Shown here: one piece after another, positions 1 through 25,326 of the stretch
How the letters are laid out: each line of letters starts with the position of its first letter
Position numbering within the stretch: the first letter of the stretch is position 1
From: a virus
Taxonomy: Duplodnaviria; Heunggongvirae; Uroviricota; Caudoviricetes
DNA length: 25,326 nt
Virus record (IMG/VR): IMGVR_UViG_2565956724_000002
Reading direction: 5' to 3' (one strand)
Notes under the pieces: model-generated
The model's input: the letters and a program-made list of their open reading frames with translations, nothing else
Databases searched by the model: none
What the model was told of the DNA's origin: nothing
Translations under genes and position numbers: made by a program

Positions 1-1149
<1,149 letters not shown>

Positions 1150-1159
1150 AGCGCCCCTA

Positions 1160-1187
1160 CAAAAAAGAAAAGCCACCAGCGGCGGCT
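1160..1187 (-). terminator. Putative intrinsic terminator downstream of ref
   Basis: On the minus strand a GCCGCC-GCU-GGUGGC hairpin is followed by a T-run (plus-strand A-run 1161-1170). Confidence 0.4.
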
Positions 1188-1337
1188 TAGCAATACAACT
1201 GAAGGTAGCGCCCGGTACTCAGACTGTGCCGTCCATGGAATATTTGAAAAGGGATCCATCCGTACCGGGCGTGTGATGATTCTGACTCAAGTCACTTGTC
1301 AGTTGTCAATCATTTAAGATTAAAAATAATATATTTA

Positions 1338-1898
1338 TTAGTGCATGATGTTTGCCATTTCATAGGCGTCAGCCAGCAACTCCATCTCTGACTTGTTCAA
1401 CAAGGTGAATTCTTTCTTGCCTCCTACCACGCCATCGGCATGAACAGGGACCAGCCAGGGGTATTTTTCTCTTACTTCAGCCGGTGCTGCATGCTGGTGG
1501 TGCCATCTGCAAAGGGGCAATTGCTTTTTGTGACAACCCGGCGCGGTACGACCGGAGATATGGTGCAGAGACACCTCTTCAGATATTACTCCATGCATGT
1601 AGCAGGCAATGCAGGGGAGAGTGCCAAGAGCATTGGCGATGGTCCGTTCCTCCGCCGTCGGTGTTCGCCCCTTCAAGCCACGAGATTTTATTTTTACCGC
1701 ACTTTTCCGCGTTTTGCTGGCTGGTGGGCGCTCTTTCTGTTTAGCGATACGGCGGTCGATAGAATCCCGCATTTTCTGATATTGCGATTCTCGCCAGGCG
1801 GGGTCAGCCAACTTTTCCCGTTGCCGAGCGATCGCTCGTTCTCTGGCTGCCTTCTGCCACTCGCGGCGCTGTTCAAGTTTTTGTTCGATTGTTTTCAT
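1338..1898 (-). CDS. ref: Ref, recombination enhancement function (HNH-type endonuclease), 186 aa
   Basis: From the internal Met, MKTIEQKLEQRREWQKAARERAIARQREKLADP... matches P1 Ref as I recall it. The HNH-like motif CRWHHQH is visible. The ORF track's N-terminal extension back to 1976 runs through a hairpin and is probably not translated. Confidence 0.88.
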   Translation of the reverse strand: MKTIEQKLEQRREWQKAARERAIARQREKLADPAWRESQYQKMRDSIDRRIAKQKERPPASKTRKSAVKIKSRGLKGRTPTAEERTIANALGTLPCIACYMHGVISEEVSLHHISGRTAPGCHKKQLPLCRWHHQHAAPAEVREKYPWLVPVHADGVVGGKKEFTLLNKSEMELLADAYEMANIMH

Positions 1899-1903
1899 AT
1901 GGC

Positions 1904-1929
1904 AAAAAAAAGGCGGCCTAATGGCCGCC
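1904..1929 (-). terminator. Hairpin plus T8 immediately 5' of the ref start codon (terminator or attenuator-like)
   Basis: Perfect stem GGCGGCC / GGCCGCC (1912-1918, 1923-1929) with loop TAAT. On the minus strand it is followed by eight T (plus-strand A8 at 1904-1911). Confidence 0.5.
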
Positions 1930-1996
1930 AATGATGTCAAGGAGTGAAGTAATGGCAACGTCTTCGTAGTTGACAAAAACTGCGGCTAAATTATAG

Positions 1997-2013
1997 CAAT
2001 CAATTAGAGCAAT
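1997..2013 (-). promoter_or_regulatory. C1 operator-like site upstream of ref (Op2-like)
   Basis: The reverse complement, ATTGCTCTAATTGATTG, matches the P1 C1 operator consensus ATTGCTCTAATAAATTT at 14 of 17 positions. Confidence 0.6.
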
Positions 2014-2145
2014 GGTAGATATTTTGTTTCTCGCGAATCACATTTTTTCACTTCAGTACCTGTGTGCTATACTCCTTCTTGATTGATTGGATGCGGAATA
2101 CAAACCCGCTCTTTTGTGCAGCCTGGCTCCTTGCCAGGCTTTTTT

Positions 2146-2457
2146 TTATTTCATCATGGAAGCTGTTAACGCTTTGGACCTTGCTGAACTGATTGAAAGG
2201 GCATTGTTTACCTTACCCAGGAGTTCGCCAAATTCCCCCATCACTCTAGTAAGCCCGCGCCGCGCTTCCTCCTCCGTTGCATTCATCACAAAATGTTCAG
2301 CACTCCGCATGCTTTTAACGGGGAACGCAACAGATATCGAGTCGATATCAGGCATCCTATCGCTCAACTTTACGGTGACAATGACAGATGGCGACAGAAT
2401 ATTAGTGCTTACAGACAGCACTACATATTTTCCGTCGATGTTGAAATCCTTTCTCAT
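2146..2457 (-). CDS. Hypothetical protein between cre and ref (cra-like by position)
   Basis: 103-aa minus-strand ORF, same strand as cre and ref. GGTGG sits just upstream of the ATG, and a C1 operator-like site lies at 2474-2490, immediately upstream. Confidence 0.5.
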   Translation of the reverse strand: MRKDFNIDGKYVVLSVSTNILSPSVIVTVKLSDRMPDIDSISVAFPVKSMRSAEHFVMNATEEEARRGLTRVMGEFGELLGKVNNALSISSARSKALTASMMK

Positions 2458-2473
2458 ATGCCACCATAAATAT

Positions 2474-2490
2474 CAAAGAATTAGAGCAAT
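2474..2490 (-). promoter_or_regulatory. C1 operator-like site between cre and the cra-like ORF
   Basis: The reverse complement, ATTGCTCTAATTCTTTG, matches the consensus through the core ATTGCTCTAAT (13 of 17). Confidence 0.5.
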
Positions 2491-2507
2491 CATTTACGCG
2501 TTAATGG

Positions 2508-3539
2508 CTAATTGCCATCTTCCAGCAGGCGCACCATTGCCCCTGTTTCACTATCCAGGTTACGGATATAGTTCATGACAATATTTACGTTGGTCCAGCC
2601 ACCAGCTTGCATGATCTCCGGTATTGAAACTCCGGCACGGGCCATATCTCGCGCGGCTCCGACACGGGCACTGTGTCCAGACCAGGCCAGGTACCTCTGT
2701 CCAGAGTCATCCTTAGCCCCGTAAATCAATCGGTGAGTTGCTTCAAAAATCCCTTCTAGGGCGCGAGTTGATAGCTGGCTGGTGGGTGATGGCGAGGCAA
2801 CACCATTTTTTCTGACCCGGCAAAACAGGTAGTTATTCGGATCATCAGCCACACCAGAGACAGAAATCCATCGCTCGACCAGTTTAGTTACCCCCAGGCT
2901 AAGTGCCTTCTCTACACCTGCGGTGCTAACCAGCGTTTTCGTTCTGCCAATATGGATTAACATTCTCCCACCGTCAGTACGTGAGATATCTTTAACCCTG
3001 ATCCTGGCAATTTCGGCTATACGTAACAGGGTGTTATAAGCAATCCCCAGAAATGCCAGATTACGTATATCCTGGCAGCGATCGCTATTTTCCATGAGTG
3101 AACGAACCTGGTCGAAATCAGTGCGTTCGAACGCTAGTGCCTGTTTTGCACGTTCACCGGCATCAACGTTTTCTTTTCGGATCCGCCGCATAACCAGTGA
3201 AACAGCATTGCTATCACTTGGTCGCGGCAGCCCGGACCGACGATGAAGCATGTTTAGCTGGCCCAAATGTTGCTGGATAGTTTTTACTGCCAGACCGCGC
3301 GCCTGAAGATATAGAAGATAATCGCGAACATCTTCAGGTTCTGCGGGAAACCATTTCCGGTTATTCAACTTGCACCATGCCGCCCACGACCGGCAAACGG
3401 ACAGAAGCATTTTCCAGGTATGCTCAGAAAACGCCTGGCGATCCCTGAACATGTCCATCAGGTTCTTGCGAACCTCATCACTCGTTGCATCGACCGGTAA
3501 TGCAGGCAAATTTTGGTGTACGGTCAGTAAATTGGACAT
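2508..3539 (-). CDS. cre: Cre site-specific tyrosine recombinase, 343 aa
   Basis: The translation MSNLLTVHQNLPALPVDATSDEVRKNLMDMFRDRQAFSEHTWKMLLSVCRSW... is essentially P1 Cre end to end. ATG confirmed at 3539-3537. Confidence 0.97.
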   Translation of the reverse strand: MSNLLTVHQNLPALPVDATSDEVRKNLMDMFRDRQAFSEHTWKMLLSVCRSWAAWCKLNNRKWFPAEPEDVRDYLLYLQARGLAVKTIQQHLGQLNMLHRRSGLPRPSDSNAVSLVMRRIRKENVDAGERAKQALAFERTDFDQVRSLMENSDRCQDIRNLAFLGIAYNTLLRIAEIARIRVKDISRTDGGRMLIHIGRTKTLVSTAGVEKALSLGVTKLVERWISVSGVADDPNNYLFCRVRKNGVASPSPTSQLSTRALEGIFEATHRLIYGAKDDSGQRYLAWSGHSARVGAARDMARAGVSIPEIMQAGGWTNVNIVMNYIRNLDSETGAMVRLLEDGN

Positions 3540-3546
3540 TTAACAC

Positions 3547-3768
3547 TCAGATAATGGTTTTAAGTAAAGTGTACAGGATCGGCTCTGCCTTTACCTGTTT
3601 ATGGTTCTCGTCATAGAAACGCCAGCGACCGCGCGTGCGTTCTATTTTCTCTTCACCGCGCGATAATGACAGTTGGCAACTATCACGATCAAACCCTTTT
3701 GCCCGCCAGTAACCACGGTTTTTCTCAAGCTCAAGATGAGTGGACACTTTAGCAGCTGAATATCCCAT
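3547..3768 (-). CDS. Small hypothetical ORF (73 aa) in the loxP-cre interval
   Basis: ATG preceded by GAGGTG at good spacing. No homology recognised, and it overlaps the expected cre promoter region. Confidence 0.25.
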   Translation of the reverse strand: MGYSAAKVSTHLELEKNRGYWRAKGFDRDSCQLSLSRGEEKIERTRGRWRFYDENHKQVKAEPILYTLLKTII

Positions 3769-3864
3769 TTTTCACCTCTGATTGATTGGTGGTGCTAAGT
3801 GCGCTACGCGAAATCTGGAGTACTAACACTGCCAACATTTCGCAGATTTTACGTAGCGCAACCT

Positions 3865-3939
3865 TGATCAAATGATCAAGTGATCACTATTTGACCTGAT
3901 AAGGTATTGAACTGTATGGATTTACAGGTGAATTGATCA
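3865..3939. promoter_or_regulatory. Cluster of four TGATCA (Dam GATC) hexamers upstream of cre
   Basis: TGATCA at 3865-3870, 3873-3878, 3881-3886 and 3934-3939. This is consistent with the described Dam-sensitive cre promoter region of P1. Confidence 0.6.
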
Positions 3940-3957
3940 TGTTCAATAACCCTTAAG

Positions 3958-3991
3958 ATAACTTCGTATAATGTATGCTATACGAAGTTAT
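3958..3991. other. loxP: loxP recombination site (34 bp)
   Basis: Exact ATAACTTCGTATA-ATGTATGC-TATACGAAGTTAT: two 13-bp inverted repeats around the 8-bp spacer. Confidence 0.98.
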
Positions 3992-4034
3992 CAGGTCAGA
4001 AGAGGAGTTTACGTCCAGCTGCGCACAAAAATCA

Positions 4035-4051
4035 AGAATTATTAGAGCAAT
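4035..4051 (-). promoter_or_regulatory. C1 operator-like site (Op99-like) in immC
   Basis: The reverse complement, ATTGCTCTAATAATTCT, matches the consensus at 15 of 17. Confidence 0.6.
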
Positions 4052-4111
4052 AAATTTTGAGAGAAAAATCCCACTCCACCAGCTAAAAACTGGATTGTTT
4101 TTCATAGTTGT

Positions 4112-4138
4112 TTGACAATTGCTCTAATAAATTATAGT
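4112..4138 (+). promoter_or_regulatory. Putative coi/c1 promoter with an overlapping C1 operator (Op99a-like)
   Basis: TTGACA at 4112-4117 directly abuts ATTGCTCTAATAAATTA (4118-4134, 16 of 17 to consensus), with TATAGT at 4133-4138 as a possible -10. Confidence 0.65.
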
Positions 4139-4372
4139 TTTGCCGCCGTTTCGTAATACGACTTTGGATTCACTATTTAATGTGTCTTCAGCGTTGTAGA
4201 GCGGCTCAGAAGGAAATGAGCAAACAGGGAAACCTTATACAACGGCATTACAGCTATGCATTGCTCATCTTACACACAGCGCAATGTTGTTAGATTACCC
4301 CAGCATGGATCATGGGTGAAACAGTAGGTCAGAGCTTCAGGCTCTGTGTTGTCAATACAGTGAGACATAATT

Positions 4373-4582
4373 ATGGCTTTCATTCAACCAACCATCGACG
4401 ACGTTAGACATTGCTCTAACGCTTTATCTGTAGACCCTGCCGAAACCGACGCTGCCCGCGCCATTGCTGAACACTACTCAAAGATATCCAATCAGGAGTA
4501 CCGCATCACCCAAGACGACCTGGATGACCTCACTGACACAATCGAATATCTCATGGCAACTAACCAGTTAGACTCACAATAA
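4373..4582 (+). CDS. coi: Coi, C1 inactivator, 69 aa
   Basis: 69-aa ORF directly upstream of c1, the length and position of P1 coi. Sequence MAFIQPTIDDVRHCSNALSVDPAETD... Confidence 0.85.
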   Translation: MAFIQPTIDDVRHCSNALSVDPAETDAARAIAEHYSKISNQEYRITQDDLDDLTDTIEYLMATNQLDSQ

Positions 4583-4692
4583 ATGCACTAATAAATCTAT
4601 TATTTTTGTTTGATCCCTCTATAATATAGGTCAGTAATGACCGGTTTTCTCAGCCGGGCGTTATTGACCATGTCAATTCTGGAGGAGGATCA

Positions 4693-5544
4693 ATGATAAA
4701 TTATGTCTACGGCGAACAACTGTACCAGGAGTTCGTCAGCTTCAGGGATCTCTTTCTAAAAAAAGCTGTTGCACGCGCCCAACACGTTGATACAGCCAGC
4801 GACGGTCGTCCTGTACGCCCGGTTGTCGTTCTACCGTTCAAAGAAACTGACAGCATTCAGGCTGAAATTGATAAATGGACTTTAATGGCGCGGGAACTGG
4901 AACAGTACCCAGACCTCAATATCCCAAAGACTATTTTATATCCAGTGCCTAACATCCTTCGCGGTGTGCGTAAGGTTACAACTTATCAGACAGAAGCTGT
5001 GAACAGCGTCAACATGACCGCTGGCCGCATTATTCATCTGATTGATAAGGACATTCGCATCCAAAAAAGCGCGGGGATCAATGAGCACAGTGCGAAATAC
5101 ATAGAGAACCTGGAAGCAACAAAAGAGCTAATGAAGCAGTACCCGGAGGATGAAAAATTCCGTATGCGCGTACACGGCTTTAGCGAAACAATGCTGCGCG
5201 TCCACTACATTTCCAGTAGCCCTAACTACAATGATGGTAAATCAGTTAGTTACCATGTGCCACTGTGTGGCGTGTTTATCTGCGATGAAACTCTCCGTGA
5301 TGGAATTATCATCAACGGTGAATTCGAAAAAGCAAAATTTAGCCTTTATGACTCCATAGAACCGATCATCTGCGACCGCTGGCCGCAAGCAAAAATATAT
5401 CGCCTGGCAGATATTGAAAATGTAAAAAAACAAATTGCCATCACTCGCGAAGAGAAAAAGGTTAAGTCAGCCGCATCAGTTACGCGCAGCCGTAAAACCA
5501 AGAAGGGGCAGCCAGTAAACGACAACCCCGAAAGCGCGCAATAA
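4693..5544 (+). CDS. c1: C1 repressor of lysis, 283 aa
   Basis: MINYVYGEQLYQEFVSFRDLFLKKAVARAQ... matches P1 C1 in sequence and length. Strong RBS GGAGGAGG upstream of the ATG at 4693. Confidence 0.95.
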   Translation: MINYVYGEQLYQEFVSFRDLFLKKAVARAQHVDTASDGRPVRPVVVLPFKETDSIQAEIDKWTLMARELEQYPDLNIPKTILYPVPNILRGVRKVTTYQTEAVNSVNMTAGRIIHLIDKDIRIQKSAGINEHSAKYIENLEATKELMKQYPEDEKFRMRVHGFSETMLRVHYISSSPNYNDGKSVSYHVPLCGVFICDETLRDGIIINGEFEKAKFSLYDSIEPIICDRWPQAKIYRLADIENVKKQIAITREEKKVKSAASVTRSRKTKKGQPVNDNPESAQ

Positions 5545-5549
5545 ATTAT

Positions 5550-5567
5550 GCCCGGCATCAACCGGGC
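5550..5567. terminator. Hairpin between the convergent c1 and antirepressor-like genes (possible bidirectional terminator)
   Basis: Stem GCCCGG / CCGGGC with loop CATCAA, flanked by moderately U-rich sequence on both strands. Confidence 0.45.
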
Positions 5568-5576
5568 ATTCTTCCA

Positions 5577-6695
5577 TTATTCAGCCGCCACCGGTTTTAA
5601 CAAGCCAGCATCGAGCAGTTTACGCGTCAACCACTGCTGGCCTTTACCCGTTAATTGAGGCGTCAACCGTATCTGGTAGCCATCTTCATCATCCAGCACC
5701 ACTTCTTTCACCGTGAAATACCCCGCGTTGATGTACTGCTGGAACGGCACATTTTTACGTCCACCGGACGCTATCAGGATGCCGTTCTCCCGTAACCAGA
5801 CAAACAGCGCGTTTTGCTTAAGTCCAACAACCTTTGCAAAATTCCCAATCAGGATCCCTTTAGCTACTGATACCCGGTCGGCAAAATCGACTTTAGGAGC
5901 GGCGGCCACCAGCTGCTGATTTAGCTGGTGGGCTTTCTGTTCCAGAAGTTGCTTTTGTTCAGCCAGTTCGGCAGCCAGGCGTAGGGCTTCAGGAAGCGTC
6001 TGGGGGATTGCGATCGGTTGCTGTTCTTTTTGTCGGAAGTAGCTGTCTTCCAGTTTTTCAAAGAATGCCCATGCCTGATCGGTTTCGAGCATTTTAGCGT
6101 GGCGGGCTGCGCCGCGTTCTGTCCAGAGGGTGAGTGAGCGAACATTGCGAGCAATTTTTACAGAGTAGTTTAAAGCTACTCTGTGCTTCAACTCGCGCAA
6201 TGATTCTCCTTCAACTTTGAAAAAGTGCTTCCCTTCAACAAAGCGTACTTTGTTCTCATGATGATTTTGGCGAATACGGATTGTTTCTGTCCCATACCCT
6301 CTAGCAAGAGTCTCGGTTGTCACTACACGCACTCCCTGCCATTCCAGAACGGGAATTTCATCAGACTGATTCTGAACAACCACCAGCTCCGATTCCTGAA
6401 CTGAAGGTGCATGAATTTTTTCTGATTTAACGTTAGTTGCTTTCATTCTGTGTGCCTCCTTGCGTGATTCGGCTGCGGCGGTTGCGTAATTCAGATGCCC
6501 CTGTTCGAGCAGGTATTCGCGGATATCAGACAGCAGGATGCGGTGAACTGCGTTCTTGTCCTTTCTCCGGTAAAGTTGTTTGGTGATCATGAAGTAGTTG
6601 GCAATAACGCCCGGTATATCCCTAGTACTGATACAGGCAGTGTGCTGTTCAATTGCCTCGATCATCTCTTCACGGGTAACTAATGACGTTCTCAT
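5577..6695 (-). CDS. Phage antirepressor-like protein (ORF6N/Bro-N-like central region, KilA-C-like C-terminus), 372 aa
   Basis: The central segment VLEWQGVRVVTTETLARGYGTETIRIRQNHHENKVRFVEGKHFFKVEGESL and the C-terminal segment ...LFVWLRENGILIASGGRKNVPFQQYINAGYFTVKEV... resemble these domain families from memory. The ATG overlaps the upstream ORF's stop (ATGA). Confidence 0.6.
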   Translation of the reverse strand: MRTSLVTREEMIEAIEQHTACISTRDIPGVIANYFMITKQLYRRKDKNAVHRILLSDIREYLLEQGHLNYATAAAESRKEAHRMKATNVKSEKIHAPSVQESELVVVQNQSDEIPVLEWQGVRVVTTETLARGYGTETIRIRQNHHENKVRFVEGKHFFKVEGESLRELKHRVALNYSVKIARNVRSLTLWTERGAARHAKMLETDQAWAFFEKLEDSYFRQKEQQPIAIPQTLPEALRLAAELAEQKQLLEQKAHQLNQQLVAAAPKVDFADRVSVAKGILIGNFAKVVGLKQNALFVWLRENGILIASGGRKNVPFQQYINAGYFTVKEVVLDDEDGYQIRLTPQLTGKGQQWLTRKLLDAGLLKPVAAE

Positions 6696-6913
6696 AGTCC
6701 CTCCTGAGCAGAAGCGTTAACAGGGAGGCACCAGTAACTGAGAGAATTGCGTGAATCAGTGGAAAAACGGGCAGAGAAAATACATGGGGCGTCAGGAAGC
6801 TGAGAATGGGCCTCATCTTCTGTCGGTGCAATAACGAAGTGATAGTGACGTTTTTGGCAGGAGTAAAAGCGCCAGATAAATTCAGGATGAATTGGGGTAG
6901 GGACAGTAGCCAT
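6692..6913 (-). CDS. Small hypothetical protein (73 aa), translationally coupled to the antirepressor-like gene
   Basis: AAAGGAGG lies about 8 nt upstream of the ATG at 6913. The stop overlaps the downstream start by 4 nt. Confidence 0.5.
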   Translation of the reverse strand: MATVPTPIHPEFIWRFYSCQKRHYHFVIAPTEDEAHSQLPDAPCIFSARFSTDSRNSLSYWCLPVNASAQEGL

Positions 6914-7098
6914 AATGGCAGCCTCCTTTGACTAAGTTAAGGAGCTACCGCGTGAGGTCTCAATCTCAATGGCGGTAGCACTGACTGGGTTGAGACTACC
7001 GGCGTCAAAGGGAACCGGCCTGCCTTTCGGCAGCCCAGCCAGCACTACCATTGATTTCGGAGCTAAACGCTACGTATGGCTGTGCGATGGCATGACAC

Positions 7099-7120
7099 AA
7101 AAAAAGACGCTTTCGGCGTC
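7099..7120 (-). terminator. Intrinsic terminator, minus strand (pacB 3' end and/or attenuator in the leader of the downstream operon)
   Basis: Stem GACGC / GCGTC (7106-7110, 7116-7120) with loop CGAAA on the minus strand, followed by U7 (plus-strand A7 at 7099-7105). Confidence 0.6.
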
Positions 7121-7244
7121 TGTGTCGCCTTTGACATTATCCGGGGTCTCAATCCCGGCACCCGTTTTAATGAGGTGCCTGATAAGCATAAACCGAAAAT
7201 GCCTCAAGGCGCAAGAGGTCAGGTTCAATGTAACATCGGCAGTC

Positions 7245-7261
7245 AAAAAACACAATTTATT
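7245..7261 (-). promoter_or_regulatory. C1 operator-like site just downstream of the pacB stop
   Basis: The reverse complement, CTTGCTCTAATAAATTG, matches the consensus at 15 of 17. Confidence 0.6.
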
Positions 7262-8463
7262 AGAGCAAGTGTTTATTCATTAAGCCATGCCAGAGCTTCA
7301 TCAACCTGCGCTTCGTCTTCGACGCTAAGCACTTCGTCCTGGGGAACATAATCCGCCAGCATAGCGAAACAATATGTATCCCAATGGTCTGGTGAGTGCA
7401 GGTTGAGTTTTTTCTTCATATCCTCCTTACTCATCACCTTCCATTGACCTGCGGAGTTAATCCCTACAGGGATTTTCGACGCTTCCTCAATAGTTTCATT
7501 ACCCTTATCCAGTCTCATACGACCAGATTTTACGGCCTCTGCGGCTTGAACGTTGGCATAAGCACGTTTATCAAAGTACAGGCTCTTATCTTCACGGCTA
7601 TGCATCTTTTTACCCCAGCGTATACGCTGTACGGTAATACCATAATACTCGTACATCAGATCCGCCGTTGCTTTACCCAGGCCATCGCCGTCTATCGCTA
7701 TGGTGATATTGGGGAATCGCTCAGGATTACATTCTGCGAAAATTTTGGCGGCAAGCTGCGTTTCTGTAACGTCTGTGTATTCCAGCATTCGATAGTTGAT
7801 TACACGGCGTTTATTTCGCTGGCCGGACACCATCATGATATTGATAAAGGACTTATCCCGTCCTGTACCACCAGCAACGTCCACACATGCAAGCCAGCCC
7901 CATCCTTTGGCAATCTTGACTTTCCGCCGCGTCGCACGTTCAACCTCATCACGTCCAAGAAGGAAGCCGTCCTGTAATTTAGGGAATAGGCCGCGTACCT
8001 TAATCATGTACATAGGGTTATCACGCCCGCCGTACTCCGCCAGCTTCATTTTGATAAATTCTGACGTTACCAGCGGTGATTCCTCACTGTTAAGCGTGAT
8101 CGCCGTATAAACGCCATCTGGGTTACCAGGACGCTTGGCCAGTTTATGGTGAGTATCGTAGAAATAGCCGCTTGGGCGTGTAGGCTGTGACAGTAATAAG
8201 ATGCGGTTATCCTGTCCGGTAAGAGCACCGGTGATGATACCGAAAGCTCTATCACTGACACCGGAGGCTTCATCGATAATATACAGAAGATGATCTGCGT
8301 GTTCACCGGCGAGAACTTCTTCACTTCCCAGACGAAAGCCCTTCGGTACTACAGTCCATACACCTTTACCAGTAGACTGGCCCCCTGAATCTCCAGACAA
8401 CCAGTATCACTTATTTAAGTGATAGTCTTAATACTAGTTTTTAGACTAGTCATTGGAGAGCAG

Positions 8464-8829
8464 ATGATTGATGTCTTAGGACCGGAGAAACGCAGACGGC
8501 GTACCACACAGGAAAAGATCGCAATTGTTCAGCAGAGTTTTGAACCGGGGATGACGGTCTCCCTCGTTGCCCGGCAACATGGTGTAGCAGCCAGCCAGTT
8601 ATTTCTCTGGCGTAAGCAATACCAGGAAGGAAGTCTTACTGCTGTCGCCGCCGGAGAACAGGTTGTTCCTGCCTCTGAACTTGCTGCCGCCATGAAGCAG
8701 ATTAAAGAACTCCAGCGCCTGCTCGGCAAGAAAACGATGGAAAATGAACTCCTCAAAGAAGCCGTTGAATATGGACGGGCAAAAAAGTGGATAGCGCACG
8801 CGCCCTTATTGCCCGGGGATGGGGAGTAA
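8464..8829 (+). CDS. insC: IS2 OrfA (InsC)
   Basis: [56 protein letters not shown]... Confidence 0.93.
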
Positions 8830-9692
8830 GCTTAGTCAGCCGTTGTCTCCGGGTGTCGCGTGCGCAGTTGCACGTCATTCTCAGACGAACCGATGACTGG
8901 ATGGATGGCCGCCGCAGTCGTCACACTGATGATACGGATGTGCTTCTCCGTATACACCATGTTATCGGAGAGCTGCCCACGTATGGTTATCGTCGGGTAT
9001 GGGCGCTGCTTCGCAGACAGGCAGAACTTGATGGTATGCCTGCGATCAATGCCAAACGTGTTTACCGGATCATGCGCCAGAATGCGCTGTTGCTTGAGCG
9101 AAAACCTGCTGTACCGCCATCGAAACGGGCACATACAGGCAGAGTGGCTGTGAAAGAAAGTAATCAGCGATGGTGCTCTGACGGGTTCGAGTTCCGCTGT
9201 GATAACGGAGAAAAACTGCGAGTCACGTTCGCGCTGGACTGCTGTGACCGTGAGGCACTGCACTGGGCGGTCACTACGGGCGGCTTCAACAGTGAAACAG
9301 TACAGGACGTCATGCTGGGAGCGGTGGAACGCCGCTTCGGCAACGAGCTTCCGGCGTCTCCAGTAGAGTGGCTGACGGATAATGGTTCATGCTACCGGGC
9401 TAATGAAACACGGCAGTTTGCCCGGATGTTGGGGCTTGAACCGAAGAGCACGGCGGTGCGGAGTCCGGAGAGTAACGGCATAGCAGAGAGCTTCGTGAAA
9501 ACGATAAAGCGTGACTACATCAGTGTCATGCCCAAACCAGACGGGTTAACGGCAGCAAAGAACCTTGCAGAGGCGTTCGAGCATTATAACGAATGGCATC
9601 CGCATAGTGCACTGGGTTATCGCTCGCCACGGGAATATCTACGGCAGCAAGCCAGTAATGGGTTAAGTGATAACAGGTGTCTGGAAATATAG
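8787..9692 (+). CDS. insD: IS2 OrfB (InsD) transposase
   Basis: [34 protein letters not shown]... contains a DDE-type integrase core and overlaps insC in the usual IS3-family arrangement. Confidence 0.93.
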
Positions 9693-10092
9693 GGGCAAAT
9701 CCAACCAGTAACCTCATAGAAAGCGGTTTCTGTCAGAACAAAATAATCAGCAAGCCATGGAAAACGGCTGGTGGCAGTAGCCCAGTTTATCTTGATGTAC
9801 TTGAATATACCGGTCATTACCTGCTGAATTTTGTTCGCAACGATAATGGCGCGGGCACCGGGATACATGATTATGAACAACATGATCATGATAGAAGTCA
9901 TGTCTGATTTCCCGGTACCGTGACCAGACGAAACAGATGTCTTGCTACCCTGTTCCTGCACAGACTCAATAATCAGATCCTGCTGCCAGGTAGGTGTTTT
10001 GCCGAACAAAACATCAGCGGCCGCAATCCAGTCATAACGATATAGCGCCACCAGCTCGCGCCAACGTGGATCCGTTACGCAACTTCTGGCCA

Positions 10093-10694
10093 TTAATCAT
10101 CATCCCCGTATAGCTTGCGGGTAACTTCTTCGTCTTCCTCCTCGTCTTCGTCCAGGTCTTGTTCCAGCCATGGGTCGTTTGATACACCTTCAGTATCAAC
10201 ATCTCCATAACCGCCTGTATCAACGATATCGGCGATTTCTTCCCTACGCTGCTCAATCCACAATGCGGCATCGGCGCGGCGGTTGGCGGCCCGTTCTCGC
10301 GCAACTTTGTCCAGATCTTCAAGAGAAGGGCCACCGACGGCTGTTTGCCTTTCCTCATCATCGGTATTGGTCTTAGGAGCACGCAGATCGGCTTTGATTT
10401 GCTCCAGCATCAGGGGCGGCACTTTCCCGCCATGCGCCTCGATGAATTCAGCTGCTTCCAGCACTGACCAGTTATTTTCACGCTTTCGTTCGTACTGTCA
10501 TCAATCAAAACAGACGAATACTTAGACACAGCGATAGCTTTTAAGCGCAGATAAACATCGCGCTTATCGACATCCAGATGCGGGTATTCCTTTTCAAGAA
10601 TTGCTGCGAGTTCTTTCGCTGATAGAAGAGATTTAGTGCGGATCATGTAATTCGCAATCTCGTACGATGTTATTCGTGAGTGATTTATTTCCAT
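10093..10694 (-). pseudogene. Small terminase-like gene immediately upstream of pacB, split across two frames (frameshift)
   Basis: One ORF (ATG at 10694, stop at 10410) has an HTH-like N-terminal part; a second, in another frame (open from 10497 to the stop at 10093), has an acidic tail DEDEEEDEE. They overlap by about 90 nt, and the final stop overlaps the pacB ATG (TAATG). Confidence 0.4.
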
Positions 10695-10794
10695 GAAGTG
10701 GCGTCCCTGCCAGTTAAGTAACATCCTGTCACCTACTGATTAGCCCATGTCAACTAATCAACGTGGAATATAATACCATCGATTAAAGAAATAG

Positions 10795-10811
10795 CAATAC
10801 ATTAGAGCAAT
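10795..10811 (-). promoter_or_regulatory. C1 operator-like site upstream of the small terminase-like gene
   Basis: The reverse complement, ATTGCTCTAATGTATTG, has the core ATTGCTCTAAT (14 of 17). Confidence 0.4.
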
Positions 10812-10812
10812 T

Positions 10813-11856
10813 TTATCTAACGCTCGACGAGTAACTTGTGATAGCGCCGACTCCAAGCGCGTAATCAAAGAACAATCGTTGATGCATCGCCAGCCTACCG
10901 TGCGTCTTCTCCCAATTATCGCGGTCACGCTCAATATCACGCTGGCATGACTGGCACAGAGGAATTGCGTAAATGTCATGCGCGCATAATCGACTATGAC
11001 GAACGATATAAGGCGTAATGTGAGCGCCAGCTCCCGCAGCTCCACAGCCACAGCATGGACGGGAAGCCACAAAGTCCATGTACTCGGGCAATTTTAGCGA
11101 TTGAAGTTTTGGTATTTTGAAATGCGCCATACCTGGGTCGGAGTCAACATCCACAGGGCATACTTTTGCACGCATCGGCGCGGCGCGTTCTTCCATCATC
11201 TGAACATATGCTGTAGCGCGATCGTCATACGGGCGAATATCCGCCTCTTTCAGAGGTCCGCTATCCTGCGGAGCAGCCTTCATCTTATTTATTGATATGC
11301 GGCAGACTTCTTCCGGCATCAGGTGCATCATGTTACGCATGAAAGCCCACCAGCACAGCTCCTGAATACTTAAATCATGGCTATCTGAAAGGCCCATTTC
11401 CTGACGGGCGACATCCAGTATCCAGTTAACGCGATTATTGTGCAGCGTTTCTTTCAGCTCATTAAAACCACGCATCCGGTAATGGTTATCGTGATGCCAG
11501 CACAACAACACCGCGCTATTGTCTCGTTCAGCGTGGACAATATGGTTGTCACACCAGCTACGATCTGCGGCCTGGCATTGCCCCTCTTTCCTGCGCAACC
11601 ACGCCACCAGCGCGTCAATTCCACCAATACGGCGAAACAGTTCATCGCTGTTAAAAAACGGCTGCAACGCCTCATTTGTTGCTATAGTTTGCTCGGAAGC
11701 AACGAGGCCGTCGTCCATGTGCTCGATTAACTCACGCGGCACCGGCTCCATAATAAATTTACGGCCAGCCTCCACCAGCTTTCTGACCTCCTGATCCACT
11801 TTGAACGTGGCGAGGCCAAGTTCTTTCTGTACAAAGGGAGTAATTACGGCTTTCAC
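10813..11856 (-). CDS. Cys/His-rich hypothetical protein (347 aa) with HNH-like motifs, upstream of the terminase genes
   Basis: GTG start with RBS AAAGGTG. Motifs [22 protein letters not shown] and CCGCG...HSRLCAHD...PLCQSC. It is not P1 PacA as I recall it, and no TGATCA pac-type cluster lies in this region. Confidence 0.45.
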
Positions 11857-11883
11857 ATCACACCTTTAATCACTGATTGGGCT

Positions 11884-12063
11884 TTATATGCTGCCCGGCA
11901 TTCTCTGTTTAAGCACAACCATTTCCTGACGGCATAACACAGCAATAGCGGTCCTGGCACCAATTTGCTTACCAGCCAGGTATTGCTTTACCTCGCGGCG
12001 ACTCACGCCATCAAGAAGCATCTTTAACGCTTCACGGGACAATTTGTTGTATTTGCGTGCCAT
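11884..12063 (-). CDS. Small hypothetical protein downstream of doc (pdc-like by position)
   Basis: 59 aa from the ATG at 12063 (MARKYNKLSREALKMLLDGVSRREVKQYLAGKQ...), directly after the doc stop. Confidence 0.4.
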   Translation of the reverse strand: MARKYNKLSREALKMLLDGVSRREVKQYLAGKQIGARTAIAVLCRQEMVVLKQRMPGSI

Positions 12064-12067
12064 TAAT

Positions 12068-12448
12068 CTACTCCGCAGAACCATACAATCTACGTAACGT
12101 GTCGGCGACAGAAGATACAGATATCTCTCCGGTCGCAGCCCCTACGGTAAGGTCTGCCAGTTCAGGTGAATCAAATACCTGCACCCCGTTACGGCGTAGA
12201 AATAACAGCGCACTGTTTAGCGCGGTACGCTTATTGGCATCATTGAATATATGCCCTCTCGCTGTAGCCACCAGGTAGGTGGCGGAGACTTCGAAAAGGT
12301 CGGTGATCTCTTCGTAGGCAACTCTGGCCTGAACTCTCCCGATAATGGCCTCTGCCCTACCCGGATCTGACATTCCCGGCAGGCCGCCGTAGCGGTTTAT
12401 ATTCGCATCATGAAGCGCAATAAGTTCTTCCGGTGATATATGCCTCAT
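12068..12448 (-). CDS. doc: Doc toxin (Fic-fold kinase) of the phd-doc addiction module, 126 aa
   Basis: [43 protein letters not shown]... matches P1 Doc nearly exactly. Confidence 0.95.
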
Positions 12449-12669
12449 TATCGGTTAACCAGTTCCTTGTTGGTGGAGTCCAGGGTGTCAAACAGGGATG
12501 CAAATTCAGCATCCAGCGCCGCTTTTTTGTAGGCTTCGAAAGTAGCCTTGCTGACAATTACTGCTGGCTCACGGCCTCTGCGGGTGATTTCAACCTCTTC
12601 CCCGGCCTCAACATTGTTGAGCACTTCAGAAAGGTTGCCGCGCGCGGTACGGAAGTTAATGGATTGCAT
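12448..12669 (-). CDS. phd: Phd antitoxin, 73 aa
   Basis: [49 protein letters not shown]... matches P1 Phd. Its stop overlaps the doc start. Confidence 0.95.
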
Positions 12670-12710
12670 AAATACCTCGTGTACTCGTTATGTGTACACA
12701 ATTATAAACT
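12670..12710 (-). promoter_or_regulatory. phd-doc promoter/operator region with a GTGTACAC palindrome
   Basis: Palindrome TGTGTACACA at 12691-12700 and a GTGTAC half-site at 12679-12684, immediately upstream of phd. Confidence 0.5.
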
Positions 12711-12845
12711 TCACAGGCATAAAGCACCAGCACTTTGCGGCTTAACAAACCTCTAGGCAGGTCATTCGTAGCCTAATGTCCGAACTGCTAAAGCATCCAA
12801 GTTGCTGTAGAATCACCGCCAATTACATAAGCCTGAAATAAGTGG

Positions 12846-13463
12846 ATGAAAATGACAAGTATTCAACAACGTGCAGAGCTTCATCGTCAAATCTGGCAAA
12901 TTGCTAACGATGTCAGGGGTTCGGTCGATGGATGGGATTTTAAGCAATACGTTCTGGGCGCACTTTTCTACCGTTTTATCAGCGAAAATTTTTCCAGCTA
13001 TATTGAAGCCGGTGATGACAGCATCTGTTATGCGAAACTGGATGACAGCGTAATTACTGATGACATTAAAGACGATGCCATCAAAACTAAAGGCTACTTC
13101 ATCTACCCCAGTCAGCTTTTCTGCAACGTAGCGGCGAAAGCAAATACCAATGACAGACTGAATGCAGATTTAAACAGCATCTTCGTTGCTATCGAAAGTT
13201 CTGCTTACGGTTATCCTTCAGAAGCTGACATCAAAGGTTTGTTTGCTGATTTCGATACCACCAGTAACCGCCTGGGTAACACCGTTAAAGATAAAAATGC
13301 CCGCCTGGCTGCGGTTCTGAAAGGGGTTGAAGGGTTAAAACTTGGTGACTTCAACGAACATCAGATTGACCTGTTCGGTGATGCCTATGAGTTCCTGATT
13401 TCTAACTATGCGGCAAATGCCGGTAAGTCAGGCGGTGAGTTCTTTACACCGCAGCACGTCTCC
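12846..13463 (+). pseudogene. hsdM: Type I restriction-modification methyltransferase HsdM, N-terminal fragment only (type IC / EcoR124-like by recollection), cut off by IS1
   Basis: [44 protein letters not shown]... ending ...[16 protein letters not shown], which reaches the HsdM FxTP motif. The ORF then runs straight into the IS1 terminus at 13464. Confidence 0.7.
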
Positions 13464-13518
13464 GGTGATGTTGCCAACTTACTGATTTAGTGTATGATGG
13501 TGTTTTTGAGGTGCTCCA

Positions 13519-13794
13519 GTGGCTTCTGTTTCTATCAGCTGTCCCTCCTGTTCAGCTACTGACGGGGTGGTGCGTAACGGCAAAAGCACTGCCGGACATC
13601 AGCGCTATCTCTGCTCTCACTGCCGTAAAACATGGCAACTGCAGTTCACTTACACCGCTTCTCAACCCGGTACGCACCAGAAAATCATTGATATGGCCAT
13701 GAATGGCGTTGGATGCCGGGCAACCGCCCGCATTATGGGCGTTGGCCTCAACACGATTTTACGTCACTTAAAAAACTCAGGCCGCAGTCGGTAA
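13519..13794 (+). CDS. insA: IS1 InsA
   Basis: [43 protein letters not shown]... Confidence 0.93.
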
Positions 13795-14216
13795 CCTCGC
13801 GCATACAGCCGGGCAGTGACGTCATCGTCTGCGCGGAAATGGACGAACAGTGGGGCTATGTCGGGGCTAAATCGCGCCAGCGCTGGCTGTTTTACGCGTA
13901 TGACAGGCTCCGGAAGACGGTTGTTGCGCACGTATTCGGTGAACGCACTATGGCGACGCTGGGGCATCTTATGAGCCTGCTGTCACCCTTTGACGTGGTG
14001 ATATGGATGACGGATGGCTGGCCGCTGTATGAATCCCGCCTGAAGGGAAAGCTGCACGTAATCAGCAAGCGATATACGCAGCGAATTGAGCGGCATAACC
14101 TGAATCTGAGGCAGCACCTGGCACGGCTGGGACGGAAGTCGCTGTCGTTCTCAAAATCGGTGGAGCTGCATGACAAAGTCATCGGGCATTATCTGAACAT
14201 AAAACACTATCAATAA
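13713..14216 (+). CDS. insB: IS1 InsB reading frame (expressed as an InsAB' fusion by frameshifting)
   Basis: ...[65 protein letters not shown]... Confidence 0.9.
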
Positions 14217-15424
14217 GTTGGAGTCATTACCCGAATGATGGTTGCCCATACATCAAAGGACTGGTTAACCGGCAGAGCGATGTCAAAGGTGTCGGTCGCA
14301 AGAGTACGCCAGATCATGATGCGAAGACGCAGCATATCCTGTTCATGAGACAGGTATTCCTTCAGGGTGCGGAACTGTAGGGAACCCAGGTCCAGACCAA
14401 ATTCACGCTGTGCTTCATACGCCGCCTGTACCGTGTGCTCAGCCGCGATAACGAACTGGCTTGGGAACAGGGTGTATTTCTTCATTTCGTGGTTGATCAG
14501 CGGGATCAGCTCAGGAGCGGCTTCAATATTGATTTCCGTCTCAATTGCGATCTCAGTGCCTTTATCCGGCGCTTTGGAGAACGACAGGGAAATCTGACCA
14601 ATGTTGTAGTTCAGAGAGCAGGTAACAGTGATTTGCTCACCAGCAGCATTAGTAAACGAGTGAAGTAGGCTGCCGGAACCGTTATCAACAACAGACTTAA
14701 TACGGTTAACGTAGATGTTAGTGCGACCTTTTCGGATTGGTACATTCTGGCCTTCGAAGTCTTCCATCTTGAAGGTTGCGGTTTTGCTGGTGCCATCGGA
14801 GCTTGCCACCAGCACATAGCGGCGGCGTAACTGGCTGTACACACCGACGGATTGCATGTCCAGAACATCACCAGCAGCATAAGAACCAAAAGAGGAACCT
14901 GCCACGTTAAAGACTTCATAGATGTCGGACTGGTCACGCGTAACCGGAATGAAGGTACACGCATCAGCGGTAGCTGCCCCCAACTGAACAGGCAGGATCA
15001 TCGCGAGGAATAAAGGCAGACGCATAACACCGTCAGAAACGCTCATCATCTCTGCTGCGACGGATTCCAGCATCGCTTTATTAGTGGCATCCATGCTATT
15101 GCGGGTGGACTCAATCAGGCAGTTTTCCAGCGTCTGGTGGCAGGAGGCCAGAATTTCCGGACGCGGCATAGATTTATGTGCTGCGGCGTAGTCAGCCAGT
15201 GCACTTGCCCACGCGGTAGCAATTTGAGCGGTGGCATTATCAGAGATACCCGCAAAAATTGGGTCTTTACGTGCAGCTTCAAGGATAGATGCGGCACGCG
15301 CGGCATCATCTTTGATGAATTGGTTATCAGTACCGAACTGTGCTGTACTTGCCCAGCCAAGAACGGCTTTAGAGCGTTTTGCGATATCTGCAATACGATT
15401 CTGGTATTCGCGTAAGTTACTCAA
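14210..15424 (-). pseudogene. Capsid-like structural protein gene (P1 gene 23-like by position next to par), with its 3' end lost at the IS1 junction
   Basis: Probable TTG start at 15424 with RBS AAGGAAG. The last ~6 codons and the stop lie inside the IS1 terminus. The identity is inferred from position and composition only. Confidence 0.35.
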
Positions 15425-15483
15425 GTTACTCTTCCTTAAACACAAGGCACTTGTGTGAATCCCTTTTCGGAAGAGATTTTATT

Positions 15484-15583
15484 GAAAGTCACTTGTTGAC
15501 TTTCTCGCGAAAAGTAATTTTTTGTGCGGGGAAGTGGACGGTGAATGCAGGCGTTAAATCGTGGGAATTTCAGTCTGAAATTC
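15484..15583. promoter_or_regulatory. parS: parS-like centromere region downstream of parB, with two perfect palindromes
   Basis: GAAAGTCA-cttgt-TGACTTTC at 15484-15504 and GAATTTCAG-t-CTGAAATTC at 15565-15583. The ATTTCA-type half sites resemble P1/P7 parS heptamers. Confidence 0.5.
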
Positions 15584-15679
15584 TCCTAAAAAACACATGC
15601 AAATCATAATGTTAGCAATGAAATTGGTGCGGGACATTTTAGGAAGGGGAGGGGCTAACACCACCTCCCACCAGCGGGA

Positions 15680-16645
15680 TTATTCCCCAGCAGACATTTT
15701 CCCAATGATTTTTTTTATTGCTTCGTCAATTTCAGTTTGCACTTCAGACGGGAGTCTGGAGAACTCGTAGGCGACAACCCGTTTTTTCGGATCGGACTTC
15801 TTTCGAGCATATTGGCGACGGTCAGAGAAGTCTCGCAGCTTCTCAACCACCACAGATTTAACCGGCGCGGGCTTCAGGCTTTTGCTTTCCGCTTTGAAGA
15901 TAGCCAGTATCTTCGCTTTATCCTCTTTCGCGCCCTCAGTCTCTGCAATTCGTTCGCGCACCGTATCAACCAGCTCTTCAATAGGCACGCTTTTAGCGTT
16001 GGCATCCTCGGAGATCTGGAGCAGTAACTGGTAATCTGGCAGGGCGAGATCGCTGGCAACAGGGAAGACAGCAATCATCTCATCCGGCACCGCTGCCGCC
16101 TGGAACGCGCGCGTAACTTTAGCCTTTGAAATGTTCTCAGCGCGGGCGATCTCTTCTTTGGTCATGCTCTTACCATACATAACCTCGAAGCGTTTACCCA
16201 GTTCGCGCAGGGTGTGTTCGCGGGCTGTCTGGATATCAATGGCCAGCTGGCGTGCATCCGCCAGGCTGATCTCATCTTTCGTCACCAGAATCTCAAATTT
16301 CGTTTCATTGAAGATACACGCAGCGCGGCGACGTGATCCGTCCAATACCTCAATGCGCTCCCCAACCATACGACCGATAGCCGGGAAGAACTGTTGCAAT
16401 TTAATGGTGCGGGAAATATCGCTTACCGACTCAGGGGTGAGCAGAGACTGATCGCGGCCGTTAACTGCCGGGTCAACGAACGTGCGCGACTCAATCTCAC
16501 CACTCAGCACAACGGTAAGCAAAAATTTAGCCTGGCGGCCAGATTTTAGGGTAAAGGTTTTGGTGCCTTCACTGCCTTCAAGCATGCGAGCAAACTCGGA
16601 GCTATTCTTGCCCAGCACTCGTCCACGGGAAACTATTTTTTTCAT
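15680..16645 (-). CDS. parB: ParB partition protein (P1/P7 family, divergent from P1)
   Basis: Conserved ...RTFVDPAVNGRDQSLLTP...QQFFPAIG...ILDGSRRRAA..., immediately downstream of parA and overlapping it by 4 nt. Confidence 0.85.
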   Translation of the reverse strand: MKKIVSRGRVLGKNSSEFARMLEGSEGTKTFTLKSGRQAKFLLTVVLSGEIESRTFVDPAVNGRDQSLLTPESVSDISRTIKLQQFFPAIGRMVGERIEVLDGSRRRAACIFNETKFEILVTKDEISLADARQLAIDIQTAREHTLRELGKRFEVMYGKSMTKEEIARAENISKAKVTRAFQAAAVPDEMIAVFPVASDLALPDYQLLLQISEDANAKSVPIEELVDTVRERIAETEGAKEDKAKILAIFKAESKSLKPAPVKSVVVEKLRDFSDRRQYARKKSDPKKRVVAYEFSRLPSEVQTEIDEAIKKIIGKMSAGE

Positions 16646-17853
16646 GCCGCCTCACCCCTAACAAACTCAATTCGATCAAACACAGCCTTAGTGAAACGCT
16701 CGGCCTCGGTTCGTGCCTTCTTCAGCGCCTCTGCACTGCCTGGATACGATTGCGGGTTGGCACTGATTACGGTGTCGAAAGACTCGCCGCATCGCTCAAA
16801 TCCATCCAGACGAGGCAGAGAAGAGTCCAGAATGTTGCTGGCGTAAACCTCACGCGCAAGGCTGTGTGATGTCTCGTGATCGCGCTTGCCGGTCATCTTC
16901 GACATAAAACCAATGCTGGCGCTTAAACGCGGTTCTACGCCTTCCTCCTCCAGTTGCTCCAGCATTTCTGGCAGACGGGTGAGATATTTCAGTGTTGAGT
17001 GGAAGTCAACCTGGGCTGGTGGGGTAGGGGTAAGCAGCAAATCGCTGGCCGCCAGACCGTTGAGCAGGAACGGATCCAGGTGTGGACCGGTATCAATAAA
17101 GATAAAGTCATAATCATCCGCAACACGATCAATGATATTGCGTCGAAGGATTTCGTACTGATTTTGTCCGGGAAGATGCTCTTCAACCAGCTCTTTCCAT
17201 TGGCTGGCAACAAAGCCATCGTCGATAGAGGCTGGAATCACGTCTACGCCAGGAACGATGGTCGGACGAATCACCTCTTTGCGTAGCGTCTCCGCGTCCA
17301 AGTCGTTCAGCATCGCCTGCGCGGCGGTTTCCAGGATGGAACCAATACTGTGAGTATGGTCGAGGAACATTGTGCTGGATGCCTGAGGGTCAAGGTCAAT
17401 TACCAGAATGCGCAGATCGTGACGCAGTAAATCCTGATGCACACGCAGAGCGTGCGCCAACGTGACTGTGGAAACCGTTTTGGATACGCCACCCTTCAGG
17501 TTTACGACAAAAATAACGTAAGGCGATTTGTGAATGTCGCGATATTTTGGGATCTTACGGTGGGCATAGATATCAATGACGTTCTGGATGGTCAGCGCGT
17601 ACTGTTCAACGTTACCGACCTGTTTCTTGTTGAACTGGTACCCATCATCTTCCATCTCTTTGATGGCCTGCTCCACAATGCGGCGGCTCAGCTTCGGCAA
17701 CTTTGCCACAGCGTTACGAGTGAACGTCTGATAATACTCGGTCTGATTGAACTCTTTGCGCTGATCTTCAATATCCTGACTCATGGCCTTAAGTAATGCG
17801 CTTGCACGAAGAGCTATGGTGCCGACACCGCCGTAATCGCGTTTCATCATCAT
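16642..17853 (-). CDS. parA: ParA partition ATPase (type Ia, with N-terminal HTH extension)
   Basis: Walker A VVNLKGGVSKTVSTVTLAH, and the C-terminal ...LPRLDGFERCGESFDTVISANP...KAVFDRIEF is almost as in P1 ParA. The N-terminus differs from P1. Confidence 0.9.
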   Translation of the reverse strand: MMMKRDYGGVGTIALRASALLKAMSQDIEDQRKEFNQTEYYQTFTRNAVAKLPKLSRRIVEQAIKEMEDDGYQFNKKQVGNVEQYALTIQNVIDIYAHRKIPKYRDIHKSPYVIFVVNLKGGVSKTVSTVTLAHALRVHQDLLRHDLRILVIDLDPQASSTMFLDHTHSIGSILETAAQAMLNDLDAETLRKEVIRPTIVPGVDVIPASIDDGFVASQWKELVEEHLPGQNQYEILRRNIIDRVADDYDFIFIDTGPHLDPFLLNGLAASDLLLTPTPPAQVDFHSTLKYLTRLPEMLEQLEEEGVEPRLSASIGFMSKMTGKRDHETSHSLAREVYASNILDSSLPRLDGFERCGESFDTVISANPQSYPGSAEALKKARTEAERFTKAVFDRIEFVRGEAA

Positions 17854-17961
17854 CTCCTTATCATTTCGTATGAGTGAATTGTACGTTTGATTCTGCTACG
17901 TGCAACTTATTTTGATTCGTGCGTAAATTATTGCACGTAAAGAAATGGCGATGAGGCTATT

Positions 17962-18249
17962 AGATGTGTGCTGGAGGGATGATGCAGGACCAGAATGTGC
18001 GATAGAGGGAAGTCGCATTGAATTATGTGTTGTGGAGGGATCGCTGGTATCAAATATGTGCGCTGAAGGGAAAGATAGAAGATTAGATGTGCGCTGGAGG
18101 GAAACTTGGATGGTTAGATGTGTGCTGGAGGGAATGTCTGGGCAAACTGCGTGGCGCAACCCTCCAGCGCACACCAAAAACAGGAAAATGGGCAGGCATT
18201 CCCGGCAGCGCACATTTTTCAAATGCAGCTGCCCTCCAGCACACACTTA
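17962..18249. repeat. incA: incA iteron array (about nine 19-bp RepA-binding repeats, both orientations)
   Basis: Repeats of the GATGTGTGCTGGAGGGAAA type, e.g. 17962-17981, 18022-18041, 18085-18104, 18115-18135, and inverted copies CCCTCCAGCGCACAC and GCCCTCCAGCACACAC at 18160-18249. Confidence 0.85.
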
Positions 18250-19107
18250 TTCGGGAAGTTTCAGCTTTGGATTGCGAGAATGGACGATTACAAAACTTTC
18301 CCGGCCTTTCTTCTCAATTGAACAGTCGAGATAGCCAATTGTTTTAAGCTGTTCTATCGCTTTCTTAATGATACGGTTTTGCTCGCCAACAGCTGACTGC
18401 AAAGCCAGGCGCTCACGGATTCGCGCGAACGATAGCGGCAACGGGTTCTGCGGAAGGCTTTCGATGAAAGTGTAAATGGCTTGTGCAGCTTCTTTCTTCG
18501 GAAGGGCACGCAAGGCGTGGTGTTGCAACAGAACGCGATAATCAAGCTGGAACAGCTCCCAGAGCTTCGAATCGGCCTCCAGCTCTATCAGATCAAGGTC
18601 AGCATCAAAACGCCCGACCTTCAGCAGACCAGTCTGATAGCCGCCTTTAGCATCTTTTCCGCGCTTAAAAGCGATACCCTTGTTACGCAAGCGTCCAAGT
18701 GATTCATGAATGGTTAAACGCAGTTTCGCATCCAGACGTTTTGAGGGGAAACCACAGGCTTTAGCGAACTCCTGAAACGATAACTGGATGGTGTTTGAAG
18801 ACAAGCCGTATTTGCTGAACGCGTAGATGACACCGATCCACGTTTTGAAATCAGTATCCATATCGAGTCGAGGACCGGTGATTTTAATATCATCGTAACC
18901 CTCGGCTTTAGCTATCTCCAGCTGGGAAAACGCTTTGGTGGCATCAATCTCTTTACTTTCTCCTTTGCTCTTTGATGGCTTCGGAACGAATACCCCCAAG
19001 CGCATCAACGCTACAGGCTGCACAGTGTTGTTTGAATTAACTGTTAGTTCTTTTGCCTTACTTTCAATGTCTGCGTAAAGAATATCGGAGATAAATGATT
19101 GATTCAT
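18247..19107 (-). CDS. repA: RepA replication initiator of the plasmid R replicon, 286 aa
   Basis: MNQSFISDILYADIESKAKELTVNSNNTVQPVALMRLGVFVPKP... matches P1 RepA. It is flanked by iteron arrays on both sides. Confidence 0.95.
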   Translation of the reverse strand: MNQSFISDILYADIESKAKELTVNSNNTVQPVALMRLGVFVPKPSKSKGESKEIDATKAFSQLEIAKAEGYDDIKITGPRLDMDTDFKTWIGVIYAFSKYGLSSNTIQLSFQEFAKACGFPSKRLDAKLRLTIHESLGRLRNKGIAFKRGKDAKGGYQTGLLKVGRFDADLDLIELEADSKLWELFQLDYRVLLQHHALRALPKKEAAQAIYTFIESLPQNPLPLSFARIRERLALQSAVGEQNRIIKKAIEQLKTIGYLDCSIEKKGRESFVIVHSRNPKLKLPE

Positions 19108-19166
19108 ATTACTTTTTCCGAATTATGTGGATAGTTTTTATAAGTGGTGATAACTACCCAGGCTTT

Positions 19167-19270
19167 CCCGTCAGCACACATCCTATATCCCGCCAGCACA
19201 CATTAGCAACCCGTCAGCACACATTTTTATCCCTCCAGCACACATCGTTTTCCCTCCAGCACACATCGCG
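19167..19270. repeat. incC: incC iterons (five direct repeats at about 21-bp spacing) overlapping the repA promoter
   Basis: CCCGTCAGCACACATC, CCCGCCAGCACACATT, CCCGTCAGCACACATT, CCCTCCAGCACACATC and CCCTCCAGCACACATC. Confidence 0.85.
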
Positions 19271-19299
19271 ATACACTTCTAAGCCAGACGTGGCGCGGC

Positions 19300-19384
19300 C
19301 TGCAACGATCAGGGATCTATATGGATCTAATTGGGATCTGTATGGACCTAATTATTGGATCTACCCAGTGGATAATGTGGATAA
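19300..19384. promoter_or_regulatory. oriR: oriR core: five GATC-containing heptamer repeats plus tandem DnaA boxes
   Basis: GATC at 19307, 19314, 19324, 19335 and 19358. TGTGGATAA (a perfect DnaA box on the other strand) at 19376-19384 and GTGGATAAT at 19368-19376. Confidence 0.85.
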
Positions 19385-19424
19385 GTGAAAAACCGGCCAA
19401 CATAGCCGGTTGGAAGGAAGGGTA

Positions 19425-19817
19425 TTATTCTACGCTTTCGATAAGAAGACCATGTTCATAACATTTAAGCTCATCGCCTTCGTACAGGAATTGGTATCCA
19501 ATACCACCATTTTCATGGACATTAGGGAATAACTCATAACTCACTGAAGAGCAAATCACACCAATGCAGCGATCAACGCCTTCTCGTTCTTCAGTGCTGA
19601 AAAAATCCTCTTCGGTAAGGACATGAGTACATTGCTCATCAGCATAGGTCGGAAATACATGCTCGATGCAATCCGGGTGTTTTAAACCAAGCTGATCGGC
19701 AAGCTCGAAAGCATGACGGTATTGTTCAGATCCTGGCTTGCCAACAGTGATGTGCTCAATTTTGTAGATTGAAGTTGCTTTGTTGATAGTTTGCTTTACT
19801 GTTACTTTATCAGACAT
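19425..19817 (-). CDS. Hypothetical protein (upfA-like by position next to the origin)
   Basis: 130-aa ORF; no motif recognised. Confidence 0.45.
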   Translation of the reverse strand: MSDKVTVKQTINKATSIYKIEHITVGKPGSEQYRHAFELADQLGLKHPDCIEHVFPTYADEQCTHVLTEEDFFSTEEREGVDRCIGVICSSVSYELFPNVHENGGIGYQFLYEGDELKCYEHGLLIESVE

Positions 19818-19828
19818 AAAAATCCCTT

Positions 19829-20161
19829 TTAGTTACCTCTGATAGCGCGGTTGTAATCATTAACGTTGCGATTCTTCCTGTTAATCCCCATCAGCATCGT
19901 TTCTGTATCGAGGATATACGCTGGCAGATCATCAAAATATTCATTGCTAAACTCTGGCATCCTGCACATAAATGCACTTTTGGGGGCAGGGTGGTTAACC
20001 TTTGTCGGCGTCGGCGTTAAATTCGCTGATCGACTGCCGGAGCAACCGCTGAGTGTCAGCAGGAATGCGCTGGCGAACATTACCCGCCGCAACCAGTTGT
20101 TTCTGAACTTCAGCTTTTCGTTCCATTTGCCTGTCAGCATATTTGGCTTGTTCTGATTCAT
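19829..20161 (-). CDS. Putative lipoprotein (mlp-like)
   Basis: Signal peptide with lipobox: ...FASAFLLTLSGCSGS. Confidence 0.55.
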   Translation of the reverse strand: MNQNKPNMLTGKWNEKLKFRNNWLRRVMFASAFLLTLSGCSGSRSANLTPTPTKVNHPAPKSAFMCRMPEFSNEYFDDLPAYILDTETMLMGINRKNRNVNDYNRAIRGN

Positions 20162-20417
20162 TTTTCACTTCCTGGCTGTGAAAATGTTGCTCTGCTTTGT
20201 TCATCGTCTCAATGGTCTGGTTAAGATCCATTATTGACTTATCACGTTCCTTAACAGCCTGATCAAGACTGCCAATTTTCTCCATGGCTTGCTTTAGCTG
20301 ATGACGTTCCCATGCAAACCCAGCACCAACAAGTGCGCAAATCAGAACAAGAACACCAGTAGCAGCAAGTTTCTCCTTCAAAGACAAAGCTGTTTTTAAC
20401 GTAGAAAAGAATGACAT
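19995..20417 (-). CDS. Putative membrane-anchored or periplasmic coiled-coil protein (ppfA-like)
   Basis: N-terminal hydrophobic segment LAATGVLVLICALVGAGFAW followed by a charged, helical region. The start is taken at MSFFSTLK. It overlaps the 5' end of the lipoprotein ORF, so one of the two starts is uncertain. Confidence 0.45.
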   Translation of the reverse strand: MSFFSTLKTALSLKEKLAATGVLVLICALVGAGFAWERHQLKQAMEKIGSLDQAVKERDKSIMDLNQTIETMNKAEQHFHSQEVKNESEQAKYADRQMERKAEVQKQLVAAGNVRQRIPADTQRLLRQSISEFNADADKG

Positions 20418-21183
20418 GTCTTCCTCCTGAAGAAAAATTATCAATGAAGTCCTTTGTTACTGTGCCGCTTTGTTTAATTCATCAATAACAGAATCAGGAA
20501 CCAAAGCGGCAACTGCGCTGGCTGTGCTGACCTTATTTGCTGATGCTTCCGCAAGCGCGGTACCGATAGCATGGTTATAAGCAGTTATGGCTACGTTGGC
20601 GCTTTCATTCGCTCGTTCATACTGCTGTTGTAACGCAGTTGTGGGCGCTGTTGTCTGGTTGAAAACAACCCCAAACTGTTCAGTTGCTACTTTCAGAGAT
20701 TCAATTTGCTCTTCTGTTAGTGCTGGTGGGGGAGTGGCAGTGCCGCCGCCTGAACCAGAGCCTGACGAGCTTCCTGAGCCAGTGTTAAGGGTCTGGTTAA
20801 TCTCCCCCATAGCAGCGACTAAACTTGATGTATTAAGCGCGTTAACAGCGTCCTCAAGCGATTTAGTAATATTCACATCACCAATGGCAATAGAGATCGG
20901 CAGTTCTGAAACTTCTCGCTCATTAGCACGGCAGTAAACATCCCAACCAATATCGAGTTGAAGCAGCATTGACAGATCTGCATAACCAGCCAACAGGTCC
21001 GCGTGCTTAGTTGCCAGTTCTCCAATGTTCGTTAAGCCGGTTGTGGTTGTTCTTATCGTTGAAACATAGCTGGTAATAGTGTCGGGATAGACAATTGTAT
21101 GTAAGCGTCGTCTGAGTACCGTCTGGTCCCGAATCCAGGATCCTGTAACTTAAGCACCCACTTATTTTGCAGGTGGACACCTC

Positions 21184-21567
21184 ATGCGCGCTAAAGAAAG
21201 ACTTCCCCGGAAACACTATTCCCCTGAATTCAAAATGGAACTGGTCAGGCTGGCTCTTGAAGAAGAAGGCAGTATTGCCGCACTGGCCCGGAAACATGAC
21301 GTCAATGATAACCTGCTCTTTAAATGGATAAGGCTCTGGCAGCGTGAAGGGCGGGTCTGTCGGCCCCGAAAAAACTCATCGTCGCTTCCTGCCCTGATAC
21401 CCGTGCAGCTTCAGGCGGGCTCTTCTCTCCCAACCTTCGAACTACCATCCTGCTCTCCTCCCGCTACCTGCCACATAAAATGTCGGGGAGGAGAAATAAC
21501 ACTGACTCATCCCTCTGCTGAACTCATGAGCACTGTCCTGCGCGAACTGATGCGGGGGCCGGTATGA
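21184..21567 (+). CDS. tnpA: IS66-family accessory protein TnpA (orf1)
   Basis: First ORF of the IS66-type triplet; HTH-like N-terminus. Confidence 0.75.
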   Translation: MRAKERLPRKHYSPEFKMELVRLALEEEGSIAALARKHDVNDNLLFKWIRLWQREGRVCRPRKNSSSLPALIPVQLQAGSSLPTFELPSCSPPATCHIKCRGGEITLTHPSAELMSTVLRELMRGPV

Positions 21568-21911
21568 TAAATCTTCCCGCAGGCACAAAAATCTGGCTGG
21601 TTGCCGGTATCACCGATATGCGCAACGGCTTCAATGGCCTCGCCGCAAAGGTGCAGACCGCGCTGAAAGATGACCCGATGTCCGGCCACGTCTTCATCTT
21701 CCGGGGACGCAGCGGCAGTCAGGTAAAACTGCTCTGGTCCACCGGCGATGGTCTGTGCCTGCTGACAAAGCGACTGGAACGTGGTCGCTTCGCCTGGCCC
21801 TCAGCCCGCGATGGCAAAGTGTTCCTGACGCCGGCGCAACTGGCGATGCTGATGGAAGGTATCGACTGGCGACAGCCAAAGCGGTTACTGACATCCCTGA
21901 CCATGTTGTAG
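21564..21911 (+). CDS. tnpB: IS66-family TnpB (orf2)
   Basis: MINLPAGTKIWLVAGITDMRNGFNGLAAKVQTALKDDPMSGHVFIFRGRSGSQVKLLWS... is the typical IS66 Orf2 sequence. Overlaps tnpA by 4 nt. Confidence 0.85.
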   Translation: MINLPAGTKIWLVAGITDMRNGFNGLAAKVQTALKDDPMSGHVFIFRGRSGSQVKLLWSTGDGLCLLTKRLERGRFAWPSARDGKVFLTPAQLAMLMEGIDWRQPKRLLTSLTML

Positions 21912-21960
21912 CGCTCTTTATCCTGGTTGTCGCAGAATAAGCCTGGTAAAATACAGGCTT

Positions 21961-23496
21961 ATGAACGATACCTCTTCTGACGACATCCTTCTGCTGAAAC
22001 AGCGCCTGGCCGAACAGGAAGCGTTGATCCACGCCCTGCAGGAAAAGCTGAGCAACCGGGAACGCGAAATAGACCATCTGCAGGCGCAACTGGATAAGCT
22101 GCGCCGGATGAACTTCGGCAGTCGTTCCGAAAAGGTATCCCGCCGTATCGCGCAAATGGAAGCTGACCTGAACCTGCTGCAGCAGGAAAGCGATACGCTG
22201 ACCGGCCGGGTGGATGACCCGGCAGTGCAGCGCCCGCTGCGTCAGACCCGCACCCGCAAACCGTTCCCTGAGTCACTCCCACGGGATGAGAAGCGGCTGC
22301 TGCCGACTGAGCCGTGTTGCCCGGAGTGCGGTGGTTCGCTGAGTTACCTGGGTGAGGATGCCGCCGAACAGCTGGAGCTGATGCGCAGCGCCTTCCGGGT
22401 TATCCGGACAGTCCGTGAAAAGCATGCCTGCCGTCGGTGCGATCGCATCGTTCAGGCCCCGGCTCCTTCGCGCCCCATCGAACGGGGGATCGCCGGACCG
22501 GGGCTGCTGGCCCGAGTGCTGACCTCAAAGTATGCAGAGCACACACCGCTGTATCGCCAGTCGGAGATCTATGCCCGCCAGGGTGTAGTGTTGAGTCGTT
22601 CTGTACTGTCGGGCTGGGTGGATGCGTGTTGTCGTCTGCTGGCACCGCTGGATGAAGCCCTTCAGCACTATGTCCTGACCGACGGCAAACTCCATGCTGA
22701 CGATACGCCTGTCCCGGTGCTGTTGCCGGGCAATAAGAAGACGAAGACCGGGCGCTTATGGACGTACGTTCGAGACGACCGCAACGCCGGATCAGCGCTG
22801 GCCCCCGCAGTGTGGTTCGCTTACAGCCCGGACAGAAAAGGTATCCACCCTCAGACCCATCTTGCAGGCTTCAGTGGCGTACTGCAGGCTGATGCCTACG
22901 CCGGGTTCAACGAGCTCTACCGCGACGGCCATATAAAGGAAGCCGCGTGCTGGGCCCATGCCCGCCGAAAAATCCACGATGTTCACGTCCGTACCCCGTC
23001 AGTCCTGACGGAGGAGGCGCTGAAACGGATCGGCGAGCTGTATGCCATCGAGTCGGAGATCAGAGGTAAAAGAGCAGAGGAACGGCAGGCAGTCCGGCAC
23101 CAAAAAGTGCTGCCGCTGCTGGCGTCACTGGAGGGGTGGCTGCGGGAGAAACAGAAAACCCTCTCAAGGCACTCAGAACTGGCGAAGGCGTTCGGGTATG
23201 CGCTGAACCAGTGGCCGGCGCTGATCCGCTATGCAGAAGATGGCTGGGTGGAGGTGGATAATAACATTGCCGAAAACGCCCTACGACGGGTCAGTCTGGG
23301 GAGAAAAAACTGGCTGTTCTTCGGCTCGGATCATGGTGGTGAGCGCGGTGCGTCACTGTACAGTCTTATCGGGACGTGCAAATTAAACGGCGTGGATCCG
23401 GAACGCTATCTGCATTATGTACTTGATGTCATCGCCGACTGGCCTGTGAACCGGGTGGGTGCTCTGCTCCCGTGGCGGGTTACTCTGCCTGCCTGA
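21961..23496 (+). CDS. tnpC: IS66-family transposase TnpC (511 aa)
   Basis: N-terminal coiled coil, a CxxC...CxxC zinc motif (CCPECG...CRRCD) and a DDE region, as in IS66 transposases. Confidence 0.85.
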   Translation: MNDTSSDDILLLKQRLAEQEALIHALQEKLSNREREIDHLQAQLDKLRRMNFGSRSEKVSRRIAQMEADLNLLQQESDTLTGRVDDPAVQRPLRQTRTRKPFPESLPRDEKRLLPTEPCCPECGGSLSYLGEDAAEQLELMRSAFRVIRTVREKHACRRCDRIVQAPAPSRPIERGIAGPGLLARVLTSKYAEHTPLYRQSEIYARQGVVLSRSVLSGWVDACCRLLAPLDEALQHYVLTDGKLHADDTPVPVLLPGNKKTKTGRLWTYVRDDRNAGSALAPAVWFAYSPDRKGIHPQTHLAGFSGVLQADAYAGFNELYRDGHIKEAACWAHARRKIHDVHVRTPSVLTEEALKRIGELYAIESEIRGKRAEERQAVRHQKVLPLLASLEGWLREKQKTLSRHSELAKAFGYALNQWPALIRYAEDGWVEVDNNIAENALRRVSLGRKNWLFFGSDHGGERGASLYSLIGTCKLNGVDPERYLHYVLDVIADWPVNRVGALLPWRVTLPA

Positions 23497-23698
23497 CCAG
23501 CTTCACTTCGTCAATACGGTTCTCACTGCACGCTTACAATTGTATCCAGAATTAATCCGGTCAATTCTTCTGCAAGCAGTTTTGCTGTGTTAGCACTGTT
23601 TCGTGCCGATGTTATGGCACCAGGTGTTTTCATCCCACCGGCGGCGGCCAATTTTTTATATGCGGATAACTGGTAGTCTTTTTCCAGCATGATATCTC

Positions 23699-23983
23699 CT
23701 AACTTACCTGAACCAGGCCGTCTCCGGACGCTACGGTAGATCCGCATGAAACAGGGTCACCAACGCATACGATCCCTTTACCATTGACGGTAAACCATGC
23801 CCTGGTTGATATAGCTTGCCCACCGTGCGTACTGTTTCCATCGGTATGCTGTGCATATTGCTTACCATCAACTAACACTTCGACTCCGTTGACTTTAAGT
23901 AGTGGTTCACTCTCTACAGGAGGCCTGGATGGGAATCCTCCGTGCCCCGAAAAAATGCTGTCTTTTGTTGCAATACTTGCCAC
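23699..23983 (-). CDS. Small protein with PAAR-like motifs (upfC-like by position)
   Basis: ...KVNGVEVLVDGKQYAQHTDGNSTHGGQAIS...VNGKGIVCVGDPVSCGSTVASG resembles repeated PAAR-type motifs. It sits immediately upstream of the IS66-disrupted gene on the same strand. Confidence 0.35.
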   Translation of the reverse strand: MASIATKDSIFSGHGGFPSRPPVESEPLLKVNGVEVLVDGKQYAQHTDGNSTHGGQAISTRAWFTVNGKGIVCVGDPVSCGSTVASGDGLVQVS

Positions 23984-24063
23984 GTCATCACCAATTATTT
24001 GCTCTGGTTTTCGTTATTTTAACTTAGGTTACTTGTGGTCTACATGGCGTCAACTATTGCATA

Positions 24064-24080
24064 ATTGCTCTAATAAATAT
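24064..24080 (+). promoter_or_regulatory. C1 operator-like site upstream of the uhr/hrdC-like genes
   Basis: ATTGCTCTAATAAATAT matches the consensus at 16 of 17. Confidence 0.6.
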
Positions 24081-24151
24081 TGTTTTTTATGTCTTGTTTT
24101 CGGTACCATTCAGCCATCGCCCTTCAATGGGTATTTGTTTGGAGTCGTCAG

Positions 24152-24436
24152 ATGCAGATGGAGCTAATAAGCCGCAAAGAGTTCGATAGCCGTGTAACCA
24201 GCGGTGAACTCGACAACTTGCAGGCTATCAAGGTGAAAGAAGGCTTTTGCCTCATTGGGAATCAGAGCGGAACAAATCGCGTTTTTATGCTTCGCCGTAC
24301 GGATTTGAAGCCATTTGTCTGGAAGAACGAAATTGGTCCCAGCTCATACGCTCAAACTAGGGGGTGCCACAACCTGGCCTTTTTCTACAAAAACGAGCTT
24401 TCTGTGGTTGATATTCAAGGGTTACAACATGTTTAA
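24152..24436 (+). CDS. Hypothetical protein upstream of the rdgC homolog (uhr-like)
   Basis: The start is taken at [11 protein letters not shown], with GGAG 7 nt upstream. No function recognised. Confidence 0.4.
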
Positions 24437-24979
24437 GCACTGGAAAAACATTACTATTTATAAACTTTCTCGTGAGGCGGATCTGACCGACTTAGAAGAT
24501 AAAAAGAAAATGATCCTTTTCACGCCATGCGGTAGTCAGGATATGGCCAAGTTCGGTTTTGTATCTCCATTTGGTGATAATTCCGAAGTTATCGCTATGC
24601 ATGGAAATGGTTTTATTCTTGTTGAAGCAAAGCGCGAAACAAAAATTCTTCCCCCGCCGGTTATCCAGCGAGCTATTCAAGAAAAAATTGAAAAACTTGA
24701 GCAAGAACAAGCGCGTAAACTGAAGAAAACAGAGAAGGACTCCCTGAAAGACGAAGTTCTGCATTCTCTTCTGCCACGGGCTTTTTCAAAGTTTTCTGTT
24801 ATCCAGGCGATCTACGACGGTTCAACTAAACGTATCTATATCAATGCCAGCGCGCGGCAGGCAGAGGATATGCTCGCGCTTATGCGTAAATCTCTGGGTT
24901 CTCTTCCTGTTGTTCCCCTAAGTGTTGAAAATCCCATTGAATTAACGCTGACCGACTGGGTACGTGATGGTAGTGCTCC
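24429..24979 (+). pseudogene. RdgC-like recombination-associated protein (hrdC-like), C-terminally truncated by IS911
   Basis: [19 protein letters not shown]...[19 protein letters not shown]...[32 protein letters not shown]... closely resembles the N-terminal ~180 aa of E. coli RdgC. The ORF ends inside the IS911 terminus. Confidence 0.7.
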
Positions 24980-25326
24980 TGAAGTGGTTTACTGAATTTG
25001 GCCACCTGAACAGAGGTGATATGCTCACCTCAGAACAACACAGGTGCCATAATGAAAAAAAGAAATTTCAGCGCAGAGTTTAAACGCGAATCCGCTCAAC
25101 TGGTCGTTGACCAGAATTACACCGTGGCAGATGCAGCCAGCGCTATGGATGTCGGCCTTTCCACAATGACGCGATGGGTGAAACAATTACGTGATGAGCG
25201 GCAGGGAAAAACACCAAAAGCCTCCCCCATTACCCCGGAACAAATTGAAATCCGTGAGCTCAGGAAAAAGCTACAACGTATTGAAATGGAAAATGAAATA
25301 TTAAAAAAGGCTACTGTAGATTCAAT
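24980..25326 (+). mobile_element. IS911 (IS3 family), left end, partial (runs off the window end)
   Basis: Terminus TGAAGTGGTTTACTGAATTTGGCCACCTGAACAGAGGTGATATGCTCACC, followed by an OrfA coding sequence. Confidence 0.85.
25052..25326 (+). CDS. IS911 OrfA (partial)
   Basis: Hand-translated from 25052: [88 protein letters not shown]... Confidence 0.85.

Follow-up and report, generated by a model that had tools for sequence, protein, structure and literature searches.

A conserved terminator-like hairpin in the C1-controlled ref leader of a P1-type phage-plasmid

Introduction

Ref is a RecA-dependent nuclease that makes lysogens of phage P1 sensitive to ciprofloxacin and lowers lysogenisation (PMC4713147). 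The second effect is 40-fold; the gene stands under C1 control, and its RNA is induced 73-fold. That C1 binds at ref and represses it in P1 is known from the literature behind the P1 annotation and from PMC4713147, and a paper by Windle, Laufer & Hays (J Bacteriol 1988;170:4881) speaks, in its title, of attenuator-antiterminator control. In Gifsy-1, whose IsrK leader is a described relative in design, a short terminated RNA and a read-through mRNA both exist (PMC4825925).

In this paper, we are concerned with one short piece of a virus genome: what lies between the C1 operator and the start of ref in the window, by which we mean the whole 25,326-nt stretch of DNA analysed? Judged from its sequence, the window is a P1-type phage-plasmid. 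Its gene order (ref, c8, cre, cra, lox, immC) is that of P1, and the 1.2 kb around the ref leader share 99.5% identity with phage phiW39 and 94.3% with P1 (reference AF234172; window coordinates equal those of L001 minus 201). Within that region, only 3 of the 300 nt of the intergenic sequence 1900-2199 depart from P1, whereas ref differs by ~5% and c8 by up to 18%.

Results

The ref leader and its hairpin

A sequence-only reading of the window had placed a C1 operator and then a perfect hairpin with T8 right before the ref ATG, and all of those coordinates are borne out. On the minus strand, the sequence runs from the C1 operator (2013-1997) through TATAAT (1995-1990), a leader of ~80 nt, the hairpin (1929-1912), T8 (1911-1904) and GCCAT to the ref ATG (1898-1896). 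The same reading had proposed a comparison with P1 upstream of ref; the hairpin, T8 and spacing are identical there. The features are as follows.

2013..2018, minus strand: -35 hexamer CTACCA of P2ref, homologous to the P2ref -35 in AF234172; a weak consensus match
1997..2013, minus strand: C1 operator Oref (former Op1/Op2a), ATTGCTCTAATTGATTG, from the consensus search and the P1 annotation; fills the P2ref spacer
1990..1995, minus strand: -10 hexamer TATAAT of P2ref, in the second copy of a 13-nt direct repeat, ATTGCTMTAATTK
1931..1958, minus strand: predicted second promoter P1ref, TTGCCA-16-TGaCATCAT, from a promoter scan and marked "predicted" in the P1 annotation
1904..1986, minus strand: ref leader RNA of ~75-83 nt, folding into a 5' hairpin, ~25 nt of single strand and the terminator; putative start near G1983, judged from the -10
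1936..1945, minus strand: pyrimidine-rich motif ACTCCTTGAC, conserved, in the single-stranded part of the leader
1912..1929, minus strand: terminator/attenuator hairpin GGCGGCC-ATTA-GGCCGCC, from the terminator scan and fold; identical in P1
1904..1911, minus strand: T8 (U8) tract, abutting the stem and ending 5 nt ahead of the ref ATG
1338..1898, minus strand: ref coding sequence, 186 aa, RecA-dependent HNH nuclease (Pfam PF16786, RecA_dep_nuc, E = 7.6e-50; P1 annotation agrees)
1162..1188, minus strand: terminator-like hairpin with a T-rich tail 3' of ref, from the strict terminator scan

All seven pairs of the leader hairpin are G-C, its loop is 4 nt, and its predicted folding energy is -16.2 kcal/mol (z = -4.4); the predicted fold of the whole leader reaches -24.5 kcal/mol (z = -4.3). 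By its stem and its U-tract, the feature qualifies as a predicted intrinsic terminator. It is unidirectional: the U-tract lies on the ref strand only, and the plus strand reads AATGATG after the hairpin, so that a plus-strand role for 1912-1929 was rejected. A strict terminator scan of both strands of the 25-kb window found four sites, two of them within 150 nt downstream of a same-strand C1 operator, an association that would arise by chance with a probability of ~0.003 at a rough estimate. An Rfam covariance search of 1850-2200 gave 23.8 bits at best against a gathering score of 50, and permissive thresholds likewise returned no family.

The hairpin at 1162-1188 is the probable 3' end of the ref transcription unit. 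Also 3' of ref, where P1 has mat, the window carries a 185-aa ORF (619-1176, minus strand) without a Pfam match, and the composition of its first ~600 nt appears different.

Operator and promoters

Seven sites matching the C1 consensus were found in the window, where 0.04 were expected by chance. Oref, ATTGCTCTAATTGATTG, is one 17-bp asymmetric site of this kind, agreeing with the consensus ATTGCTCTAATAAATTT at 14 of 17 positions (three mismatches), and it is retained across 45 distinct leaders of the P1 clade. The P1 annotation describes a "monovalent C1 controlled operator Oref" that controls ref transcription and is overlapped by promoter P2ref; by homology, Oref in the window occupies the spacer between -35 and -10 of P2ref and thus overlaps the promoter elements of ref. 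Repression of P2ref by C1 at Oref is established for P1, and homology suggests that it holds for the window too.

The predicted promoter P1ref is another matter. Its start would fall within the 5' arm of the hairpin, and it is conserved neither in the Salmonella clade nor elsewhere outside the P1 clade.

Oref and P2ref together (1984-2013, minus strand) form a tandem 13-nt direct repeat, ATTGCTCTAATTG (the operator core) followed by ATTGCTATAATTT (which gives TATAAT). As a second operator, the repeat copy at 2000-1984 was rejected, with six mismatches to the consensus and with Oref annotated as monovalent in P1. In the plasmid CP058750, both copies are merged into one. A third copy of the 13-mer, ATTGCTMTAATT, occurs at 2475-2491 on the minus strand, between the cre stop and the c8 ATG, as ATTGCTCTAATTCTTTG (the P1 version is ATTGCTATAATT); an operator-like site and a -10-like element of c8 are candidate roles, and the P1 annotation puts Pc8 within cre, not there. 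A high-affinity H-NS motif at 2027-2033 (minus strand) reads CGAGAAA in the window and CGATAAA upstream of P1 ref (PMC4713147).

Where does ref start?

The open-reading-frame track extends ref upstream to a TTG at 1976, an N-terminal extension that the sequence-only reading had thought unlikely to be real. That doubt is upheld, and we reject the extension. Diverged Ref homologues start at or near MKT, in line with the ATG at 1898; at the Escherichia albertii locus, the hairpin loop contains an in-frame TAA; and in 20 of the 45 distinct leaders of the P1 clade, the frame ahead of the ref ATG runs into a stop within 6-13 codons because the T-run and other single-base positions change in length. 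Moreover, TTG 1976 would lie only ~7 nt from the expected start of transcription. The ORF 1338-1976 is, therefore, an open-frame artefact.

No Shine-Dalgarno sequence is recognisable between the U-tract and the ref start codon in any clade examined. Since a stable hairpin also lies 13 nt upstream, ref would probably be weakly translated.

Conservation across the P1 clade and beyond

How much of this is held in place by selection? From 78 viral contigs of the P1 clade we obtained the 45 distinct leaders, in which the 7-bp stem is invariant save for its closing pair; at five loci, that pair reads GCT or GTT, which makes the T-run longer. The remaining variation in the hairpin falls in the loop (ATTA, ATCA or TAAA) and in the T-run (7-10).

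Farther away, the Ref homologues of Salmonella and Klebsiella aerogenes (~65% identical) lie on ~90-kb P1-like contigs behind different upstream genes. Their order is a C1-like operator, TATAAT, a leader of ~75 nt, GACGGTC-TTCG-GRCCGTC, T5-8, and a GTG or ATG start 13-15 nt on. In these otherwise diverged leaders, the motif ACTCCTTGAC reappears as CTCCTCCTGAC, CCTCCCTGAC or ACTCCCTGAC. In a Pantoea element (Ref 61% identical), the operator departs from the consensus at one position and is followed by GCCGCC-TCCG-GGCGGC with T7, the terminator ending ~100 nt upstream of the ref ATG. In the Salmonella, Klebsiella and Pantoea clades, as in the window, the terminator stands between the promoter and the ref start codon.

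When ten distinct hairpins were compared, every position of the stem was paired in every one of them, and two of the seven pairs had both members replaced, one from G-C to A-U and one from C-G to U-A, G-U pairs occurring as intermediates. P1-type and Salmonella-type hairpins may, however, be offset by 7 nt relative to a shared ACTCCYTGAC, in which event the hairpin would have been rebuilt rather than substituted pair by pair. Whichever alignment is taken, these comparisons indicate that selection acts on a hairpin and U-run in the ref leader rather than on one sequence.

The sequence-only reading had made much depend on whether related functional ref loci keep the hairpin, and here it fared well in part. 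The hairpin is present in P1 and in the Salmonella/Klebsiella and Pantoea clades; it is absent from L026 (Ref 66% identical), from Enterobacter, Pantoea and Citrobacter P1-like contigs with other operator types, and from chromosomal prophage copies with ref inside an operon. In a distant Ref clade (viral contigs L193-L204), a 12-bp perfect inverted repeat, TGTTAGAAAATC-N6-GATTTTCTAACA, lies ~80 nt upstream of the ref homologues, where it replaces both the C1-type operator and the terminator; it is probably the operator of another repressor.

Plasmids without ref

Some ~48 PLSDB records of P1-like plasmids that lack ref span the junction equivalent to window position 1906. Their homology to the window ends exactly within the T-run, and a convergent icd-ant(KilAC) operon adjoins. 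Four examples that we followed (CP058750, CP117587, L205 and L206) retain the operator, the promoter repeat, the leader and the hairpin, with loops of ATTA, GAAA or GCAA; three of the four have an intact stem, and at one locus the stem carries a mismatch and the promoter repeat has collapsed. The module is kept without ref, and therefore, the terminator belongs to the promoter-leader module and would work independently of ref. In these plasmids, going by their layout, it would at minimum block the C1-controlled promoter from antisense transcription into ant.

A plus-strand element beside c8

The intergenic region holds a second candidate unit, on the opposite strand.

2045-2073, plus strand: promoter-like site TTTTCA-17-TGnTATACT, followed by a small hairpin
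2120-2148, plus strand: strong predicted terminator AGCCTGGC-TCCTT-GCCAGGCT with T8, abutting the c8 stop codon

The 111 nt of 2040-2150 are 100% identical in all 18 P1-like phage records, with flanks at 93-99%, and the element folds with z = -3.6. It could be an RNA of ~70 nt or a backstop terminator that shields c8 and cre from antisense transcription. It matches no Rfam family, and its complementarity to the ref leader is not significant (155 of 500 shuffles are as good).

The unit at 7.1 kb

The sequence-only reading had drawn a parallel between the ref leader and a unit at 7245-7099, and it holds: an operator at 7269-7253 is followed there too by a terminated leader, which is isrK-like. 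This immI-like unit adjoins immC in the window.

7253-7269, minus strand: C1 operator of the immI-like unit, from the consensus search
7100-7178, minus strand: isrK-like RNA (RF01394; Rfam, 60 bits)
7105-7121, minus strand: terminator with T7 closing the isrK-like RNA
6968-7055, minus strand: C4 antisense RNA (Rfam, 75 bits)
6692-6913, minus strand: icd-like ORF, 73 aa
5577-6695, minus strand: antirepressor, 372 aa, ORF6N and KilAC, converging on c1 (4693-5544)

Discussion

What, then, does this short leader do? We think it likely that the 5' control region of ref works on two levels, with C1 acting at the promoter and an intrinsic terminator attenuating and insulating the gene of a toxic nuclease. 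In the lysogen, C1 bound at Oref in the spacer of the sigma-70 promoter P2ref would block initiation. P2ref transcripts that escape, and any read-through from cre and c8, would meet a strong terminator after ~80 nt; most would stop at 1904-1911 and yield a short leader RNA, as anatomy and conservation suggest. Only read-through transcripts (and perhaps those from the predicted P1ref, starting inside the hairpin) would carry ref, which has no Shine-Dalgarno sequence, and therefore, output would remain low. Such low output would suit a nuclease that is harmful to the host and reduces lysogenisation; because Ref lowers lysogenisation as strongly as it does, a second brake is plausible. A terminator of this strength is hard to square with the reported induction of ref RNA, unless a substantial share of transcripts reads through or comes from P1ref. 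Attenuation in the ref leader had also been the suggestion of the sequence-only reading, and it draws support from the operator and promoter annotation of P1, from the 1988 title, and from a hairpin and T-run kept across diverged clades.

Other readings of the same hairpin deserve to be weighed. To the simplest of them, a functionless palindrome thrown up by chance, we give almost no credence: besides the z score of the hairpin, both strands together (50 kb) hold only four such sites, the loop varies above an unchanging stem, and the structure is kept across clades with different sequences. A more serious contender makes the hairpin mainly an unregulated insulator, a module boundary that ends constitutive cre and c8 transcription, its place after Pref being incidental. 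The minus strand does have no terminator between c8 and Pref (the hairpin at the c8 stop faces the plus strand), the homology of ref-less plasmids breaks exactly inside the T-run, and ref in the Salmonella clade likewise lies behind same-strand genes. We find this reading doubtful all the same, since such a boundary could just as well lie ahead of the promoter, but it stands in three clades downstream of operator and promoter, where it must truncate P2ref transcripts too; moreover, insulation overlaps with the two-level control that we prefer instead of excluding it. Regulated attenuation, in which an antiterminator within the leader pairs with the terminator's 5' arm and read-through into ref is switched by a signal or factor, is possible, although we lean against it. 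The wording "attenuator-antiterminator" in the 1988 title speaks for it, as do the pairings themselves: without the 3' arm, GCCGC (1986-1982) of the nascent P1-type leader can bind GCGGC (1928-1924) and GUCAA can bind UUGAC, at -17.3 kcal/mol; in three leaders of the Salmonella clade (L107, L108 and L109), ACUGUC can bind GACGGU in the 5' arm; and the 5' hairpin (~1986-1955) could serve as an anti-antiterminator. But the alternative fold is less stable (-17 kcal/mol, against -25 for the terminator fold), the expected start at ~G1983 would cut off most of GCCGC, and the pairing has eroded in leaders of the E. albertii type and is lacking from K. aerogenes L024, where the terminator is still present. 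P1-type leaders also have no leader ORF beginning with ATG or GTG, which makes ribosome-mediated switching unlikely; trp-type attenuation by a leader peptide was rejected on that count and because the in-frame TTG frame is closed in those 20 of 45 variants.

There is finally the idea that the terminated leader is itself the product, a C1-controlled small RNA that acts in trans in the manner of IsrK or StxS, read-through into ref being secondary. The architecture is typical of small RNAs (a predicted 5' hairpin, 25 nt of single strand, a U8 terminator); a single-stranded CUCCYUGAC motif is common to several clades; the intergenic region is better conserved than the genes on either side; the ~48 ref-less plasmids retain promoter, operator, leader and intact stem with new loops; and the neighbouring C1-controlled unit opens with an isrK-like RNA, which has a dual role in Gifsy-1. 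We nevertheless judge it improbable. The leader matches no Rfam family, its single strand pairs with ribosome-binding regions within the window no better than chance would allow (12 of 200 shuffled seeds score equally well), retention in ref-less plasmids is explained as well by the prevention of antisense transcription into the convergent ant, and one ref-less locus has the mismatched stem and collapsed repeat described above. A broader version, to which we likewise assign little weight, would read the c8-ref intergenic module (1904-2148) as the source of two divergent small RNAs, both ending in a T8 terminator: the minus-strand, C1-controlled ref leader RNA of ~80 nt with its conserved single-stranded CUCCUUGAC, and the plus-strand RNA of ~70 nt. 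A module intact in ref-less plasmids and an invariant 2040-2150 in P1-like phages would fit trans-acting regulatory RNAs over mere punctuation.

How much of the two-level control of ref is new? Going by the 1988 title and by sequence identity, the hairpin at 1929-1912 is very likely the published attenuator of Windle et al., and the leader feature has, thus, almost certainly been described for P1 already and is not new. No usable transcript map of P1 ref turned up in the literature searched. What comparison adds is that selection has acted on the leader terminator as a structure in three or more diverged P1-like clades, that it survives the loss of ref, and that the absence of a ribosome-binding site is also conserved. 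For the annotation of P1-like phage-plasmids, the use is practical: reference records should show the terminator and leave out the extended ref ORF. The tightness of ref silencing matters biologically because the nuclease sensitises to ciprofloxacin and reduces lysogenisation (PMC4713147). No new question is opened unless the leader should prove to be a trans-acting RNA.

It remains to set the locus beside systems already described. The trp and his leader-peptide attenuators resemble it in having an intrinsic terminator between promoter and first structural codon, with possible alternative pairings, but the P1-type leader has no ATG or GTG leader ORF and its TTG extension is unconserved, so that ribosome sensing is unsupported. 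We know of no P1 antiterminator protein. In StxS of Stx phages (PR'/tR', PMC7547250), a promoter-proximal terminator likewise gives a short RNA and downstream genes need read-through, which is driven there, in contrast to ref, by the antiterminator protein Q. IsrK-type leaders (Gifsy-1, PMC4825925) share with the ref leader a repressor-controlled promoter, a short terminated RNA and downstream genes reached by read-through. The two show neither sequence nor Rfam similarity, and IsrK has been demonstrated to act in trans on its own long isoform. To our knowledge, nothing like this trans-action has been described for ref. Closest of all is the P1 ref region itself (Oref/Op2a, P2ref and the leader), in whose GenBank record, AF234172, no terminator feature is marked at the position of the hairpin. 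It is the same locus, with leader and hairpin identical, operator and promoter at homologous positions, the ref start shared and no functional difference, and the window is a phiW39-like variant of it.

Follow-up and report, generated by a model that had tools for sequence, protein, structure and literature searches.

A 25,326-nucleotide stretch of viral DNA (IMGVR_UViG_2565956724_000002, hereafter the window) very probably carries the operator set of C1, the master repressor of phage P1, on what its sequence identifies as a P1-like phage-plasmid. Of the eleven 17-bp sites counted in it, nine have curated P1 operators as orthologues and two are additional (Table 1). The operators bound by C1 are asymmetric and dispersed, with the consensus ATTGCTCTAATAAATTT; C1 controls RepL and Lpa and is modulated by Coi, Lxc, Ant1/2 and c4 (PMC8546580); ref, ssb, dmt, kilA and ban are likewise C1-controlled (PMC4713147). 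The argument is built on sequence identity, orthology, enrichment and conservation, and C1 binding and repression in this element are extrapolated from experiments on P1 in the literature.

Table 1. Operators, promoter-linked elements and genes discussed in the text. Where two PWM scores (bits) are given, the second is that of the independent PWM.
Feature	Coordinates	Strand	Sequence	P1 counterpart	PWM scores	Consensus match	Remarks
Omat (former Op2b)	1331-1347	-	CATGCACTAATAAATAT	2628-2644, identical	21.1/20.9
Oref (former Op2a)	1997-2013	-	ATTGCTCTAATTGATTG	1962-1978, identical		14/17
Operator-like site before c8	2474-2490	-	ATTGCTCTAATTCTTTG		19.1/15.6	13/17	exact 11-nt core
LexA box	3912-3927	+	CTGTATGGATTTACAG	LexA site annotated at 46-65			at P2coi promoter
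Oc1e (former Op99e)	4035-4051	-	ATTGCTCTAATAATTCT	94724-94740, identical	25.6/25.8	15/17
Oc1d (former Op99d)	4118-4134	+	ATTGCTCTAATAAATTA	94641-94657, identical	26.6/26.1	16/17
coi	4373-4582	+		Coi			aligned over 69/69 aa at 97%
Oc1c (former Op99c)	4410-4426	+	ATTGCTCTAACGCTTTA	94349-94365, identical	14.8/8.8		inside coi
Bivalent Oc1ab (former Op99ab)	4582-4609	.					at Pc1
Oc1a	4582-4598	+	AATGCACTAATAAATCT	identical
Oc1b	4593-4609	-	ACAAAAATAATAGATTT	one change from ACGAAAATAATAGATTT
c1	4693-5544	+		C1 (C1.100), 281/283 identical			100% identical to RCS47 C1
immI-type cassette	5577-7178	-					complete second module, between pacB and c1
ant	6695-5577	-		56% identical to Ant1			Pfam ANT/KilAC and ORF6N domains
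icd-like gene	6913-6692	-		Icd, 80% identical			preceded by a2/b2 and Shine-Dalgarno sequence
C4 antisense RNA	7055-6968	-					Rfam RF01695, 75.4 bits (gathering score 45)
IsrK-like leader with a1/b1	7178-7100	-					Rfam isrK, 60 bits
Cassette operator	7253-7269	-	CTTGCTCTAATAAATTG		23.2/20.9	15/17
Olpa (former Op94)	10795-10811	-	ATTGCTCTAATGTATTG	89904-89920, identical		14/17
Odmt (former Op68)	24064-24080	+	ATTGCTCTAATAAATAT	65145-65161, identical		16/17

The window was compared with the curated 'phage repressor C1' protein_bind features of P1 (GenBank AF234172). All nine operators expected in its P1-homologous segments are retained, next to the same genes and to counterparts of the promoters annotated in P1, together with a C1 that is 99% identical; eight are letter-identical and Oc1b is one base off. 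Omat overlaps the ref stop codon upstream of mat, and Oref is followed by ATTGCTATAAT, which bears the P2ref -10. Oc1e lies at P4cre and faces lox, cra and cre, not coi/c1, to which the original prediction had assigned it. Oc1d fills the spacer of P1coi (P99d), in front of imcA-imcB-coi-c1, which it would control, directly 3' of TTGACA at 4112-4117; the site had correctly been called P99-type, being Op99d, but it abuts this -35 and does not overlap it. Olpa overlaps the predicted -35 of Plpa and would control the late-promoter activator gene lpa rather than the terminase genes proposed earlier, and Odmt abuts the predicted -35 of Pdmt, which precedes uhr-hrdC(-dmt). P2ref, P4cre, P1coi, Pc1, Plpa and Pdmt are identical or nearly so to the annotated P1 promoters. 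A generic sigma-70 consensus promoter and terminator scan called none of the known P1 promoters at the operators; since it was uninformative, promoter overlap was taken from orthology to the P1 annotation. At the two additional sites the promoters are putative.

The original prediction had recognized the sites as C1 operators, and five of its seven 17-mers (Oref, Oc1e, Oc1d, Olpa and Odmt) are indeed letter-identical to curated, historically mapped P1 operators, in the presence of the cognate C1. A consensus search returned the coordinates of these five exactly. Its count of at least eight is surpassed by the eleven found, although just seven were listed and Oc1a, Oc1b, Oc1c and Omat were missed.

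We considered whether the 17-mers could be chance matches in AT-rich intergenic DNA. A binomial estimate gives about 0.6 matches of 13/17 for the two strands of 25 kb, and the weakest sites, Oc1c and Oc1b, score at the background level of the position weight matrix (PWM); their scores are weak in P1 too, and because of its weak score Oc1c was recognized by orthology only. As a set, however, the sites are far in excess of expectation. The consensus at three or fewer mismatches matched seven times in the window versus 0.04 expected, and the exact 11-nt core ATTGCTCTAAT occurs in six copies versus 0.03 expected. An independent PWM, trained on the 11 P1 operators without an orthologue in the window, found nine sites of at least 13 bits versus 0.38 in 1000 dinucleotide shuffles (shuffle maximum 4), so that the sites passed the comparison with shuffled sequence that had been proposed as their refutation, and six sites of at least 20 bits versus 0.006 expected. 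Individually, Olpa (13.3), Oc1c (8.8) and the c8 site (15.6) fall below 16.7, the 95th percentile of the window-wide shuffle maximum for this PWM. Since the consensus, independent-PWM and exact-core counts all far exceed expectation, and since the letters themselves agree with curated P1 operators, chance is refuted as an explanation and its probability is negligible.

Three further candidates of 7-9 bits, at 1984-2000, 15074-15090 and 20147-20163, were dropped, as about four matches of at least 8 bits are expected by chance. The one at 1984-2000 is actually the ATTGCTATAAT -10 repeat of P2ref.

The window is, judged from its sequence, a mosaic, IS-riddled and decayed P1-like (Punavirus) phage-plasmid. 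It is rearranged relative to the P1 backbone, with the immC/lpa block joined via IS1 to the par/rep block, and a match of the whole window to one known plasmid was rejected because the best record covers only 70% of it. Over most of its length the window shares 96-98% identity with P1, so that common descent could be enough to explain why the nine orthologous sites are present. One internal deletion and insertions of IS5, IS1, IS3-family and IS66 elements have truncated or split lpa, pacA, pacB, mat, gp23, upfB and hrdC; P1 90224-91320 is deleted. The lpa gene downstream of Olpa (10724-10410) retains aa 1-78 of the 150-aa Lpa, mat is frameshifted and cut by IS5, and an IS3-family element, which starts at ~24984, interrupts hrdC after aa 185. 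The neighbouring uhr is intact, as is ref (186/186 aa aligned). Unlike in P1, the downstream targets lpa, mat and hrdC are broken, which leaves C1 with no more than a vestigial role at lpa, mat and most of the dmt operon. The regulon map drawn in the original prediction is thus partly a relic.

The same decay raises the question of whether all of the sites are inherited fossils, that is, whether lytic capacity has been lost with Lpa, PacA, PacB and the full capsid gene and the 17-mers persist through recent P1 ancestry without a working regulon. The list of truncated or split genes is consistent with this, and a backbone this close to P1 would have allowed 17-bp sites little time to decay. We regard it as improbable nonetheless. 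The genes c1, coi, imcA/B, ref, c8, cra, cre and uhr and a complete IsrK-C4-icd-ant cassette are intact, and operator columns carry fewer substitutions relative to P1 (1 in 147) than other intergenic columns (60 in 1325, or 4.5%; P ~0.01). Moreover, unrepressed ref, icd and ant are harmful to the host (PMC4713147), so that C1 control of these genes would still be needed. The immC and antirepressor circuitry is intact; the window does not include the corepressor gene lxc. The LexA box, which adjoins loxP (3960-3993), provides the coi-c1 operon with its SOS input.

Nine of the eleven sites have orthologues among the experimentally mapped P1 operators and are textbook P1 biology, so most of the result is already known; those at 2474-2490 and 7253-7269 are the other two. 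The former lies beyond the cre stop and ends 17 nt before the c8 ATG. It was lost when three or fewer mismatches to the consensus were allowed but was recovered by the PWM and the exact core, in agreement with its earlier listing. The gene that follows it had been described as cra-like and is instead c8; cra lies at 3547-3768, upstream of cre. The P1 counterpart of the site (1485-1501, ATTGCTATAATTATTTG) is unannotated in GenBank, as is that of P7. Among 80 IMG/VR loci with 37 distinct variants, column identity is 0.99 in the core versus 0.71 in the adjacent spacer, and the exact core is preserved in 74 of the 80. With its basis in laboratory phages, the P1 reference annotation seems to miss a family-conserved operator before c8.

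Such conservation might also be expected if 2474-2490 were not an operator but a promoter or translation-initiation element of c8, in which TGCTCTAAT / TGCTATAAT resembles an extended -10. P1 and P7 have ATTGCTATAAT here, a perfect TGnTATAAT, their curated records annotate no operator at this position, and conservation (0.945) continues through the next 19 nt as far as the ATG. In 74 of the 80 natural relatives, however, a C stands in place of the key A at the second -10 position, which makes the sequence an exact operator core and a poor -10. In addition, with PWM scores of 19-23 the c8 site does at least as well as the accepted operators Olpa and Orlf. The two roles are not exclusive, since it is common for an operator to overlap a -10 box. 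We consider it unlikely that the site is a promoter or initiation element instead of an operator.

The operator at 7253-7269 heads an extra immI-type cassette and lies 4 nt past the pacB stop codon, with a P51a-like -35, TTGTGT, overlapping its 3' end. The original prediction had correctly attributed it to an antirepressor-like operon but placed it 8 nt away, at 7245-7261. It is absent from the P1 and P7 annotation and aligns with P1 Oc4 as a conserved island within diverged flanks; by analogy, it is the functional equivalent of P1 Oc4/Op51. The immI locus of P1 and P7 reads Oc4/Op51 - P51a/b - a1 b1 - c4 - a2 b2 - icd - ant1/2, and the cassette has the same order, with a C1 operator over the putative first promoter, a1/b1, C4, a2/b2 over the icd ribosome-binding site, and icd and ant overlapping as in translationally coupled genes. 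The a box (UUGAGAC) and the b box (GUCAAAGG) each occur twice and are complementary to the C4 loops, where a' and b' are found, and b2 overlaps the Shine-Dalgarno sequence that precedes the icd start codon (ATG, 6913). These recognition sequences differ from UUGACAG (a) and GUUAGUG (b) of P1 immI, and the antisense specificity would therefore be different. Since P1 immI lies between sim and kilA(/repL) and the cassette between pacB and c1, it is an immI-like cassette at a second locus and not immI itself.

An ant insertion between pacB and c1 has been described in RCS47, pTZ20_1P and other P1-like phage-plasmids (Venturini et al. 2019, PMC6906374), which have the same cassette at the same position as the window. 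Over the leader, RCS47 shares 98% identity with the window, and its pacB stop is immediately followed by the operator TTTGCTCTAATAAATTG, but its record and the published descriptions give only 'ant' and hypothetical ORFs and leave the operator, the IsrK-like leader, the C4 RNA and icd unannotated. What was reported as an 'ant' insertion in AMR-carrying P1-like plasmids (RCS47, pTZ20_1P and the SJ46 group) is a full heteroimmune immI module with predicted C1 control. In 70 of 74 related loci, spread over several genomic contexts, ant is preceded at a fixed distance of 551-576 nt by a plus-oriented operator. Homology between contexts of the operator-fronted cassettes starts exactly at the operator, and the cassettes occupy at least five backbone positions, sometimes two per genome. 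Lambdoid Stx phages, APSE and phage D6 carry homologous IsrK-like leaders, C4 RNAs and icd/ant, with 68-90% identity from the IsrK element on, but without a P1-type C1 operator at the front. A PWM search of the D6 cassette found no P1-type operator (best score 9), consistent with D6 having no C1 homologue.

We propose that all of these asymmetric 17-bp sites, which would sit on or next to sigma-70 promoters, are bound by C1, which would thereby shut off ref, transcription of cra and cre from P4cre, the antirepressor operon, lpa, the uhr-hrdC-dmt operon and, probably, c8. It would also repress the imcA-imcB-coi-c1 operon and, by autoregulation, c1 itself. Repression would be relieved when C1 is inactivated by Coi, predicted to be under LexA control, or by Ant, which C4 antisense RNA would hold in check.

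We tentatively suggest, as a possibility rather than a probability, that natural P1-like phage-plasmids have a larger C1 regulon than the laboratory-phage annotation indicates, extended by the c8 operator and by operator-fronted mobile IsrK-C4-icd-ant cassettes. If so, c8, a putative lysogeny-establishment gene, would be under direct C1 control; in laboratory P1 and P7 the site is a C-to-A variant with the look of a perfect extended -10. Cassettes differing in antisense specificity would be mobile plug-ins through which one repressor governs several independently gated antirepressors. The c8 operator and the C1-wired cassette may bear on plasmid maintenance versus induction in clinically widespread phage-plasmids, and on which residual functions (ref, icd/ant, cre) stay under repressor control in decayed derivatives such as the element in the window.

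A search of the window for the C1 operator consensus, allowing up to three mismatches, returned seven matches with 0.04 expected, and the exact 11-nt core ATTGCTCTAAT occurred six times with 0.03 expected. The original prediction had listed seven 17-mers resembling operators of C1, the master repressor of phage P1. Those beginning at 1997, 4035, 4118, 10795 and 24064 were recovered by the consensus search at these very coordinates, but the one placed at 7245-7261 really lies at 7253-7269, and the seventh consensus match, 4582-4598, had been missed. The site at 2474-2490 (ATTGCTCTAATTCTTTG) matches the consensus at 13 of 17 positions and was recovered only by a position weight matrix (PWM) scan, but it contains the exact core. 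The motif sites are real, with small errors in their coordinates and count.

The operator set comprised the 20 monovalent protein_bind features for "phage repressor C1" in the P1 reference record AF234172. To avoid circularity, a second matrix was trained on just the 11 P1 operators lacking a window orthologue, with 1000 dinucleotide shuffles as background. With this independent matrix, nine sites scored at least 13 bits (shuffle mean 0.38, maximum 4), eight at least 15 bits (mean 0.13) and six at least 20 bits (mean 0.006). The sites thus stand far above shuffled sequence, the comparison proposed in the original prediction as its refutation. The record itself appears to contain a small error at Omat (2628-2645), which is annotated as 18 nt on the minus strand; the operator match, CATGCACTAATAAATAT, spans 2628-2644 of the plus strand, and the strand annotation is evidently wrong.

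Eight of the 17-mers match named P1 operators letter for letter, and the window keeps all nine P1 operators that fall in its P1-homologous segments. Between the window and P1, one of 147 operator columns is substituted versus 60 of 1325 other intergenic columns (Poisson P ~0.01) and 188 of 7127 coding columns (P ~0.10), which is modest evidence that the operator columns are under constraint. The window C1 (4693-5544) is identical to P1 C1.100 at 281 of 283 positions and 100% identical to that of the phage-plasmid RCS47, and operator specificity should therefore carry over. C1 is known to bind asymmetric 17-bp operators that are dispersed and have this very consensus; RepL and Lpa are under its control, Coi and Ant1/2 antagonise it and Lxc helps (PMC8546580). 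C1-controlled behaviour is also reported for the genes ref, ssb, dmt, kilA and ban (PMC4713147). We infer that C1 binds at the window sites. Once gene assignments are corrected, the sequence comparisons support their reading as a C1 operator regulon, in which nine of 11 sites are established P1 operators and two are predicted new members of the same family.

Features of the window, with the mosaic mapped by blastn against AF234172
Feature	Window	Strand	Remark
IS5-like	1-649		
mat', ref, c8, cre, cra, lox	645-3974		P1 3331..1, reverse-complemented
Omat / Op2b	1331-1347	-	letter-identical to P1
Oref / Op2a	1997-2013	-	letter-identical to P1
lox, imcA, imcB, coi, c1	3975-5543		P1 94800..93232, reverse-complemented
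Oc1e / Op99e	4035-4051	-	letter-identical to P1
Oc1d / Op99d	4118-4134	+	letter-identical to P1
Oc1c / Op99c	4410-4426	+	letter-identical to P1
Oc1a	4582-4598	+	letter-identical to P1
Oc1b	4593-4609	-	one base different from P1
ant ORF	6695-5577	-	ORF6N + ANT/KilAC domains
P1 ant/icd homologue	5587-6886		70-81% identity; between c1 and pacB
icd-like ORF	6913-6692	-	overlaps ant ORF
C4 antisense RNA	7055-6968	-	Rfam, 75 bits, significant
IsrK-like element	7178-7100	-	Rfam, 60 bits, significant
pacB, two pieces	7273-8373 + 9705-10494		1.3-kb IS3-family element with rve transposase between
lpa', pdcB, pdcA, doc, phd	10492-12745		P1 90223..87970
Olpa / Op94	10795-10811	-	letter-identical to P1
IS1	13464-14232		
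gp23', parS, diverged parB/parA, incA-repA-oriR, upfA-upfB, upfC, uhr, hrdC'			beyond IS1
IS66 element	21100-23536		inside upfB
Odmt / Op68	24064-24080	+	letter-identical to P1

By megablast the window groups with P1-like phage-plasmids (Punavirus: P1, P7, RCS47, SJ46) and many E. coli plasmids, the best single record covering 70% of it. At 15680-17853, ParB and ParA are 43% and 58% identical to their P1 counterparts by tblastn, while the neighbouring RepA is 100% identical. This divergence beside an identical repA points to a swapped partition module on a P1 replicon, and hence to a different par specificity.

Comparison with P1 also revised the targets of several operators. The site at 4118 does belong to a P99-type promoter, P1coi (formerly P99d), but its TTGACA (4112-4117) directly adjoins the operator without overlap. 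Oc1e faces P4cre, lox, cra and cre. The gene following 2474-2490, taken for a cra-like gene, is c8 (2457-2146; 93% identical to P1 C8), and cra is located at 3768-3547. The supposed terminase-region site is Olpa at Plpa, whose target is the late-promoter activator gene and not the terminase genes. Odmt lies at Pdmt, upstream of uhr-hrdC-dmt. A LexA box, CTGTATGGATTTACAG (3912-3927), and an intact loxP (3960-3993) are conserved beside Oc1e and Oc1d; conservation of the former suggests that SOS input to coi is retained.

The first of the two predicted new operators, at 2474-2490 on the minus strand, lies between the cre stop and c8 and ends 17 nt ahead of the c8 ATG. Its equivalent in P1 (AF234172 1485-1501) and P7 (AF503408 1485-1501; L166 136-152) is ATTGCTATAATTATTTG, and neither record carries an operator annotation there. 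Conservation was examined in 80 IMG/VR loci encoding C8 relatives, whose upstream regions fall into 37 distinct sequences. The spacer of 17 nt from the cre stop to the site varies (mean column identity 0.71); the core is nearly invariant (0.99) and exact in 74 of the 80. The commonest 17-mers score 19-23 bits, at least as high as Olpa and Orlf. Such a pattern amounts to a phylogenetic footprint left by a functional element carrying the operator core, and we predict that the site is an operator conserved among natural P1-like elements and unannotated in P1 and P7. In the P1/P7 variant, ATTGCTATAAT, a C7A change in the core yields a perfect extended -10 box, TGCTATAAT; this resemblance may be why the site was never called an operator. 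C7A occurs in just two of the 80 natural relatives and may be a variant that the P1/P7 lineage shares and that changes c8 control. Bound at this site, C1 would either occlude a promoter embedded in it or block read-through from cre.

The second, at 7253-7269 on the minus strand, lies 4 nt past the pacB stop and heads the IsrK-like/C4/icd/ant cassette. Boxes a (UUGAGAC) and b (GUCAAAGG) are each present in two copies, one within the IsrK-like leader and the other covering the icd ribosome-binding site, and the two loops of C4 are complementary to them. The logic of immI, the P1/P7 antirepressor region, is complete in this cassette. The P1 boxes are UUGACAG and GUUAGUG, and a different antisense specificity is therefore predicted. 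In an alignment with P1 Oc4/P51a, the operator plus the T-run after it stands out as a conserved island amid diverged DNA; homology to P1 also allowed placement of a -10 (TACATT) and of a P51a-like -35 (TTGTGT) that overlaps the operator. We propose that this predicted operator heads a second, heteroimmune immI-type cassette.

An "ant" inserted between pacB and c1 has been described in the phage-plasmids pTZ20_1P and RCS47, with no mention of its control (PMC6906374). In RCS47 the operator is present at the corresponding position, as TTTGCTCTAATAAATTG, but the RCS47 record annotates ant only. A plus-oriented C1-type operator lies upstream of ant, at a distance of 551-576 nt, in 70 of 74 IMG/VR loci that encode relatives of Ant (64-100% identity). 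In Stx phages, APSE and D6, homology to the cassette sets in only at the IsrK element. In D6, neither a P1-type operator (best PWM score 9) nor a C1 homologue was found, which suggests that the operator front end tracks the repressor. The operator-IsrK-C4-icd-ant cassette was observed in at least five backbone contexts of P1-like genomes (IMG/VR L087-L165, e.g. L095, L115, L122, L140): 44 loci have it between pacB and c1, and the other contexts are beside mat, dbn/gp5, lyz or kilA. Cassettes away from pacB and c1 carry an inverted, bivalent-looking operator pair, ATTGCTCTAATAAATTT-G-ATTTATTAGAGCAAAT, and several contigs carry two cassettes. Since homology between contexts starts exactly at the operator 5' edge, the cassette operators may double as module junctions.

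The state of the genes was judged by tblastn of P1 proteins. Intact are cra, cre, c8, ref, imcA, imcB, coi, c1, phd, doc, pdcA, pdcB, repA, upfA, mlp, ppfA, upfC and uhr. The mat gene is frameshifted and truncated by IS5, and upfB is split by IS66. A 1.1-kb deletion (P1 90224-91320, including LPpac and the pac site) joins lpa codon 78 to pacA codon 265 at 10492-10494, leaving amino acids 1-78 of 150 of Lpa (Pfam BPP1_LPA positions 1-64 of 131) and only 265-397 of PacA, while an IS3-family element (8373-9705) splits PacB. IS1 cuts gp23 at amino acid 398 and also truncates an hsdM-like gene (12846-13490). A second IS3-family element, which starts at ~24984 (24984-25326 in the window), cuts hrdC after amino acid 185, a junction common to several E. 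coli plasmids at 100% identity. Because lpa, pacA and pacB are all intact in RCS47 but damaged in the window, these lesions are secondary. Judging from these lesions, the plasmid could hardly produce phage particles. In this element, C1 would retain only vestigial control over lpa, mat and the distal dmt operon, and its control of ref, c8, cre/cra, coi-c1 and icd-ant would still be meaningful.

Follow-up and report, generated by a model that had tools for sequence, protein, structure and literature searches.

Four TGATCA hexamers lie close together between the cra gene and loxP in the window (the whole stretch of viral DNA that was analysed, 25,326 nucleotides). In phage P1, Dam-site hexamers of this type are found both in the control region of cre and in the packaging site pac, as an earlier note on this DNA had stated and as the GenBank annotations and PMC10028697 bear out. 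The question raised by this locus is whether the hexamers serve the control of cre only, or whether they have an additional role in packaging. The hexamers are as follows.

3865-3870, minus strand: TGATCA hexamer nearest to cra; Dam site 4 of P7 and Dam site 3 of P1.
3873-3878, minus strand: TGATCA hexamer; Dam site 3 of P7 and Dam site 2 of P1.
3881-3886, minus strand: TGATCA hexamer; Dam site 2 of P7, TGACCA in the lab P1 reference.
3934-3939, unstranded: lone TGATCA; Dam site 1 of both P1 and P7, 18 bp from loxP.

These four positions were confirmed in the sequence, as was the start-to-start spacing of exactly 8 bp for the hexamers at 3865, 3873 and 3881: the triplet is an 8-bp unit present in three tandem copies. 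The earlier note had placed the cluster between cre and loxP. This holds on the loxP side; on the other side, cra (3547-3768) intervenes before cre is reached. The total number of TGATCA words in the window, 8, is the same as expected from shuffling (mean of 8.06), and therefore the signal is in the clustering, not in the number. Three TGATCA within 16 bp were found in none of 3000 mononucleotide shuffles of the window, and the Poisson expectation for such a triplet is approximately 1e-4. In addition, all four GATCs at the locus have T..A flanks, compared with 4 of the 96 GATCs elsewhere in the window. The cra-loxP cluster is the only TGATCR cluster in the window; the absence of a pac-type cluster near the terminase genes had thus been described correctly. 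The only other GATC cluster is that of oriR at 19307-19361.

The window coordinate is 3975 minus the P1 coordinate, from an alignment with P1 in which BLAST gave no net indels. On this scale, the hexamers are at P1/P7 coordinates 36-41, 89-94, 97-102, and 105-110. In the GenBank record of P7, coordinates 37-40, 90-93, 98-101, and 106-109 are labelled as "Dam recognition sites within the regulatory region of cre", four in all. These sites 1-4 correspond to 3935-3938, 3882-3885, 3874-3877, and 3866-3869 of the window, and all four GATCs coincide. The P1 reference record annotates three Dam sites in the cre regulatory region, not four, because lab P1 reads TGACCA at the third hexamer of the window (3881). 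Alignment of the P1 lox-cre interval, which had been proposed as a check, thus showed that P1 matches the window at three hexamers and P7 at the complete set of four; the positions relative to loxP and cra are the same in the window and in the P1 and P7 records (AF234172, AF503408, X03453). What the note had named as evidence against a further role, identical hexamers in P1 with a promoter-only role, is essentially what is seen: both P1 and P7 annotate them as cre-regulatory Dam sites, although one of the four is altered in P1. Judged by this alignment, the four hexamers are the Dam sites of the P1/P7 cra-cre control region, which are already known and annotated. We consider it highly probable (roughly 0.85) that they are Dam methylation sites of the P3cre control region, and not a packaging site.

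The other elements of the interval and its surroundings are listed below.

3866-3871 (P1 104-109): -35 box TTGATC of P3cre (formerly pR1), overlapping the hexamer at 3865; P1 annotation.
3874-3879: alternative -35 box of pR1, overlapping the hexamer at 3873; from X03453.
3846-3851 (P1 124-129), minus strand: -10 box TAAAAT of P3cre/pR1, reading towards cra-cre; P1 annotation.
3910-3929 (P1/P7 46-65): LexA box, CTGT-N8-ACAG, separating the triplet from the lone hexamer; P1 and P7 annotation.
3907-3934, plus strand: P2coi promoter, with its -35 box TTGAAC at 3907-3912, reading through loxP towards coi/c1.
3929-3934 (P1 41-46): -10 box of P2coi, a leftward promoter, touching the lone hexamer; P1 annotation.
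3958-3991, minus strand: loxP, identical to the canonical 34-bp site.
3547-3768, minus strand: cra, 73 aa, the first gene downstream of the Dam-site promoter.
2508-3539, minus strand: cre, a 343-aa recombinase 99.1% identical to P1 Cre.
4693-5544, plus strand: c1, beyond loxP.
4035-4051, minus strand: C1 operator Oc1e, beyond loxP as seen from the hexamers, minus-strand sequence ATTGCTCTAATAATTCT; transferred from the P1 annotation by alignment without net indels.
About 4006-4035: P4cre, the upstream promoter, adjoining Oc1e.

P1 and P7 have the same arrangement as the window: hexamers overlapping the annotated -35 boxes, a LexA box, the -10 box, and cra-cre downstream. In the original 1986 entry, X03453, pR1 has two -35 boxes as alternatives, and each falls on one of the cra-proximal hexamers. 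Both TTGATC boxes of the window, and its TAAAAT, are identical to those of P1. Furthermore, the cra-cre operon is intact and loxP is canonical beside the hexamers. It should be mentioned that a simple consensus scan finds no promoter in 3700-4400. The distance from the -35 to the -10 box is 14 bp for the annotated P3cre and 22 bp for the alternative box; because of this odd spacing, the use of the promoter rests on old experiments. A literature search did not find text describing pR1.

Three further features of this interval were observed. The -10 box of P2coi (3929-3934) is TGAATT in the window, with G at position 2, whereas P1, like every other loxP-bearing P1-like locus of the collection, has TAAATT. 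The sole other carrier of TGAATT seen is the plasmid NZ_CP060066.1, which is 100% identical to the window over 3540-4100 (561 bp), yet has intact terminase genes. This A-to-G change at position 2 would probably weaken the SOS induction of coi. Between the hexamers and cra, there is an inverted repeat with arms of 18 nt at 3800-3817 and 3843-3860 on the minus strand, which are 89% complementary and separated by 25 nt; one of the arms contains the -10 box of P3cre. As RNA, this repeat folds at -28.1 kcal/mol (z = -4.3). Its arms show parallel changes in the diverged relative L020, and phage D6 retains only TTCGCGTAGCG of it. The repeat could be an operator, or a 5'-UTR hairpin formed solely in transcripts from the upstream P4cre. 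As for Cra, a Pfam search gave no match, and the PHROG family that it matches, PHROG 804, is one of unknown function; Cra was set aside on these grounds as a DNA-binding reader of the sites.

The arrangement of the boxes suggests how methylation might act. The two cra-proximal copies of the triplet would supply alternative TTGATC -35 boxes of a weak sigma-70 promoter, P3cre. Adenine methylation of the GATCs in the triplet would lower the use of this promoter. On hemimethylated or unmethylated DNA, that is, just after replication or upon entry into a Dam-limiting cell, transcription of cra-cre from P3cre may rise briefly, and it would fall again when the sites become fully methylated. Synthesis of Cre would then coincide with the stage at which dimers of the plasmid can form. 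The lone hexamer at 3934 is just downstream of the -10 box of the divergent, LexA-controlled P2coi; it more probably modulates P2coi, or has no such effect. The promoter pR1 is presumably more active in dam- cells. Dam methylation is reported to alter cre expression (Sternberg et al. 1986, J Mol Biol 187:197). The effect of methylation on P3cre and its direction are inferred here, from published work and by analogy with IS10 and dnaA p2; by this analogy, the methylation logic at P3cre would be that of the IS10 transposase promoter. IS10 pIN and dnaA p2 are paradigms of Dam-sensitive promoters, in which transcription depends on the methylation state and hence on replication (summarised in PMC3701705). 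In both, GATC is inside the promoter elements (PMC3701705), as in the cluster of the window. The position differs: GATC overlaps the -10 box in IS10 pIN and dnaA p2, whereas in P3cre of the window it overlaps the -35 box and is present in three tandem copies.

A variant of this explanation is that the hexamers act mainly via SeqA, which would bind and sequester the hemimethylated cluster after replication and thereby control cre/coi transcription or access to loxP; the control would then be exerted by a protein and not directly on RNA polymerase. Several GATCs fall within 22 bp and a further one is 53 bp distant, which is consistent with this, and repression of dnaA p2 by SeqA at clustered GATCs has been described (PMC3701705). 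Furthermore, a GATC cluster is used at oriR of the same replicon: the five-GATC cluster of P1/P7 oriR (incC) is in the window at 19307-19361, where the GATCs match those annotated in P7 as 'Dam methylation sites 1-5 in the region of incC' of oriR. For binding, SeqA favours sites that are separated by roughly one turn of the helix. The 8-bp spacing of the triplet sets neighbouring GATCs on different faces of the helix, whereas the spacing at oriR is 7/10/11/23; the flanks at oriR are mostly not TGATCR and its function is origin control, so that it is unlike the cra-loxP cluster also in these respects. Data on SeqA at the cra-loxP locus were not found. Action mainly through SeqA seems unlikely, and it would not exclude the methylation control of P3cre described above.

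The relatives of this locus show which parts of the control region are maintained. Across the lox-cra interval, 24 phage records and 704 plasmid records match the window at 96-100% identity, and the window is, to judge from this identity, part of a P1-type plasmid prophage. For a closer comparison, 97 viral-contig loci were gathered by a search for loxP alone, of which 88 are P1-like; because only loxP was used in the search, the hexamers had no influence on which loci entered the sample. Of the 88 P1-like loci, 80 have the triple hexamer TGATCACTTGATCATTTGATCA. Therefore, the unusual allele is that of the lab P1 reference, with TGACCA at the distal hexamer, and not that of the window, which has the allele of these 80 natural relatives. 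A two-hexamer allele, in which one 8-bp repeat unit is missing, is found in five loci, and the distal hexamer reads TGACCA in two and TGAACA in one. The two cra-proximal hexamers are invariant (88/88). At the lone hexamer, 77 loci read TGATCA and the other 11 read TGATTA. The LexA box is conserved in all 88 and also in the diverged loci L020 and L099. The TGACCA of lab P1, the two-unit alleles, and TGATTA at site 1 indicate that the distal hexamer can be dispensed with in nature, and so can site 1.

These alleles also bear on the possibility that the repeat is a slippage product without a function of its own, in which only the -35-like word TTGA matters and GATC is incidental. The copy number changes by whole 8-bp units, as in the five two-unit alleles, and lab P1 has a mutated distal copy, with no consequence known. 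In addition, most relatives are 96-99% identical, so that invariance among them says little. More can be learned from the diverged loci L020/L228 (Cre 79% and PacA 70% identical) and L099, in which much of the intergenic sequence has been rewritten. They keep TGATCA next to the -10 box, as well as the LexA box, the GCTACG..AA.T block holding the -10 box, and the inverted repeat. The cra-nearest hexamer is kept in L020 and L099, and the lone hexamer on the loxP side is doubled in L020 and lost in L099. Against slippage, L020 and L099 keep GATC-containing hexamers at both positions in spite of the rewritten flanks, the clustering is far beyond chance in the shuffles, and the 1986 paper of Sternberg et al. 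reports regulation by methylation in its title. A repeat without its own function is extremely improbable. On the other hand, a model in which any GATC will do leaves unexplained why all four sites of the window, and likewise all four GATC sites in L020, are TGATCA.

Some side observations were also made. In the L020 and L099 lineages, an extra ORF of 353-356 aa (11271-12332 on the minus strand in L020, 1662-2732 in L099), with no Pfam match, is located between the Dam/LexA regulatory region and cra-cre. The exact arms of loxP recur many times in draft assemblies of unrelated bacteria (loci L105-L184), and the matches listed in a scan of genome contigs consist almost wholly of such loxP remnants; the carriers among them include Gemmata, Paracaedibacter, Legionella tunisiensis, and Sediminibacterium. 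Left-over library linkers are the probable origin of these arms, and not biology. In phage D6, whose system is Dre/rox (Dre is 41% identical to Cre), there is no GATC between rox and dre (1076-1207 of its locus, L305). This means that methylation control is not universal for Cre-type recombinases.

The cause of the missing pac can be traced by comparison with the phage vB_EcoM-673R5, with which the window is collinear from 645 to 13462 with the following two exceptions.

8375-9703, plus strand: IS2 insertion in pacB, 1.3 kb relative to 673R5, with TnpA (275.8 bits) and TnpB (713.1 bits).
10492-10494, unstranded: junction of a 1.1-kb deletion relative to 673R5, with GTA microhomology.

The deletion removed pac with its seven hexamers, LPpac, approximately 790 nt of the 5' end of pacA (the 5' two-thirds of the gene), and the 3' half of lpa. 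The segment of 673R5 that is missing from the window holds the seven pac hexamers in the same 4+3 layout as in P1; pac is thus absent from the window because the deletion removed it. The missing pac is, from this comparison, a case of decay by deletion and not of relocation. The same junction is found in 3 of approximately 540 E. coli records covering the region: the state with both IS2 and the deletion is rare and derived, and is common to three E. coli plasmids. One of them, p22AR0118B, has the deletion and IS2 in common with the window and differs from it elsewhere, and all four hexamers are kept in it. Its PGAP annotation describes the terminase gene as "missing N-terminus" and a neighbouring remnant, by position the lpa fragment, as "missing C-terminus". 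PLSDB holds no record covering more than 70% of the window. Since pacA, pacB, and lpa are not intact, the window can make neither pacase nor the late-promoter activator. The earlier note had asked for a role beyond cre regulation on the ground that pac was missing; this absence was misread, as pac was lost by the deletion and pacB was split by IS2.

Other parts of the window were also found to differ from P1 or to be incomplete. The type I hsdM gene (12846-13490) is truncated to 214 aa, corresponding to profile positions 1-215 of 515. Near 14232, homology to the phd-doc side gives way abruptly to homology to the par/rep region of P1 (57.6-66 kb in P1), and the P1 morphogenesis genes between those regions are therefore absent here. 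A further mobile element is indicated by an IS66-family transposase ORF at 21961-23496 (511 aa, 467.5 bits). Between c1 and pacB, at 5577-6913, there are two ORFs, one of 372 aa that is antirepressor-like and one of 73 aa that is Icd-like (NCBIfam NF033153); Icd and a Roi DNA-binding protein are annotated at the equivalent position of 673R5, and P1 has nothing there.

The likeness of the cluster to pac has nevertheless to be weighed. The pac of P1 is a stretch of 161-162 bp inside pacA with seven TGATCA/G hexamers (2723, 2730, 2742, 2757, 2853, 2865, and 2876 in the locus L003), and it shares both the Dam-site hexamer and the clustering with the cluster of the window. In intact relatives, pac and the cre-side cluster are both within about 4.5 kb of loxP. 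The cluster might accordingly be taken for a substitute or auxiliary packaging site, or for a binding site of pacase (PacA/PacB), the enzyme that recognises the methylated TGATCA/G hexamers of pac. The hexamer word is the same, and TGATCR clusters are confined to few places: in the 100 kb of P7, the sole ones are the two halves of pac and the cra-loxP triplet, and in 21 kb of the diverged L228, they are pac and two pairs beside loxP. The T..A flanks at the four GATCs, given above, point in the same direction. In addition, P1 with every pac hexamer recoded showed a decrease in titre of only about 9-fold (PMC10028697); in that experiment, however, the cells also carried a pac+ phagemid.

Several lines of evidence stand against a packaging site. 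A complete pac (7-8 hexamers within 190 bp) and the cre-side hexamers occur together in 50 of the 52 P1-like loci that extend at least 6.5 kb on the c1 side of loxP. Since these relatives have both, the cluster is not a replacement of pac. The additional packaging role that the note had raised is not supported. The layouts also differ. The cluster has 3+1 hexamers across 75 bp, with the two groups 47 bp apart around the LexA box, whereas pac has 4+3 hexamers across about 160 bp, with the groups about 90 bp apart around the IHF site and the cleavage site. The cluster lies in the intergenic promoter region between cra and loxP; pac, absent from the window, lies in the coding region at the 5' side of pacA and contains the IHF site and cleavage points. 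The IHF consensus WATCAANNNNTTR has no match in 3860-3960, and no similarity to the pac core was found beyond the hexamer word. Moreover, without intact pacA, pacB, and lpa, pacase cannot be made from the window. Simpler explanations are available for the shared word as well: TTGATCA is similar to a -35 box, and the three hexamers of the triplet are copies of a single 8-bp unit. A replacement pac site is ruled out by the deletion of all seven pac hexamers, the co-occurrence in 50 of 52 loci, and the lack of an IHF box or pac core, and a substitute, auxiliary, or pacase-binding site of any kind is very improbable.

There is, in addition, a small chance that one reader of TGATCA, pacase or another protein, serves both pac and the cra-loxP locus, because the clusters are confined to these two places and have the T..A flanks. 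Such a reader might couple cre/coi transcription or the use of loxP to packaging late in infection, or might give a weak auxiliary entry. Relatives were also compared to see whether other repeats at pac go together with matching repeats upstream of cre. In the diverged L228, the hexamer is the same at pac and upstream of cre. D6 offers a single weak contrast: there is no TGATCR cluster in its pacA and no GATC upstream of dre. The pacA of D6 does have a GATC-rich stretch (L305 4941-5092), and the hexamers there are GGATCA, AGATCA, TGATCC, and GGATCT, none of which is TGATCR. A shared reader is, like the packaging site itself, very doubtful, and methylation control of P3cre is the preferred reading of the cluster.

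P1 and P7 are viable phages, whereas the element from which the window comes is a decayed, P1-derived plasmid that is unable to package itself. As regards the hexamers, little is at stake: both reference records, P1 and P7, already show these sites, and the promoter was described in 1986. The common natural form of the control region is the allele with three TGATCA, and not that of lab P1. If true, a reader shared with pac would tie the control of Cre-lox to packaging in a classic model phage.

Follow-up and report, generated by a model that had tools for sequence, protein, structure and literature searches.

The systems closest to the locus described here are the immI regions of phages P1 and P7, a known heteroimmune pair. 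P1 Ant is established to inactivate C1, and excision of c4 RNA, with RNase P generating its 5' end, is established for both P1 and satellite phage P4. In P4 (seqA - CI RNA - seqC), a processed c4-like RNA has pairing sites on either side of it, and the pairing serves to terminate transcription of the replication operon. P4 has neither icd nor ant, unlike the cassette analyzed below; over 140 nt, the c4 region of that cassette shows 75% identity to the CI region of P4.

A further related system is isrK-orf45(STnc1160)-anrP of Salmonella Gifsy-1, the leader of which belongs to the same Rfam family as that of our cassette (Hershko-Shalev et al. 2016, PMC4825925). As far as the published description allows comparison, the two are alike in that terminator read-through gives rise to a processed small RNA complementary to the leader, in that a small ORF is translationally coupled to the antirepressor, and in the pairing of the leader in cis with the downstream RNA, which was demonstrated experimentally for Gifsy-1 isrK (PMC4825925). 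They differ in several respects. The coupled orf45 lies on the STnc1160 region, whereas our cassette has a separate icd after c4; no C1 operator is described for Gifsy-1, whereas an operator-like site is present in our cassette; and in the mechanism as published, the emphasis is on the short RNA as a trans-activator and not on repression of the c4 type (PMC4825925). Only for Salmonella IsrK is the short RNA known to bind Hfq and to act in trans as an activator (PMC4825925).

D6-like plasmid prophages carry two c4-icd loci (PMC6799933), and an insertion between pacB and c1 of plasmid pTZ20_1P was mentioned in one sentence (Venturini et al. 2019, PMC6906374). A literature search for a second immI in P1-like elements returned only these two reports, and no paper describing RNA genes or an operator at the c1-pacB locus was found in the literature searched.

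An immI-type cassette between c1 and pacB

The window analyzed here is the whole 25,326-nt stretch of IMG/VR virus record IMGVR_UViG_2565956724_000002 (Caudoviricetes). Its segment 5545-7272 (minus strand, 1.73 kb), situated between pacB and c1, most probably represents a complete P1 immI-type antirepressor cassette, a reading to which we assign a probability of about 0.8. In the order of transcription, it comprises a C1 operator, two candidate promoters, an isrK-family leader RNA with its terminator, c4, icd, and ant1 with a nested in-frame ant2. The c1 gene (4693-5544, plus strand) is convergent with the icd-ant pair, which is placed exactly between the stop codons of c1 and pacB (the latter at 7273), in agreement with the initial annotation. 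A GC-rich hairpin between the ant and c1 stops (5548-5569) is likely a bidirectional terminator closing the cassette.

Feature-by-feature comparison with the P1 annotation gave agreement for the operator, the -35 element, the second promoter, a1b1, c4, a2b2, icd and ant1/2. Because a c4 antisense RNA and its four target sites are all encoded in the leader, the c1-pacB module is a full paralogue of immI and not a new type of module; it is a second copy of a known RNA-gated antirepressor switch and an ordinary member of that system. The order of parts is the same as in P1 and P7 immI, including an operator that overlaps the first -35 element; the c4 fold is likewise shared, as is the presence of paired target sites both upstream and downstream of c4, of which the downstream ones cover the icd ribosome-binding site. 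In contrast, the location is different (P1 immI occupies the interval sim - immI - kilA - repL), and so is the leader family, which is isrK here and c4-a1b1 in P1; the second promoter is weaker than that of P1 immI, and the central domain of Ant is of the ORF6N type.

The operator-like 17-mer CTTGCTCTAATAAATTG (7253-7269, minus strand) matches the C1 consensus ATTGCTCTAATAAATTT at 15 of 17 positions, with both mismatches terminal, and begins 4 nt past the pacB stop codon. Sites with no more than three mismatches occurred seven times in the window against 0.04 expected, and the match is therefore not due to chance. A near-consensus C1 operator had been noted previously at 7245-7261; the site exists, but the true one is 8 nt away and extends past 7261. 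Its orientation and its position relative to the downstream -35 element are those of Oc4/Op51 in P1, and it overlaps the -35 element of a candidate promoter, TTGTGT-17-TACATT (7227-7255, minus strand), in the way that Op51 overlaps P51a. This candidate is the positional analogue of P1 P2c4/P51a (TTGTAT-17-TATCTT), and its -10 element is kept in related cassettes. A candidate second promoter, TTGCGC-18-TATGCT (7185-7214, minus strand), is the positional analogue of P1 P1c4/P51b; its predicted start, near 7178, coincides with position 1 of the isrK model, and the TTGCGC-18-TATxxT geometry is kept in D6 orf83 and in other alleles. Each candidate matches 7 of 12 promoter positions, which equals the annotated P51a of P1 and is weaker than P51b, and a consensus promoter scan of 5400-7400 found no minus-strand promoter above threshold upstream of the leader. 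Both promoters are thus proposed from positional homology with P1 and from conservation.

Leader RNA, c4 RNA and their target sites

According to the initial annotation, a strong intrinsic terminator was followed by a leader of about 190 nt. The terminator was indeed found (7098-7121, minus strand), with a stem at 7121-7105 and a T-run extending to 7098; however, the leader is not empty, and two RNA genes had been missed, which match the Rfam families isrK and C4. The isrK-family RNA (RF01394; 7100-7178, minus strand) scored 60.2 bits (E = 8.3e-11, gathering score 50) over model positions 1-77 of 77. It is predicted to fold into three hairpins, the 3' hairpin being the terminator itself, and contains the sites a1 (UUGAGAC, 7146-7152, minus strand), in the loop of hairpin 2, and b1 (GUCAAAGG, 7128-7135, minus strand). 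The C4 antisense RNA gene (RF01695; 6968-7055, minus strand) matched its model over the full length with 75.4 bits (E = 2.6e-13, gathering score 45), and alignment with the 77-nt P1 c4 placed the mature RNA at approximately 7049-6971. On the same strand, its recognition elements are b' (CCUUUGAC, 7004-7011) and a' (GUCUCAA, 6990-6996), and the downstream targets are a2 (UUGAGAC, 6957-6963) and b2 (GUCAAAGG, 6925-6932), the latter overlapping the icd Shine-Dalgarno sequence AAGGAGG (6922-6928). Both a1/b1 and a2/b2 are exact 7- and 8-nt complements of a'/b'. In the predicted minimum free energy structure of the 284-nt leader, a1 and b1 are paired in cis with the c4 loops (z = -5.9).

Among the records inspected, neither the c4 gene nor the isrK-like RNA gene was annotated at the c1-pacB locus, and PGAP annotates an "ash family protein" over c4. 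A 104-aa ORF on the plus strand (6969-7283), antisense to both c4 and isrK, is probably spurious.

Covariation and specificity of c4

Across six related cassettes, the c4 loops and both pairs of target sites change together. We counted base pairs in these six isrK-type cassettes, which represent five allele combinations, and found that 100% of 90 cells pair, for a1:a'/b1:b' and a':a2/b':b2 alike. Seven of the 15 pairs had changed on both sides, and slid controls were only 22-56% paired. Aligning the P1-type leaders together with the isrK-type ones was given up, since their recognition elements fall 1-2 columns apart in the two lineages; for this reason, formal counting was limited to the six isrK-type sequences, and P1, P7 and D6 orf19, compared separately by eye and with a script, showed the same covariation.

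The recognition sequences are UUGAGAC/GUCAAAGG in the window cassette and UUGACAG/GUUAGUGA in P1. Cognate c4 and targets paired at 15 of 15 positions, whereas the window allele paired at 10-11 of 15 with P1 and at 7-8 of 15 with P7; for comparison, P1 and P7 c4/target pairing amounted to 12 of 15. The window c4 is predicted to have a specificity distinct from that of P1 or P7 c4. As P1 and P7 have other a and b sequences, the cassette is likely an independent immunity/anti-immunity determinant with its own specificity. All four combinations of a (GAGAC or GGAAC) with b (GUCAAAGG or GCAAAAGG) exist, and a third allele beyond these occurs at the same c1-pacB site.

Icd and Ant proteins

Both proteins were identified directly by comparison with their P1 counterparts. 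The 73-codon gene (6692-6913, minus strand) encodes an Icd homologue, as judged from sequence: its product is 71% identical to P1 Icd and of the same length, scored 46.3 bits with the NCBIfam model phage_ICD_like (NF033153, cut-off 25), and matched phrog_1426 over the full length. The start codon of the following 372-codon ant1-like gene (5577-6695, minus strand) overlaps the icd stop codon (ATGA), as had been observed in the initial annotation; this overlap is conserved and suggests translational coupling of icd and ant.

The 372-aa protein matched phrog_63 ("anti-repressor Ant") over the full length (E = 6.6e-131). The ORF6N/Bro-N-like and KilA-C-like regions noted previously were both recovered by Pfam, as ORF6N at residues 116-202 (PF10543, 70.1 bits, cut-off 27.8) and ANT/KilAC at 260-361 (PF03374, 107.8 bits, cut-off 25.3). 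The N-terminal region of about 100 residues, which had been left unassigned, is there and can be assigned: it is the Ant1-specific N-terminus (residues 1-84), followed by a conserved ant2 start. Compared with P1 Ant1, 53 of 84 residues are identical in the N-terminus and 124 of 137 (90%) in the C-terminus; the central domain, in contrast, is unrelated (30 of 123 identical). By these comparisons, the protein is an Ant1/Ant2-type antirepressor in which the middle domain has been swapped for ORF6N. A nested in-frame ant2-like frame (5577-6446, minus strand) begins at Met84 (ATG at 6444-6446) behind a Shine-Dalgarno sequence AAGGAGG (6455-6461); both elements are conserved with the annotated ant2 starts of P1 and P7, from which internal initiation of Ant2 is predicted. 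A 73-codon Icd, the ATGA overlap, an ant2-like frame behind AAGGAGG and homologous Ant termini are thus all shared with P1 and P7 immI. The C1 protein of the window is identical to P1 C1 at 281 of 283 residues. However, because the central domain of Ant is unrelated to that of P1 Ant1, binding of C1 is not guaranteed.

Occurrence in P1-like elements

P1 and P7 lack the cassette at the c1-pacB site, and only the c1 and pacB flanks match; for P1, this agrees with the initial annotation. In some P1-like genomes this variable interval is filled, in others it is empty. In PLSDB, approximately 407 plasmids had a c1-ant junction and 315 had an empty site of the P1 type; that is, over half of the sequenced P1-like plasmids carry the cassette. 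The same cassette at the same pacB-c1 site was found in Escherichia phage RCS47 (FO818745, "ant" EC725RCS47_p0110) and in pTZ20_1P, with a regulatory region 99.2% identical to that of the window; the Ant proteins of RCS47 and the window share 89.5% identity and diverge over a patch within ORF6N. In the RCS47 record, c4, the isrK-like RNA and icd are all unannotated in the pacB-c1 interval. Although the identical gene pair is absent from this place in P1 and P7, a near-identical one is present in RCS47 and is annotated by PGAP in hundreds of plasmids, and these occurrences, together with the known function of icd-ant1/2 in P1 immI, largely remove the novelty that had been implied for the locus. 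Many P1-like elements have the c1-pacB cassette alongside the canonical immI; three genomes, RCS47, JL22 and vB_EcoM-673R5, contain both.

Another related locus, orf83-orf82 of D6, has an isrK-type leader and c4 that are 93.6% identical to the window cassette over 328 nt, the same a sites (UUGAGAC) and an icd gene directly after. It differs in its b sites (GCAAAAGG), in the lack of a C1-type operator upstream, and in the downstream antirepressor, which is of the Rha type and unrelated to the window Ant (27% identical).

Proposed regulation and alternative explanations

By analogy with P1, P4 and Gifsy-1, on which every step beyond sequence complementarity rests, the cassette may operate as follows. 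C1 bound at 7253-7269 would shut the operator-overlapped promoter, while the second, weaker promoter would start transcription near 7178. Most transcripts would end at the 7105-7121 terminator, giving an RNA of about 80 nt whose predicted structure displays a1 and b1. Read-through transcripts would carry c4, which, as in P1 and P4, would be excised with RNase P making its 5' end. Pairing of b'/a' with b2/a2, for which complementarity and covariation were found, would then occlude the icd ribosome-binding site; with icd untranslated, Rho-dependent termination as in P1 would prevent synthesis of Ant. When c4 is limiting, icd would be translated and ant1/ant2 expressed through translational coupling. 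Such a situation could arise upon entry into a cell without a matching c4, or through titration of c4 by excess a1/b1 leader RNA, in the manner of IsrK in Gifsy-1. The Ant complex would then inactivate C1.

In the window itself, the element is defective, with pacB interrupted by an IS2-type element and pacA gone, so that this copy cannot serve an anti-immunity role in infection. As the loss of packaging genes means that derepression could only harm the host, one may ask whether the selected function is instead that of c4 RNA, perhaps with Icd, in silencing the matching ant cassettes of P1-like elements that enter the cell or already reside in it, with ant dispensable or harmful and decaying. 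Consistent with this, ant is frameshifted near residue 197 in vB_EcoM-673R5 and near residue 325 in E. coli H15 plasmid A and is flagged "frameshifted" by PGAP in pTX376-2, while c4, its targets and icd are intact in all three; the frameshifts in several close relatives suggest that Ant is often dispensable. However, some of them may be sequencing errors, ant is intact in the window, RCS47 and AR_0372 (in the last, 371 of 372 Ant residues are identical), the start codon of ant2, its Shine-Dalgarno sequence and the ATGA coupling have all been kept, and a c4 without a cognate ant in the population would have no target; we consider this explanation unlikely. Somewhat less likely still is a Gifsy-1-type role, in which the short isrK-like RNA would be the main actor, induced by stress and activating its own read-through mRNA in trans, and the target of the ORF6N-swapped Ant would be not P1 C1 but another repressor, such as one from a prophage in the same cell. 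The isrK match above the gathering score, the occurrence of the same leader type in Stx phages, phiP27 and APSE-1, the central Ant domain unlike that of P1 Ant1, and a leader predicted to form the cis structure described for Gifsy-1 (PMC4825925) agree with it. Nevertheless, the C1 operator-like site is in the P1-like position, both termini of Ant are P1-like, and the cassette occurred at 439 places on plasmids versus 17 chromosomal ones, almost only on P1-like plasmids beside c1. Moreover, a similar ORF6N-containing Ant (299 of 363 residues identical) is found in pCREC-532_2 at the canonical immI position before kilA-repL, which makes the domain swap compatible with an ordinary immI context.

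Anti-defence cargo, one of the options raised in the initial annotation, or an unrelated cargo operon that merely resembles antirepressors would fit the variability of the c1-pacB interval among P1-like genomes. Nothing else points in that direction: each part, including the RNA genes and the covarying targets, has a one-to-one counterpart in P1 immI, and as this homology accounts for every part, we reject the cargo explanation as highly improbable. Closest among the options offered had been an extra C1-controlled antirepressor and a small RNA plus attenuated operon, even though c4 and Icd were missed. Within the preferred reading as an immI-type cassette, a wider proposal can be made, which we regard as tentative and somewhat doubtful: in natural P1-like phage-plasmids, two RNA-gated antirepressor switches may work orthogonally to each other, with the c1-pacB cassette as a mobile heteroimmunity/anti-immunity determinant whose a/b modules are reshuffled combinatorially. 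A lysogen would then need every matching c4 "key", and the terminated isrK-type leader would serve as a c4 sponge that sets the switching threshold. If true, this would bring the mechanisms of P1 c4, P4 CI and Gifsy-1 IsrK into one scheme.

Implications and nearest relatives

Since the known principle is unchanged, the importance of the c1-pacB cassette is modest. The laboratory phages P1 and P7 are nevertheless atypical at this site, and models of immunity and induction that are based on a single immI may mispredict which phage-plasmids exclude or induce one another. Immunity grouping in turn has consequences for how P1-like elements that carry resistance, RCS47 among them, spread. In addition, the cassette alleles provide a natural set of compensatory mutants for antisense-RNA specificity.

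The nearest matches to the window among PLSDB and complete E. coli genomes were plasmids of the pUTAK-22.3 type (98.8%) and H15 plasmid A (97.7%), none of them exact. H15 plasmid A also shares the pacB::IS junction of the window.

An immI-like cassette between c1 and pacB

We identified a c4-icd-ant cassette (5545-7272, minus strand) between c1 and pacB which, by analogy, would work like the canonical P1 antirepressor operon immI. All immI parts were present in the P1 order, and every testable defining feature of P1 immI was found except genomic position. Two coupled-looking ORFs had been proposed here in the initial annotation, and the sequence bore them out: a 73-codon ORF (6692-6913, minus strand) and a 372-codon ORF (5577-6695, minus strand) share an ATGA overlap. 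The former was assigned by homology to Icd; its product was 71% identical to P1 Icd and of equal length, matched the NCBIfam Icd-like family (46.3 bits, cut-off 25) and gave a full-length match to phrog_1426. The 372-codon product was similarly classified as an antirepressor of the Ant1 type: it matched phrog_63 over the full length (E = 6.6e-131) and has Pfam domains ORF6N (residues 116-202) and KilAC/ANT (residues 260-361). Compared with P1 Ant1, the protein is a mosaic of three parts, in which identity was 53/84 over the N-terminal 84 residues, 30/123 in the effectively unrelated centre and 124/137 over the C-terminal 137 residues; the centre is ORF6N in the window, whereas that of P1 Ant1 had no domain in a Pfam search. 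The N-terminal region once described as unassigned corresponds to the Ant1-specific extension, which ends at Met84. This residue is the predicted ant2 start (ATG 6444-6446, minus strand), preceded by AAGGAGG at 6455-6461, an arrangement shared, with nearly identical nucleotides, with the ant2 start and ribosome-binding site annotated in P1 and P7.

Leader RNA, c4 RNA and their pairing sites

A terminator followed by a 190-nt leader had been predicted upstream of these ORFs. The intrinsic terminator was found (hairpin 7121-7105 and a T-run), but in place of a plain leader there were two Rfam families, both above gathering score: isrK RNA (7100-7178, minus strand, 60.2 bits), whose last hairpin is this terminator, and C4 antisense RNA (6968-7055, minus strand, 75.4 bits). 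The leader of P1 belongs instead to the c4-a1b1 family; both leader types are located in the same position and contain sites of the same kind. IsrK has already been called a structural homologue of P4 SeqA (Hershko-Shalev et al., PMC4825925).

According to the P1 annotation, P1 c4 RNA has two recognition elements with targets upstream (a1/b1) and downstream (a2/b2), the latter pair covering the icd ribosome-binding site. This design recurs in the window with other recognition letters. Its c4 elements are b' (CCUUUGAC, 7004-7011) and a' (GUCUCAA, 6990-6996); the upstream targets are a1 (UUGAGAC, 7146-7152), located in the hairpin 2 loop of the isrK RNA, and b1 (GUCAAAGG, 7128-7135), and the downstream targets are a2 (UUGAGAC, 6957-6963) and b2 (GUCAAAGG, 6925-6932), which overlaps the icd Shine-Dalgarno sequence. 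In the predicted fold of the long leader, a1/b1 pair in cis with the c4 loops (z = -5.9).

In an alignment of six cassettes with isrK-type leaders (window, vB_EcoM-673R5, pTX376-2, pCREC-532_2, a D6-like plasmid and D6 orf83), standard pairs occupied 90/90 cells for a1:a'/b1:b' and likewise for a':a2/b':b2, with changes on both sides in 7/15 pairs; when the partner was slid by 1-3 columns as a control, pairing fell to 22-56%. Equivalent three-way co-variation was seen in P1, P7 and D6 orf19, each with its own letters. This comparison, which covers a few independent types of allele, strongly supports pairing as the selected function of the c4/target sites. As a simple count of paired positions out of 15, cognate c4 and targets scored 15/15, P1 versus P7, which are experimentally heteroimmune, 12/15, and the window allele 10-11/15 versus P1, 7-8/15 versus P7 and 10-12/15 versus the other allele found at the c1-pacB site. 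A c4 specificity of its own is therefore predicted for the window cassette.

C1 operator-like site and candidate promoters

A C1 operator had been reported upstream of the leader. An operator-like 17-mer is present, 8 nt away from the position originally assigned, at 7253-7269, and matches the consensus at 15/17 positions. With up to 3 mismatches, 7 such sites occurred in the window versus 0.04 expected; the other six are at 1997-2013, 4035-4051, 4118-4134, 4582-4598, 10795-10811 and 24064-24080, and those within 4035-4598 match immC operator positions of P1. The site at 10795-10811 lies just 3' of the stop of a DUF968 (pdcB-like) gene, and that at 24064-24080 has 1 mismatch.

The -35 element of a candidate promoter (TTGTGT-17-TACATT, 7255-7227, minus strand) is overlapped by the operator, as Op51 overlaps P51a (TTGTAT-17-TATCTT) in P1. 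A further candidate (TTGCGC-18-TATGCT, 7214-7185, minus strand) has a predicted start at 7178, which is position 1 of the isrK model, and its geometry is kept in D6 orf83 despite differing surroundings. The layout of the region mirrors P1 by position. Neither candidate upstream of the leader passed a consensus promoter scan, and we therefore only infer both.

Proposed mechanism

By analogy with P1, P4 (CI/seqA/seqC) and Gifsy-1, C1 would control the upstream promoter, most transcripts would stop at the leader terminator, and read-through RNA would be processed to c4, which would block icd translation and, via polarity, ant expression. If c4 were lost or titrated, icd could be translated, with coupled synthesis of Ant1/Ant2, and Ant would inactivate C1. 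The P1 c4/icd/ant work is reportedly that of the Schuster laboratory. The terminated leader with a1/b1 could be a decoy for c4, an idea that fits the 139-fold increase in anrP translation by IsrK in trans in Gifsy-1 (PMC4825925).

Distribution and mosaicism

The suggestion that P1 lacks such a module at this position held for both P1 and P7: these phages, SJ46 and phiW39 matched only the flanks, c1 and pacB. The c1 and pacB stop codons are 24 bp apart in P1 and 1.73 kb apart in the window. The cassette was found at the c1-pacB site in RCS47, JL22 and vB_EcoM-673R5, each of which has a canonical c4-icd-ant1/2-kilA region elsewhere in its genome. In PLSDB, 407 plasmids covered the c1-ant junction and 315 had the empty P1-type junction, counts that vary with megablast coverage thresholds. 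The regulatory region was matched in 421/5426 complete E. coli genomes (439 plasmid and 17 chromosomal places). The window c4 allele was matched at >=99% in 51 plasmids, the 673R5-type allele in 103 and other c4 alleles of the same backbone in ~290. In pCREC-532_2 (NZ_CP024832.1 40501-42159), a sister isrK-type c4-icd-ant cassette with another a/b combination lies before kilA-repL, the canonical immI position; the cassette type is therefore not tied to one site, and isrK-type and P1-type leader lineages can replace each other there. Phage D6 has two c4-icd loci, orf19 with a P1-type and orf83 with an isrK-type leader; the antirepressor-like genes that follow them differ from each other, and neither is of the KilAC type.

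The window cassette is itself a recombinant, with a regulatory part 99.2% identical to RCS47 and an Ant that matches AR_0372 Ant at 371/372 residues. AR_0372 has a different c4 allele; RCS47 Ant differs in an ORF6N-domain patch (residues ~127-190). Ant may often be lost and the RNA immunity part retained. More distant leader and c4 relatives occur in Stx phages, phiP27, APSE-1 and P4. The c1-pacB ant is frameshifted in vB_EcoM-673R5, H15 plasmid A and pTX376-2, where c4, its targets and icd are intact, and these frameshifts may include sequencing errors.

Previous annotation and the ash family

The c1-pacB insertion is annotated in GenBank as 'ant' in RCS47 and by PGAP as 'Icd-like', 'KilAC' and 'ash family'. 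It received a one-sentence mention in Venturini et al. 2019 (PMC6906374), and a second c4-icd region was already noted for D6-like plasmids (PMC6799933). Descriptions of the RNA genes, operator, allele series and two-cassette arrangement at the c1-pacB locus were not found in the literature searched.

A 39-codon ORF (6935-7051, minus strand) wholly inside the c4 RNA gene matched Pfam Phage_ASH (28.3 bits, cut-off 26), and hundreds of plasmids carry this ORF under the PGAP name 'ash family protein'; c4 annotation was absent from every such plasmid record inspected. In an old P4 record, a 'put. ash gene' is annotated across the CI RNA region. Thus, the ash protein family may largely be the translation of a conserved RNA gene. 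As a caution against this reading, Gifsy-1 orf45, a small ORF on the STnc1160 region 3' of IsrK, was reported to be translated (PMC4825925).

The P1-like backbone

Gene content identifies the window as a P1-like plasmid prophage, with ref, cre (2508-3539, minus strand), coi (4373-4582, plus strand) and c1 (4693-5544, plus strand). Only the 3' part of pacB is present (about 7273-8400/8418, minus strand), interrupted after codon 375 by an insertion element of the IS2 type (IS3 family; 8419-9700), and pacA and the pac site are absent from the window. The element is thus a packaging-defective P1-like plasmid, and with pacA and part of pacB lost, the window cassette can act only within a defective plasmid prophage. 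A truncated hsdM (12846-13490, plus strand; N-terminal domain and first 40 residues of the methylase domain), an IS66-family element (21184-23496, plus strand) and the parB, parA and repA region (15680-19107) indicate a heavily rearranged backbone. The same pacB::IS junction was present in E. coli H15 plasmid A.

Follow-up and report, generated by a model that had tools for sequence, protein, structure and literature searches.

The DNA investigated here (IMG/VR record IMGVR_UViG_2565956724_000002), analyzed as a whole stretch of 25,326 nucleotides and referred to as the window, is with a probability of about 90% part of an RCS47/SJ46-type P1-like plasmid prophage, whose phage life cycle is lost and which survives as a plasmid. 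Two lesions would account for this loss. A standard IS2 insertion, accompanied by an ACCAG duplication and oriented opposite to the gene, splits pacB between the regions coding for the Walker A and Walker B motifs, and a 1,097-bp microhomology deletion has cost Lpa its C-terminal half and pacA two-thirds of its length, besides eliminating the pac site and the late promoter of the pac operon. Both lesions occur together as a single allele in many E. coli and some Salmonella assemblies. The coordinates of all features are compiled in Table 1.

Table 1. Features of the interrupted pacB region and its surroundings, given as positions in the window.
Feature	Position	Strand	Description
C4 antisense RNA; isrK-like sRNA	6968-7055; 7100-7178	-	Second immunity module (c4-icd-ant), directly downstream of pacB
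pacB 3′ fragment	7273-8372	-	PacB residues 129-494 and stop; Walker B and nuclease half
Target-site duplication, left copy	8368-8372		ACCAG
IS2	8373-9703	+	1331 bp; antiparallel to pacB; IRL abuts the pacB 3′ fragment, IRR abuts the 5′ fragment
IS2 orfA	8464-8829	+	InsC-type, 121 aa, intact
Slippery site AAAAAAG (A6G)	8781-8787	+	IS2 nt 409
IS2 orfB	8787-9692	+	InsD-type, 301 aa, rve/DDE domain, intact
Internal TA	8998-8999		IS2 nt 626-627, context CGTCGGG-TA-TGGGCGC; intact in the window
Target-site duplication, right copy	9704-9708		ACCAG
pacB 5′ fragment	9709-10093	-	Start codon 10093-10091; Walker A; residues 1-130 counting ACCAG 9704-9708
pacA remnant	10093-10491	-	PacA codons 265-397 and stop; 1-nt overlap with the pacB start, as in P1
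Deletion junction	10492-10494		1,097 bp missing; 3-bp microhomology TAC on the gene strand
lpa remnant	10495-10724	-	Lpa residues 1-78
pdcB (DUF968)	10813-11856	-	Intact; upstream neighbor, as in P1 and RCS47

PacB is the large terminase subunit, an ATPase-nuclease that cuts pac and pumps the DNA into the phage heads. Its gene is represented in the window by two listed ORFs, both reaching into the inserted element: a 375-aa ORF (7273-8400) with a TTG start inside the left end of IS2 and a 158-aa ORF (9617-10093) running 28 codons into it. Both stay open and could be expressed; nothing in the analysis pointed to a function of either. In-silico excision of 8373-9708 joins 10093..9709 to 8372..7273, resulting in an ORF of 1485 nt with 494 codons and the terminal stop as its only one. 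The original prediction had placed the two fragments in the same frame. This is true after excision but not for the raw coordinates, because IS2 and one repeat add up to 1336 nt (1 mod 3), as expected for a clean insertion. Likewise, the anticipated stop-free terminase ORF was obtained, although with 494 instead of approximately 495 aa. In tblastn, the reconstructed PacB matched phage vB_EcoM-673R5 gap-free over residues 1-494 (99.0%), followed by PacB of RCS47, phiW39, and SJ46 (98.8%). The check proposed beforehand, i.e., excision and alignment to P1 PacB, was passed with 88.1% over residues 1-494 and no internal stops, PacB of P7 giving the same value. On nucleotide level, the reconstructed pacB is 99.9% identical to intact alleles of other plasmids, and judged from its sequence, the view that pacB itself has undergone no detectable decay is supported.

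The insertion point lies at codons 129-130, between a Walker A-like string (GHGTGKS, residues 57-63) in the 5′ fragment and a Walker B-like string (LLYIIDEA, residues 157-164) in the 3′ fragment. Both were recognized as motif-like by inspection, with the roles of the residues being inferred, and they agree with the expectation that the fragments jointly span both Walker motifs. The profile phrog_2 (“terminase large subunit”) matches residues 33-474 of the reconstructed PacB with E = 4e-38. A Pfam scan of the reconstructed PacB and the PacA remnant returned no family, and a sequence search of PDB chains with the reconstructed PacB gave no meaningful match; consequently, the terminase assignment rests on homology within the P1 family and on the PHROG profile.

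The inserted element turned out to be a full-length IS2, as predicted, being 97.7% identical to IS2A of E. coli K-12 MG1655 (1300/1331). Both copies have in common the length of 1331 bp, an orfA of 121 aa, an orfB of 301 aa, the A6G site, and a 5-bp duplication, whereas they differ by 31 substitutions, with no indels. The termini, TAGACTGG... and ...GCAAATCCA, are the same in K-12 IS2A, and the terminal inverted repeats are imperfect (arms 8382-8413 and 9664-9695, 78% complementary). The slippery site is presumably the -1 frameshift site giving the OrfAB transposase, as known from IS2 and IS3-family elements. Transposase PHROG matches were obtained for the IS2 ORFs, and PF00665 (rve) as well as PF13683 are listed for an orfB-identical gene in relatives. 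The claimed perfect ACCAG duplication was recovered without mismatch in both copies, for which the chance per given junction is 1/1024. In terms of length and identity, two overlapping ORFs with the A6G site, imperfect inverted repeats, and the 5-bp duplication, the element shows the characteristics of IS2 (IS3 family). Its coding and end sequences are all intact, and as far as can be told from them, it is predicted to be functionally no different from known IS2. It represents a common variant, matching many chromosomal copies at 99.6-99.8%, with the RefSeq label being merely “IS3 family transposase”. As to whether a promoter reading out of IS2 might drive the pacB 3′ fragment, IS2 lies in opposite orientation with IRL facing this fragment, and a promoter scan gave nothing above shuffled expectation.

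Approximately 790 bp upstream of the insertion, mapping against the RCS47 and P1 annotations (lpa, LPpac, pac cleavage sites, pacA) revealed the second lesion. The missing 1,097 bp correspond to P1 coordinates 90224-91320 and comprise lpa nt 234-453 (the C-terminal half of Lpa), the late promoter LPpac, the pac site, and pacA nt 1-792. No TGATC[AG] pac hexamers are left according to the mapping against the P1 pac cleavage sites. An intact Lpa is not encoded: residues 1-78 of 150 remain and are followed by 26 out-of-frame codons, the corresponding 104-aa ORF (10410-10724) passing from the lpa remnant out of frame into the pacA remnant. Together with the split by IS2, the deletion of pac and of pacA codons 1-264 leaves no uninterrupted, expressible pacB with partner PacA and pac site in the window. 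An IS2-mediated adjacent deletion was rejected as the cause of the lpa-pacA loss because of the distance of ~790 bp to the IS2 end and the plain 3-bp microhomology junction.

With respect to annotation, annotation pipelines treat both parts of pacB, as well as the Lpa′ fusion and the PacA stub, as “hypothetical proteins”, and PHROGs appears to include families made of exactly these pacB/Lpa′/PacA fragments.

The pacB::IS2 junctions were found in 3 of 5,426 complete E. coli genomes, with the deletion junction present in those same three, and within PLSDB, insertion junctions and deletion were detected in the same two plasmids. The three complete carrier plasmids originate from different hosts and countries (USA, New Zealand, elsewhere). 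Furthermore, three allele-specific marker proteins, i.e., fusion proteins, are listed for 155, 410, and 201 contigs under names including Salmonella and “MULTISPECIES Enterobacteriaceae”. All places listed for these proteins (10 for each of the three) carried the deletion, each along with IS2 or a further-deleted or rearranged remnant, and an intact pacB or intact pacA occurred in none of them. Insertion and deletion were common to all of the ~50 contigs examined; plasmids with the deletion only or IS2 only were found neither among these contigs nor in the complete genomes or PLSDB. The combination of pacB::IS2 and Δ(lpa-pacA) is an inherited lineage marker of a defective P1-derived plasmid. 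IS2 is a multi-copy element in E. coli (median of three places per genome), a situation in which assembly or scaffolding could have put it into pacB by repeat mis-assembly. Given that the same junctions and perfect duplication recur in independent complete (long-read or hybrid) plasmids, in drafts, and in metagenome scaffolds, the probability of such an artefact is negligible.

The distribution of the allele also bears on the age of the insertion. According to the original prediction, it was a recent, single event with little later decay. The clean full-length insertion and the undecayed pacB stood up to scrutiny, but recency and little decay did not, considering the deletion nearby, the IS2 partly overwritten in members of the lineage, and the same insertion and deletion in three complete plasmids and ~50 contigs, with the fusion proteins on 155-410 contigs. 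A scenario in which IS2 hopped only recently, and in this strain alone, into a P1-like prophage functional and undamaged in all other respects would be in line with the complete IS2, its perfect duplication, and a pacB free of stops and frameshifts after excision and nearly identical to intact alleles. It is contradicted by the 1,097-bp deletion of lpa, LPpac, pac, and pacA sequence only ~790 bp away, by the identical allele in three complete plasmids of different origin, the USA and New Zealand among them, as well as in hundreds of contigs, by the IS2 sequence turnover at the same site, and by further insertion sequences in the window (IS1, an IS66-family element, and an IS5-type fragment). 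This scenario is highly improbable, being refuted by the deletion that is shared and by the allele distribution. Rather than having freshly struck a prophage in working order, the insertion is inherited, within a visibly decaying element.

Comparison of the members across window positions 6900-11900 showed flanks that are identical or 1 nt apart, next to IS2 copies that are 6-38 nt apart. Instead of one ancestral event followed by gene conversion, independent IS2 variants could have inserted at the same ACCAG in different plasmids. Such a hot spot would explain why the copies at this site differ by up to 38/1331 nt, and pacB of pRHB14-C22_4, independently hit by IS2 112 bp away in the same orientation (duplication ATTAC), shows that pacB is a repeated target. 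However, position, orientation, duplication, and the 1,097-bp deletion junction are common to all members, no more than 1 nt separates their flanks over 3.7 kb, and the IS2 differences are clustered in the tracts 8523-9167 and 9269-9533 and partly shared among members, as is the pattern of conversion patches. We therefore regard recurrent insertion at this site as very improbable. The divergence of the IS2 copies beside identical flanks points to gene conversion by partial overwriting with other IS2 variants, following a single ancestral insertion. In relatives, the IS2 copy was additionally hit by other insertion sequences, and further deletions begin inside IS2.

All late promoters of P1 depend on Lpa as their activator, and either lesion alone should therefore abolish virion production. 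Late-gene-dependent lysis would also be lost through the lpa lesion, and as a consequence of both losses, the element would be unable to kill its host by completing induction. Its retention is probably mediated by repA, parA/parB, phd-doc, and c1: the maintenance and immunity modules of a P1-like phage-plasmid of the Punavirus type (repA, parAB, phd-doc, c1) are all located in the window. The phd-doc and repA/par regions match P1/P7 at 97%, C1 matches NF041318 with 611 bits, and the ParA/ParB families match as well. We infer the loss of phage function in the plasmid from gene structure, with 25 kb of it in view. A protein-index look-up revealed a 100% match of window positions 5617-14100 in GCA_000495075.1 (scaffold KI538793.1), and the IS1 junction of the window was absent from PLSDB and the complete E. 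coli genomes. Among complete records, an IncY plasmid is closest; MOB-suite assigns it to the mobilizable type. Multi-species spread without self-packaging needs another route, which could be mobilization, helper transduction, or transfer of the allele to other P1-like plasmids by recombination.

In a separate observation, truncated IS2 copies, in relatives as well as in unrelated contexts, were found to repeatedly end at an internal TA. Seven independent junctions map to this dinucleotide, four within the pacB::IS2 plasmid lineage and three in unrelated prophage, chromosome, and metagenome contexts. At four other IS2 positions used as controls, none were detected in that database. The outer ends of the four lineage junctions correspond to window positions 10245, 10357, 10552, and 8092, each located at TA or ATACC microhomology. 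Tentatively, and with somewhat less than even odds, the site may be a cryptic transposase end or a fragile site, giving rise to one-sided deletions in either direction with the TA always kept. If true, the pacB::IS2 lineage would provide a natural series of an inserted IS2 eroding its own neighborhood, and a real recurrent breakpoint would bear on how IS3-family elements make adjacent deletions. Three other origins of these junctions gained no support: insertion of a nested element at the TA (none of the junctions contains extra DNA), transposition of a 706-bp IS2 half-element (the right half lacks a target duplication in E. coli ECDA1023/ECGI0523), and recombination with a different IS3-family member (the partner sequences show no relationship among themselves). 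A BLAST search of IS2 against a phage collection yielded too few partial copies to be informative, and in the literature on truncated or partial IS2 nothing relevant was found.

As a discovery, the interrupted terminase gene matters little: the knockout of a prophage gene by an insertion sequence is a known and routine kind of event, and the conversion of phage-plasmids into plasmids by gene loss has been described. Its use is rather that pacB::IS2 plus Δ(lpa-pacA) constitutes a handy marker for one widespread P1-derived plasmid lineage of E. coli and Salmonella that is predicted to be non-inducible. The marker pair is relevant to judging whether a P1-like plasmid can spread its cargo genes as a phage.

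Compared with PacB of P1, RCS47, SJ46, and phiW39, the gene in the window is alike in encoding 494 aa after excision and in its 1-base overlap with the pacA stop. It also shares its neighbors with P1 and the RCS47-type phages, with pdcB-lpa-pacA upstream and c4/icd/ant-c1 downstream. In contrast to P1 and RCS47-type pacB, it is interrupted by IS2 at codons 129-130, and little is left of its partner pacA and of the pac site. The transition of P1-like phage-plasmids to plain plasmids through gene loss has been published (PMC10879196). Our case resembles that conversion in the P1-type backbone, the kept replication, partition, and addiction genes, the lost phage functions, and the accumulation of insertion sequences; there, however, loss was scored by the absence of gene families, whereas here it takes the form of a defined insertion and a small deletion constituting one allele. 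An IS2 insertion is also on record for the P1-like plasmid pSvP1 (sit::IS2, duplication ACCAA; PMC6906374), involving the same element, a 5-bp duplication, a similar A/C-rich target, and a P1-like backbone. It differs in affecting sit rather than pacB and in being described for one plasmid, in contrast to the widespread allele presented here.

The large terminase gene pacB of this P1-like plasmid prophage is disrupted by IS2, and this lesion and a neighbouring deletion across lpa and pacA are inherited together, marking a defective plasmid lineage that derives from P1 and is widespread. The original prediction of an IS2 splitting pacB is confirmed as an observation, while its interpretation as a recent, single insertion with little later decay is partly supported.

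As observed directly in the sequence (read over 7000-10400 and cut by script), IS2 spans 8373-9703 (1331 bp), beginning with TAGACTGGCCCCC and ending with GGGGCAAATCCA, with ACCAG on both sides at 8368-8372 and 9704-9708. This length, the ACCAG pair, both ORFs, the slippery site (see table) and the terminal inverted repeats, which are present and imperfect, together establish that IS2 is complete and that its 5-bp target duplication is perfect, as had been proposed. In comparison with IS2A of E. coli K-12 MG1655, the copy shows 97.7% identity with 31 substitutions and no indels. The element sits at codons 129-130 of PacB and is an ordinary case of a gene knocked out by IS2.

In silico excision of 8373-9708, the check proposed with the prediction, brought 10093..9709 and 8372..7273 (minus strand) together in a 1485-nt, 494-codon ORF free of internal stops, correcting the anticipated size of ~495 aa and confirming the expected alignment, which covers P1 PacB over its full length. 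The two fragments share one frame after excision but not in the raw sequence, since IS2 plus one repeat amounts to 1336 nt. Together they cover strings resembling both Walker motifs: the 5' fragment has GHGTGKS (residues 57-63), the 3' fragment LLYIIDEA (residues 157-164). A tblastn search of 50,697 phage records aligned residues 1-494 of this reconstructed PacB without gaps to phage vB_EcoM-673R5 (99.0% identity), followed by PacB of the P1-like phages RCS47, phiW39, and SJ46 (98.8%), P1 and P7 (88.1%), and D6 (56%). The large-terminase PHROG matches it as well (E = 4e-38), whereas Pfam holds no model for it and no relative among solved structures was detectable by sequence. Intact alleles on other plasmids are 99.9% identical over nt 11-1485, showing a pacB without decay.

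The surroundings disagree with little later decay. RCS47 has the gene order pdcB, lpa (453 nt), pacA (1194 nt), pacB, whereas the window leaves just 720 nt between pdcB (10813-11856) and the start of pacB (10093). The extent of the loss could be read directly from pairwise BLAST: RCS47 locus positions 4503-5599, corresponding to P1 90224-91320, are missing, with the junction at 10492-10494, where 3 bp of microhomology read TAC on the gene strand. The TGATC[AG] hexamers of pac, which RCS47 has in clusters at pacA nt 194-233 and 324-380, are entirely absent from the 720-nt remnant. Lpa (gp10) of P1 is needed for all late promoters, and P1 packaging needs PacA and pac. Consequently, the deletion by itself should block virion production. 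An IS2-adjacent deletion as its origin was ruled out, because ~790 bp lie between the deletion and the IS2 end.

Features of the disrupted locus, its deleted neighbourhood and derived alleles (window coordinates unless P1 is named)
Feature	Position	Remark
IS2 orfA	8464-8829	121 aa
AAAAAAG slippery site	8781-8787	IS nt 409
IS2 orfB	8787-9692	301 aa
lpa 3' 220 nt		in or across deleted stretch (P1 annotation)
Late promoter LPpac	P1 90475-90493	in or across deleted stretch (P1 annotation)
IHF site and pac cleavage positions	P1 90784-90813	in or across deleted stretch (P1 annotation)
pacA from start to codon 264	P1 90529 (start)	in or across deleted stretch (P1 annotation)
Lpa residues 1-78, then out of frame	10410-10724	104-aa ORF
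PacA codons 265-397	10093-10491	
PacB 1-130 + IS2-encoded tail		158 aa; recorded on 155 contigs
Lpa' fusion		104 aa; recorded on 410 contigs
IS2-initiated PacB 129-494		375 aa; recorded on 201 contigs
Missing in NCTC assembly GCA_900449965.1	9000-10244	
Missing in metagenome scaffold ERZ28665698	about 9004-10356	
Missing in plasmid CP086387.1	9000-10551	
Missing in metagenome scaffold ERZ28585866	8093-8997	opposite direction

Linkage and distribution of both lesions were likewise observed directly. Plasmid A of E. coli H15 (NZ_CP010179.1, IncY, 116 kb) matches window 6900-11000 at 100% identity, and a plasmid from the O15:H12 strain 2273-PO3 (sheep, USA) does so at 99%. Of 5,426 complete E. 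coli genomes, exactly three, namely H15, 2273-PO3, and the one with p22AR0118B (human urine, New Zealand), fully cover a query of IS2 plus 300-bp flanks, and exactly these three, out of the 632 genomes carrying the region, fully cover the deletion junction (291-bp query). In PLSDB, the junction occurs in two plasmids out of 645 records, those of H15 and 2273-PO3. The ORFs of 158, 104, and 375 aa owe their existence solely to the two lesions and are recorded from E. coli, Salmonella enterica, and "MULTISPECIES Enterobacteriaceae"; such unequal counts would be expected if short-read contigs break inside IS2. Among the places listed for these three markers, 10 for each, all 30 carry the deletion as well as IS2 or its further-deleted or rearranged remnant, and none has an intact pacB or pacA. 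None of these 30 places has one lesion alone to show which came first.

Three PHROGs, phrog_20197 (profile length 158), phrog_26110 (104), and phrog_23417 (105), agree in length with the ORFs of the broken genes at 9617-10093, 10410-10724, and 10093-10410. The latter two match their ORFs end to end, while the first 134 positions of phrog_20197 are matched by the reconstructed PacB; it appears that pseudogene fragments gave rise to these "families of unknown function".

Over 6900-11900, the H15 plasmid is identical to the window, with 6 differences in p22AR0118B and 39 in 2273-PO3, all inside IS2 except one at 10776, so that the 3.7 kb flanks differ by 0-1 nt. The IS2 differences are clustered (8523-9167 and 9269-9533) and five are common to both plasmids; the 2273-PO3 copy is 38 nt from that of the window and 61 nt from that of K-12, with ends and ACCAG duplication unchanged. 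Judged from these alignments, gene conversion by other host IS2 copies best explains the pattern, because the flanks are identical while the IS is mosaic. Independent insertions at one site could also have left differing IS2 copies, yet fit a mosaic between identical flanks much more poorly. Elsewhere in pacB, plasmid pRHB14-C22_4 (CP057799.1) carries a separate IS2 insertion (its own coordinates 4586-5916), equivalent to window 9816-9820 and 112 bp nearer the start codon, in the same orientation, with the duplication ATTAC, 2 nt from the K-12 copy and beside intact lpa and pacA; by this different position, pacB was struck by IS2 independently at least twice. In GCA_009497625.2, an IS256-family (Transposase_mut) element at 1583-2895 lies in the pacB 5' fragment (window 9996-10005; flanks overlapping by roughly 10 bp) and is further IS build-up in a dead pacB. 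An IS5-type element occupies the IS2 left end in GCA_964042235.1.

Further rearrangements were found in the rest of the window. An IS1 (13464-14231) truncates the type I restriction-modification gene hsdM (12846-13490) at ~residue 212 of 518 and joins it straight to the P1 par/rep region (parB 15680-16645, parA 16642-17853), pointing to an IS1-mediated deletion or inversion, because relatives have a full hsdMSR there. Scaffold KI538793.1 of GCA_000495075.1 matches window 5617-14100, this IS1 junction included, at 100% identity. The P1 rep/par-side segment hosts an IS66-family element at ~21000-23600 (ORFs 21184-21567, 21564-21911, and 21961-23496, the last a 511-aa transposase; NF033517 at 467 bits). 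The window opens inside an IS5/ISKpn26-type element (1-649), which in relatives directly adjoins window position 4254, so that the window differs from them in its arrangement of the cre-side segment (650-4253). Between pacB and c1 lies a second immunity module (5577-7178) with icd/ash-like small ORFs, a C4 antisense RNA (6968-7055, 75 bits), an isrK-like sRNA (7100-7178, 60 bits), and ant, which is intact (372 aa) in the sub-lineage of the window and frameshifted in the H15-type sub-lineage, where the region has ~86 differences from the window.

Four lineage relatives have lost DNA next to or inside IS2, with one end always at TA 8998-8999 (IS2 nt 626-627; CGTCGGG-TA-TGGGCGC) and the other end varying. 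TA is kept at each of these four junctions, and a microhomology of TA or ATACC stands at every known partner site, those of these four junctions. Pattern scans for IS2 sequence stopping at this TA revealed unrelated contexts: a DUF6645 phage ORF is fused to IS2 nt 1-627 in an IMG/VR contig, the interior of an IS66-family element adjoins IS2 nt 1-627 in a metagenome contig (IS66 called by eye from the flank), and nt 626-1331 borders on prophage or chromosomal DNA in E. coli ECDA1023, E. coli ECGI0523, and two IMG/VR contigs, with no target duplication around the half-copy in the two E. coli strains. In total, non-systematic sampling yielded seven independent junctions in both directions, compared with none in equivalent scans at four other IS2 positions. 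The scanned database held at least 120 IS2 copies with the TA site intact, and other truncation ends in those 120 loci were scattered and mostly unique. The bottom strand just inside the right half reads TGTCTGCGAAGCAGCGCCCATA-3' and shares a TGTCTG box with the IS2 end-binding region, the box lying 4-5 nt nearer the tip in TGTCTGCGAAGCAGCGCCCATA. Candidate causes are a cryptic transposase end, a fragile site, nick-induced fork collapse, or other site-specific activity. Considering the non-systematic sampling, the recurrent breakpoint is a lead and not a result.

An element without late-gene expression or DNA packaging would survive solely as a plasmid, presumably kept by repA, parAB, phd-doc, and C1 immunity; C1 is recognized at 611 bits, and identity to P1/P7 across the par/rep region is 97%. 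With the late functions lost, the cost of lethal induction would be gone. IS2, PacB, and a defective P1-derived plasmid are known kinds throughout, as is this type of event. Sengstag and Arber (1983) reportedly found IS2 to be a major spontaneous mutagen of P1. P1-like phage-plasmids turn into plasmids by gene loss (PMC10879196), and the present element fits this course. An insertion of IS2 into another gene is known from the P1-like plasmid pSvP1 (PMC6906374), where it disrupts sit with the duplication ACCAA, whereas the window carries it in pacB with ACCAG.

What the first reader, a model, noticed from the sequence alone, without database searches (positions are those of the whole stretch)
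10093..11856. Terminase-proximal region lacks a recognisable P1 pacA and pac site
Upstream of pacB I expected a ~397-aa pacA containing the TGATCA pac cluster. Instead there is a ~200-aa small-terminase-like gene split across two frames, with a stop overlapping the pacB ATG, preceded by a 347-aa Cys/His-rich ORF with His-Me-finger-like motifs. No TGATCA cluster is present here. Either pacA has been reshaped by indels into a pseudogene, or this element uses a different small-terminase/HNH arrangement.
Basis: partly seen in the sequence, partly recalled or inferred. Interest (0 to 1): 0.55.

Follow-up and report, generated by a model that had tools for sequence, protein, structure and literature searches.

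The report
Deletion scar in defective P1-like plasmid
The "odd small terminase" is the scar of one 1,097-base deletion in a P1-type phage-plasmid. The deletion fused the front half of the late-gene activator lpa to the tail of the packaging gene pacA and removed the pac packaging site, so this is an ordinary, already catalogued, decayed prophage-plasmid and not a new packaging system.

Summary
The window has no full-length pacA, no TGATCA (pac) cluster in 10093-11856, and two short ORFs in different frames upstream of pacB. The interpretation needs correcting.

- **What happened:** compared with intact P1-like phages (RCS47 99.6%/97.8% identical on the two flanks; P1), a single 1,097-bp segment is missing. 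The junction is a 3-bp microhomology (GTA, 10492-10494).
- **What was joined:** lpa codons 1-78 (10724-10491) are joined out of frame to pacA codons 265-397 (10494-10096).
- **What was lost:** the 3' half of lpa, the late promoter LPpac, pacA codons 1-264, and the whole pac site (both hexamer clusters, the IHF site and the cleavage positions).
- **The 347-aa Cys/His-rich ORF:** this is PdcB (DUF968, His-Me finger superfamily). It is 97% identical to P1 PdcB, sits in its normal place, and is non-essential in P1. It is not a terminase partner.
- **Other damage:** pacB is split by IS2 (8373-9703, 5-bp duplication ACCAG). Further on, IS1 truncates the capsid gene 23.
- **Not an artefact:** the identical junction is in 3 complete RefSeq E. 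coli plasmids, where it is annotated as pseudogenes. The exact 104-aa fusion ORF is on 410 public contigs.

Verdict: a real but ordinary feature, namely a packaging-dead, late-transcription-dead P1-derived plasmid lineage. Low interest.

The parts
11884..12084 (-). pdcA, intact (66 aa), ordinary P1 gene downstream of doc
   Evidence: tblastn with P1 PdcA residues 1-65, 96.9% identity. Same position in P1 and RCS47.
10813..11856 (-). pdcB, intact (347 aa).
   Evidence: Pfam DUF968 at 170.4 bits against a cut-off of 27.8. PHROG 96 'HNH endonuclease' full length, E 1.3e-128. 336/347 identical to P1 PdcB and 340/347 to RCS47 PdcB. Invariant C268xxC271, H293-D294 and C301xxC304.
10770..10811 (-). 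Plpa sigma-70 promoter (-10 at 10770-10775, -35 at 10792-10797) and the C1 operator Olpa (10795-10811), all intact
   Evidence: Positions transferred from the P1 annotation. Olpa ATTGCTCTAATGTATTG, the -35 TTGCTA and the -10 TATTAT are identical to P1, with one mismatch in the 91-bp intergenic region.
10491..10724 (-). lpa remnant: codons 1-78 of 150 (late promoter activator, N-terminal half only)
   Evidence: tblastn with Lpa residues 1-78, 98.7% identity. Pfam BPP1_LPA positions 1-64 of 131, whereas full-length Lpa covers 1-130.
10410..10724 (-). 104-aa chimeric ORF: Lpa residues 1-78 plus 26 out-of-frame residues read from pacA DNA
   Evidence: Translation compared with Lpa. The exact sequence is on 410 public contigs. 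PHROG 26110 matches it end to end.
10492..10494 (.). Deletion junction: the 3-bp microhomology GTA shared by both parental flanks. 1,097 bp are missing relative to RCS47 (L001 3792-4888) and P1 (L002 3481-4577).
   Evidence: Base-by-base comparison of the window with both RCS47 flanks. BLAST segment coordinates.
10093..10494 (-). pacA remnant: codons 265-397 plus the stop. No start codon of its own gene, no LPpac, no pac site.
   Evidence: 133/133 identical to the RCS47 PacA C-terminus and 123/133 to P1. PHROG 1711 'terminase' profile positions 277-402 of 417. PGAP calls it 'terminase, incomplete, missing N-terminus' in three RefSeq plasmids.
9704..10093 (-). pacB 5' fragment (codons 1-130), cut off by IS2
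   Evidence: tblastn with RCS47 PacB residues 1-130, 100% identity.
8373..9703 (+). IS2 (1,331 bp) inserted in pacB, flanked by the 5-bp target duplication ACCAG (8368-8372 and 9704-9708)
   Evidence: Homology to RCS47 breaks at 8374 and 9704. The IS2 ends and the duplication were read directly. RefSeq annotates 'IS3-like element IS2 family transposase' at the same place.
7273..8372 (-). pacB 3' fragment (about codons 127-494)
   Evidence: tblastn with RCS47 PacB residues 127-494, 97.8% identity.

Best explanation
**What it is.** The window is part of a P1-like (Punavirus, RCS47/SJ46-type) plasmid-prophage. A single illegitimate-recombination deletion of 1,097 bp, with its ends joined at a 3-bp microhomology, removed:
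- the 3' half of lpa
- the Lpa-dependent late promoter LPpac
- the first 264 codons of pacA
- the entire pac site that lies inside pacA.

**What is left.**
- An out-of-frame lpa'-'pacA chimera. It is still driven by the intact C1-controlled promoter Plpa.
- An orphan pacA tail abutting pacB.
- pacB, which is separately broken by an IS2 insertion.

**The 347-aa ORF.** This is the ordinary, intact P1 gene pdcB.

**Inferred consequence.** The element cannot switch on late genes (no functional Lpa). It cannot recognise or cut its DNA for packaging (no pac, no PacA, no PacB). It therefore survives only as a plasmid, using repA/parAB, phd-doc and cre-lox, all of which are still present in the window.

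**Shown versus inferred.** Shown: the deletion, its endpoints, what it removed, the IS2 insertion, and the spread of the allele. Inferred: loss of lytic competence, from the published essentiality of lpa, pacA and pacB in P1.
For: **The deletion**
- Window 9704-10494 aligns to RCS47 L001 3001-3791 at 99.6%. Window 10492-12700 aligns to L001 4889-7097 at 97.8%. The same 1,097-bp gap appears against P1.
- The junction, read base by base, shows the GTA overlap.

**What the deleted interval holds in intact phages**
- In P1 it contains the annotated pac cleavage positions, the IHF site and LPpac.
- In both P1 and RCS47 it contains 11 TGATC[AG]/[CT]GATCA hexamers, including the two clusters that flank the cut site.

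**What remains in the window**
- Only PacA residues 265-397 and Lpa residues 1-78 are found, in different frames.
- The deleted DNA is nowhere else in the window.

**The second lesion**
- IS2 sits in pacB with a 5-bp target duplication.

**Evidence that it is not an artefact**
- The identical 401-bp junction region occurs in three finished E. coli plasmids from different hosts and countries: CP010179, CP061751 and JBRAVH010000003. PGAP annotates both remnants there as pseudogenes.
- About 650 other P1-like records carry the two halves at separate places.
- The exact fusion ORF is on 410 contigs. A version with the ancestral D25 allele is on 22 more.
- The window is 100% identical to KI538793.1 over positions 410-20724.

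**Functional inference**
- lpa, pacA and pacB knock-downs each reduce P1 plating to below 1.2e-7, whereas pdcB gives 0.68 (PMC10695390).
- Conversion of P1-like phage-plasmids into plain plasmids by gene loss is documented (PMC10879196).
Against: - No experiment here shows that the element is non-inducible.
- A helper P1-like phage could supply Lpa, PacA and PacB in trans, although the missing pac site could not be complemented.
- Only 25 kb of a 110-kb contig was examined, so the state of the other late genes is mostly unknown. Gene 23 is the exception: it is truncated by IS1.
- The order of the two lesions (deletion and IS2) is unresolved, because no intermediate with only one of them was found.
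Confidence: 0.95

Rival explanations
1. A sequencing or assembly error, meaning frameshifts or a collapsed region in a draft scaffold. Under this reading the true sequence has an intact lpa and pacA.
For: The window comes from a draft scaffold (KI538793.1).
Against: - The junction region is 100% identical in three finished circular plasmids from unrelated isolates: sheep carcass USA, human urine New Zealand, and strain H15.
- The exact fusion ORF is called on 410 contigs from NCBI, ENA, JGI and Logan assemblies.
- The difference from intact phages is a clean 1,097-bp gap with flanks at 98-99.6% identity, not scattered indels.
Confidence: 0.01
2. A genuinely different packaging module: a short (~200 aa) small terminase working with an HNH (His-Me) nuclease next to the large terminase, as in HK97-like cos phages.
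For: - PdcB belongs to the His-Me finger superfamily (PMC5714182; PHROG 96).
- It lies about 0.7 kb upstream of the terminase remnants.
Against: - The '~200 aa gene' is two remnants of different genes in different frames.
- pdcB sits in the same position in P1, P7, RCS47 and SJ46, all of which have full-length lpa and pacA.
- pdcB is dispensable for P1 growth.
- The large-terminase homologue pacB is itself destroyed by IS2.
Confidence: 0.01
3. The deletion is the repair scar of a pacase cut. On this reading pac was cleaved in a plasmid prophage during abortive or leaky induction, both ends were resected about 0.5 kb, and they were rejoined by microhomology-mediated end joining. The survivor was left with no lpa, pacA or pac. 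This is a sub-hypothesis about how the deletion arose and is compatible with the best explanation.
For: - The annotated pac cleavage positions (L002 3988-3997) lie 507 bp and 580 bp from the two deletion ends, that is, within 37 bp of its midpoint.
- The junction has only 3 bp of microhomology, which is typical of end joining and not of homologous or IS-mediated recombination.
Against: - The centring was noticed after the fact. A random deletion that covers pac would be this well centred about 7% of the time.
- Replication slippage or other illegitimate recombination, followed by selection for loss of lytic functions, explains the scar equally well.
- No independent deletions were available to test for recurrence.
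Confidence: 0.15

Closest known systems
Bacteriophage P1 / RCS47 lpa-pacA-pacB region (Punavirus; AF234172, FO818745)
   Same: - Same gene order: phd, doc, pdcA, pdcB, Plpa/Olpa, lpa, pacA, pacB.
- Flanks are 98-99.6% identical to RCS47, and 94% identical overall to P1.
- The pacA stop overlaps the pacB start by one base, as in P1.
   Different: - 1,097 bp are missing: lpa codons 79-150, LPpac, pacA codons 1-264 and the pac site.
- pacB is interrupted by IS2.
[quoted passage not shown]
   Same: - A P1-like backbone that keeps the plasmid maintenance genes (repA, parAB, phd-doc, cre-lox) but has lost essential phage functions through deletions and IS activity.
- One sister plasmid (CP010179) is typed mobilizable with a MOBH relaxase, matching their observation that such plasmids acquire mobilisation functions.
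   Different: I did not check whether these particular plasmids are in that paper's data set. The specific lpa'-'pacA junction is not mentioned in the passages I read.
E. coli plasmids CP010179 (H15 plasmid A), CP061751 (O15:H12 2273-PO3) and JBRAVH010000003 (22AR0118)
   Same: - Identical deletion junction (401/401 bp).
- Identical pacB::IS2 junction (120/120 bp).
- Same neighbouring type I R-M, phd-doc, pdcAB, ant, c1 and cre genes.
- PGAP already flags both remnants as pseudogenes.
   Different: - The window additionally has IS1 joining a truncated hsdM to a truncated gene 23.
- Its ant gene is intact, whereas ant is frameshifted in those three plasmids.
DUF968/DUF1364 prophage proteins YdfU and YbcO (His-Me finger group 7; PDB 3g27)
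   Same: - PdcB matches Pfam DUF968 strongly.
- It has the CxxC...H...CxxC pattern.
- Its weak structural matches are enriched for HNH proteins, including YbcO and P1 Ref.
   Different: - PdcB is much longer (347 aa), with an extra central domain carrying an invariant CWHHDNH motif.
- Nuclease activity and biological role are unknown.
- The structural model is poor (pLDDT 57.6).

Membership tests
P1 PacA (pacase subunit A, pac-recognition subunit) | Full-length ~397-aa ORF immediately upstream of pacB, overlapping its start | tested here: not met
   Only residues 265-397 are encoded (10494-10096). Nothing of residues 1-264 is found anywhere in the window. The stop/start overlap with pacB is retained.
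P1 PacA (pacase subunit A, pac-recognition subunit) | pac site inside the gene: two clusters of TGATCA/G hexamers flanking the cleavage site and an IHF site | tested here: not met
   Zero hexamers in 10093-11856. The homologous hexamer clusters and the annotated cleavage and IHF sites all lie within the deleted 1,097 bp of P1 and RCS47.
Lpa late promoter activator (Pfam PF25716 BPP1_LPA) | Complete ~131-position domain in a 150-aa protein | tested here: not met
   The window ORF matches profile positions 1-64 only. RCS47 Lpa matches 1-130. Residues 79-150 are replaced by 26 out-of-frame residues.
PdcB / DUF968 (His-Me finger superfamily group 7) | Pfam DUF968 match above the gathering score, plus the conserved Cys4/His pattern | tested here: met
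   170.4 bits against a cut-off of 27.8. C268, C271, H293, D294, C301 and C304 are invariant in 13 homologues down to 37% identity. [quoted passage not shown]
PdcB / DUF968 (His-Me finger superfamily group 7) | beta-beta-alpha-metal fold | tested here: inconclusive
   - The AF2 model has mean pLDDT 57.6.
- The C-terminal beta-beta-alpha element (E281-285, E296-300, H302-310) is modelled at pLDDT 50-75 only.
- Sequence and profile searches of the PDB found nothing.
HNH-plus-terminase packaging module (HK97-type cos phages) | An HNH nuclease required for, and working with, the terminase in genome cutting | tested here: not met
   - pdcB knock-down leaves P1 plating at 0.68, whereas lpa, pacA and pacB give below 1.2e-7 (PMC10695390).
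- pdcB is separated from pacA by lpa and its own promoter in all intact relatives.
- Direct biochemical interaction cannot be tested here.
IS2 simple insertion | 1,331-bp element with IS2 ends and a 5-bp direct target duplication | tested here: met
   8373-9703 is 1,331 bp, with ACCAG on both sides. RefSeq names it an IS2-family element at the same place.
Defective P1-derived plasmid (phage-plasmid turned plasmid) | P1 plasmid-maintenance genes retained while essential phage genes are inactivated | tested here: met
   - Still present: repA, parA, parB, phd, doc, cre, loxP and c1.
- Disrupted: lpa, pacA, pacB and gene 23.
- Loss of inducibility itself cannot be tested with these tools.

The most novel reading that the evidence does not exclude
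The 104-aa Lpa(1-78) chimera may be more than debris. It is still transcribed from the intact C1-controlled Plpa promoter and keeps a complete N-terminal domain, which matches PHROG 1704 positions 1-79 and the N-terminus of Ant-type anti-repressors. It could act as a dominant-negative Lpa fragment that blocks late transcription of superinfecting or co-resident P1-like phages. That would give this widespread plasmid lineage (about 430 or more contigs) a selective advantage. The evidence does not exclude this. There is too little sequence variation among copies to test for purifying selection.
Probability: 0.05. Interest if true: 0.5.

Novelty: already known. Interest (0 to 1): 0.12.

Why it matters
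It matters mainly as a correction. The region is not a new terminase or HNH packaging arrangement. It is a decay scar, so it should not be mined as a novel system.

Three minor practical points follow:
- **Typing.** pacA has been proposed as a conserved PCR marker for P1-like phage-plasmids (PMC9603915). This lineage, on 410 or more contigs in E. coli and Salmonella, could give misleading results with primers placed in the first 792 bp of pacA.
- **Database hygiene.** The remnant ORFs have been turned into stand-alone 'protein families' in PHROGs (26110 and 23417).
- **Phage-plasmid biology.** It is a clean, datable example of one event knocking out the late activator, the packaging site and a pacase subunit together. 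That fits the published picture of P1-like phage-plasmids turning into plain plasmids.

Tried and rejected
- **Pfam and NCBIfam on the pacA remnant, the pacB fragments and PdcA:** no hits. Uninformative; identity came from DNA and protein comparison with P1 and RCS47 instead.
- **phmmer and profile search of PdcB against PDB sequences:** nothing, even at E<=10.
- **Exact-match scan of IMG/VR viral contigs for the 39-nt junction:** 0 hits. The allele was found instead through the protein-identity index.
- **Was the TGATCA x4 cluster at 3865-3939 a relocated pac site?** Rejected. It corresponds to the annotated Dam-methylation sites in the cre regulatory region next to loxP in P1.
- **Search for intermediates with only pacB::IS2 or only the deletion, to order the events:** none among complete E. 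coli genomes or the 10 sampled contexts.
- **IS-mediated deletion as the mechanism:** considered and rejected, because no IS end abuts the junction.

Full report
**1. What the window is.** Megablast of 9600-12700 against phage records gives near full-length matches to P1-like phages. SJ46, RCS47 and relatives score 98.1-98.5%, and P1 and P7 about 94%. Each match comes in two pieces that span about 4.1 kb of the phage for 3.0 kb of the window. The annotated order in RCS47 and P1 is phd, doc, pdcA, pdcB, lpa, pacA, pacB, all on the window's minus strand. The window is 100% identical over positions 410-20724 to scaffold KI538793.1 of assembly GCA_000495075.1.

**2. The observation.**
- There is no long ORF where pacA should be.
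- There are two short ORFs in different frames: 10724-10410 (104 aa) and 10464-10093 (123 aa).
- A TAA stop (10095-10093) overlaps the pacB ATG (10093-10091).
- A 347-aa ORF (11856-10813) has 12 Cys and 15 His.
- No TGATCA, or any TGATC[AG]/[CT]GATCA hexamer, lies in 10093-11856.

**3. What really happened.**
- *Alignments.* BLAST of the window against the RCS47 locus shows window 9704-10494 equal to L001 3001-3791 (99.6%). Window 10492-12700 equals L001 4889-7097 (97.8%). The same break appears against P1.
- *Junction.* Base-by-base comparison places it at a 3-bp overlap, GTA (10492-10494). 1,097 bp are absent.
- *Reading frames.* On the minus strand, lpa codons 1-78 are joined to pacA codons 265-397 one base out of frame. 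The lpa reading frame runs 26 codons into pacA DNA and stops at 10410. This yields the 104-aa chimera.
- *The pacA tail.* The pacA frame (133 codons, 133/133 identical to RCS47 and 123/133 to P1) has lost its start.
- *No relocation.* tblastn with full-length PacA and Lpa, and blastn with the deleted 1,097 bp, find nothing else in the window.
- *Family matches agree.* The upstream ORF matches Pfam BPP1_LPA positions 1-64 of 131 and PHROG 1704 'Lpa-like transcriptional activator' 1-79 of 148. The downstream frame matches PHROG 1711 'terminase' positions 277-402 of 417. Full-length RCS47 Lpa covers 1-130 of the Pfam model.

**4. What was lost.** In the P1 annotation the deleted interval (L002 3481-4577) contains the primary pac cleavage positions (3988-3997), the IHF site (4005-4017) and the late promoter LPpac (4308-4326). 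It also contains the pacA start and the lpa 3' end. In both P1 and RCS47 it holds 11 pac-type hexamers, including the two clusters on either side of the cut. The missing TGATCA cluster is therefore explained directly by the deletion. Upstream, the C1 operator Olpa and the -35 and -10 elements of Plpa are identical to P1, so the chimera is probably still transcribed under C1 control.

**5. Other damage.**
- *pacB.* It is split by a 1,331-bp IS2 (8373-9703) with a 5-bp target duplication, ACCAG. PacB residues 1-130 and about 127-494 lie on either side.
- *IS1.* Further right, IS1 (13464-14231) joins a truncated type I hsdM to a truncated major head gene 23.
- *Still present.* The plasmid functions repA, parA, parB, phd-doc, cre, loxP (3958-3991) and c1 remain.

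**6. Not an artefact, and not unique.**
- *Junction in finished plasmids.* The 401-bp junction region is 100% identical in three finished E. coli plasmids: H15 plasmid A, O15:H12 2273-PO3 from a sheep carcass in the USA, and 22AR0118 from human urine in New Zealand. About 650 other P1-like records hold the two halves at separate places.
- *Both lesions travel together.* The same three plasmids, and only those, also carry the identical pacB::IS2 junction.
- *Existing annotation.* PGAP annotates the remnants as 'terminase, incomplete, missing N-terminus' and 'hypothetical protein, missing C-terminus'.
- *Public assemblies.* The exact 104-aa chimera is on 410 contigs, named from E. coli and Salmonella enterica. 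A version with the ancestral D25 residue is on 22 more, and every cluster member has the same junction.
- *Sampled contexts.* Ten sampled contexts all show IS2, or a further deletion from it, in pacB.
- *PHROGs.* PHROGs already contains 'families' that are just these remnant ORFs (26110 and 23417).
- *Interpretation.* A 3-bp-microhomology junction is unlikely to recur identically. This is best read as one ancestral event inherited by a successful plasmid lineage (inference).

**7. The 347-aa protein.**
- *Identity.* It is PdcB, 336/347 identical to P1 and 340/347 to RCS47, in its usual place.
- *Family.* It matches Pfam DUF968 (170 bits) and PHROG 96 'HNH endonuclease'. DUF968 together with DUF1364 forms group 7 of the His-Me finger superfamily, with YbcO (3g27) as the known structure (PMC5714182).
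- *Conserved residues.* An alignment of 13 homologues shows invariant C268xxC271, H293-D294 and C301xxC304. It also shows a second invariant motif, C119-W-H-H-D-N-H125.
However, pdcB is non-essential in P1 (EOP 0.68), while lpa, pacA and pacB are essential (below 1.2e-7) (PMC10695390). It is a fixed neighbour of lpa in all intact relatives. It is not evidence for an alternative packaging arrangement.

**8. How it 'works'.** It does not; this is a scar. The element lacks the late activator, the packaging site and both pacase subunits. By inference it is locked into plasmid life. This is the route described for P1-like phage-plasmids that become plain plasmids through gene loss, sometimes gaining mobilisation functions (PMC10879196). 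One sister plasmid is typed IncY, mobilizable, MOBH.

How the deletion arose is open. The junction indicates illegitimate recombination or end joining. The pac cut site lies 507 and 580 bp from the two ends, which is compatible with repair of a pacase-made break. That observation was made after the fact and is weak.

**9. Verdict.** The first alternative (pseudogene) is right in outcome but wrong in mechanism. The second alternative (a new small-terminase/HNH arrangement) is wrong. The feature is real, ordinary, and already flagged in RefSeq.

Noticed in passing
window 13464-14231 (IS1), with 12846-13463 and 14232-15445: A 768-bp IS1 joins a 5'-truncated-product type I R-M hsdM (only about 206 of 518 codons remain) to a C-terminally truncated major head gene 23. 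So hsdS, hsdR and an unknown amount of P1 DNA are deleted or rearranged here. The sister plasmids have an intact hsdMSR at this place.
   Followed up: partly
window 3865-3939 and 3958-3991: The only TGATCA cluster in the window (4 copies in 75 bp) is not pac. It corresponds to the annotated Dam-methylation sites in the cre regulatory region (P3cre) of P1, next to an intact loxP.
   Followed up: yes
window 10093-10494 versus 10492-12700: Mosaicism: the pacA tail and pacB head are only 84% identical to P1 but 99.6% to RCS47. The lpa-pdcB-doc-phd side is about 98% identical to both. The deletion junction therefore also sits near a P1/RCS47 divergence boundary.
   Followed up: no
window 10410-10724 and 10096-10410: PHROGs v4 families 26110 (104 positions) and 23417 (105 positions) match the two remnant ORFs end to end. 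Pseudogene fragments of this scar have thus been catalogued as protein families of 'unknown function'.
   Followed up: partly
window 5577-6695: The ant (anti-repressor) gene is an intact 372-aa ORF here. It is annotated as frameshifted with an internal stop in the three finished plasmids that share the deletion. The lineage is therefore accumulating different secondary lesions.
   Followed up: no
window 11482-11590 (PdcB residues about 90-125): PdcB has a second invariant Cys/His motif (C94, C119-W-H-H-D-N-H125). It lies in the only confidently modelled part of the protein (residues 60-180, pLDDT 80-94) and is distinct from the C-terminal CxxC...H...CxxC HNH-like element. Its function is unknown.
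   Followed up: partly
L010 (KE136820.1, 2.37-Mb scaffold, GCA_000408025.1): The same defective element appears on a chromosome-sized scaffold, with a second partial copy of hsdM-phd-doc-pdcA-pdcB' about 6 kb away, next to IS elements. This could be chromosomal integration, duplication or a scaffolding artefact.
   Followed up: no
window 21961-23496: A 511-aa transposase (PHROG 688, full length) lies among P1 backbone genes. It is probably another IS insertion. An IS66-like ISEc22 element is annotated in a related plasmid.
   Followed up: no
window 12448-12846 region; note in the P1 annotation: The P1 GenBank record notes that its phd-doc flank is 98% identical to the sequence upstream of the EcoDXXI hsd locus of a conjugative plasmid. 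This lineage carries a type I R-M, whose HsdR has an EcoR124_C domain, exactly at that flank. This suggests these plasmids are relatives of the classical EcoDXXI plasmid.
   Followed up: no

Follow-up and report, generated by a model that had tools for sequence, protein, structure and literature searches.

The DNA examined here, called the window below, is a stretch of 25,326 nucleotides that corresponds to contig 1-25326 of scaffold KI538793.1 from E. coli UMEA 3148-1. Within it, a complete IS1 element joins the 5' part of a type I hsdM gene on its left to the 5' part of the P1 major capsid gene 23 on its right (Table 1). In the left arm, the addiction genes doc and phd are the last ones still intact, while the right arm continues into parB, parA and repA, which together form an IncY maintenance region. 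KI538793.1 is a short-read scaffold with N gaps, readable over positions 1-33690, in which IS1 is multicopy; the contig of the window crosses this multicopy element, and itself begins in ISKpn26 and ends in an IS3-family orfA, both of them IS copies.

Table 1. Features at the IS1 junction and markers of the two arms (window positions).
Feature	Position	Strand	Remarks
cre	2508-3539	-	left-arm marker
cra	3547-3768	-	left-arm marker
coi	4373-4582	+	left-arm marker
c1	4693-5544	+	left-arm marker
doc	12068-12448	-	Pfam Fic
phd	12448-12669	-	Pfam PhdYeFM_antitox
hsdM', alternative ATG	12846	+	
hsdM 5' fragment (hsdM')	12852-13463	+	612 nt, codons 1-204 of 518 from the ATG at 12852
IS1, complete (IS1A-like)	13464-14231	+	768 bp, IRL to IRR
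IS1 IRL	13464-13486		
IS1 insA	13519-13794	+	frame overlaps insB'
IS1 insB'	13713-14216	+	frame overlaps insA
IS1 IRR	14209-14231		
P1 gene 23 5' fragment (23')	14232-15424	-	nt 1-1193 of 1707, aa 1-397 of 568
parB	15680-16645	-	right arm
parA	16642-17853	-	right arm
repA	18247-19107	-	right arm

The element is an IS1 by its length and inverted repeats (18 of the 23 terminal bases match), by its insA and insB' frames, and by its 99.6% identity to copies annotated as IS1A by RefSeq (three mismatches in 768 nt). Its 232-aa product matches the Pfam families Zn_ribbon_InsA, HTH_Tnp_IS1 and DDE_Tnp_IS1. The left inverted repeat (IRL) has a T at position 8, referred to here as T8. Among the loci fetched, T8 is limited to the IS1 found at the gene 23 junction of one family of P1-derived plasmids, where most copies have it and that of pH15-A (NZ_CP010179.1) does not. 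The window copy also shares the alleles at positions 8, 262 and 503 with family member L009. The three differences from the pH15-A copy had suggested a hybrid IS1 made by a crossover between two copies, an idea that was dropped, L009 having the same alleles. Together, T8 and the L009-like alleles lead to the conclusion that the end of the family copy itself, designated IS1a, was joined to hsdM.

On the left, the hsdM sequence ends exactly at 13463 and IS1 begins at 13464, just as the original prediction had placed them; intact alleles go on as AAGCTGATT... The break falls after ...FFTPQHVS, and the reading frame runs eight codons into IRL before a stop at 13488-13490. What is left of the gene matches Pfam HsdM_N and N6_Mtase and differs from intact plasmid alleles by 7-12 mismatches in 612 nt; the AdoMet-binding motif (DPAAGSGS) and the NPPY motif belong to the lost part, past the break. 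Judged by its sequence, hsdM' is a fragment of a gene of the type I restriction-modification methylase family and would not be a functional member of it; with hsdM inactivated, the type I system is presumably dead. The 212-aa HsdM'-IS1 fusion product is on record as ESP38871.1 from a single contig: its ORF was found in the NCBI scaffold only and is absent from the other assemblies in the collection, and an exact-pattern scan of IMG/VR did not find the hsdM'-IS1 junction. Neither the 3' part of hsdM nor hsdS, hsdR or lydA is present in positions 1-33690 of KI538793.1. Exact look-up of the predicted 307-aa HsdM 3' products found two alleles in the collection, on contigs with longest lengths of 7,276 and 98,226 bp that do not correspond to KI538793.1, while those of pH15-A and p1094-I (NZ_LT883139.1) are absent from it, negatives that are weak because no intact hsdM allele available is identical to the 5' part in the window.

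On the right, the ORF first described as capsid-like is indeed P1 gene 23, matching P1 57581-58773 at 98.4% identity, and it ends inside the opposite IS1 terminus as had been noted, seven codons into the right inverted repeat (IRR) with its stop at 14210-14212. It is a fragment, short of the full-length 568-aa gp23 of P1. Both hsdM' and 23' are pseudogene fragments and therefore should not be annotated as functional genes.

The element lies between the 9-bp flanks CACGTCTCC (left) and CGAATGATG (right), and comparing the two sides over lengths of 7 to 12 bp gave no match at any of them. A target duplication of 8-9 bp would have spoken against the rearrangement that was originally proposed; even with a slack of 6 bp to either side, the closer alignment gave at best a chance match of 4 bp with one copy inside IS1, and not even a 5-bp repeat flanks the element. 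Two other elements of the window serve as internal controls: direct repeats lie on either side of both the IS66-family element at 21101-23535 (ACAATTGTAT) and the IS3-family element at 8375-9703 (ACCAGTA). The flanks of the window IS1, hsdM and gene 23, are non-contiguous in the relatives; in P1-type genomes tens of kb separate them. In agreement with the original prediction, the junction is thus not a simple insertion. A simple insertion whose duplication had decayed would have only the intact IS1 in its favor; it is refuted by the origin of the flanks, two distant genes on the same strand in P1-type genomes, by the lack of a 5-bp repeat and by the orientation of the arms, and we give it practically no credence.

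The left arm runs along the minus strand of P1 (window 2475-3974 corresponds to P1 1500->1), and the right arm along the plus strand (window 14232-15523 to P1 57581-58872, and window 17960-21100 to P1 61484-64625). The P1 match next to the junction stops at 15523, and 14232-16500 aligns to P7 in one piece at 97.6%. The phd-doc genes are collinear with those of P1-like elements, yet reverse-complemented relative to the right arm. The arms are likewise opposed when compared with the P1-like phage vB_EcoM-673R5 and with the complete sister plasmids pH15-A and p1094-I, both of which keep the P1 order. The relative inversion of the par-rep and phd-doc segments, which the original prediction had taken from the P1 map, is therefore borne out, and collinearity with P1 across the junction, which would have counted against it, does not hold. 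In P1-type relatives hsdM and gene 23 are on the same strand, whereas in the window their 5' parts converge on IS1; deletion alone therefore cannot produce this junction. With distant flanks whose relative orientation is opposite to that of the ancestral order, the locus looks like one endpoint of an IS-mediated inversion.

The two sides of the IS1 differ greatly in age and spread. The 404-aa ORF that fuses 23' to IS1 is found in 505 assembly blocks. In the sister plasmids the IRL of the same IS1 adjoins lydA, and these plasmids lack the roughly 26 kb of P1 DNA that would separate gene 23 from lydA, a stretch that in the P1-like phage includes gene 22, the genes for tail and tail fibres, kilA and repL. 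The truncation of the capsid gene is therefore an older, IS1-associated deletion of about 26 kb that is common to the whole plasmid family. A synthetic junction query of complete E. coli genomes found no simple IS1 insertion in an intact gene 23 at the site used in the window. While the flank of 23' at IRR is constant across the family, three different flanks occur at IRL: DNA upstream of lydA (pH15-A, L009 and L011), a point within lydA 163 bp deeper (p1094-I, L007 and L012) and hsdM (the window). A constant flank at one end and a varying flank at the other form the pattern of one-ended IS1 rearrangements that start from an anchored copy. The deletion or inversion read from the unmatched flanks is supported by these comparisons, with the refinement that the capsid junction is older and that, of the two, the hsdM junction alone is particular to this strain.

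We favor a history of two successive IS1-mediated events, a deletion followed by intramolecular transposition into hsdM with inversion, and give it a probability of about two in three. In the old, family-wide step, IS1a would have become anchored by its IRR at nt 1193 of gene 23, with lydA at its IRL. In the second step, private to UMEA 3148-1, IS1a would have transposed into hsdM at codon 204, within the same molecule and in an orientation that gives inversion, and not deletion, of the segment in between. The copy seen in the window would have kept the old IRR-23' junction and gained the 5' part of hsdM at IRL, and the arm with phd-doc, c1 and cre would have been flipped relative to par-rep. 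A second, inverted copy of IS1 is expected to join lydA to the 3' part of hsdM, with the 9 bp CACGTCTCC repeated there. The same product could also arise by a simple insertion of an IS1a-derived copy in hsdM followed by recombination between the two IS1 copies, a route that would be indistinguishable from the former. The event order, the transpositional mechanism and the reciprocal lydA-IS1-hsdM3' junction are what we infer from the comparison of junctions; IS1 transposition is reported to be mainly replicative (PMC12428005). Neither IMG/VR nor the complete E. coli genomes, collections that do not include the source scaffold, contain the predicted reciprocal junction (IRR-CACGTCTCC-hsdM3'); such absence is expected for a private event and carries little weight either way. 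Another IS1 end at scaffold position 32825 is followed by an N gap, the assembly breaking within this copy (32919 onward); it is directly oriented, older and conserved, and is not the inversion partner.

There are other ways to arrive at such a junction, an assembly chimera among them. In that case one real IS1 would sit in a family-type lydA-IS1-23' junction and another, simply inserted and with a 9-bp duplication, in hsdM; the assembler would have switched between these copies. A short-read contig with N gaps, in an assembly that breaks at other IS copies (IS1, ISKpn26 and the IS3-family orfA), invites such suspicion, as does a fusion ORF recorded from this NCBI scaffold alone. The rest of the scaffold beyond the window (par, rep, mobH, mobI), however, fits the family order, and the draft scaffolds L007 and L009 of the same collection traverse the same IS1 with the family-type lydA flank. 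A chimera would still need an IS1a-type copy with T8 at hsdM codon 204, so that hsdM is disrupted by IS1 regardless. We consider this explanation unlikely, and only a shade more plausible than an exchange between two elements, for which the uneven identities of the plasmid speak. Four family members match the right arm (14232-21100) at 100% identity, while the left arm beside IS1 is only 97.6% identical to p1094-I and 98.8% to pH15-A; in the far left, at 1-4258, the identity to p1094-I is back at 99.86%, and the hsdM'/phd/doc stretch has its best match, at 99.7%, in an E. coli record of 202 kb that is unrelated. Recombination is known to be frequent among P1-like elements (PMC10879196). It might be that a second P1-like element carried an IS1 in its hsdM, that this copy recombined with the IS1a of a p1094-I-like plasmid, and that the resulting cointegrate or hybrid, with a foreign left arm, was trimmed afterwards. 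Yet among the loci fetched T8 was seen only in the family IS1a, so the IS1 donated next to hsdM would have had to descend from IS1a as well. Differences in the left-arm region exist between the sister plasmids too, and the mosaicism may therefore be older than the rearrangement. As two IncY replicons the elements would be incompatible, and a cointegrate in such an orientation would have its homologous backbones inverted, so that trimming needs several extra steps.

A different proposal keeps the adjacent deletion by IS1 as the only event at this locus and starts from an ancestor that was already flipped, for example by recombination of inverted ISKpn26 copies. Nested IS1 deletions are documented in the family and in IncF plasmids with phd-doc-hsdM, the inverted ISKpn26 copies of p1094-I could flip a segment, and the independent plasmid p2-S1-ZIM-01-A does have its phd-doc arm flipped relative to 22-23-par. 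An ISKpn26 inversion, though, would flip mobH and mobI too, and past the window the scaffold keeps the order and orientation of p1094-I at 100% identity (ISKpn26, mobH, mobI, a trhR-like gene and a further IS1). The flipped order is seen in neither of the two complete family members examined (pH15-A and p1094-I). This model, which has very little probability left, was rejected on orientation and scaffold order.

The molecule to which this junction belongs is a decayed P1-derived IncY plasmid, and a phage no more. It keeps the P1-type repA, parAB, c1 and cre. Its virion and packaging genes are damaged: gene 23 is truncated, an IS lies within pacB and there is a deletion in lpa/pacA. A relaxase module, MobH (TraI_2) with MobI, has been gained at about 27-30 kb of KI538793.1. 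It therefore belongs with the P1-derived plasmids, that is, phage-plasmids without phage functions. Its closest likeness is to pH15-A and p1094-I, with which it shares the identical IS1-23' junction, a right arm at 99.8-100% identity, the mobilizable P1-derived IncY background with the same MobH/MobI module, the remnants of c1, cre, phd-doc and hsdM, and cargo islands in place of phage morphogenesis genes. The difference is that these two have the P1 order, an intact hsdMSR and lydA at IRL, whereas the window plasmid has the 5' part of hsdM at IRL and a flipped left arm. P1-like phage-plasmids become plasmids by gene loss and gain of mobilization genes (Pfeifer & Rocha 2024, PMC10879196). For this route, as put forward by comparative studies, the locus would offer a worked example at the base-pair level in which one IS strips the virion genes from a phage-plasmid and then rearranges the remainder. 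One may go further and see in the T8 copy anchored at gene 23 a recurrent engine of one-ended rearrangements, responsible for the founding deletion of virion genes by which a P1 phage-plasmid gave rise to a widespread mobilizable family, for the nested lydA deletions and for the hsdM inversion that disables the plasmid's own restriction system, with the orientation of the c1/cre/phd-doc arm becoming variable and possibly reversible; this broader idea is speculative and rather improbable. On the practical side, IS1 inversions, or assembly joins across IS1, can mislead the synteny-based typing of P1-like elements.

Adjacent deletions and inversions by IS1 are events of intramolecular replicative transposition. 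The classical cases, in gal and in plasmids, were reportedly described by Reif & Saedler in 1975, Cornelis & Saedler in 1980 and Turlan & Chandler in 1995. As in those cases, one IS end in the window keeps its old flank and the other has acquired a distant target, the single copy lacks a target duplication, nested endpoints occur on one side only, and the orientation of the flank decides between deletion and inversion. The mechanism would be the same, and what differs is that the assignment here comes from one endpoint and comparative synteny. The IS1 between hsdM' and 23' is most likely the product of an ordinary IS-mediated deletion and then inversion, by a textbook mechanism, and the junction raises no new mechanistic question. 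IS26 shows analogous behavior in clinical plasmids (PMC4471558).

IncF plasmids such as pNR301_1 and pAVS0967-A offer a parallel to the left side of the junction. Both have a P1-type pdcA-doc-phd-hsdM(-hsdS) segment of the same hsdM allele family that is bounded by IS1 in the same polarity, with IRL beside hsdM or hsdS, and their truncation points are nested, one plasmid breaking off at hsdM nt 1284 and the other within hsdS. They differ from the window plasmid in their replicon, in their break points and in having a SMODS/S-4TM module instead of gene 23 at the IRR side, and they look like deletions, not inversions. The resident IS1 of P1 itself is said, in the P1 genome of Lobocka et al. from 2004, to be a simple insertion near ssb/hxr. 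Both are IS1 copies in a P1 genome; the copy in the window, by comparison, interrupts gene 23 and is associated with the loss of about 26 kb.

In the IS1 at 13464-14231 the terminal repeats are imperfect, as is usual for IS1, the insA and insB' frames overlap, and the called product carries all three IS1 transposase Pfam domains. The original observation, that the hsdM ORF breaks exactly at one IS1 terminus and the opposite ORF ends inside the other, is borne out on both sides. The 5' fragment hsdM' comprises codons 1-204 of 518; its homology reaches 13463 and stops after ...FFTPQHVS, the point from which intact alleles go on with AAGCTGATT..., and its frame extends 8 codons into the left terminal repeat (IRL). 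The 5' fragment of capsid gene 23 (23'; window 15424 down to 14232 = P1 58773-57581, 98.4% identity) extends 7 codons into the right terminal repeat (IRR). The 9-bp flanks, CACGTCTCC on the hsdM side and CGAATGATG on the gene 23 side, do not match, again as first noted; no target duplication was found at 7-12 bp, and a slack of +/-6 bp gave only a 4-bp chance match. As controls, an IS66-family element (21101-23535) and an IS3-family element (8375-9703) are both bordered by direct repeats.

Features at the IS1 junction, and IRL flanks of the same IS1 in the plasmid family (L numbers are fetched comparison loci)
Feature	Position or flank	Strand	Basis, extent or carrier
IS1, complete, 768 bp	13464-14231	plus, IRL to IRR	reading of 12500-15800 and comparison of ends
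hsdM' ORF	start 12852 (or 12846)	plus	matches plasmid hsdM genes over exactly 612 nt
Gene 23' (P1 major capsid)	15424 down to 14232	minus	nt 1-1193 of 1707
IRL variant GGTGATGTTGCC, T8 for C8	13471 (IS1 position 8)	plus	in most gene-23-junction copies of the family, absent from all other IS1 copies in fetched loci
IRL flank of family IS1	upstream of lydA		pH15-A, L009, L011
IRL flank of family IS1	163 bp further in, lydA cut to 95 aa		p1094-I, L007, L012
IRL flank of family IS1	hsdM		window
IRL flank of family IS1	yet another sequence		one gut-metagenome contig, may be chimeric

Comparison with P1 showed no collinearity across this junction. Window 2475-3974 (cre, cra) matches P1 1500 to 1 on the minus strand, while on the plus strand 14232-15523 and 17960-21100 match P1 57581-58872 and 61484-64625, respectively. 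With the P1-like phage vB_EcoM-673R5 (673R5) as reference, 645-13462 lies on the minus strand and 14232 onward on the plus strand. The original reading that, judged by the P1 map, the window's par-rep segment is inverted relative to pac/phd-doc was correct, as was the inversion endpoint drawn from it. In 673R5, hsdMSR adjoins phd, and hsdM and gene 23 share one strand; two complete sister plasmids, pH15-A (NZ_CP010179.1) and p1094-I (NZ_LT883139.1), have hsdM-hsdS-hsdR intact and are ordered as in P1. In the window, hsdM' and 23', both of them 5' parts, point toward each other at IS1. Since a deletion in a P1-ordered circle gives a 5'-3' join on one strand, the convergent arrangement requires an inversion, which supports an inversion endpoint at the hsdM'-IS1-23' junction. 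Simple insertion with a decayed duplication is excluded by the break positions in two genes, the arm orientation against P1 and the repeat search. The original interpretation is supported, and the structure is real but ordinary: an IS1 rearrangement endpoint of textbook type, in a P1-derived IncY plasmid that is undergoing decay. What is new is a two-step history, the source and plasmid family, and an explicit prediction for the missing endpoint.

Flips of the doc-phd arm seem to recur among P1-derived plasmids, because an independent IncX1/IncY plasmid, p2-S1-ZIM-01-A (NZ_CP145673.1, 8069-16572), has this arm flipped relative to 22-23-parB with breakpoints unlike those of the window: ISSen4 cuts hsdM after ~307 nt, and an ordinary (C8) IS1 adjoins the 3' end of intact gene 22.

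The two junctions differ in age. For the 404-aa 23'-IS1 fusion ORF, 505 assembly blocks are on record, whereas the HsdM'-IS1 fusion ORF is recorded from one contig only, the window's own; the window's plasmid therefore inherited the capsid truncation, and its hsdM junction is later and private. Four family members share window 14232-21100 at 100% identity. Relatives with the 23'-IS1 junction have the lydA-lydB-darA region next to the IRL of this IS1 and lack ~26 kb of 673R5, roughly from 63.4-63.5 kb to 89.53 kb, with gene 22, tail and tail-fibre genes, kilA and repL. In place of these genes, the source scaffold and its relatives have a MobH/MobI module; metabolic or stress cargo is additionally present in the relatives. 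This fits published work in which P1-like phage-plasmids turn into mobilizable plasmids by losing genes (PMC10879196). A pattern in which the IRR flank stays constant and the IRL flanks are nested or variable typifies one-ended adjacent rearrangements driven by IS1. Another nested IS1 deletion series involves the same gene block as hsdM: the IncF plasmids pNR301_1 (6185-9190) and pAVS0967-A (5879-10050) carry a P1-type pdcA-doc-phd-hsdM(-hsdS) fragment. Beside a constant SMODS/S-4TM module, IS1 truncates this fragment at hsdM nt 1284 in one plasmid and within hsdS in the other.

Position 8 of the IRL is T in most family copies of the gene-23-junction IS1 (C in pH15-A) and C in every other IS1 copy of the fetched loci, which makes T8 a handy lineage marker. 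The window IS1 has the combination T8/C262/A503, as does the copy in draft scaffold L009; the IRL joined to hsdM is therefore that of the anchored family copy, IS1a. A hybrid IS1, considered on the basis of three differences from the pH15-A copy, was dropped after wider family comparison. IS1 movement is reported as mainly replicative (PMC12428005). Most simply, the anchored copy would have transposed intramolecularly into hsdM, in the orientation giving inversion; alternatively, a simple IS1a-derived insertion in hsdM followed by IS1 x IS1 recombination would yield the identical product. Either route predicts a second, inverted IS1 with lydA at its IRL and CACGTCTCC-AAGCTGATT... (hsdM 3') at its IRR.

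By exact protein matches, the window is positions 1-25326 of the 109,782-bp scaffold KI538793.1 (GCA_000495075.1) of Escherichia coli UMEA 3148-1, and the HsdM'-IS1 fusion product is ESP38871.1. The window starts within ISKpn26 and its other end is in an IS3-family orfA; the scaffold then has Ns at 25327-26691. The search for missing parts found no hsdM 3' part, hsdS, hsdR, lydA, gene 22 or gene 23 3' end in the scaffold up to 33,690. A second IS1 was indeed found, its end at 32825 before another N gap, but it is in direct orientation, 100% identical with p1094-I and C8, and is a conserved older copy. Beside it (31273-32918) are two small ORFs, one named TrhR or 'plasmid transfer protein' by sources; ORFs and IS1 IRL end are 100% identical with p1094-I, present in ~190 plasmids and absent from pH15-A. 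The predicted lydA-IS1-hsdM3' junction was not in IMG/VR or complete E. coli genomes, neither of which includes the source strain, and none of the available intact hsdM alleles, from which truncated HsdM products could be predicted, equals the 5' part in the window.

An assembly chimera across IS1 is possible, as the window is a single short-read contig of a gapped scaffold passing through a multicopy repeat. However, the scaffold order past the window is consistent, draft scaffolds L007 and L009 from the same collection run through IS1 with the family-type lydA flank, and a chimera would still require an IS1a-type copy at hsdM codon 204. The drop in identity from 100% on the right arm to 97.6-98.8% beside IS1 on the left hints at a second P1-like element as recombination partner, but the sister plasmids differ from one another there too, and the T8 IRL speaks for an IS1a origin. 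A deletion alone, following an ISKpn26-mediated flip, does not agree with the scaffold, where mobH and mobI are unflipped.

Decay is seen elsewhere in the window. The IS3-family element, with ACCAGTA on both sides, sits in pacB, and at ~10492-10494 a ~1.1-kb deletion relative to 673R5 (its 29983-31077) has removed the lpa 3' end and the pacA 5' part; the plasmid is therefore unable to package DNA. The IS66-family element (tnpA, tnpB and a 511-aa tnpC, bordered by ACAATTGTAT) breaks upfB into 178-aa and 55-aa ORFs, and run SRR958580, probably of UMEA 3148-1 or a sibling, has a Logan contig that also carries the 55-aa junction ORF. Window 14232-16500 (parS-parB) aligns in one piece to phage P7 (97.6%) and the P1 match ends at 15523, just past gene 23, so that the partition system belongs to the P7 type, not the P1 type. 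Differences from pH15-A are concentrated in 5500-7000 (ant/icd) and 12000-13463 (doc-phd-hsdM'), and the pacB region is only ~84% identical to p1094-I; these plasmids, near-identical otherwise, are mosaic in the arm for immunity, packaging and addiction.

Follow-up and report, generated by a model that had tools for sequence, protein, structure and literature searches.

A type IC hsdM remnant of the EcoR124 family truncated by IS1 beside phd-doc in a P1-derived IncY plasmid

Type IC hsd cassettes at the phd-doc border

Type IC restriction-modification (R-M) loci are reportedly flanked by P1 DNA, an observation said to go back to Tyndall, Lehnherr, Sandmeier, Kulik and Bickle in 1997. In type I enzymes generally, HsdM requires AdoMet-binding and catalytic motifs and assembles as M2S1 before HsdR can act. 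Within the P1 record (GenBank NC_005856), the misc_feature at 87969-88647 is annotated as sharing 98% identity with the upstream region of the EcoDXXI hsd locus, and those at 84263-84482 and 84399-84482 are annotated as corresponding to DNA located downstream of this locus and of R124/3 hsdR. Type I R-M systems together with missing head genes have been described for P1-derived IncY plasmids such as pFec10 and H15 plasmid A (PMC7984374), and likewise for pSvP1 (PMC6906374).

A 6.2-kb hsdM-hsdS-hsdR cassette takes the place of the P1 genes pmgT-humD beside phd-doc in many phage-plasmids of the P1 type and many IncY plasmids derived from P1; some IncF plasmids contain it as a P1-derived piece. 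The IncY plasmid pCE1537-E encodes phd, hsdM (1557 nt), hsdS (1206 nt) and hsdR (3117 nt), followed by pap and pmgS. Its HsdM and HsdR aligned end to end with the EcoR124 proteins (7bst, 1156 bits; 2w00, 2274 bits). Alignment of pCE1537-E with P1 showed that a cassette of 6,178 bp (positions 9687-15864 of locus L002) replaces P1 positions 84483-87969 (pmgT-humD). One cassette border, 9686/9687 of L002, equals position 12745/12746 of the sequence analyzed here and P1 87969/87970; the other lies at P1 84482/84483. These borders coincide with the misc_features that mark homology to the flanks of EcoDXXI and R124/3. The corresponding site of H15 plasmid A is occupied by hsdM, a short hsdS of 627 nt and hsdR; this hsdS (locus L006, 5333-5959) has approximately half the usual size. 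The phage phi456 shows the same gene layout at the site, with uninformative product names. Furthermore, doc-phd is joined to the 5' part of hsdM in 639 PLSDB records and is contiguous with a near-complete hsdM in 614 records when coverage of at least 80% of the 2341-nt doc-phd-hsdM query is applied. Judged by these sequence matches, the site is common and truncated hsdM copies are a minority.

The window, i.e. the whole 25,326-nt stretch of DNA analyzed, originates from the draft scaffold KI538793.1 (109,782 bp) of Escherichia coli UMEA 3148-1 (assembly GCA_000495075.1) and shares the scaffold coordinates. The scaffold contains N gaps, and the window end adjoins an N run (25327-26691). Homology to P1 and P7 on the doc-phd side ends at approximately 12745-12751 of the window, where humD is located in P1. 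As in the P1-flanked type IC hsd loci, phd-doc lies on the hsdM side at the annotated border 87969/87970; the cassette of the window differs from these loci in that IS1 interrupts it 718 bp from its start (100-bp leader and 618 bp of coding sequence). Compared to EcoR124I/II of plasmid R124 (hsdM-hsdS-hsdR), HsdM residues 1-206 are identical, whereas the window retains only the 5' 40% of hsdM, without motifs I and IV and without hsdS and hsdR.

The collinear backbone of H15 plasmid A is 99.9% identical to that of the window, and both replicons share the IS3-family insertion in pacB, the lpa/pacA deletion, the junction between IS1 and the truncated gene 23 (23') and the location of phd-doc beside hsdM. 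H15 plasmid A differs in possessing an intact hsdM together with hsdS and hsdR, whereas hsdM of the window is cut and the block of gene 23, par and rep is inverted relative to phd-doc. Certain IncF plasmids, e.g., CP088487.1, feature the order pdcA-doc-phd-hsdM'-IS1 as found in the window, but their IS1 is inserted 321 nt deeper in hsdM and adjoins unrelated cargo on its other side. The IS1 truncations of hsdM in the IncF plasmids and in the window are independent events. In CP088487.1 (locus L007; IncFIA/FIB/FII, conjugative), the P1-derived pdcA-doc-phd-hsdM' piece adjoins a gene pair encoding a nucleotidyltransferase and an S-4TM effector as well as ccdAB, and a small HsdR fragment is located upstream of this piece.

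A sequence-only reading of the window had proposed that the element once carried, and has since lost, a different defence module. Its first part is sustained: since close relatives (pCE1537-E, H15 plasmid A and phi456) hold hsdM-hsdS-hsdR at exactly that place, the lineage did carry the system, which appears to be inactivated in the window. Regarding the second part, the data establish disruption rather than loss, because the remaining hsd genes may be located elsewhere on the 110-kb scaffold. Moreover, the position next to phd-doc is not a surprising second defence site but the one at which type IC hsd loci classically reside.

Identity and extent of the hsdM fragment

The product of the fragment (hsdM') is identical in 206 of 206 residues to residues 1-206 of the EcoR124II M protein (PDB 7bst_D, E=3e-136), in agreement with the earlier proposal that an EcoR124-like type IC HsdM N-terminus of approximately 206 aa, extending up to an FxTP motif, is encoded here. 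Motif X (FFTP) is kept at residues 199-202, and the fragment ends just past it. Pfam matches comprised HsdM_N (PF12161, 64 bits) and positions 1-40 of 311 of N6_Mtase. The NCBIfam equivalog TIGR00497 (hsdM) matched with 255.6 bits over profile positions 1-209 of 515, exceeding its cutoff of 242.75 bits, and PADLOC assigned the fragment to MTase_I. Based on these sequence matches, the fragment certainly belongs to the HsdM family by descent. Motif I (DPAAGSG) at residue 225 and motif IV (NPPY) at residue 302 of intact HsdM are missing from hsdM', which stops at residue 206.

Translation can start at the ATG at 12846; the second in-frame ATG at 12852 was chosen as start in RefSeq and GenBank. 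The open reading frame 12846-13490 on the plus strand comprises 214 codons, 206 from hsdM and the final eight from the left inverted repeat of IS1, after which the frame stops (13488-13490). With the first base of IS1 at 13464, the end of the fragment given previously (13463) is exact. The features of the window are compiled in Table 1.

Table 1. Annotated features of the window, ordered by position.
Feature	Position	Strand	Remarks
IS5-family (ISKpn26-like) element	1-649		partial at scaffold start
185-aa ORF	619-1176		no Pfam match; P1 has mat there
ref	1338-1976		RecA-dependent nuclease
cre	2508-3539		
c1	4693-5544		
Antirepressor gene Ant	5577-6695		ORF6N and KilAC domains
IS3-family element in pacB	8375-9703		orfB 8787-9692, rve domains
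lpa, truncated	10410-10724		104 aa; Pfam BPP1_LPA positions 1-64 of 131
doc toxin gene	12068-12448	-	Pfam Fic/DOC; 98-99% nucleotide identity to P1 and P7
phd antitoxin gene	12448-12669	-	Pfam PhdYeFM_antitox; 98-99% nucleotide identity to P1 and P7
Native leader of type IC hsd cassette	12746-12845	+	P1-backbone/cassette junction at 12745/12746
hsdM' pseudogene	12846-13463	+	codons 1-206 of EcoR124-family type IC HsdM
IS1, complete	13464-14231	+	768 bp; Pfam InsA and DDE_Tnp_IS1; terminal inverted repeats
IS1-encoded tail GDVANLLI and stop	13464-13490	+	closes chimeric ORF of 214 aa (212 aa from second ATG)
Gene 23 (major head protein, P1/P7), 3'-truncated	14232-15424	-	cut by IS1 right end
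IS66-family element in P1 backbone gene	21101-23535		ORFs of 127, 115 and 511 aa
rdgC-like gene, premature end	24429-24995		188 aa; followed by transposase fragment up to 25326 (locus L025)

Intact HsdM, HsdS and HsdR were searched against the 25-kb window by tblastn; the sole match corresponded to HsdM residues 1-210. Among the genes called at scaffold positions 25-35 kb (to 34,995), none was hsd-like; this region contains transposase fragments, mobH, mobI, gaps and IS1 fragments. Exact look-ups of the predicted 3' HsdM fragment (starting with MHGQ) in three alleles returned two that are on record, neither of them on KI538793.1.

As noted in the sequence-only reading, hsdM' is divergent from phd, which is encoded on the minus strand. 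The entire native cassette leader of approximately 100 bp is kept upstream of hsdM'. A promoter-like sequence of its own had also been attributed to the fragment; this part of the reading has weak support. A standard sigma-70 scan of 12670-12845 yielded no promoter, and the best candidate under lenient settings (CTGCTA-17-TAGAAT, 12785-12813) agrees in 8 of 12 positions, a weak match.

Single-nucleotide differences over the window positions 11800-13463 form a mosaic. Up to 12054, no difference from H15 plasmid A occurs, but 20 differences from this plasmid lie between 12055 and 13226, and positions 11995-13021 are identical to pCE1537-E. This pattern suggests that doc, phd and the beginning of hsdM lie in a tract of homologous recombination.

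IS1 junctions and the origin of the break

The break in hsdM is caused by IS1, which had been left unmentioned before. The element shows the characteristics by which IS1 is recognized, namely a length of 768 bp, imperfect terminal inverted repeats of approximately 23 bp (GGTGATGTTGCCAACTTACTGAT and GGTAATGACTCCAACTTATTGAT) and the insA-insB' arrangement with an A6C frameshift site. The insA gene spans 13519-13794, the insB frame extends to 14216, and the frameshift site at 13768 would give rise to a fusion product of 232 aa. The left end of IS1 coincides with the first base of hsdM codon 207. As this junction coincides cleanly with the last base of the IS1 end, its reality is beyond doubt.

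Simple insertion of IS1 is expected to leave a direct target duplication of 8-9 bp. A 9-bp duplication is absent here, the left flank reading CACGTCTCC and the right flank CGAATGATG, which argues for a rearrangement instead of a simple insertion. In the native hsdM of relatives, CACGTCTCC (ending with GTCTCC) is directly followed by AAGCTGATTGC. On the right side, IS1 adjoins gene 23', which keeps about 397-398 of 568 codons plus seven IS1-derived codons, with the stop at 14210. Gene 23' is 98-99% identical at the nucleotide level to gene 23 of RCS47, P7 and JL22, and its product is identical to P7 Upf57.5 in 396 of 397 residues. Beyond gene 23', the window encodes P7-type parS, parB, parA and repA.

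An identical IS1/gene 23' junction was found in E. coli H15 plasmid A and in LT883139. In H15 plasmid A, the other side of this IS1 is occupied by the holin gene lydA, and an intact hsdM is found at another place of the plasmid. In the comparison with P7, the doc-phd-hsdM' flank aligns to the minus strand, whereas the 23'-par-rep flank aligns to the plus strand; in the comparison with H15 plasmid A, window positions 1-13463 align to its plus strand and IS1-23' to its minus strand. The two IS1 flanks are hence inverted relative to each other in comparison with P1, P7 and H15 plasmid A, pointing to an IS1-associated inversion or recombination between two IS1 copies rather than to a simple deletion.

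The hsdM'-IS1-23' arrangement was found in none of the RefSeq complete E. coli genomes. Exact scans for the junction between hsdM codon 206 and IS1 returned no match in GTDB representative genomes, IMG/VR and JGI metagenomes, and a scan of IMG/VR for the IS1/23' junction was likewise empty. A megablast search of PLSDB with a 240-nt junction query resulted in two-piece matches only, in which IS1 is located at least 321 nt further into hsdM. The chimeric 212-aa product corresponds to GenBank ESP38871.1 and is recorded on one contig only.

Based on these results, it is very probable that the locus represents an EcoR124-family type IC hsdM remnant cut by IS1 after codon 206, that it is inactive, and that IS1-associated inversion or recombination is the likely origin of the break. 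Two routes may be envisaged. An IS1 copy located at gene 23', like the one in H15 plasmid A, could have transposed intramolecularly and replicatively into hsdM in the inversion mode. Alternatively, homologous recombination could have occurred between the IS1 at gene 23' and an inverted IS1 copy inserted in hsdM. Both routes would result in hsdM'(1-206)-IS1-23' without a flanking direct repeat. Both also predict that the remaining 'hsdM-hsdS-hsdR is located beside a second, inverted IS1 elsewhere on the plasmid, provided that no later deletion removed it. The reciprocal junction would then read, from the lydA side, GGAGTCATTACC followed by CACGTCTCC and AAGCTGATTGC, representing the IS1 right end, the 9-bp duplicate and hsdM from codon 207 onward.

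Simple loss, i.e. an IS1-mediated adjacent deletion that removed 3' hsdM, hsdS, hsdR and all further sequence as far as the middle of gene 23 and left nothing else of the system on the replicon, is a possible but rather doubtful explanation. It would agree with the missing target duplication and with the restriction of hsd sequence to the 5' fragment in the 25-kb window, no hsd gene being called in the next 10 kb. Furthermore, the lineage features other large IS1-linked deletions, and the IS1 of H15 plasmid A joins the holin gene to 23'. However, an adjacent deletion in one step preserves the orientation of the flanks and is ruled out by their inversion compared to P1, P7 and H15 plasmid A. 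A deletion proceeding from the IS1 at 23' toward hsdM would, moreover, keep the 3' part of hsdM and not the 5' part. A secondary deletion following the inversion is possible.

The inversion itself could be a scaffolding choice, because the linkage crosses a 768-bp multicopy repeat in a draft scaffold. In that case, a simple IS1 insertion with a 9-bp duplication and hsdM-hsdS-hsdR directly downstream would have been joined by the assembler to the 23' flank of another, inverted IS1 copy. The N gaps at other IS elements of the draft scaffold, the holin-IS1-23' order in sister scaffolds and in H15 plasmid A, and the lack of hsdM'-IS1-23' in any other database record are compatible with such an artefact. 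Nevertheless, it is considered unlikely, as IS1 is sequenced completely and gap-free within the scaffold. Real recombination of inverted IS1 copies gives the same structure, and hsdM is interrupted at codon 206 either way.

Coding capacity, annotation and the surrounding replicon

Motifs I and IV are missing and hsdS and hsdR are absent downstream, in the window as well as among the genes called at 25-35 kb; neither a methylase nor a nuclease is therefore predicted to originate from this locus, and hsdM' is best treated as a pseudogene. It is improbable to a high degree that HsdM' (212-214 aa, comprising HsdM_N, motif X and eight IS1 codons) is expressed from the native leader and has a function of its own, for example a dominant-negative effect on type IC enzymes. 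The native 100-bp leader and the start codon are intact and the reading frame is closed by an in-frame stop eight codons into IS1, which would permit expression. However, the promoter match is weak, and truncated HsdM fragments are very common by-products (clusters of 787 and 1639 members). In addition, there is no sign of selection or spread, because the hsdM'/IS1 junction is confined to one contig. A transcribed HsdM' acting as a dominant-negative or decoy subunit that hinders the assembly of type IC enzymes is equally far-fetched; if true, it would represent IS1-generated anti-restriction. That the fragment derives from a methyltransferase outside R-M systems or is a chance ORF has a negligible probability and is ruled out by the 100% identity to a crystallized HsdM over 206 residues and the TIGR00497 match above cutoff, and hsdS and hsdR are contiguous in relatives.

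An IS1-truncated type IC hsdM beside phd-doc is an ordinary and documented kind of gene wreck that is already known. On its own, the present case carries little weight: it is a further instance of IS1 eroding a P1-derived IncY plasmid and a further example of the long-known linkage of type IC hsd cassettes with the P1 phd-doc region. Regarding annotation, ESP38871.1 was deposited as 'type I restriction enzyme EcoR124II M protein' and should read hsdM pseudogene, and the replicon should not be counted among the carriers of a type I defence system.

The window also lacks features of a functional P1-like phage: gene 23 is cut, lpa is truncated and pacB is interrupted by the IS3-family element. 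Since gene 23 is truncated, capsids cannot be built; the replicon is therefore a plasmid and should be left out of counts of inducible P1-like phages. A 1.1-kb deletion at 10491/10492 fuses pacA' to the truncated lpa. Over the compared region 9073-12100, which includes this deletion and the right end of the IS3-family element, identity to H15 plasmid A amounts to 99.97%. The IS66-family insertion is not present in H15 plasmid A, the sequences on both of its sides being otherwise 99.9% identical to the window. Beyond the gap at 25327-26691, ISKpn26', mobH and mobI (IncA/C-like mobilization genes) follow as in H15 plasmid A. In P1, the immI region is presumably located far from c1. In the window, Ant and an icd-like ORF directly adjoin c1 (4693-6913), and the same layout was observed in p2-S1-ZIM-01-A (L003).

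What the first reader, a model, noticed from the sequence alone, without database searches (positions are those of the whole stretch)
15484..19384. Mosaic maintenance module: P1-type RepA and iterons with a divergent ParA N-terminus, ParB and parS
RepA and the incA/incC iterons look P1-identical. The ParA N-terminus, ParB and the parS-like palindromes differ from P1 as I recall them. P1-family plasmids are known to vary partition specificity independently of replication, so this may be a distinct par incompatibility type.
Basis: partly seen in the sequence, partly recalled or inferred. Interest (0 to 1): 0.4.

Follow-up and report, generated by a model that had tools for sequence, protein, structure and literature searches.

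The report
Phage P7 partition module, P1/P7 replicon
This stretch is the well-known plasmid-maintenance cassette of phage P7 (P7 partition genes next to the replication genes that P1 and P7 share), in a non-coding variant already present in over a hundred sequenced E. coli plasmids, so it is ordinary.

Summary
The module is real, but it is not a new partition type. ParA (403 aa) and ParB (321 aa) are 100% identical to phage P7 ParA and ParB, and only 57% and 40% identical to P1. RepA is 100% identical to both P1 and P7.

parS (window 15553-15635) has exactly the P1/P7 box layout. It differs from reference P7 at 24 of 83 positions. None of those differences falls in the 32 positions of boxes B1, A1, A2, A3 and B2 (Fisher p = 6e-7). 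Box B2 is TTCCCA, as in P7; P1 has TCGCCA.

The "P1-identical iterons" claim holds only in part. incC is nearly identical to P1, but all nine incA iterons differ from P1 by 1-4 nt.

The variant parS and incA alleles are common: 128 and 139 PLSDB plasmids respectively. The same pattern was published for pTZ20_1P (PMC6906374).

The cassette sits in an IS-riddled, defective P1/P7-like prophage plasmid of the IncY group.

Verdict: already known, low interest.

The parts
15553..15635 (-). parS, the partition site (centromere analogue), P7 type. Boxes in window coordinates: A4 15553-15559 (ATTTAAC), B2 15562-15567 (TTCCCA), A3 15567-15573 (CTGAAAT), A2 15575-15581 (ATTTCAG), IHF-like core 15602-15614 (TAACATTATGATT), A1 15618-15624 (ATTTCAT), B1 15630-15635 (GTCCCG).
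   Evidence: Box offsets from the start of A4 (0, 9, 14, 22, 49, 65, 77) are identical to those annotated for P1 parS. 0 of 32 positions in B1, A1, A2, A3 and B2 differ from P7, against 24 of the 51 other parS positions. The A2/A3 palindrome is 9+9 nt and perfect. The core is unique in the window, with 0.02 matches expected by chance.
15680..16645 (-). parB, the centromere-binding protein, 321 aa
   Evidence: 321/321 identical to P7 ParB and 39.9% to P1 ParB. Pfam PF08775 ParB, E = 6e-33. Matches the P1 ParB DNA-binding fragment structures 1ZX4 and 2NTZ.
16642..17853 (-). parA, a type Ia Walker-type partition ATPase and autorepressor, 403 aa. Its stop codon overlaps the parB start by 4 nt.
   Evidence: 403/403 identical to P7 ParA (AF503408) and 57.1% to P1. 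Pfam PF18607 ParA HTH domain (residues 18-107) plus PF13614 AAA_31. The P7 ParA crystal structures 3EZ9 and 3EZF match over 1-403 with 4 substitutions.
17854..17962 (-). par promoter/operator region, P7 type, with inverted repeat TACGTGCAA / TTGCACGTA at 17897-17905 and 17931-17939
   Evidence: 106/109 identical to P7 and not alignable with P1 (35%). Inverted repeat found. The operator function is inferred from the P7 literature (Hayes et al. 1994, cited in PMC9178275).
17963..18247 (.). incA, nine 19-bp RepA-binding iterons (six in one orientation, three in the other), the copy-number control locus
   Evidence: Same number, spacing and orientation of iterons as in P1 and P7. Each iteron differs from P1 by 1-4 nt. 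The block is 89.8% identical to P7 and 85.6% to P1. This allele is present at >=95% identity in 139 PLSDB plasmids.
18247..19107 (-). repA, the plasmid replication initiator, 286 aa
   Evidence: 286/286 identical to both P1 and P7 RepA. Pfam Rep3_N PF01051, and Rep3_C just below its cutoff.
19164..19405 (-). oriR, the plasmid origin. It contains incC (five iterons, 19164-19267), five GATC Dam sites (starting at 19307, 19314, 19324, 19335 and 19358) and tandem DnaA boxes (19368-19384). A further DnaA-like box lies at 19126-19134, next to the repA start.
   Evidence: 97.2% identical to P1 and 97.5% to P7 across the repA-upfA spacer. Features were placed by correspondence with the P1 annotation and by motif searches.

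Best explanation
This is the plasmid-maintenance region of a P7-like (P1-family, IncY) prophage plasmid. It combines the P7-specificity type Ia ParABS partition system with the RepA/iteron replicon that P1 and P7 share.

Mechanism, inferred from the P1/P7 literature and applied here through protein identity:
- RepA binds the five incC iterons in oriR and, with host DnaA and Dam-methylated GATC sites, starts theta replication.
- The nine incA iterons titrate and 'handcuff' RepA to hold the copy number near one.
- ParB, helped by IHF bending, binds the box A heptamers and box B hexamers of parS to form the partition complex.
- ParA-ATP on the nucleoid is stimulated by that complex and moves sister plasmids apart.
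- ParA, through its N-terminal HTH domain, represses the operon at the P7-type operator.

Partition specificity is set by box B (TTCCCA / GTCCCG) and the matching ParB C-terminal residues. It is therefore P7-type: incompatible with P7 par and compatible with P1 par. Replicon incompatibility is IncY, shared with both phages.

The non-coding parS spacers and the incA iterons carry a common natural allele that differs from the laboratory P7 reference. The ParB contact boxes are unchanged, so no change in specificity is expected.
For: Shown here:
- ParA and ParB are 100% identical to P7, and RepA is 100% identical to P1 and P7.
- The whole 5-kb region aligns to P7 at 97.7% with no rearrangement.
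- Differences from P7 are confined to the parS region, incA and upfB.
- parS has the same box offsets as P1.
- 0 of 32 positions in boxes B1, A1, A2, A3 and B2 differ from P7, while 24 of the 51 other parS positions do (p = 6e-7). Across 10 P7-type alleles only 3 of 32 box columns vary, against 35 of 51 other columns.
- ParB identical to the window's occurs with this parS allele in pTAir-3, and ParB variants S160N/S212A occur with the reference allele. The alleles therefore exchange freely among near-identical ParBs.
- Pfam finds a type Ia ParA (HTH_54 plus AAA_31) and a P1-type ParB.
- P7 ParA structures 3EZ9 and 3EZF match full length.
- NZ_LT883139.1, which is 99.96% identical over window 13464-21100, is typed IncY.

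From the literature:
- Only A2-A3-B2 is required to bind ParB. Box B is the discriminator, and B2 alone determines partition incompatibility (PMC10999674).
- The same haplotype ('parAB 99.8% P7; 5' parA 91.6%; 3' parB 81%') is reported for pTZ20_1P, which was inducible and formed lysogens (PMC6906374).
Against:
- Box A4 differs from P7 at 2 of 7 positions, and 4 of the 13 IHF-core positions differ. Binding affinity or dependence on IHF could therefore differ from the reference.
- incA iterons carry 1-4 substitutions each, with unknown effect on RepA binding.
- The P7 box B assignments and the P7 operator come from my reading of alignments and from papers I could not open.
Confidence: 0.93

Rival explanations
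1. One reading: a new partition-incompatibility species within the P1par family, distinct from both P1 and P7.
For: The 255-bp parS region is only 81% identical to reference P7. parS proper is 71% identical when compared without gaps.
Against: ParB is residue-for-residue P7 ParB, so the protein discriminator cannot have changed. Boxes B1 and B2 are identical to P7, and every substitution avoids B1, A1, A2, A3 and B2. Box B2 is reported to be the only B box that determines partition incompatibility (PMC10999674).
Confidence: 0.02
2. Same P7 specificity, but a quantitatively different centromere and copy-control allele. The altered IHF-flanking spacer and box A4 would change ParB loading or IHF dependence. 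The altered incA iterons would change RepA titration, giving weaker cross-incompatibility with reference P7 or P1.
For: 24 of 83 parS positions and 29 of 285 incA positions differ from P7, in sharply bounded patches between near-identical coding sequences. The two variant alleles tend to occur in the same plasmids, for example pTAir-3, CP137165, CP058720 and CP114794. Venturini et al. raise 'potential modification of replicon function' (PMC6906374).
Against: The IHF core TAAnnnnATGAT is retained. A4 and the left arm are outside the A2-A3-B2 minimum reported as required to bind ParB. RepA is unchanged, and the natural P1 iterons already vary at the same positions. Nothing here measures affinity.
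Confidence: 0.12
3. A decaying, non-functional remnant carried passively on an IS-riddled plasmid that is maintained by another replicon.
For: The neighbouring capsid gene 23 is cut by IS1. At least two further IS elements lie in the window.
Against: All three ORFs are intact and identical to functional reference proteins. Every cis site is present. The near-identical plasmid LT883139.1 is typed IncY only, so this would be its sole recognised replicon.
Confidence: 0.03

Closest known systems
Phage P7 parA-parB-parS with repA/incA/incC/oriR (AF503408 / NC_050152; par sequence X17529)
   Same: Gene order, overlaps and spacing are the same. ParA, ParB and RepA proteins are identical. The par operator region is 97% identical. 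All six ParB boxes occupy the same positions, and five of them are identical.
   Different: 24 of 83 parS positions differ, all in the spacers, the IHF region and box A4. 29 of 285 incA positions differ. There is a 10-bp deletion in the A-tract between parS and the gene 23 promoter.
Phage P1 maintenance region (NC_005856)
   Same: RepA is identical. oriR/incC is 97% identical. The iteron layout and the 83-bp parS architecture are the same.
   Different: ParA is 57% and ParB 40% identical. Box B is TCGCCA in P1 against TTCCCA here. The par operator is unrelated, and the incA-parA spacer is 164 bp longer in P1.
pTZ20_1P (NZ_MN510447.1) and about 130 other natural IncY P1-like plasmids, e.g. NZ_LT883139.1 and pTAir-3
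   Same: They show the same haplotype: P7 parAB, a variant parS flank and a variant incA. Published as 'parAB 99.8% P7; 5' parA 91.6%; 3' parB 81%' (PMC6906374). The parS region is 96-100% identical and incA is 99-100% identical.
   Different: Most have 10 extra bp in the A-tract beside parS. Their backbones differ through IS-mediated rearrangements.
Other P1par-family species (pMT1 of Yersinia pestis, pWR100 of Shigella flexneri); recalled from Dabrazhynetskaya et al. 2005 and Sergueev et al. 2005, not opened here
   Same: They share the type Ia ParABS organisation with a box A / box B parS, in which box B and a ParB C-terminal residue set the species.
   Different: They are separate specificities with clearly diverged ParB. 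The window's ParB is simply P7 ParB. The next-nearest plasmid ParB group found is about 68% identical.

Membership tests
P7 partition species (P1par family) | ParB, including its C-terminal discriminator region, matches P7 ParB | tested here: met
   321/321 identical to AAQ07528
P7 partition species (P1par family) | ParA matches P7 ParA | tested here: met
   403/403 identical to AAQ07529. 399/403 identical to the PDB 3EZ9 sequence.
P7 partition species (P1par family) | parS immediately downstream of parB with the layout B1-A1-IHF-A2-A3-B2-A4 and P7-type box B | tested here: met
   Offsets are identical to P1/P7. B2 is TTCCCA and B1 is GTCCCG, as in P7. A1, A2 and A3 are identical to P7, and A4 matches at 5 of 7 positions.
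P7 partition species (P1par family) | P7-type par operator upstream of parA | tested here: met
   106/109 identical to P7. A 9-bp perfect inverted repeat is present.
P7 partition species (P1par family) | Partition incompatibility with P7 and compatibility with P1 in vivo | not testable with these tools
   Needs plasmid stability and incompatibility assays.
Type Ia ParABS | Large ParA with an N-terminal HTH domain and a deviant Walker A motif; ParB of the P1 ParB family | tested here: met
   PF18607 HTH_54 (E = 4e-37), PF13614 and PF08775. The KGGVSKT motif is visible in the translation.
P1/P7 (IncY) iteron replicon | P1-type RepA; five incC iterons in oriR with five GATC sites and DnaA boxes; nine incA iterons downstream of repA | tested here: met
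   RepA is identical to P1 and P7. All 14 iterons are at the P1 spacing. GATC sites and DnaA boxes found. The near-identical plasmid is typed IncY.
P1 partition species | Box B is TCGCCA and ParB is P1-like | tested here: not met
   Box B is TTCCCA / GTCCCG. ParB is 39.9% identical to P1.

The most novel reading that the evidence does not exclude
The widespread non-reference haplotype (variant parS spacers and box A4, plus variant incA iterons, with unchanged ParA, ParB and RepA) could be a functionally distinct sub-type. It might, for example, have altered IHF dependence of partition-complex assembly, or weakened incA-mediated cross-incompatibility. Either could let two P7-par IncY phage-plasmids coexist more easily than expected.
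Probability: 0.06. Interest if true: 0.3.

Novelty: already known. Interest (0 to 1): 0.07.

Why it matters
It matters little. P1 and P7 sharing a replicon while differing in partition specificity is a textbook case that defined box B/ParB discriminator recognition.

The one modest point is that the laboratory P7 parS and incA sequences are not the commonest natural alleles. About 128 of 235 PLSDB plasmids with P7-type par carry the window's parS allele.

The pattern of substitutions, none in boxes B1, A1, A2, A3 or B2, gives a natural-variation confirmation of which parS positions are constrained.

For annotation, such plasmids should be labelled P7-par / IncY rather than treated as a new type.

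Tried and rejected
- I tried to open the primary Austin-lab papers that define box B specificity: PMC1196149, PMC2632008 and PMC1170934. None is held. I used the summary in PMC10999674 and marked the rest as recalled.
- One literature search and one in-paper search failed because a term was shorter than 3 characters.
- I considered that the 2.3% DNA difference from P7 might hide protein changes in ParB. It does not. Coding DNA is 99.7-99.9% identical and the proteins are identical. The differences sit in non-coding patches.
- I considered that the variant parS might co-vary with ParB substitutions, which would signal a new specificity. Rejected: identical ParB occurs with the window allele (pTAir-3), and slightly different ParBs occur with both alleles.
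- I considered that the palindrome at 15484-15504 was part of parS. Rejected: it is identical in P1 and P7 and coincides with the gene 23 late-promoter region.
- I did not use the large protein-database, structure-prediction or metagenome scans. Exact identity to reference proteins made them unnecessary.
Full report
**What is there**

The finding interval (15484-19384) holds three intact genes on the minus strand:
- parB, 15680-16645, 321 aa
- parA, 16642-17853, 403 aa, overlapping the parB start by 4 nt
- repA, 18247-19107, 286 aa

A megablast of window 15000-20000 against phage records gave a single colinear match to phage P7 (AF503408 / NC_050152) over 100% of the query at 97.7% identity. 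P1 records matched only about half of it. I fetched the annotated P7 and P1 regions as L001 and L002.

**Proteins**

| Protein | vs P7 | vs P1 |
|---|---|---|
| ParB | 321/321 identical | 39.9% |
| ParA | 403/403 identical | 57.1% |
| RepA | 286/286 identical | 286/286 identical |

These figures are from global alignment. The first 40 ParA residues are the most divergent from P1, at 22%.

Pfam finds the ParA HTH domain PF18607 (residues 18-107) plus an AAA_31 ATPase domain in ParA. It finds PF08775 in ParB, and Rep3_N (with Rep3_C just below its cutoff) in RepA. The P7 ParA crystal structures 3EZ9 and 3EZF match full length with four substitutions. The P1 ParB DNA-binding fragment structures 1ZX4 and 2NTZ match the C-terminal 180 residues of ParB.

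So the partition proteins are simply those of P7. P1 and P7 are reported to be autoregulated from dissimilar operators (Hayes et al. 1994, cited in PMC9178275). I could not read that paper itself.

**Where the 2.3% DNA difference from P7 lies**

A base-by-base map of differences from P7 over 14232-21100 shows 191 differences, concentrated in three patches:
- 15500-15700, 54 differences
- 17900-18300, 34 differences
- 20600-21100, 55 differences

Segment identities:

| Segment | vs P7 | vs P1 |
|---|---|---|
| parB CDS | 99.9% | 56.6% |
| parA CDS | 99.7% | 63.7% |
| par promoter/operator | 97.2% | 35.2% (not meaningfully alignable) |
| repA CDS | 98.8% | 99.0% |
| oriR/incC spacer | 97.5% | 97.2% |
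| parB-distal spacer including parS | 73% | 48.5% |
| incA | 89.8% | 85.6% |

P1 and P7 are 94.7% identical to each other in incA. The module is therefore P7 in its coding parts, with two sharply bounded non-coding patches that differ from both laboratory references.

**parS**

Read in gene orientation, the site lies at window 15553-15635. The sequence is:

GTCCCG CACCA ATTTCAT TGC TAACATTATGATT ...(20 nt)... ATTTCAG A CTGAAAT-TCCCA CG ATTTAAC

That is B1, A1, IHF-like core, A2, A3, B2 and A4. A3 and B2 share one T, so B2 reads TTCCCA.

The offsets of the seven elements from the start of A4 (0, 9, 14, 22, 49, 65, 77) equal those annotated for P1 parS. The A2/A3 palindrome is perfect at 9+9 nt. 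The 20-nt A2-A3-B2 core occurs once in the window, and the second listed match is the same palindrome read on the other strand. Only 0.02 matches are expected by chance.

Against reference P7, 24 of 83 positions differ:
- 0 of 32 in B1, A1, A2, A3 and B2
- 2 of 7 in A4
- 4 of 13 in the IHF core, which keeps TAAnnnnATGAT
- 18 of 31 elsewhere

Fisher's exact test for boxes against the rest gives p = 6e-7.

Box B2 is TTCCCA as in P7, against TCGCCA in P1. B1 is GTCCCG as in P7. According to PMC10999674, which summarises Dabrazhynetskaya et al. 2005 and 2009, only A2-A3-B2 is needed to bind ParB. Box B is the discriminator, and B2 alone sets partition incompatibility. With ParB identical to P7 and the discriminator boxes identical to P7, P7 specificity is the only reasonable reading.

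**How common the allele is**

A 167-bp query restricted to the variable part of the parS region found 235 PLSDB plasmids:
- 128 at >=95% identity, carrying the window's allele
- about 106 at 77-87% identity, carrying the P7-reference-like allele

The reciprocal search with the P7 allele also found 235 full-length matches, 91 of them at >=95%. tblastn with ParB found about 231 plasmids with ParB at >=95% identity. The next group was at about 68%.

I aligned ten P7-type parS alleles. Only 3 of 32 box columns vary, against 35 of 51 other columns (p = 7e-8).

ParB variation does not track the parS allele:
- pTAir-3 has the window's ParB with the window's allele.
- pCP53-92k has four substitutions with the same allele.
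- pLAO54 and p2017.15.03CC have S160N and S212A with the reference allele.

**Replicon**

All 14 iterons are present at P1 spacing and orientation.
- incC iterons 11-14 are identical to P1. Iteron 10 differs by 1 nt and equals the P7 version.
- The nine incA iterons differ from P1 by 2, 1, 1, 2, 2, 1, 4, 3 and 2 nt.
- Iterons 1 and 2 are identical to P7. This marks the point where the P1/P7 divergence begins.
- The five GATC sites and the tandem DnaA boxes (19368-19384) are conserved.

The window's incA allele occurs at >=95% identity in 139 PLSDB plasmids and at 80-90% in 231. Several plasmids carry both variant alleles: pTAir-3, CP137165, CP058720 and CP114794. This suggests one common haplotype.

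**Already published**

Venturini et al. 2019 (PMC6906374) describe pTZ20_1P (130,134 bp). This appears to be NZ_MN510447.1, hit H32, which has the same record length. [quoted passage not shown] These are the same numbers I obtain: 91.9% for the repA-parA spacer and 81.2% for the parS region. That plasmid was inducible and formed lysogens, so the haplotype is functional.

**Context**

Window 13464-21100 is 99.96% identical to NZ_LT883139.1, an E. coli plasmid typed IncY.

An IS1 element (13464-14231) truncates the major-capsid gene 23 on one side. It abuts a truncated hsdM on the other. An IS66-family element lies at about 21100-23536, and an IS3-family transposase at about 8.4-9.7 kb. The remainder of the window is P1-like: cre-type integrase, antirepressor and DUF968.

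The host element is thus a degraded, probably non-inducible, P1/P7-like prophage plasmid that retains an intact maintenance cassette.

**Verdict**

RepA, the divergence of ParA, ParB and parS from P1, and the mosaic structure all hold. The claim that the incA iterons are P1-identical does not hold, and the left-edge palindrome is not parS.

But this is the classical P7 type, in a non-coding haplotype that is common and already described.

Novelty: already known. Interest: low.

The only residual open point is whether the variant spacers, box A4 and incA iterons change binding quantitatively. Sequence alone cannot decide that.

Noticed in passing
window 13464-14231, with flanks 12846-13490 and 14210-15445: A 768-bp IS1 separates a truncated type I methylase gene (HsdM_N plus the first 41 profile positions of N6_Mtase) from a 5' remnant of P1/P7 gene 23, the major capsid gene (the 411-aa ORF listed here, against 568 aa in P1). 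This suggests an IS1-mediated deletion of much of the phage morphogenesis region, which would leave the prophage defective. The same junction is present in NZ_LT883139.1.
   Followed up: partly
window about 21100-23536: An IS66-family element (511-aa transposase with DDE_Tnp_IS66, preceded by two small ORFs) interrupts the colinearity with P7/P1 inside the upfB homologue. It is absent at this position in NZ_LT883139.1.
   Followed up: partly
window 20600-21100: This is a third patch of dense divergence from P7, with 55 differences in 500 bp. It lies in the upfB homologue, which contains a Gly/Ser-rich run (GSGSSSGSGSGGG). It is a mosaic segment unrelated to the maintenance module.
   Followed up: no
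window 15484-15504: A perfect 8-bp inverted repeat, GAAAGTCA-N5-TGACTTTC, is identical in P1 and P7. By position it overlaps the -22 element of late promoter LP23 of gene 23, as annotated in P1. With gene 23 truncated, the promoter now drives a dead gene.
   Followed up: partly
window about 15530 (A-tract between parS and LP23): There is a 10-bp deletion (AAAAAATTTA) relative to P7 and to the other aligned plasmids with the same parS allele. The 255-bp parS-region query matches NZ_LT883139.1 at 100%, so it shares the deletion. It lies outside the ParB boxes.
   Followed up: partly
ParA, window 16642-17853: The P7 ParA sequence in PDB 3EZ9/3EZF differs at four residues from both the AF503408 P7 genome record and the window. 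Window residue first, they are E61D, D69E, D183N and K219R. The laboratory P7 sequences are therefore not all identical.
   Followed up: no
window 8419-9692 and 24315-24995: An IS3-family transposase (rve / HTH_21 domains) is inserted in the P1-like backbone. An RdgC-domain ORF (226 aa, covering profile positions 3-185 of 298) lies near the right end and may be truncated.
   Followed up: no

Follow-up and report, generated by a model that had tools for sequence, protein, structure and literature searches.

The tip of the P1 tail spike has been described on the structural level. In a 2026 cryo-EM study, UpfC was built as a monomeric tip on the gp5 spike, and tip density of medium resolution was assigned to UpfB, for which an AlphaFold3 model was fitted as three trimers forming a 'tripod'; the membrane-piercing role of this tripod is a speculation of the authors (PMC12810830). 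The resemblance of UpfC to ORF5.4 of T4 was already noted in the RefSeq record of P1, and a preprint on the T4 spike tip describes gp5.4 and UpfC as the only pair of tail proteins between T4 and P1 that match each other in BLAST (PMC12407873). Both upfB and upfC are non-essential for plaque formation according to a genome-wide CRISPRi screen, which agrees with earlier deletion data cited there (PMC10695390).

Canonical insertion sequences of the IS66 family (IS66, IS679, ISEc8-like) carry the genes tnpA, tnpB and tnpC in this order, with an ATGA overlap, and encode a TnpC with zinc-finger, DDE and C-terminal domains. They are about 2.4 kb in size, end in imperfect inverted repeats of about 22 bp that start with GTAAGCG, generate target duplications of 8 bp and occur as identical copies that are widespread in Enterobacteriaceae. 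DDE transposases of the IS66 family cut the two target strands 8 bp apart, and repair of the resulting gaps duplicates the target.

We analysed a DNA stretch of 25,326 bp, in the following called the window, in which such an element lies in the middle of a upfB-like gene. The features of the locus are compiled in Table 1. We are confident that a canonical three-gene IS66-family element has inserted into upfB (codons 49–52) of a P1-like phage-plasmid, and this was probably a neutral step in the decay of the latter.

Table 1. Positions of the interrupted upfB gene, the IS66-family element, the neighbouring genes and the further insertion sequences in the window
Feature	Position	Strand	Remarks
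IS2	8373–9703		1331 bp; 5-bp duplication ACCAG; splits terminase gene pacB
IS1	13464–14231		768 bp; without target duplication (region 12846–15445)
upfA	19425–19817	-	last gene of the same-strand cluster
mlp, Rz1-like lipoprotein o-spanin	19829–20161	-	overlaps ppfA in another frame; PHROG 30284, 7.5e-76; P1 annotation
ppfA, Rz-like i-spanin	19995–20417	-	directly downstream of upfB; PHROG 89, 1.1e-25; P1 annotation
upfB 3′ piece	20457–21092	-	native codons 52–262 and stop
Left copy of 8-bp target-site duplication	21093–21100	.	AATTGTAT; adjoins left end of IS
IS66-family insertion sequence	21101–23537	+	2437 bp; genes antisense to upfB; 100% identity to copies elsewhere
Left terminal inverted repeat	21101–21122	+	GTAAGCGTCGTCTGAGTACCGT
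tnpA, IS66 accessory protein	21184–21567	+	127 aa; HTH_Tnp_1 (Pfam, 2.9e-13); NCBIfam IS66 TnpA, NF047595, 75.7 bits (cutoff 74)
tnpB, IS66 Orf2-like accessory protein	21564–21911	+	115 aa; Pfam TnpB_IS66 (PF05717), 1.7e-38; NF033819
tnpC, IS66 DDE transposase	21961–23496	+	511 aa; Pfam DDE_Tnp_IS66 (PF03050), 2.5e-105; NF033517, 3.4e-140
Right terminal inverted repeat	23516–23537	-	GTAAGCGTGCAGTGAGAACCGT on minus strand
Right copy of 8-bp target-site duplication	23538–23545	.	AATTGTAT; adjoins right end of IS
upfB 5′ piece	23546–23690	-	with right duplication copy, native codons 1–51
upfC, PAAR-type spike-tip protein	23699–23983	-	94 aa, intact; 92/94 identical to PDB 9vyi_A 'UpfC'

The interrupted upfB gene

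Deletion in silico of positions 21101–23545, by which the IS is removed together with one octamer copy, restores a minus-strand ORF of 789 nt and 262 codons without an internal stop, whose ATG at position 23690 is preceded by GGAG and whose stop codon lies at 20457–20459. The initial annotation had proposed that a protein of about 262 aa can be reconstructed in frame by this excision, which thus holds. It had further described the gene as a join of a 51-codon N-terminal piece to a C-terminal ORF of 177 codons. The 51-codon piece stands, and the C-terminal frame comprises 211 codons (51 + 211 = 262); it is open up to the IS junction, and the ORF that had been listed (178 aa, 20457–20993) is just the part of this frame beyond the first possible start codon. 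In its present state, the 5′ ORF comprises the 51 native codons and four codons supplied by the IS (VSVQ) and terminates at 23523–23525, yielding a product of 55 aa. A start codon in a usable context is missing from the remaining 211 codons, and a consensus promoter scan revealed no convincing outward-reading promoter for expression of the C-terminal piece. In an annotation, the two fragments should appear as a single pseudogene that an IS66-family element interrupts, instead of two hypothetical ORFs.

With the intact 262-aa CDS of phage vB_EcoM-Ro157c2YLVW, the reconstructed protein shares an identity of 98%, and with UpfB of P1 an identity of 90% over 262 aa; its residues 1–262 align to the 263-position profile of PHROG 1559 (7.1e-138). 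The region 19400–21100 shares 95–99% nucleotide identity with phages of the P1 group, and the genes are arranged as in P1, i.e. repA-upfA-mlp/ppfA-upfB-upfC followed by uhr-hrdC on the other strand. The designation of the split gene as upfB-like is therefore well founded. Like P1 upfB (P1_gp065), the gene is positioned between upfC and ppfA and encodes a Gly/Ser linker, but it is interrupted after codon 51. A further difference concerns the start codon, since the CDS in the P1 RefSeq record begins 19 codons further upstream, encodes 281 aa and overlaps upfC (CDS at 4059–4904 of the P1 stretch examined). All 18 homologues that were aligned, down to an identity of 43%, start at the motif MLxxxxQL, which reads MLEKDYQL here and also forms the beginning of PHROG 1559 as MLEKDYQL. 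Judging from these homologue starts, UpfB probably begins where the 262-aa protein does, and not at the position given in RefSeq for the 281-aa version.

UpfB belongs to a small family. A search of 5.8 billion proteins yielded 48 clusters with identities down to 43%, all of them from enterobacterial contigs typical of P1-like elements, and a Pfam search returned no family for the reconstructed protein. The Gly/Ser-rich linker that had been pointed out before is present at residues ~155–168 and predicted to be disordered. In an AlphaFold2 monomer model of a 97%-identical homologue, computed with 18 aligned sequences (pLDDT 82.7, pTM 0.77), the protein is all-helical, predicted with confidence, with the disordered Gly/Ser linker at residues 158–170. 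The only sequence matches of UpfB to PDB entries were rejected as spurious, as they match Gly/Ser linkers. The structural or tail-tip role at which the initial annotation had hinted agrees with the published cryo-EM study of P1 (PMC12810830); this role of UpfB is thus already published and not new.

The IS66-family element and its target site

Two copies of the octamer AATTGTAT, and no others, are present in the window, and each of them abuts one end of the 2437-bp element. In intact P1 (NC_005856) and in phage vB_EcoM-Ro157c2YLVW, the empty site reads ...GGGATAGAC-AATTGTAT-CCAGAATTAATCC..., with a single octamer between the same flanks. Since the octamer is single at the empty site of these intact relatives, the perfect 8-bp duplication reported earlier is no chance repeat but a genuine target-site duplication, and the comparison to the empty site is decisive in this respect.

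The termini of the element are imperfect inverted repeats of 22 nt, in which 17 of the 22 positions match and which both begin with GTAAGCGT (GTAAGCG...). All three genes are intact. The assignment to the IS66 family, already made from the sequence by the initial annotation, is substantiated by the profile matches of TnpC and TnpB together with a TnpA that bears a helix-turn-helix. TnpC scores 467 bits against NF033517, the cutoff of which is 180 bits, and additionally possesses the IS66 leucine-zipper, zinc-finger and C-terminal domains (PF13005, PF13007, PF13817). tnpA and tnpB overlap in the tetranucleotide ATGA, by which they are predicted to be translationally coupled in the manner of the IS66 family. 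Every testable defining trait of a canonical IS66-family element is found here, and the element shares with the canonical members gene order, overlap, TnpC domains, type of termini, length of the target duplication, size and distribution, without any structural difference. In RefSeq and PLSDB, the identical copies are labelled just 'IS66 family', and the RefSeq entry for the protein reads 'IS66 family transposase' (WP_001000409.1).

Over its full length (positions 1–2437 of the IS), the element is 100% identical to copies on plasmids and chromosomes of Citrobacter, Klebsiella, Serratia, Enterobacter and E. coli. The plasmid records with a match of at least 99% identity number 332 or more and the E. 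coli records 493 or more, and as many as 30 places in a single E. coli genome match the element. We checked three of the other copies, which reside in csrD, in a sulfatase-like gene and on pCFR-4109, respectively. All three have the same GTAAGCG...CGCTTAC ends, which confirms the boundaries of the IS, and each of these identical copies has its own 8-bp duplication (CCTTAATA, CATTTATC and GAAGCACT). Since copies with 100% identity are found at many different sites, the element would appear to be active and mobile, and its identity to these other copies indicates that the insertion into upfB is recent. Some of the E. coli matches suggested a left IS end located 11 bases further out; this was rejected as chance similarity of the flanks, as the identity begins at GTAAGCG. 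The four insertion sites AATTGTAT, CCTTAATA, CATTTATC and GAAGCACT are mostly AT-rich, which may reflect a weak target preference of the IS, four sites being too few to tell.

Further insertion sequences and the origin of the upfB insertion

Besides the element in upfB, two more insertion sequences in the window damage essential phage genes, a point that the initial annotation had not mentioned. Excision of IS2 in silico yields a pacB ORF of 495 aa on the minus strand. Through IS1, the 5′ part of a type I hsdM gene (the first ~215 residues) is joined to gene 23, encoding the major capsid protein, of which residues 1–398 of 568 are left. This join of hsdM, IS1 and gene 23 bears the signature of a deletion or inversion mediated by IS1, and the capsid gene is hence broken. 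Among the genes for plasmid functions, the window contains repA, parA, parB and doc, including the phd/doc module, and judging by this maintenance module and the P1 gene order, the replicon is a P1-like (Punavirus, IncY) phage-plasmid. In the 25-kb window, however, the essential virion and packaging genes are not intact, as gene 23 and pacB are broken. Because of these two lesions the replicon is most likely unable to produce virions, and the element, as seen in this 25-kb window only, is most likely a decaying, defective prophage-plasmid. As in the IS-mediated decay of P1-like phage-plasmids, phage genes in the 25-kb window are interrupted or truncated by IS2, IS1 and the IS66-family element, while repA, parAB and phd/doc remain.

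Within this setting, TnpC, aided by TnpA and TnpB, would have cut the target in upfB 8 bp apart, and gap repair would have left AATTGTAT on both sides of the IS. UpfB is now cut after 51 native residues to the 55-aa product. The loss of the UpfB tripod would have been tolerated, and the insertion would represent a single neutral event on the way along which insertion sequences turn the phage-plasmid into a plain plasmid. No observation speaks against the insertion as such. That it was neutral we infer from the state of the replicon: since the latter is defective for other reasons (pacB::IS2 and gene 23 truncated by IS1), the insertion into upfB is best read as neutral. Alternatively, the insertion could have been adaptive, in that loss of the UpfB tripod was selected for, or that the IS exerts a polar or antisense effect on upfC and the spanin cluster, with altered adsorption or host range or reduced lysis as possible benefits. 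Such a loss would be viable, as neither upfB nor upfC is required for plaque formation (PMC10695390); the IS is oriented antisense to upfB and also to upfC, and about 55 of 614 P1-like plasmids likewise possess no contiguous upfB. Yet 559 of the 614 PLSDB plasmids with upfB keep the gene in one piece, and no record among the PLSDB plasmids and the complete E. coli genomes covers at least 80% of a 401-bp probe spanning the IS/upfB junction, so that nothing in these collections points to a recurrence or spread of the junction. Moreover, the disabling lesions of pacB and gene 23 in the same window render selection on virion properties moot, and we thus regard an adaptive insertion as highly unlikely.

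The apparent insertion might also have arisen during assembly, if a repeat-collapsed copy of the IS had been misplaced into a P1-like contig. The element is present in multiple copies in many genomes (up to the 30 places per E. coli genome given above), which is the usual cause of misassembly. A misjoin, however, would neither yield a perfect 8-bp duplication of a target that intact relatives carry only once nor leave both halves of the gene exactly in register, and we give an assembly artefact hardly any credence, less still than an adaptive origin. A neutral insertion of the IS66-family element into upfB remains the reading that we favour. It is an ordinary and well-understood event that departs neither from known IS66 nor from known P1 biology and involves no new mechanism, and it adds nothing to the knowledge of IS66 transposition or of the P1 tail. 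The insertion and the lesions caused by IS2 and IS1 jointly mark the replicon as a probably defective P1-like plasmid, and flagging it as such is useful for sorting phage-plasmids into inducible phages and decayed plasmids.

UpfC and the genes downstream of upfB

The cluster to which upfB belongs ends with upfA, after which a terminator-like hairpin is located at 19391–19411. The P1 record contains two predicted promoters, P1ppfA and P2ppfA, inside the 3′ part of upfB. Since these predicted promoters lie downstream of the insertion, the IS may have little effect on the spanin genes ppfA and mlp.

The ORF upstream of upfB, for which a PAAR motif had been claimed, corresponds to UpfC of P1 and should be named accordingly (UpfC, PAAR spike tip). 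The alignment to the P1 proteins, which had been suggested as a check along with the excision, identifies both partners, with 90% identity for UpfB and 92 of 94 identical residues for UpfC. UpfC matches chain A of PDB entry 9vyi with an E-value of 4.8e-59 and is significantly similar to the PAAR-repeat spike tip gp5.4 of T4 (5iv5, E = 1.2e-7; 4ku0, about 1e-7), and a weaker match is obtained to the PAAR protein of Vibrio (4jiv, 3.7e-4). Among the profiles for the PAAR motif itself, PHROG 281 ('PAAR motif') is matched at 3.9e-29. In Pfam, the score against PAAR_motif (PF05488) amounts to 26.9 bits and thus lies 0.1 bit below the gathering cutoff of 27.0, and 36 bits are reached against NF033420, the cutoff of which is 124. 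Compared to UpfC of P1, the protein encoded here carries the two substitutions C11F and A86S. In T4-like gp5.4 proteins, the residue aligned to position 11 of UpfC is not a cysteine.
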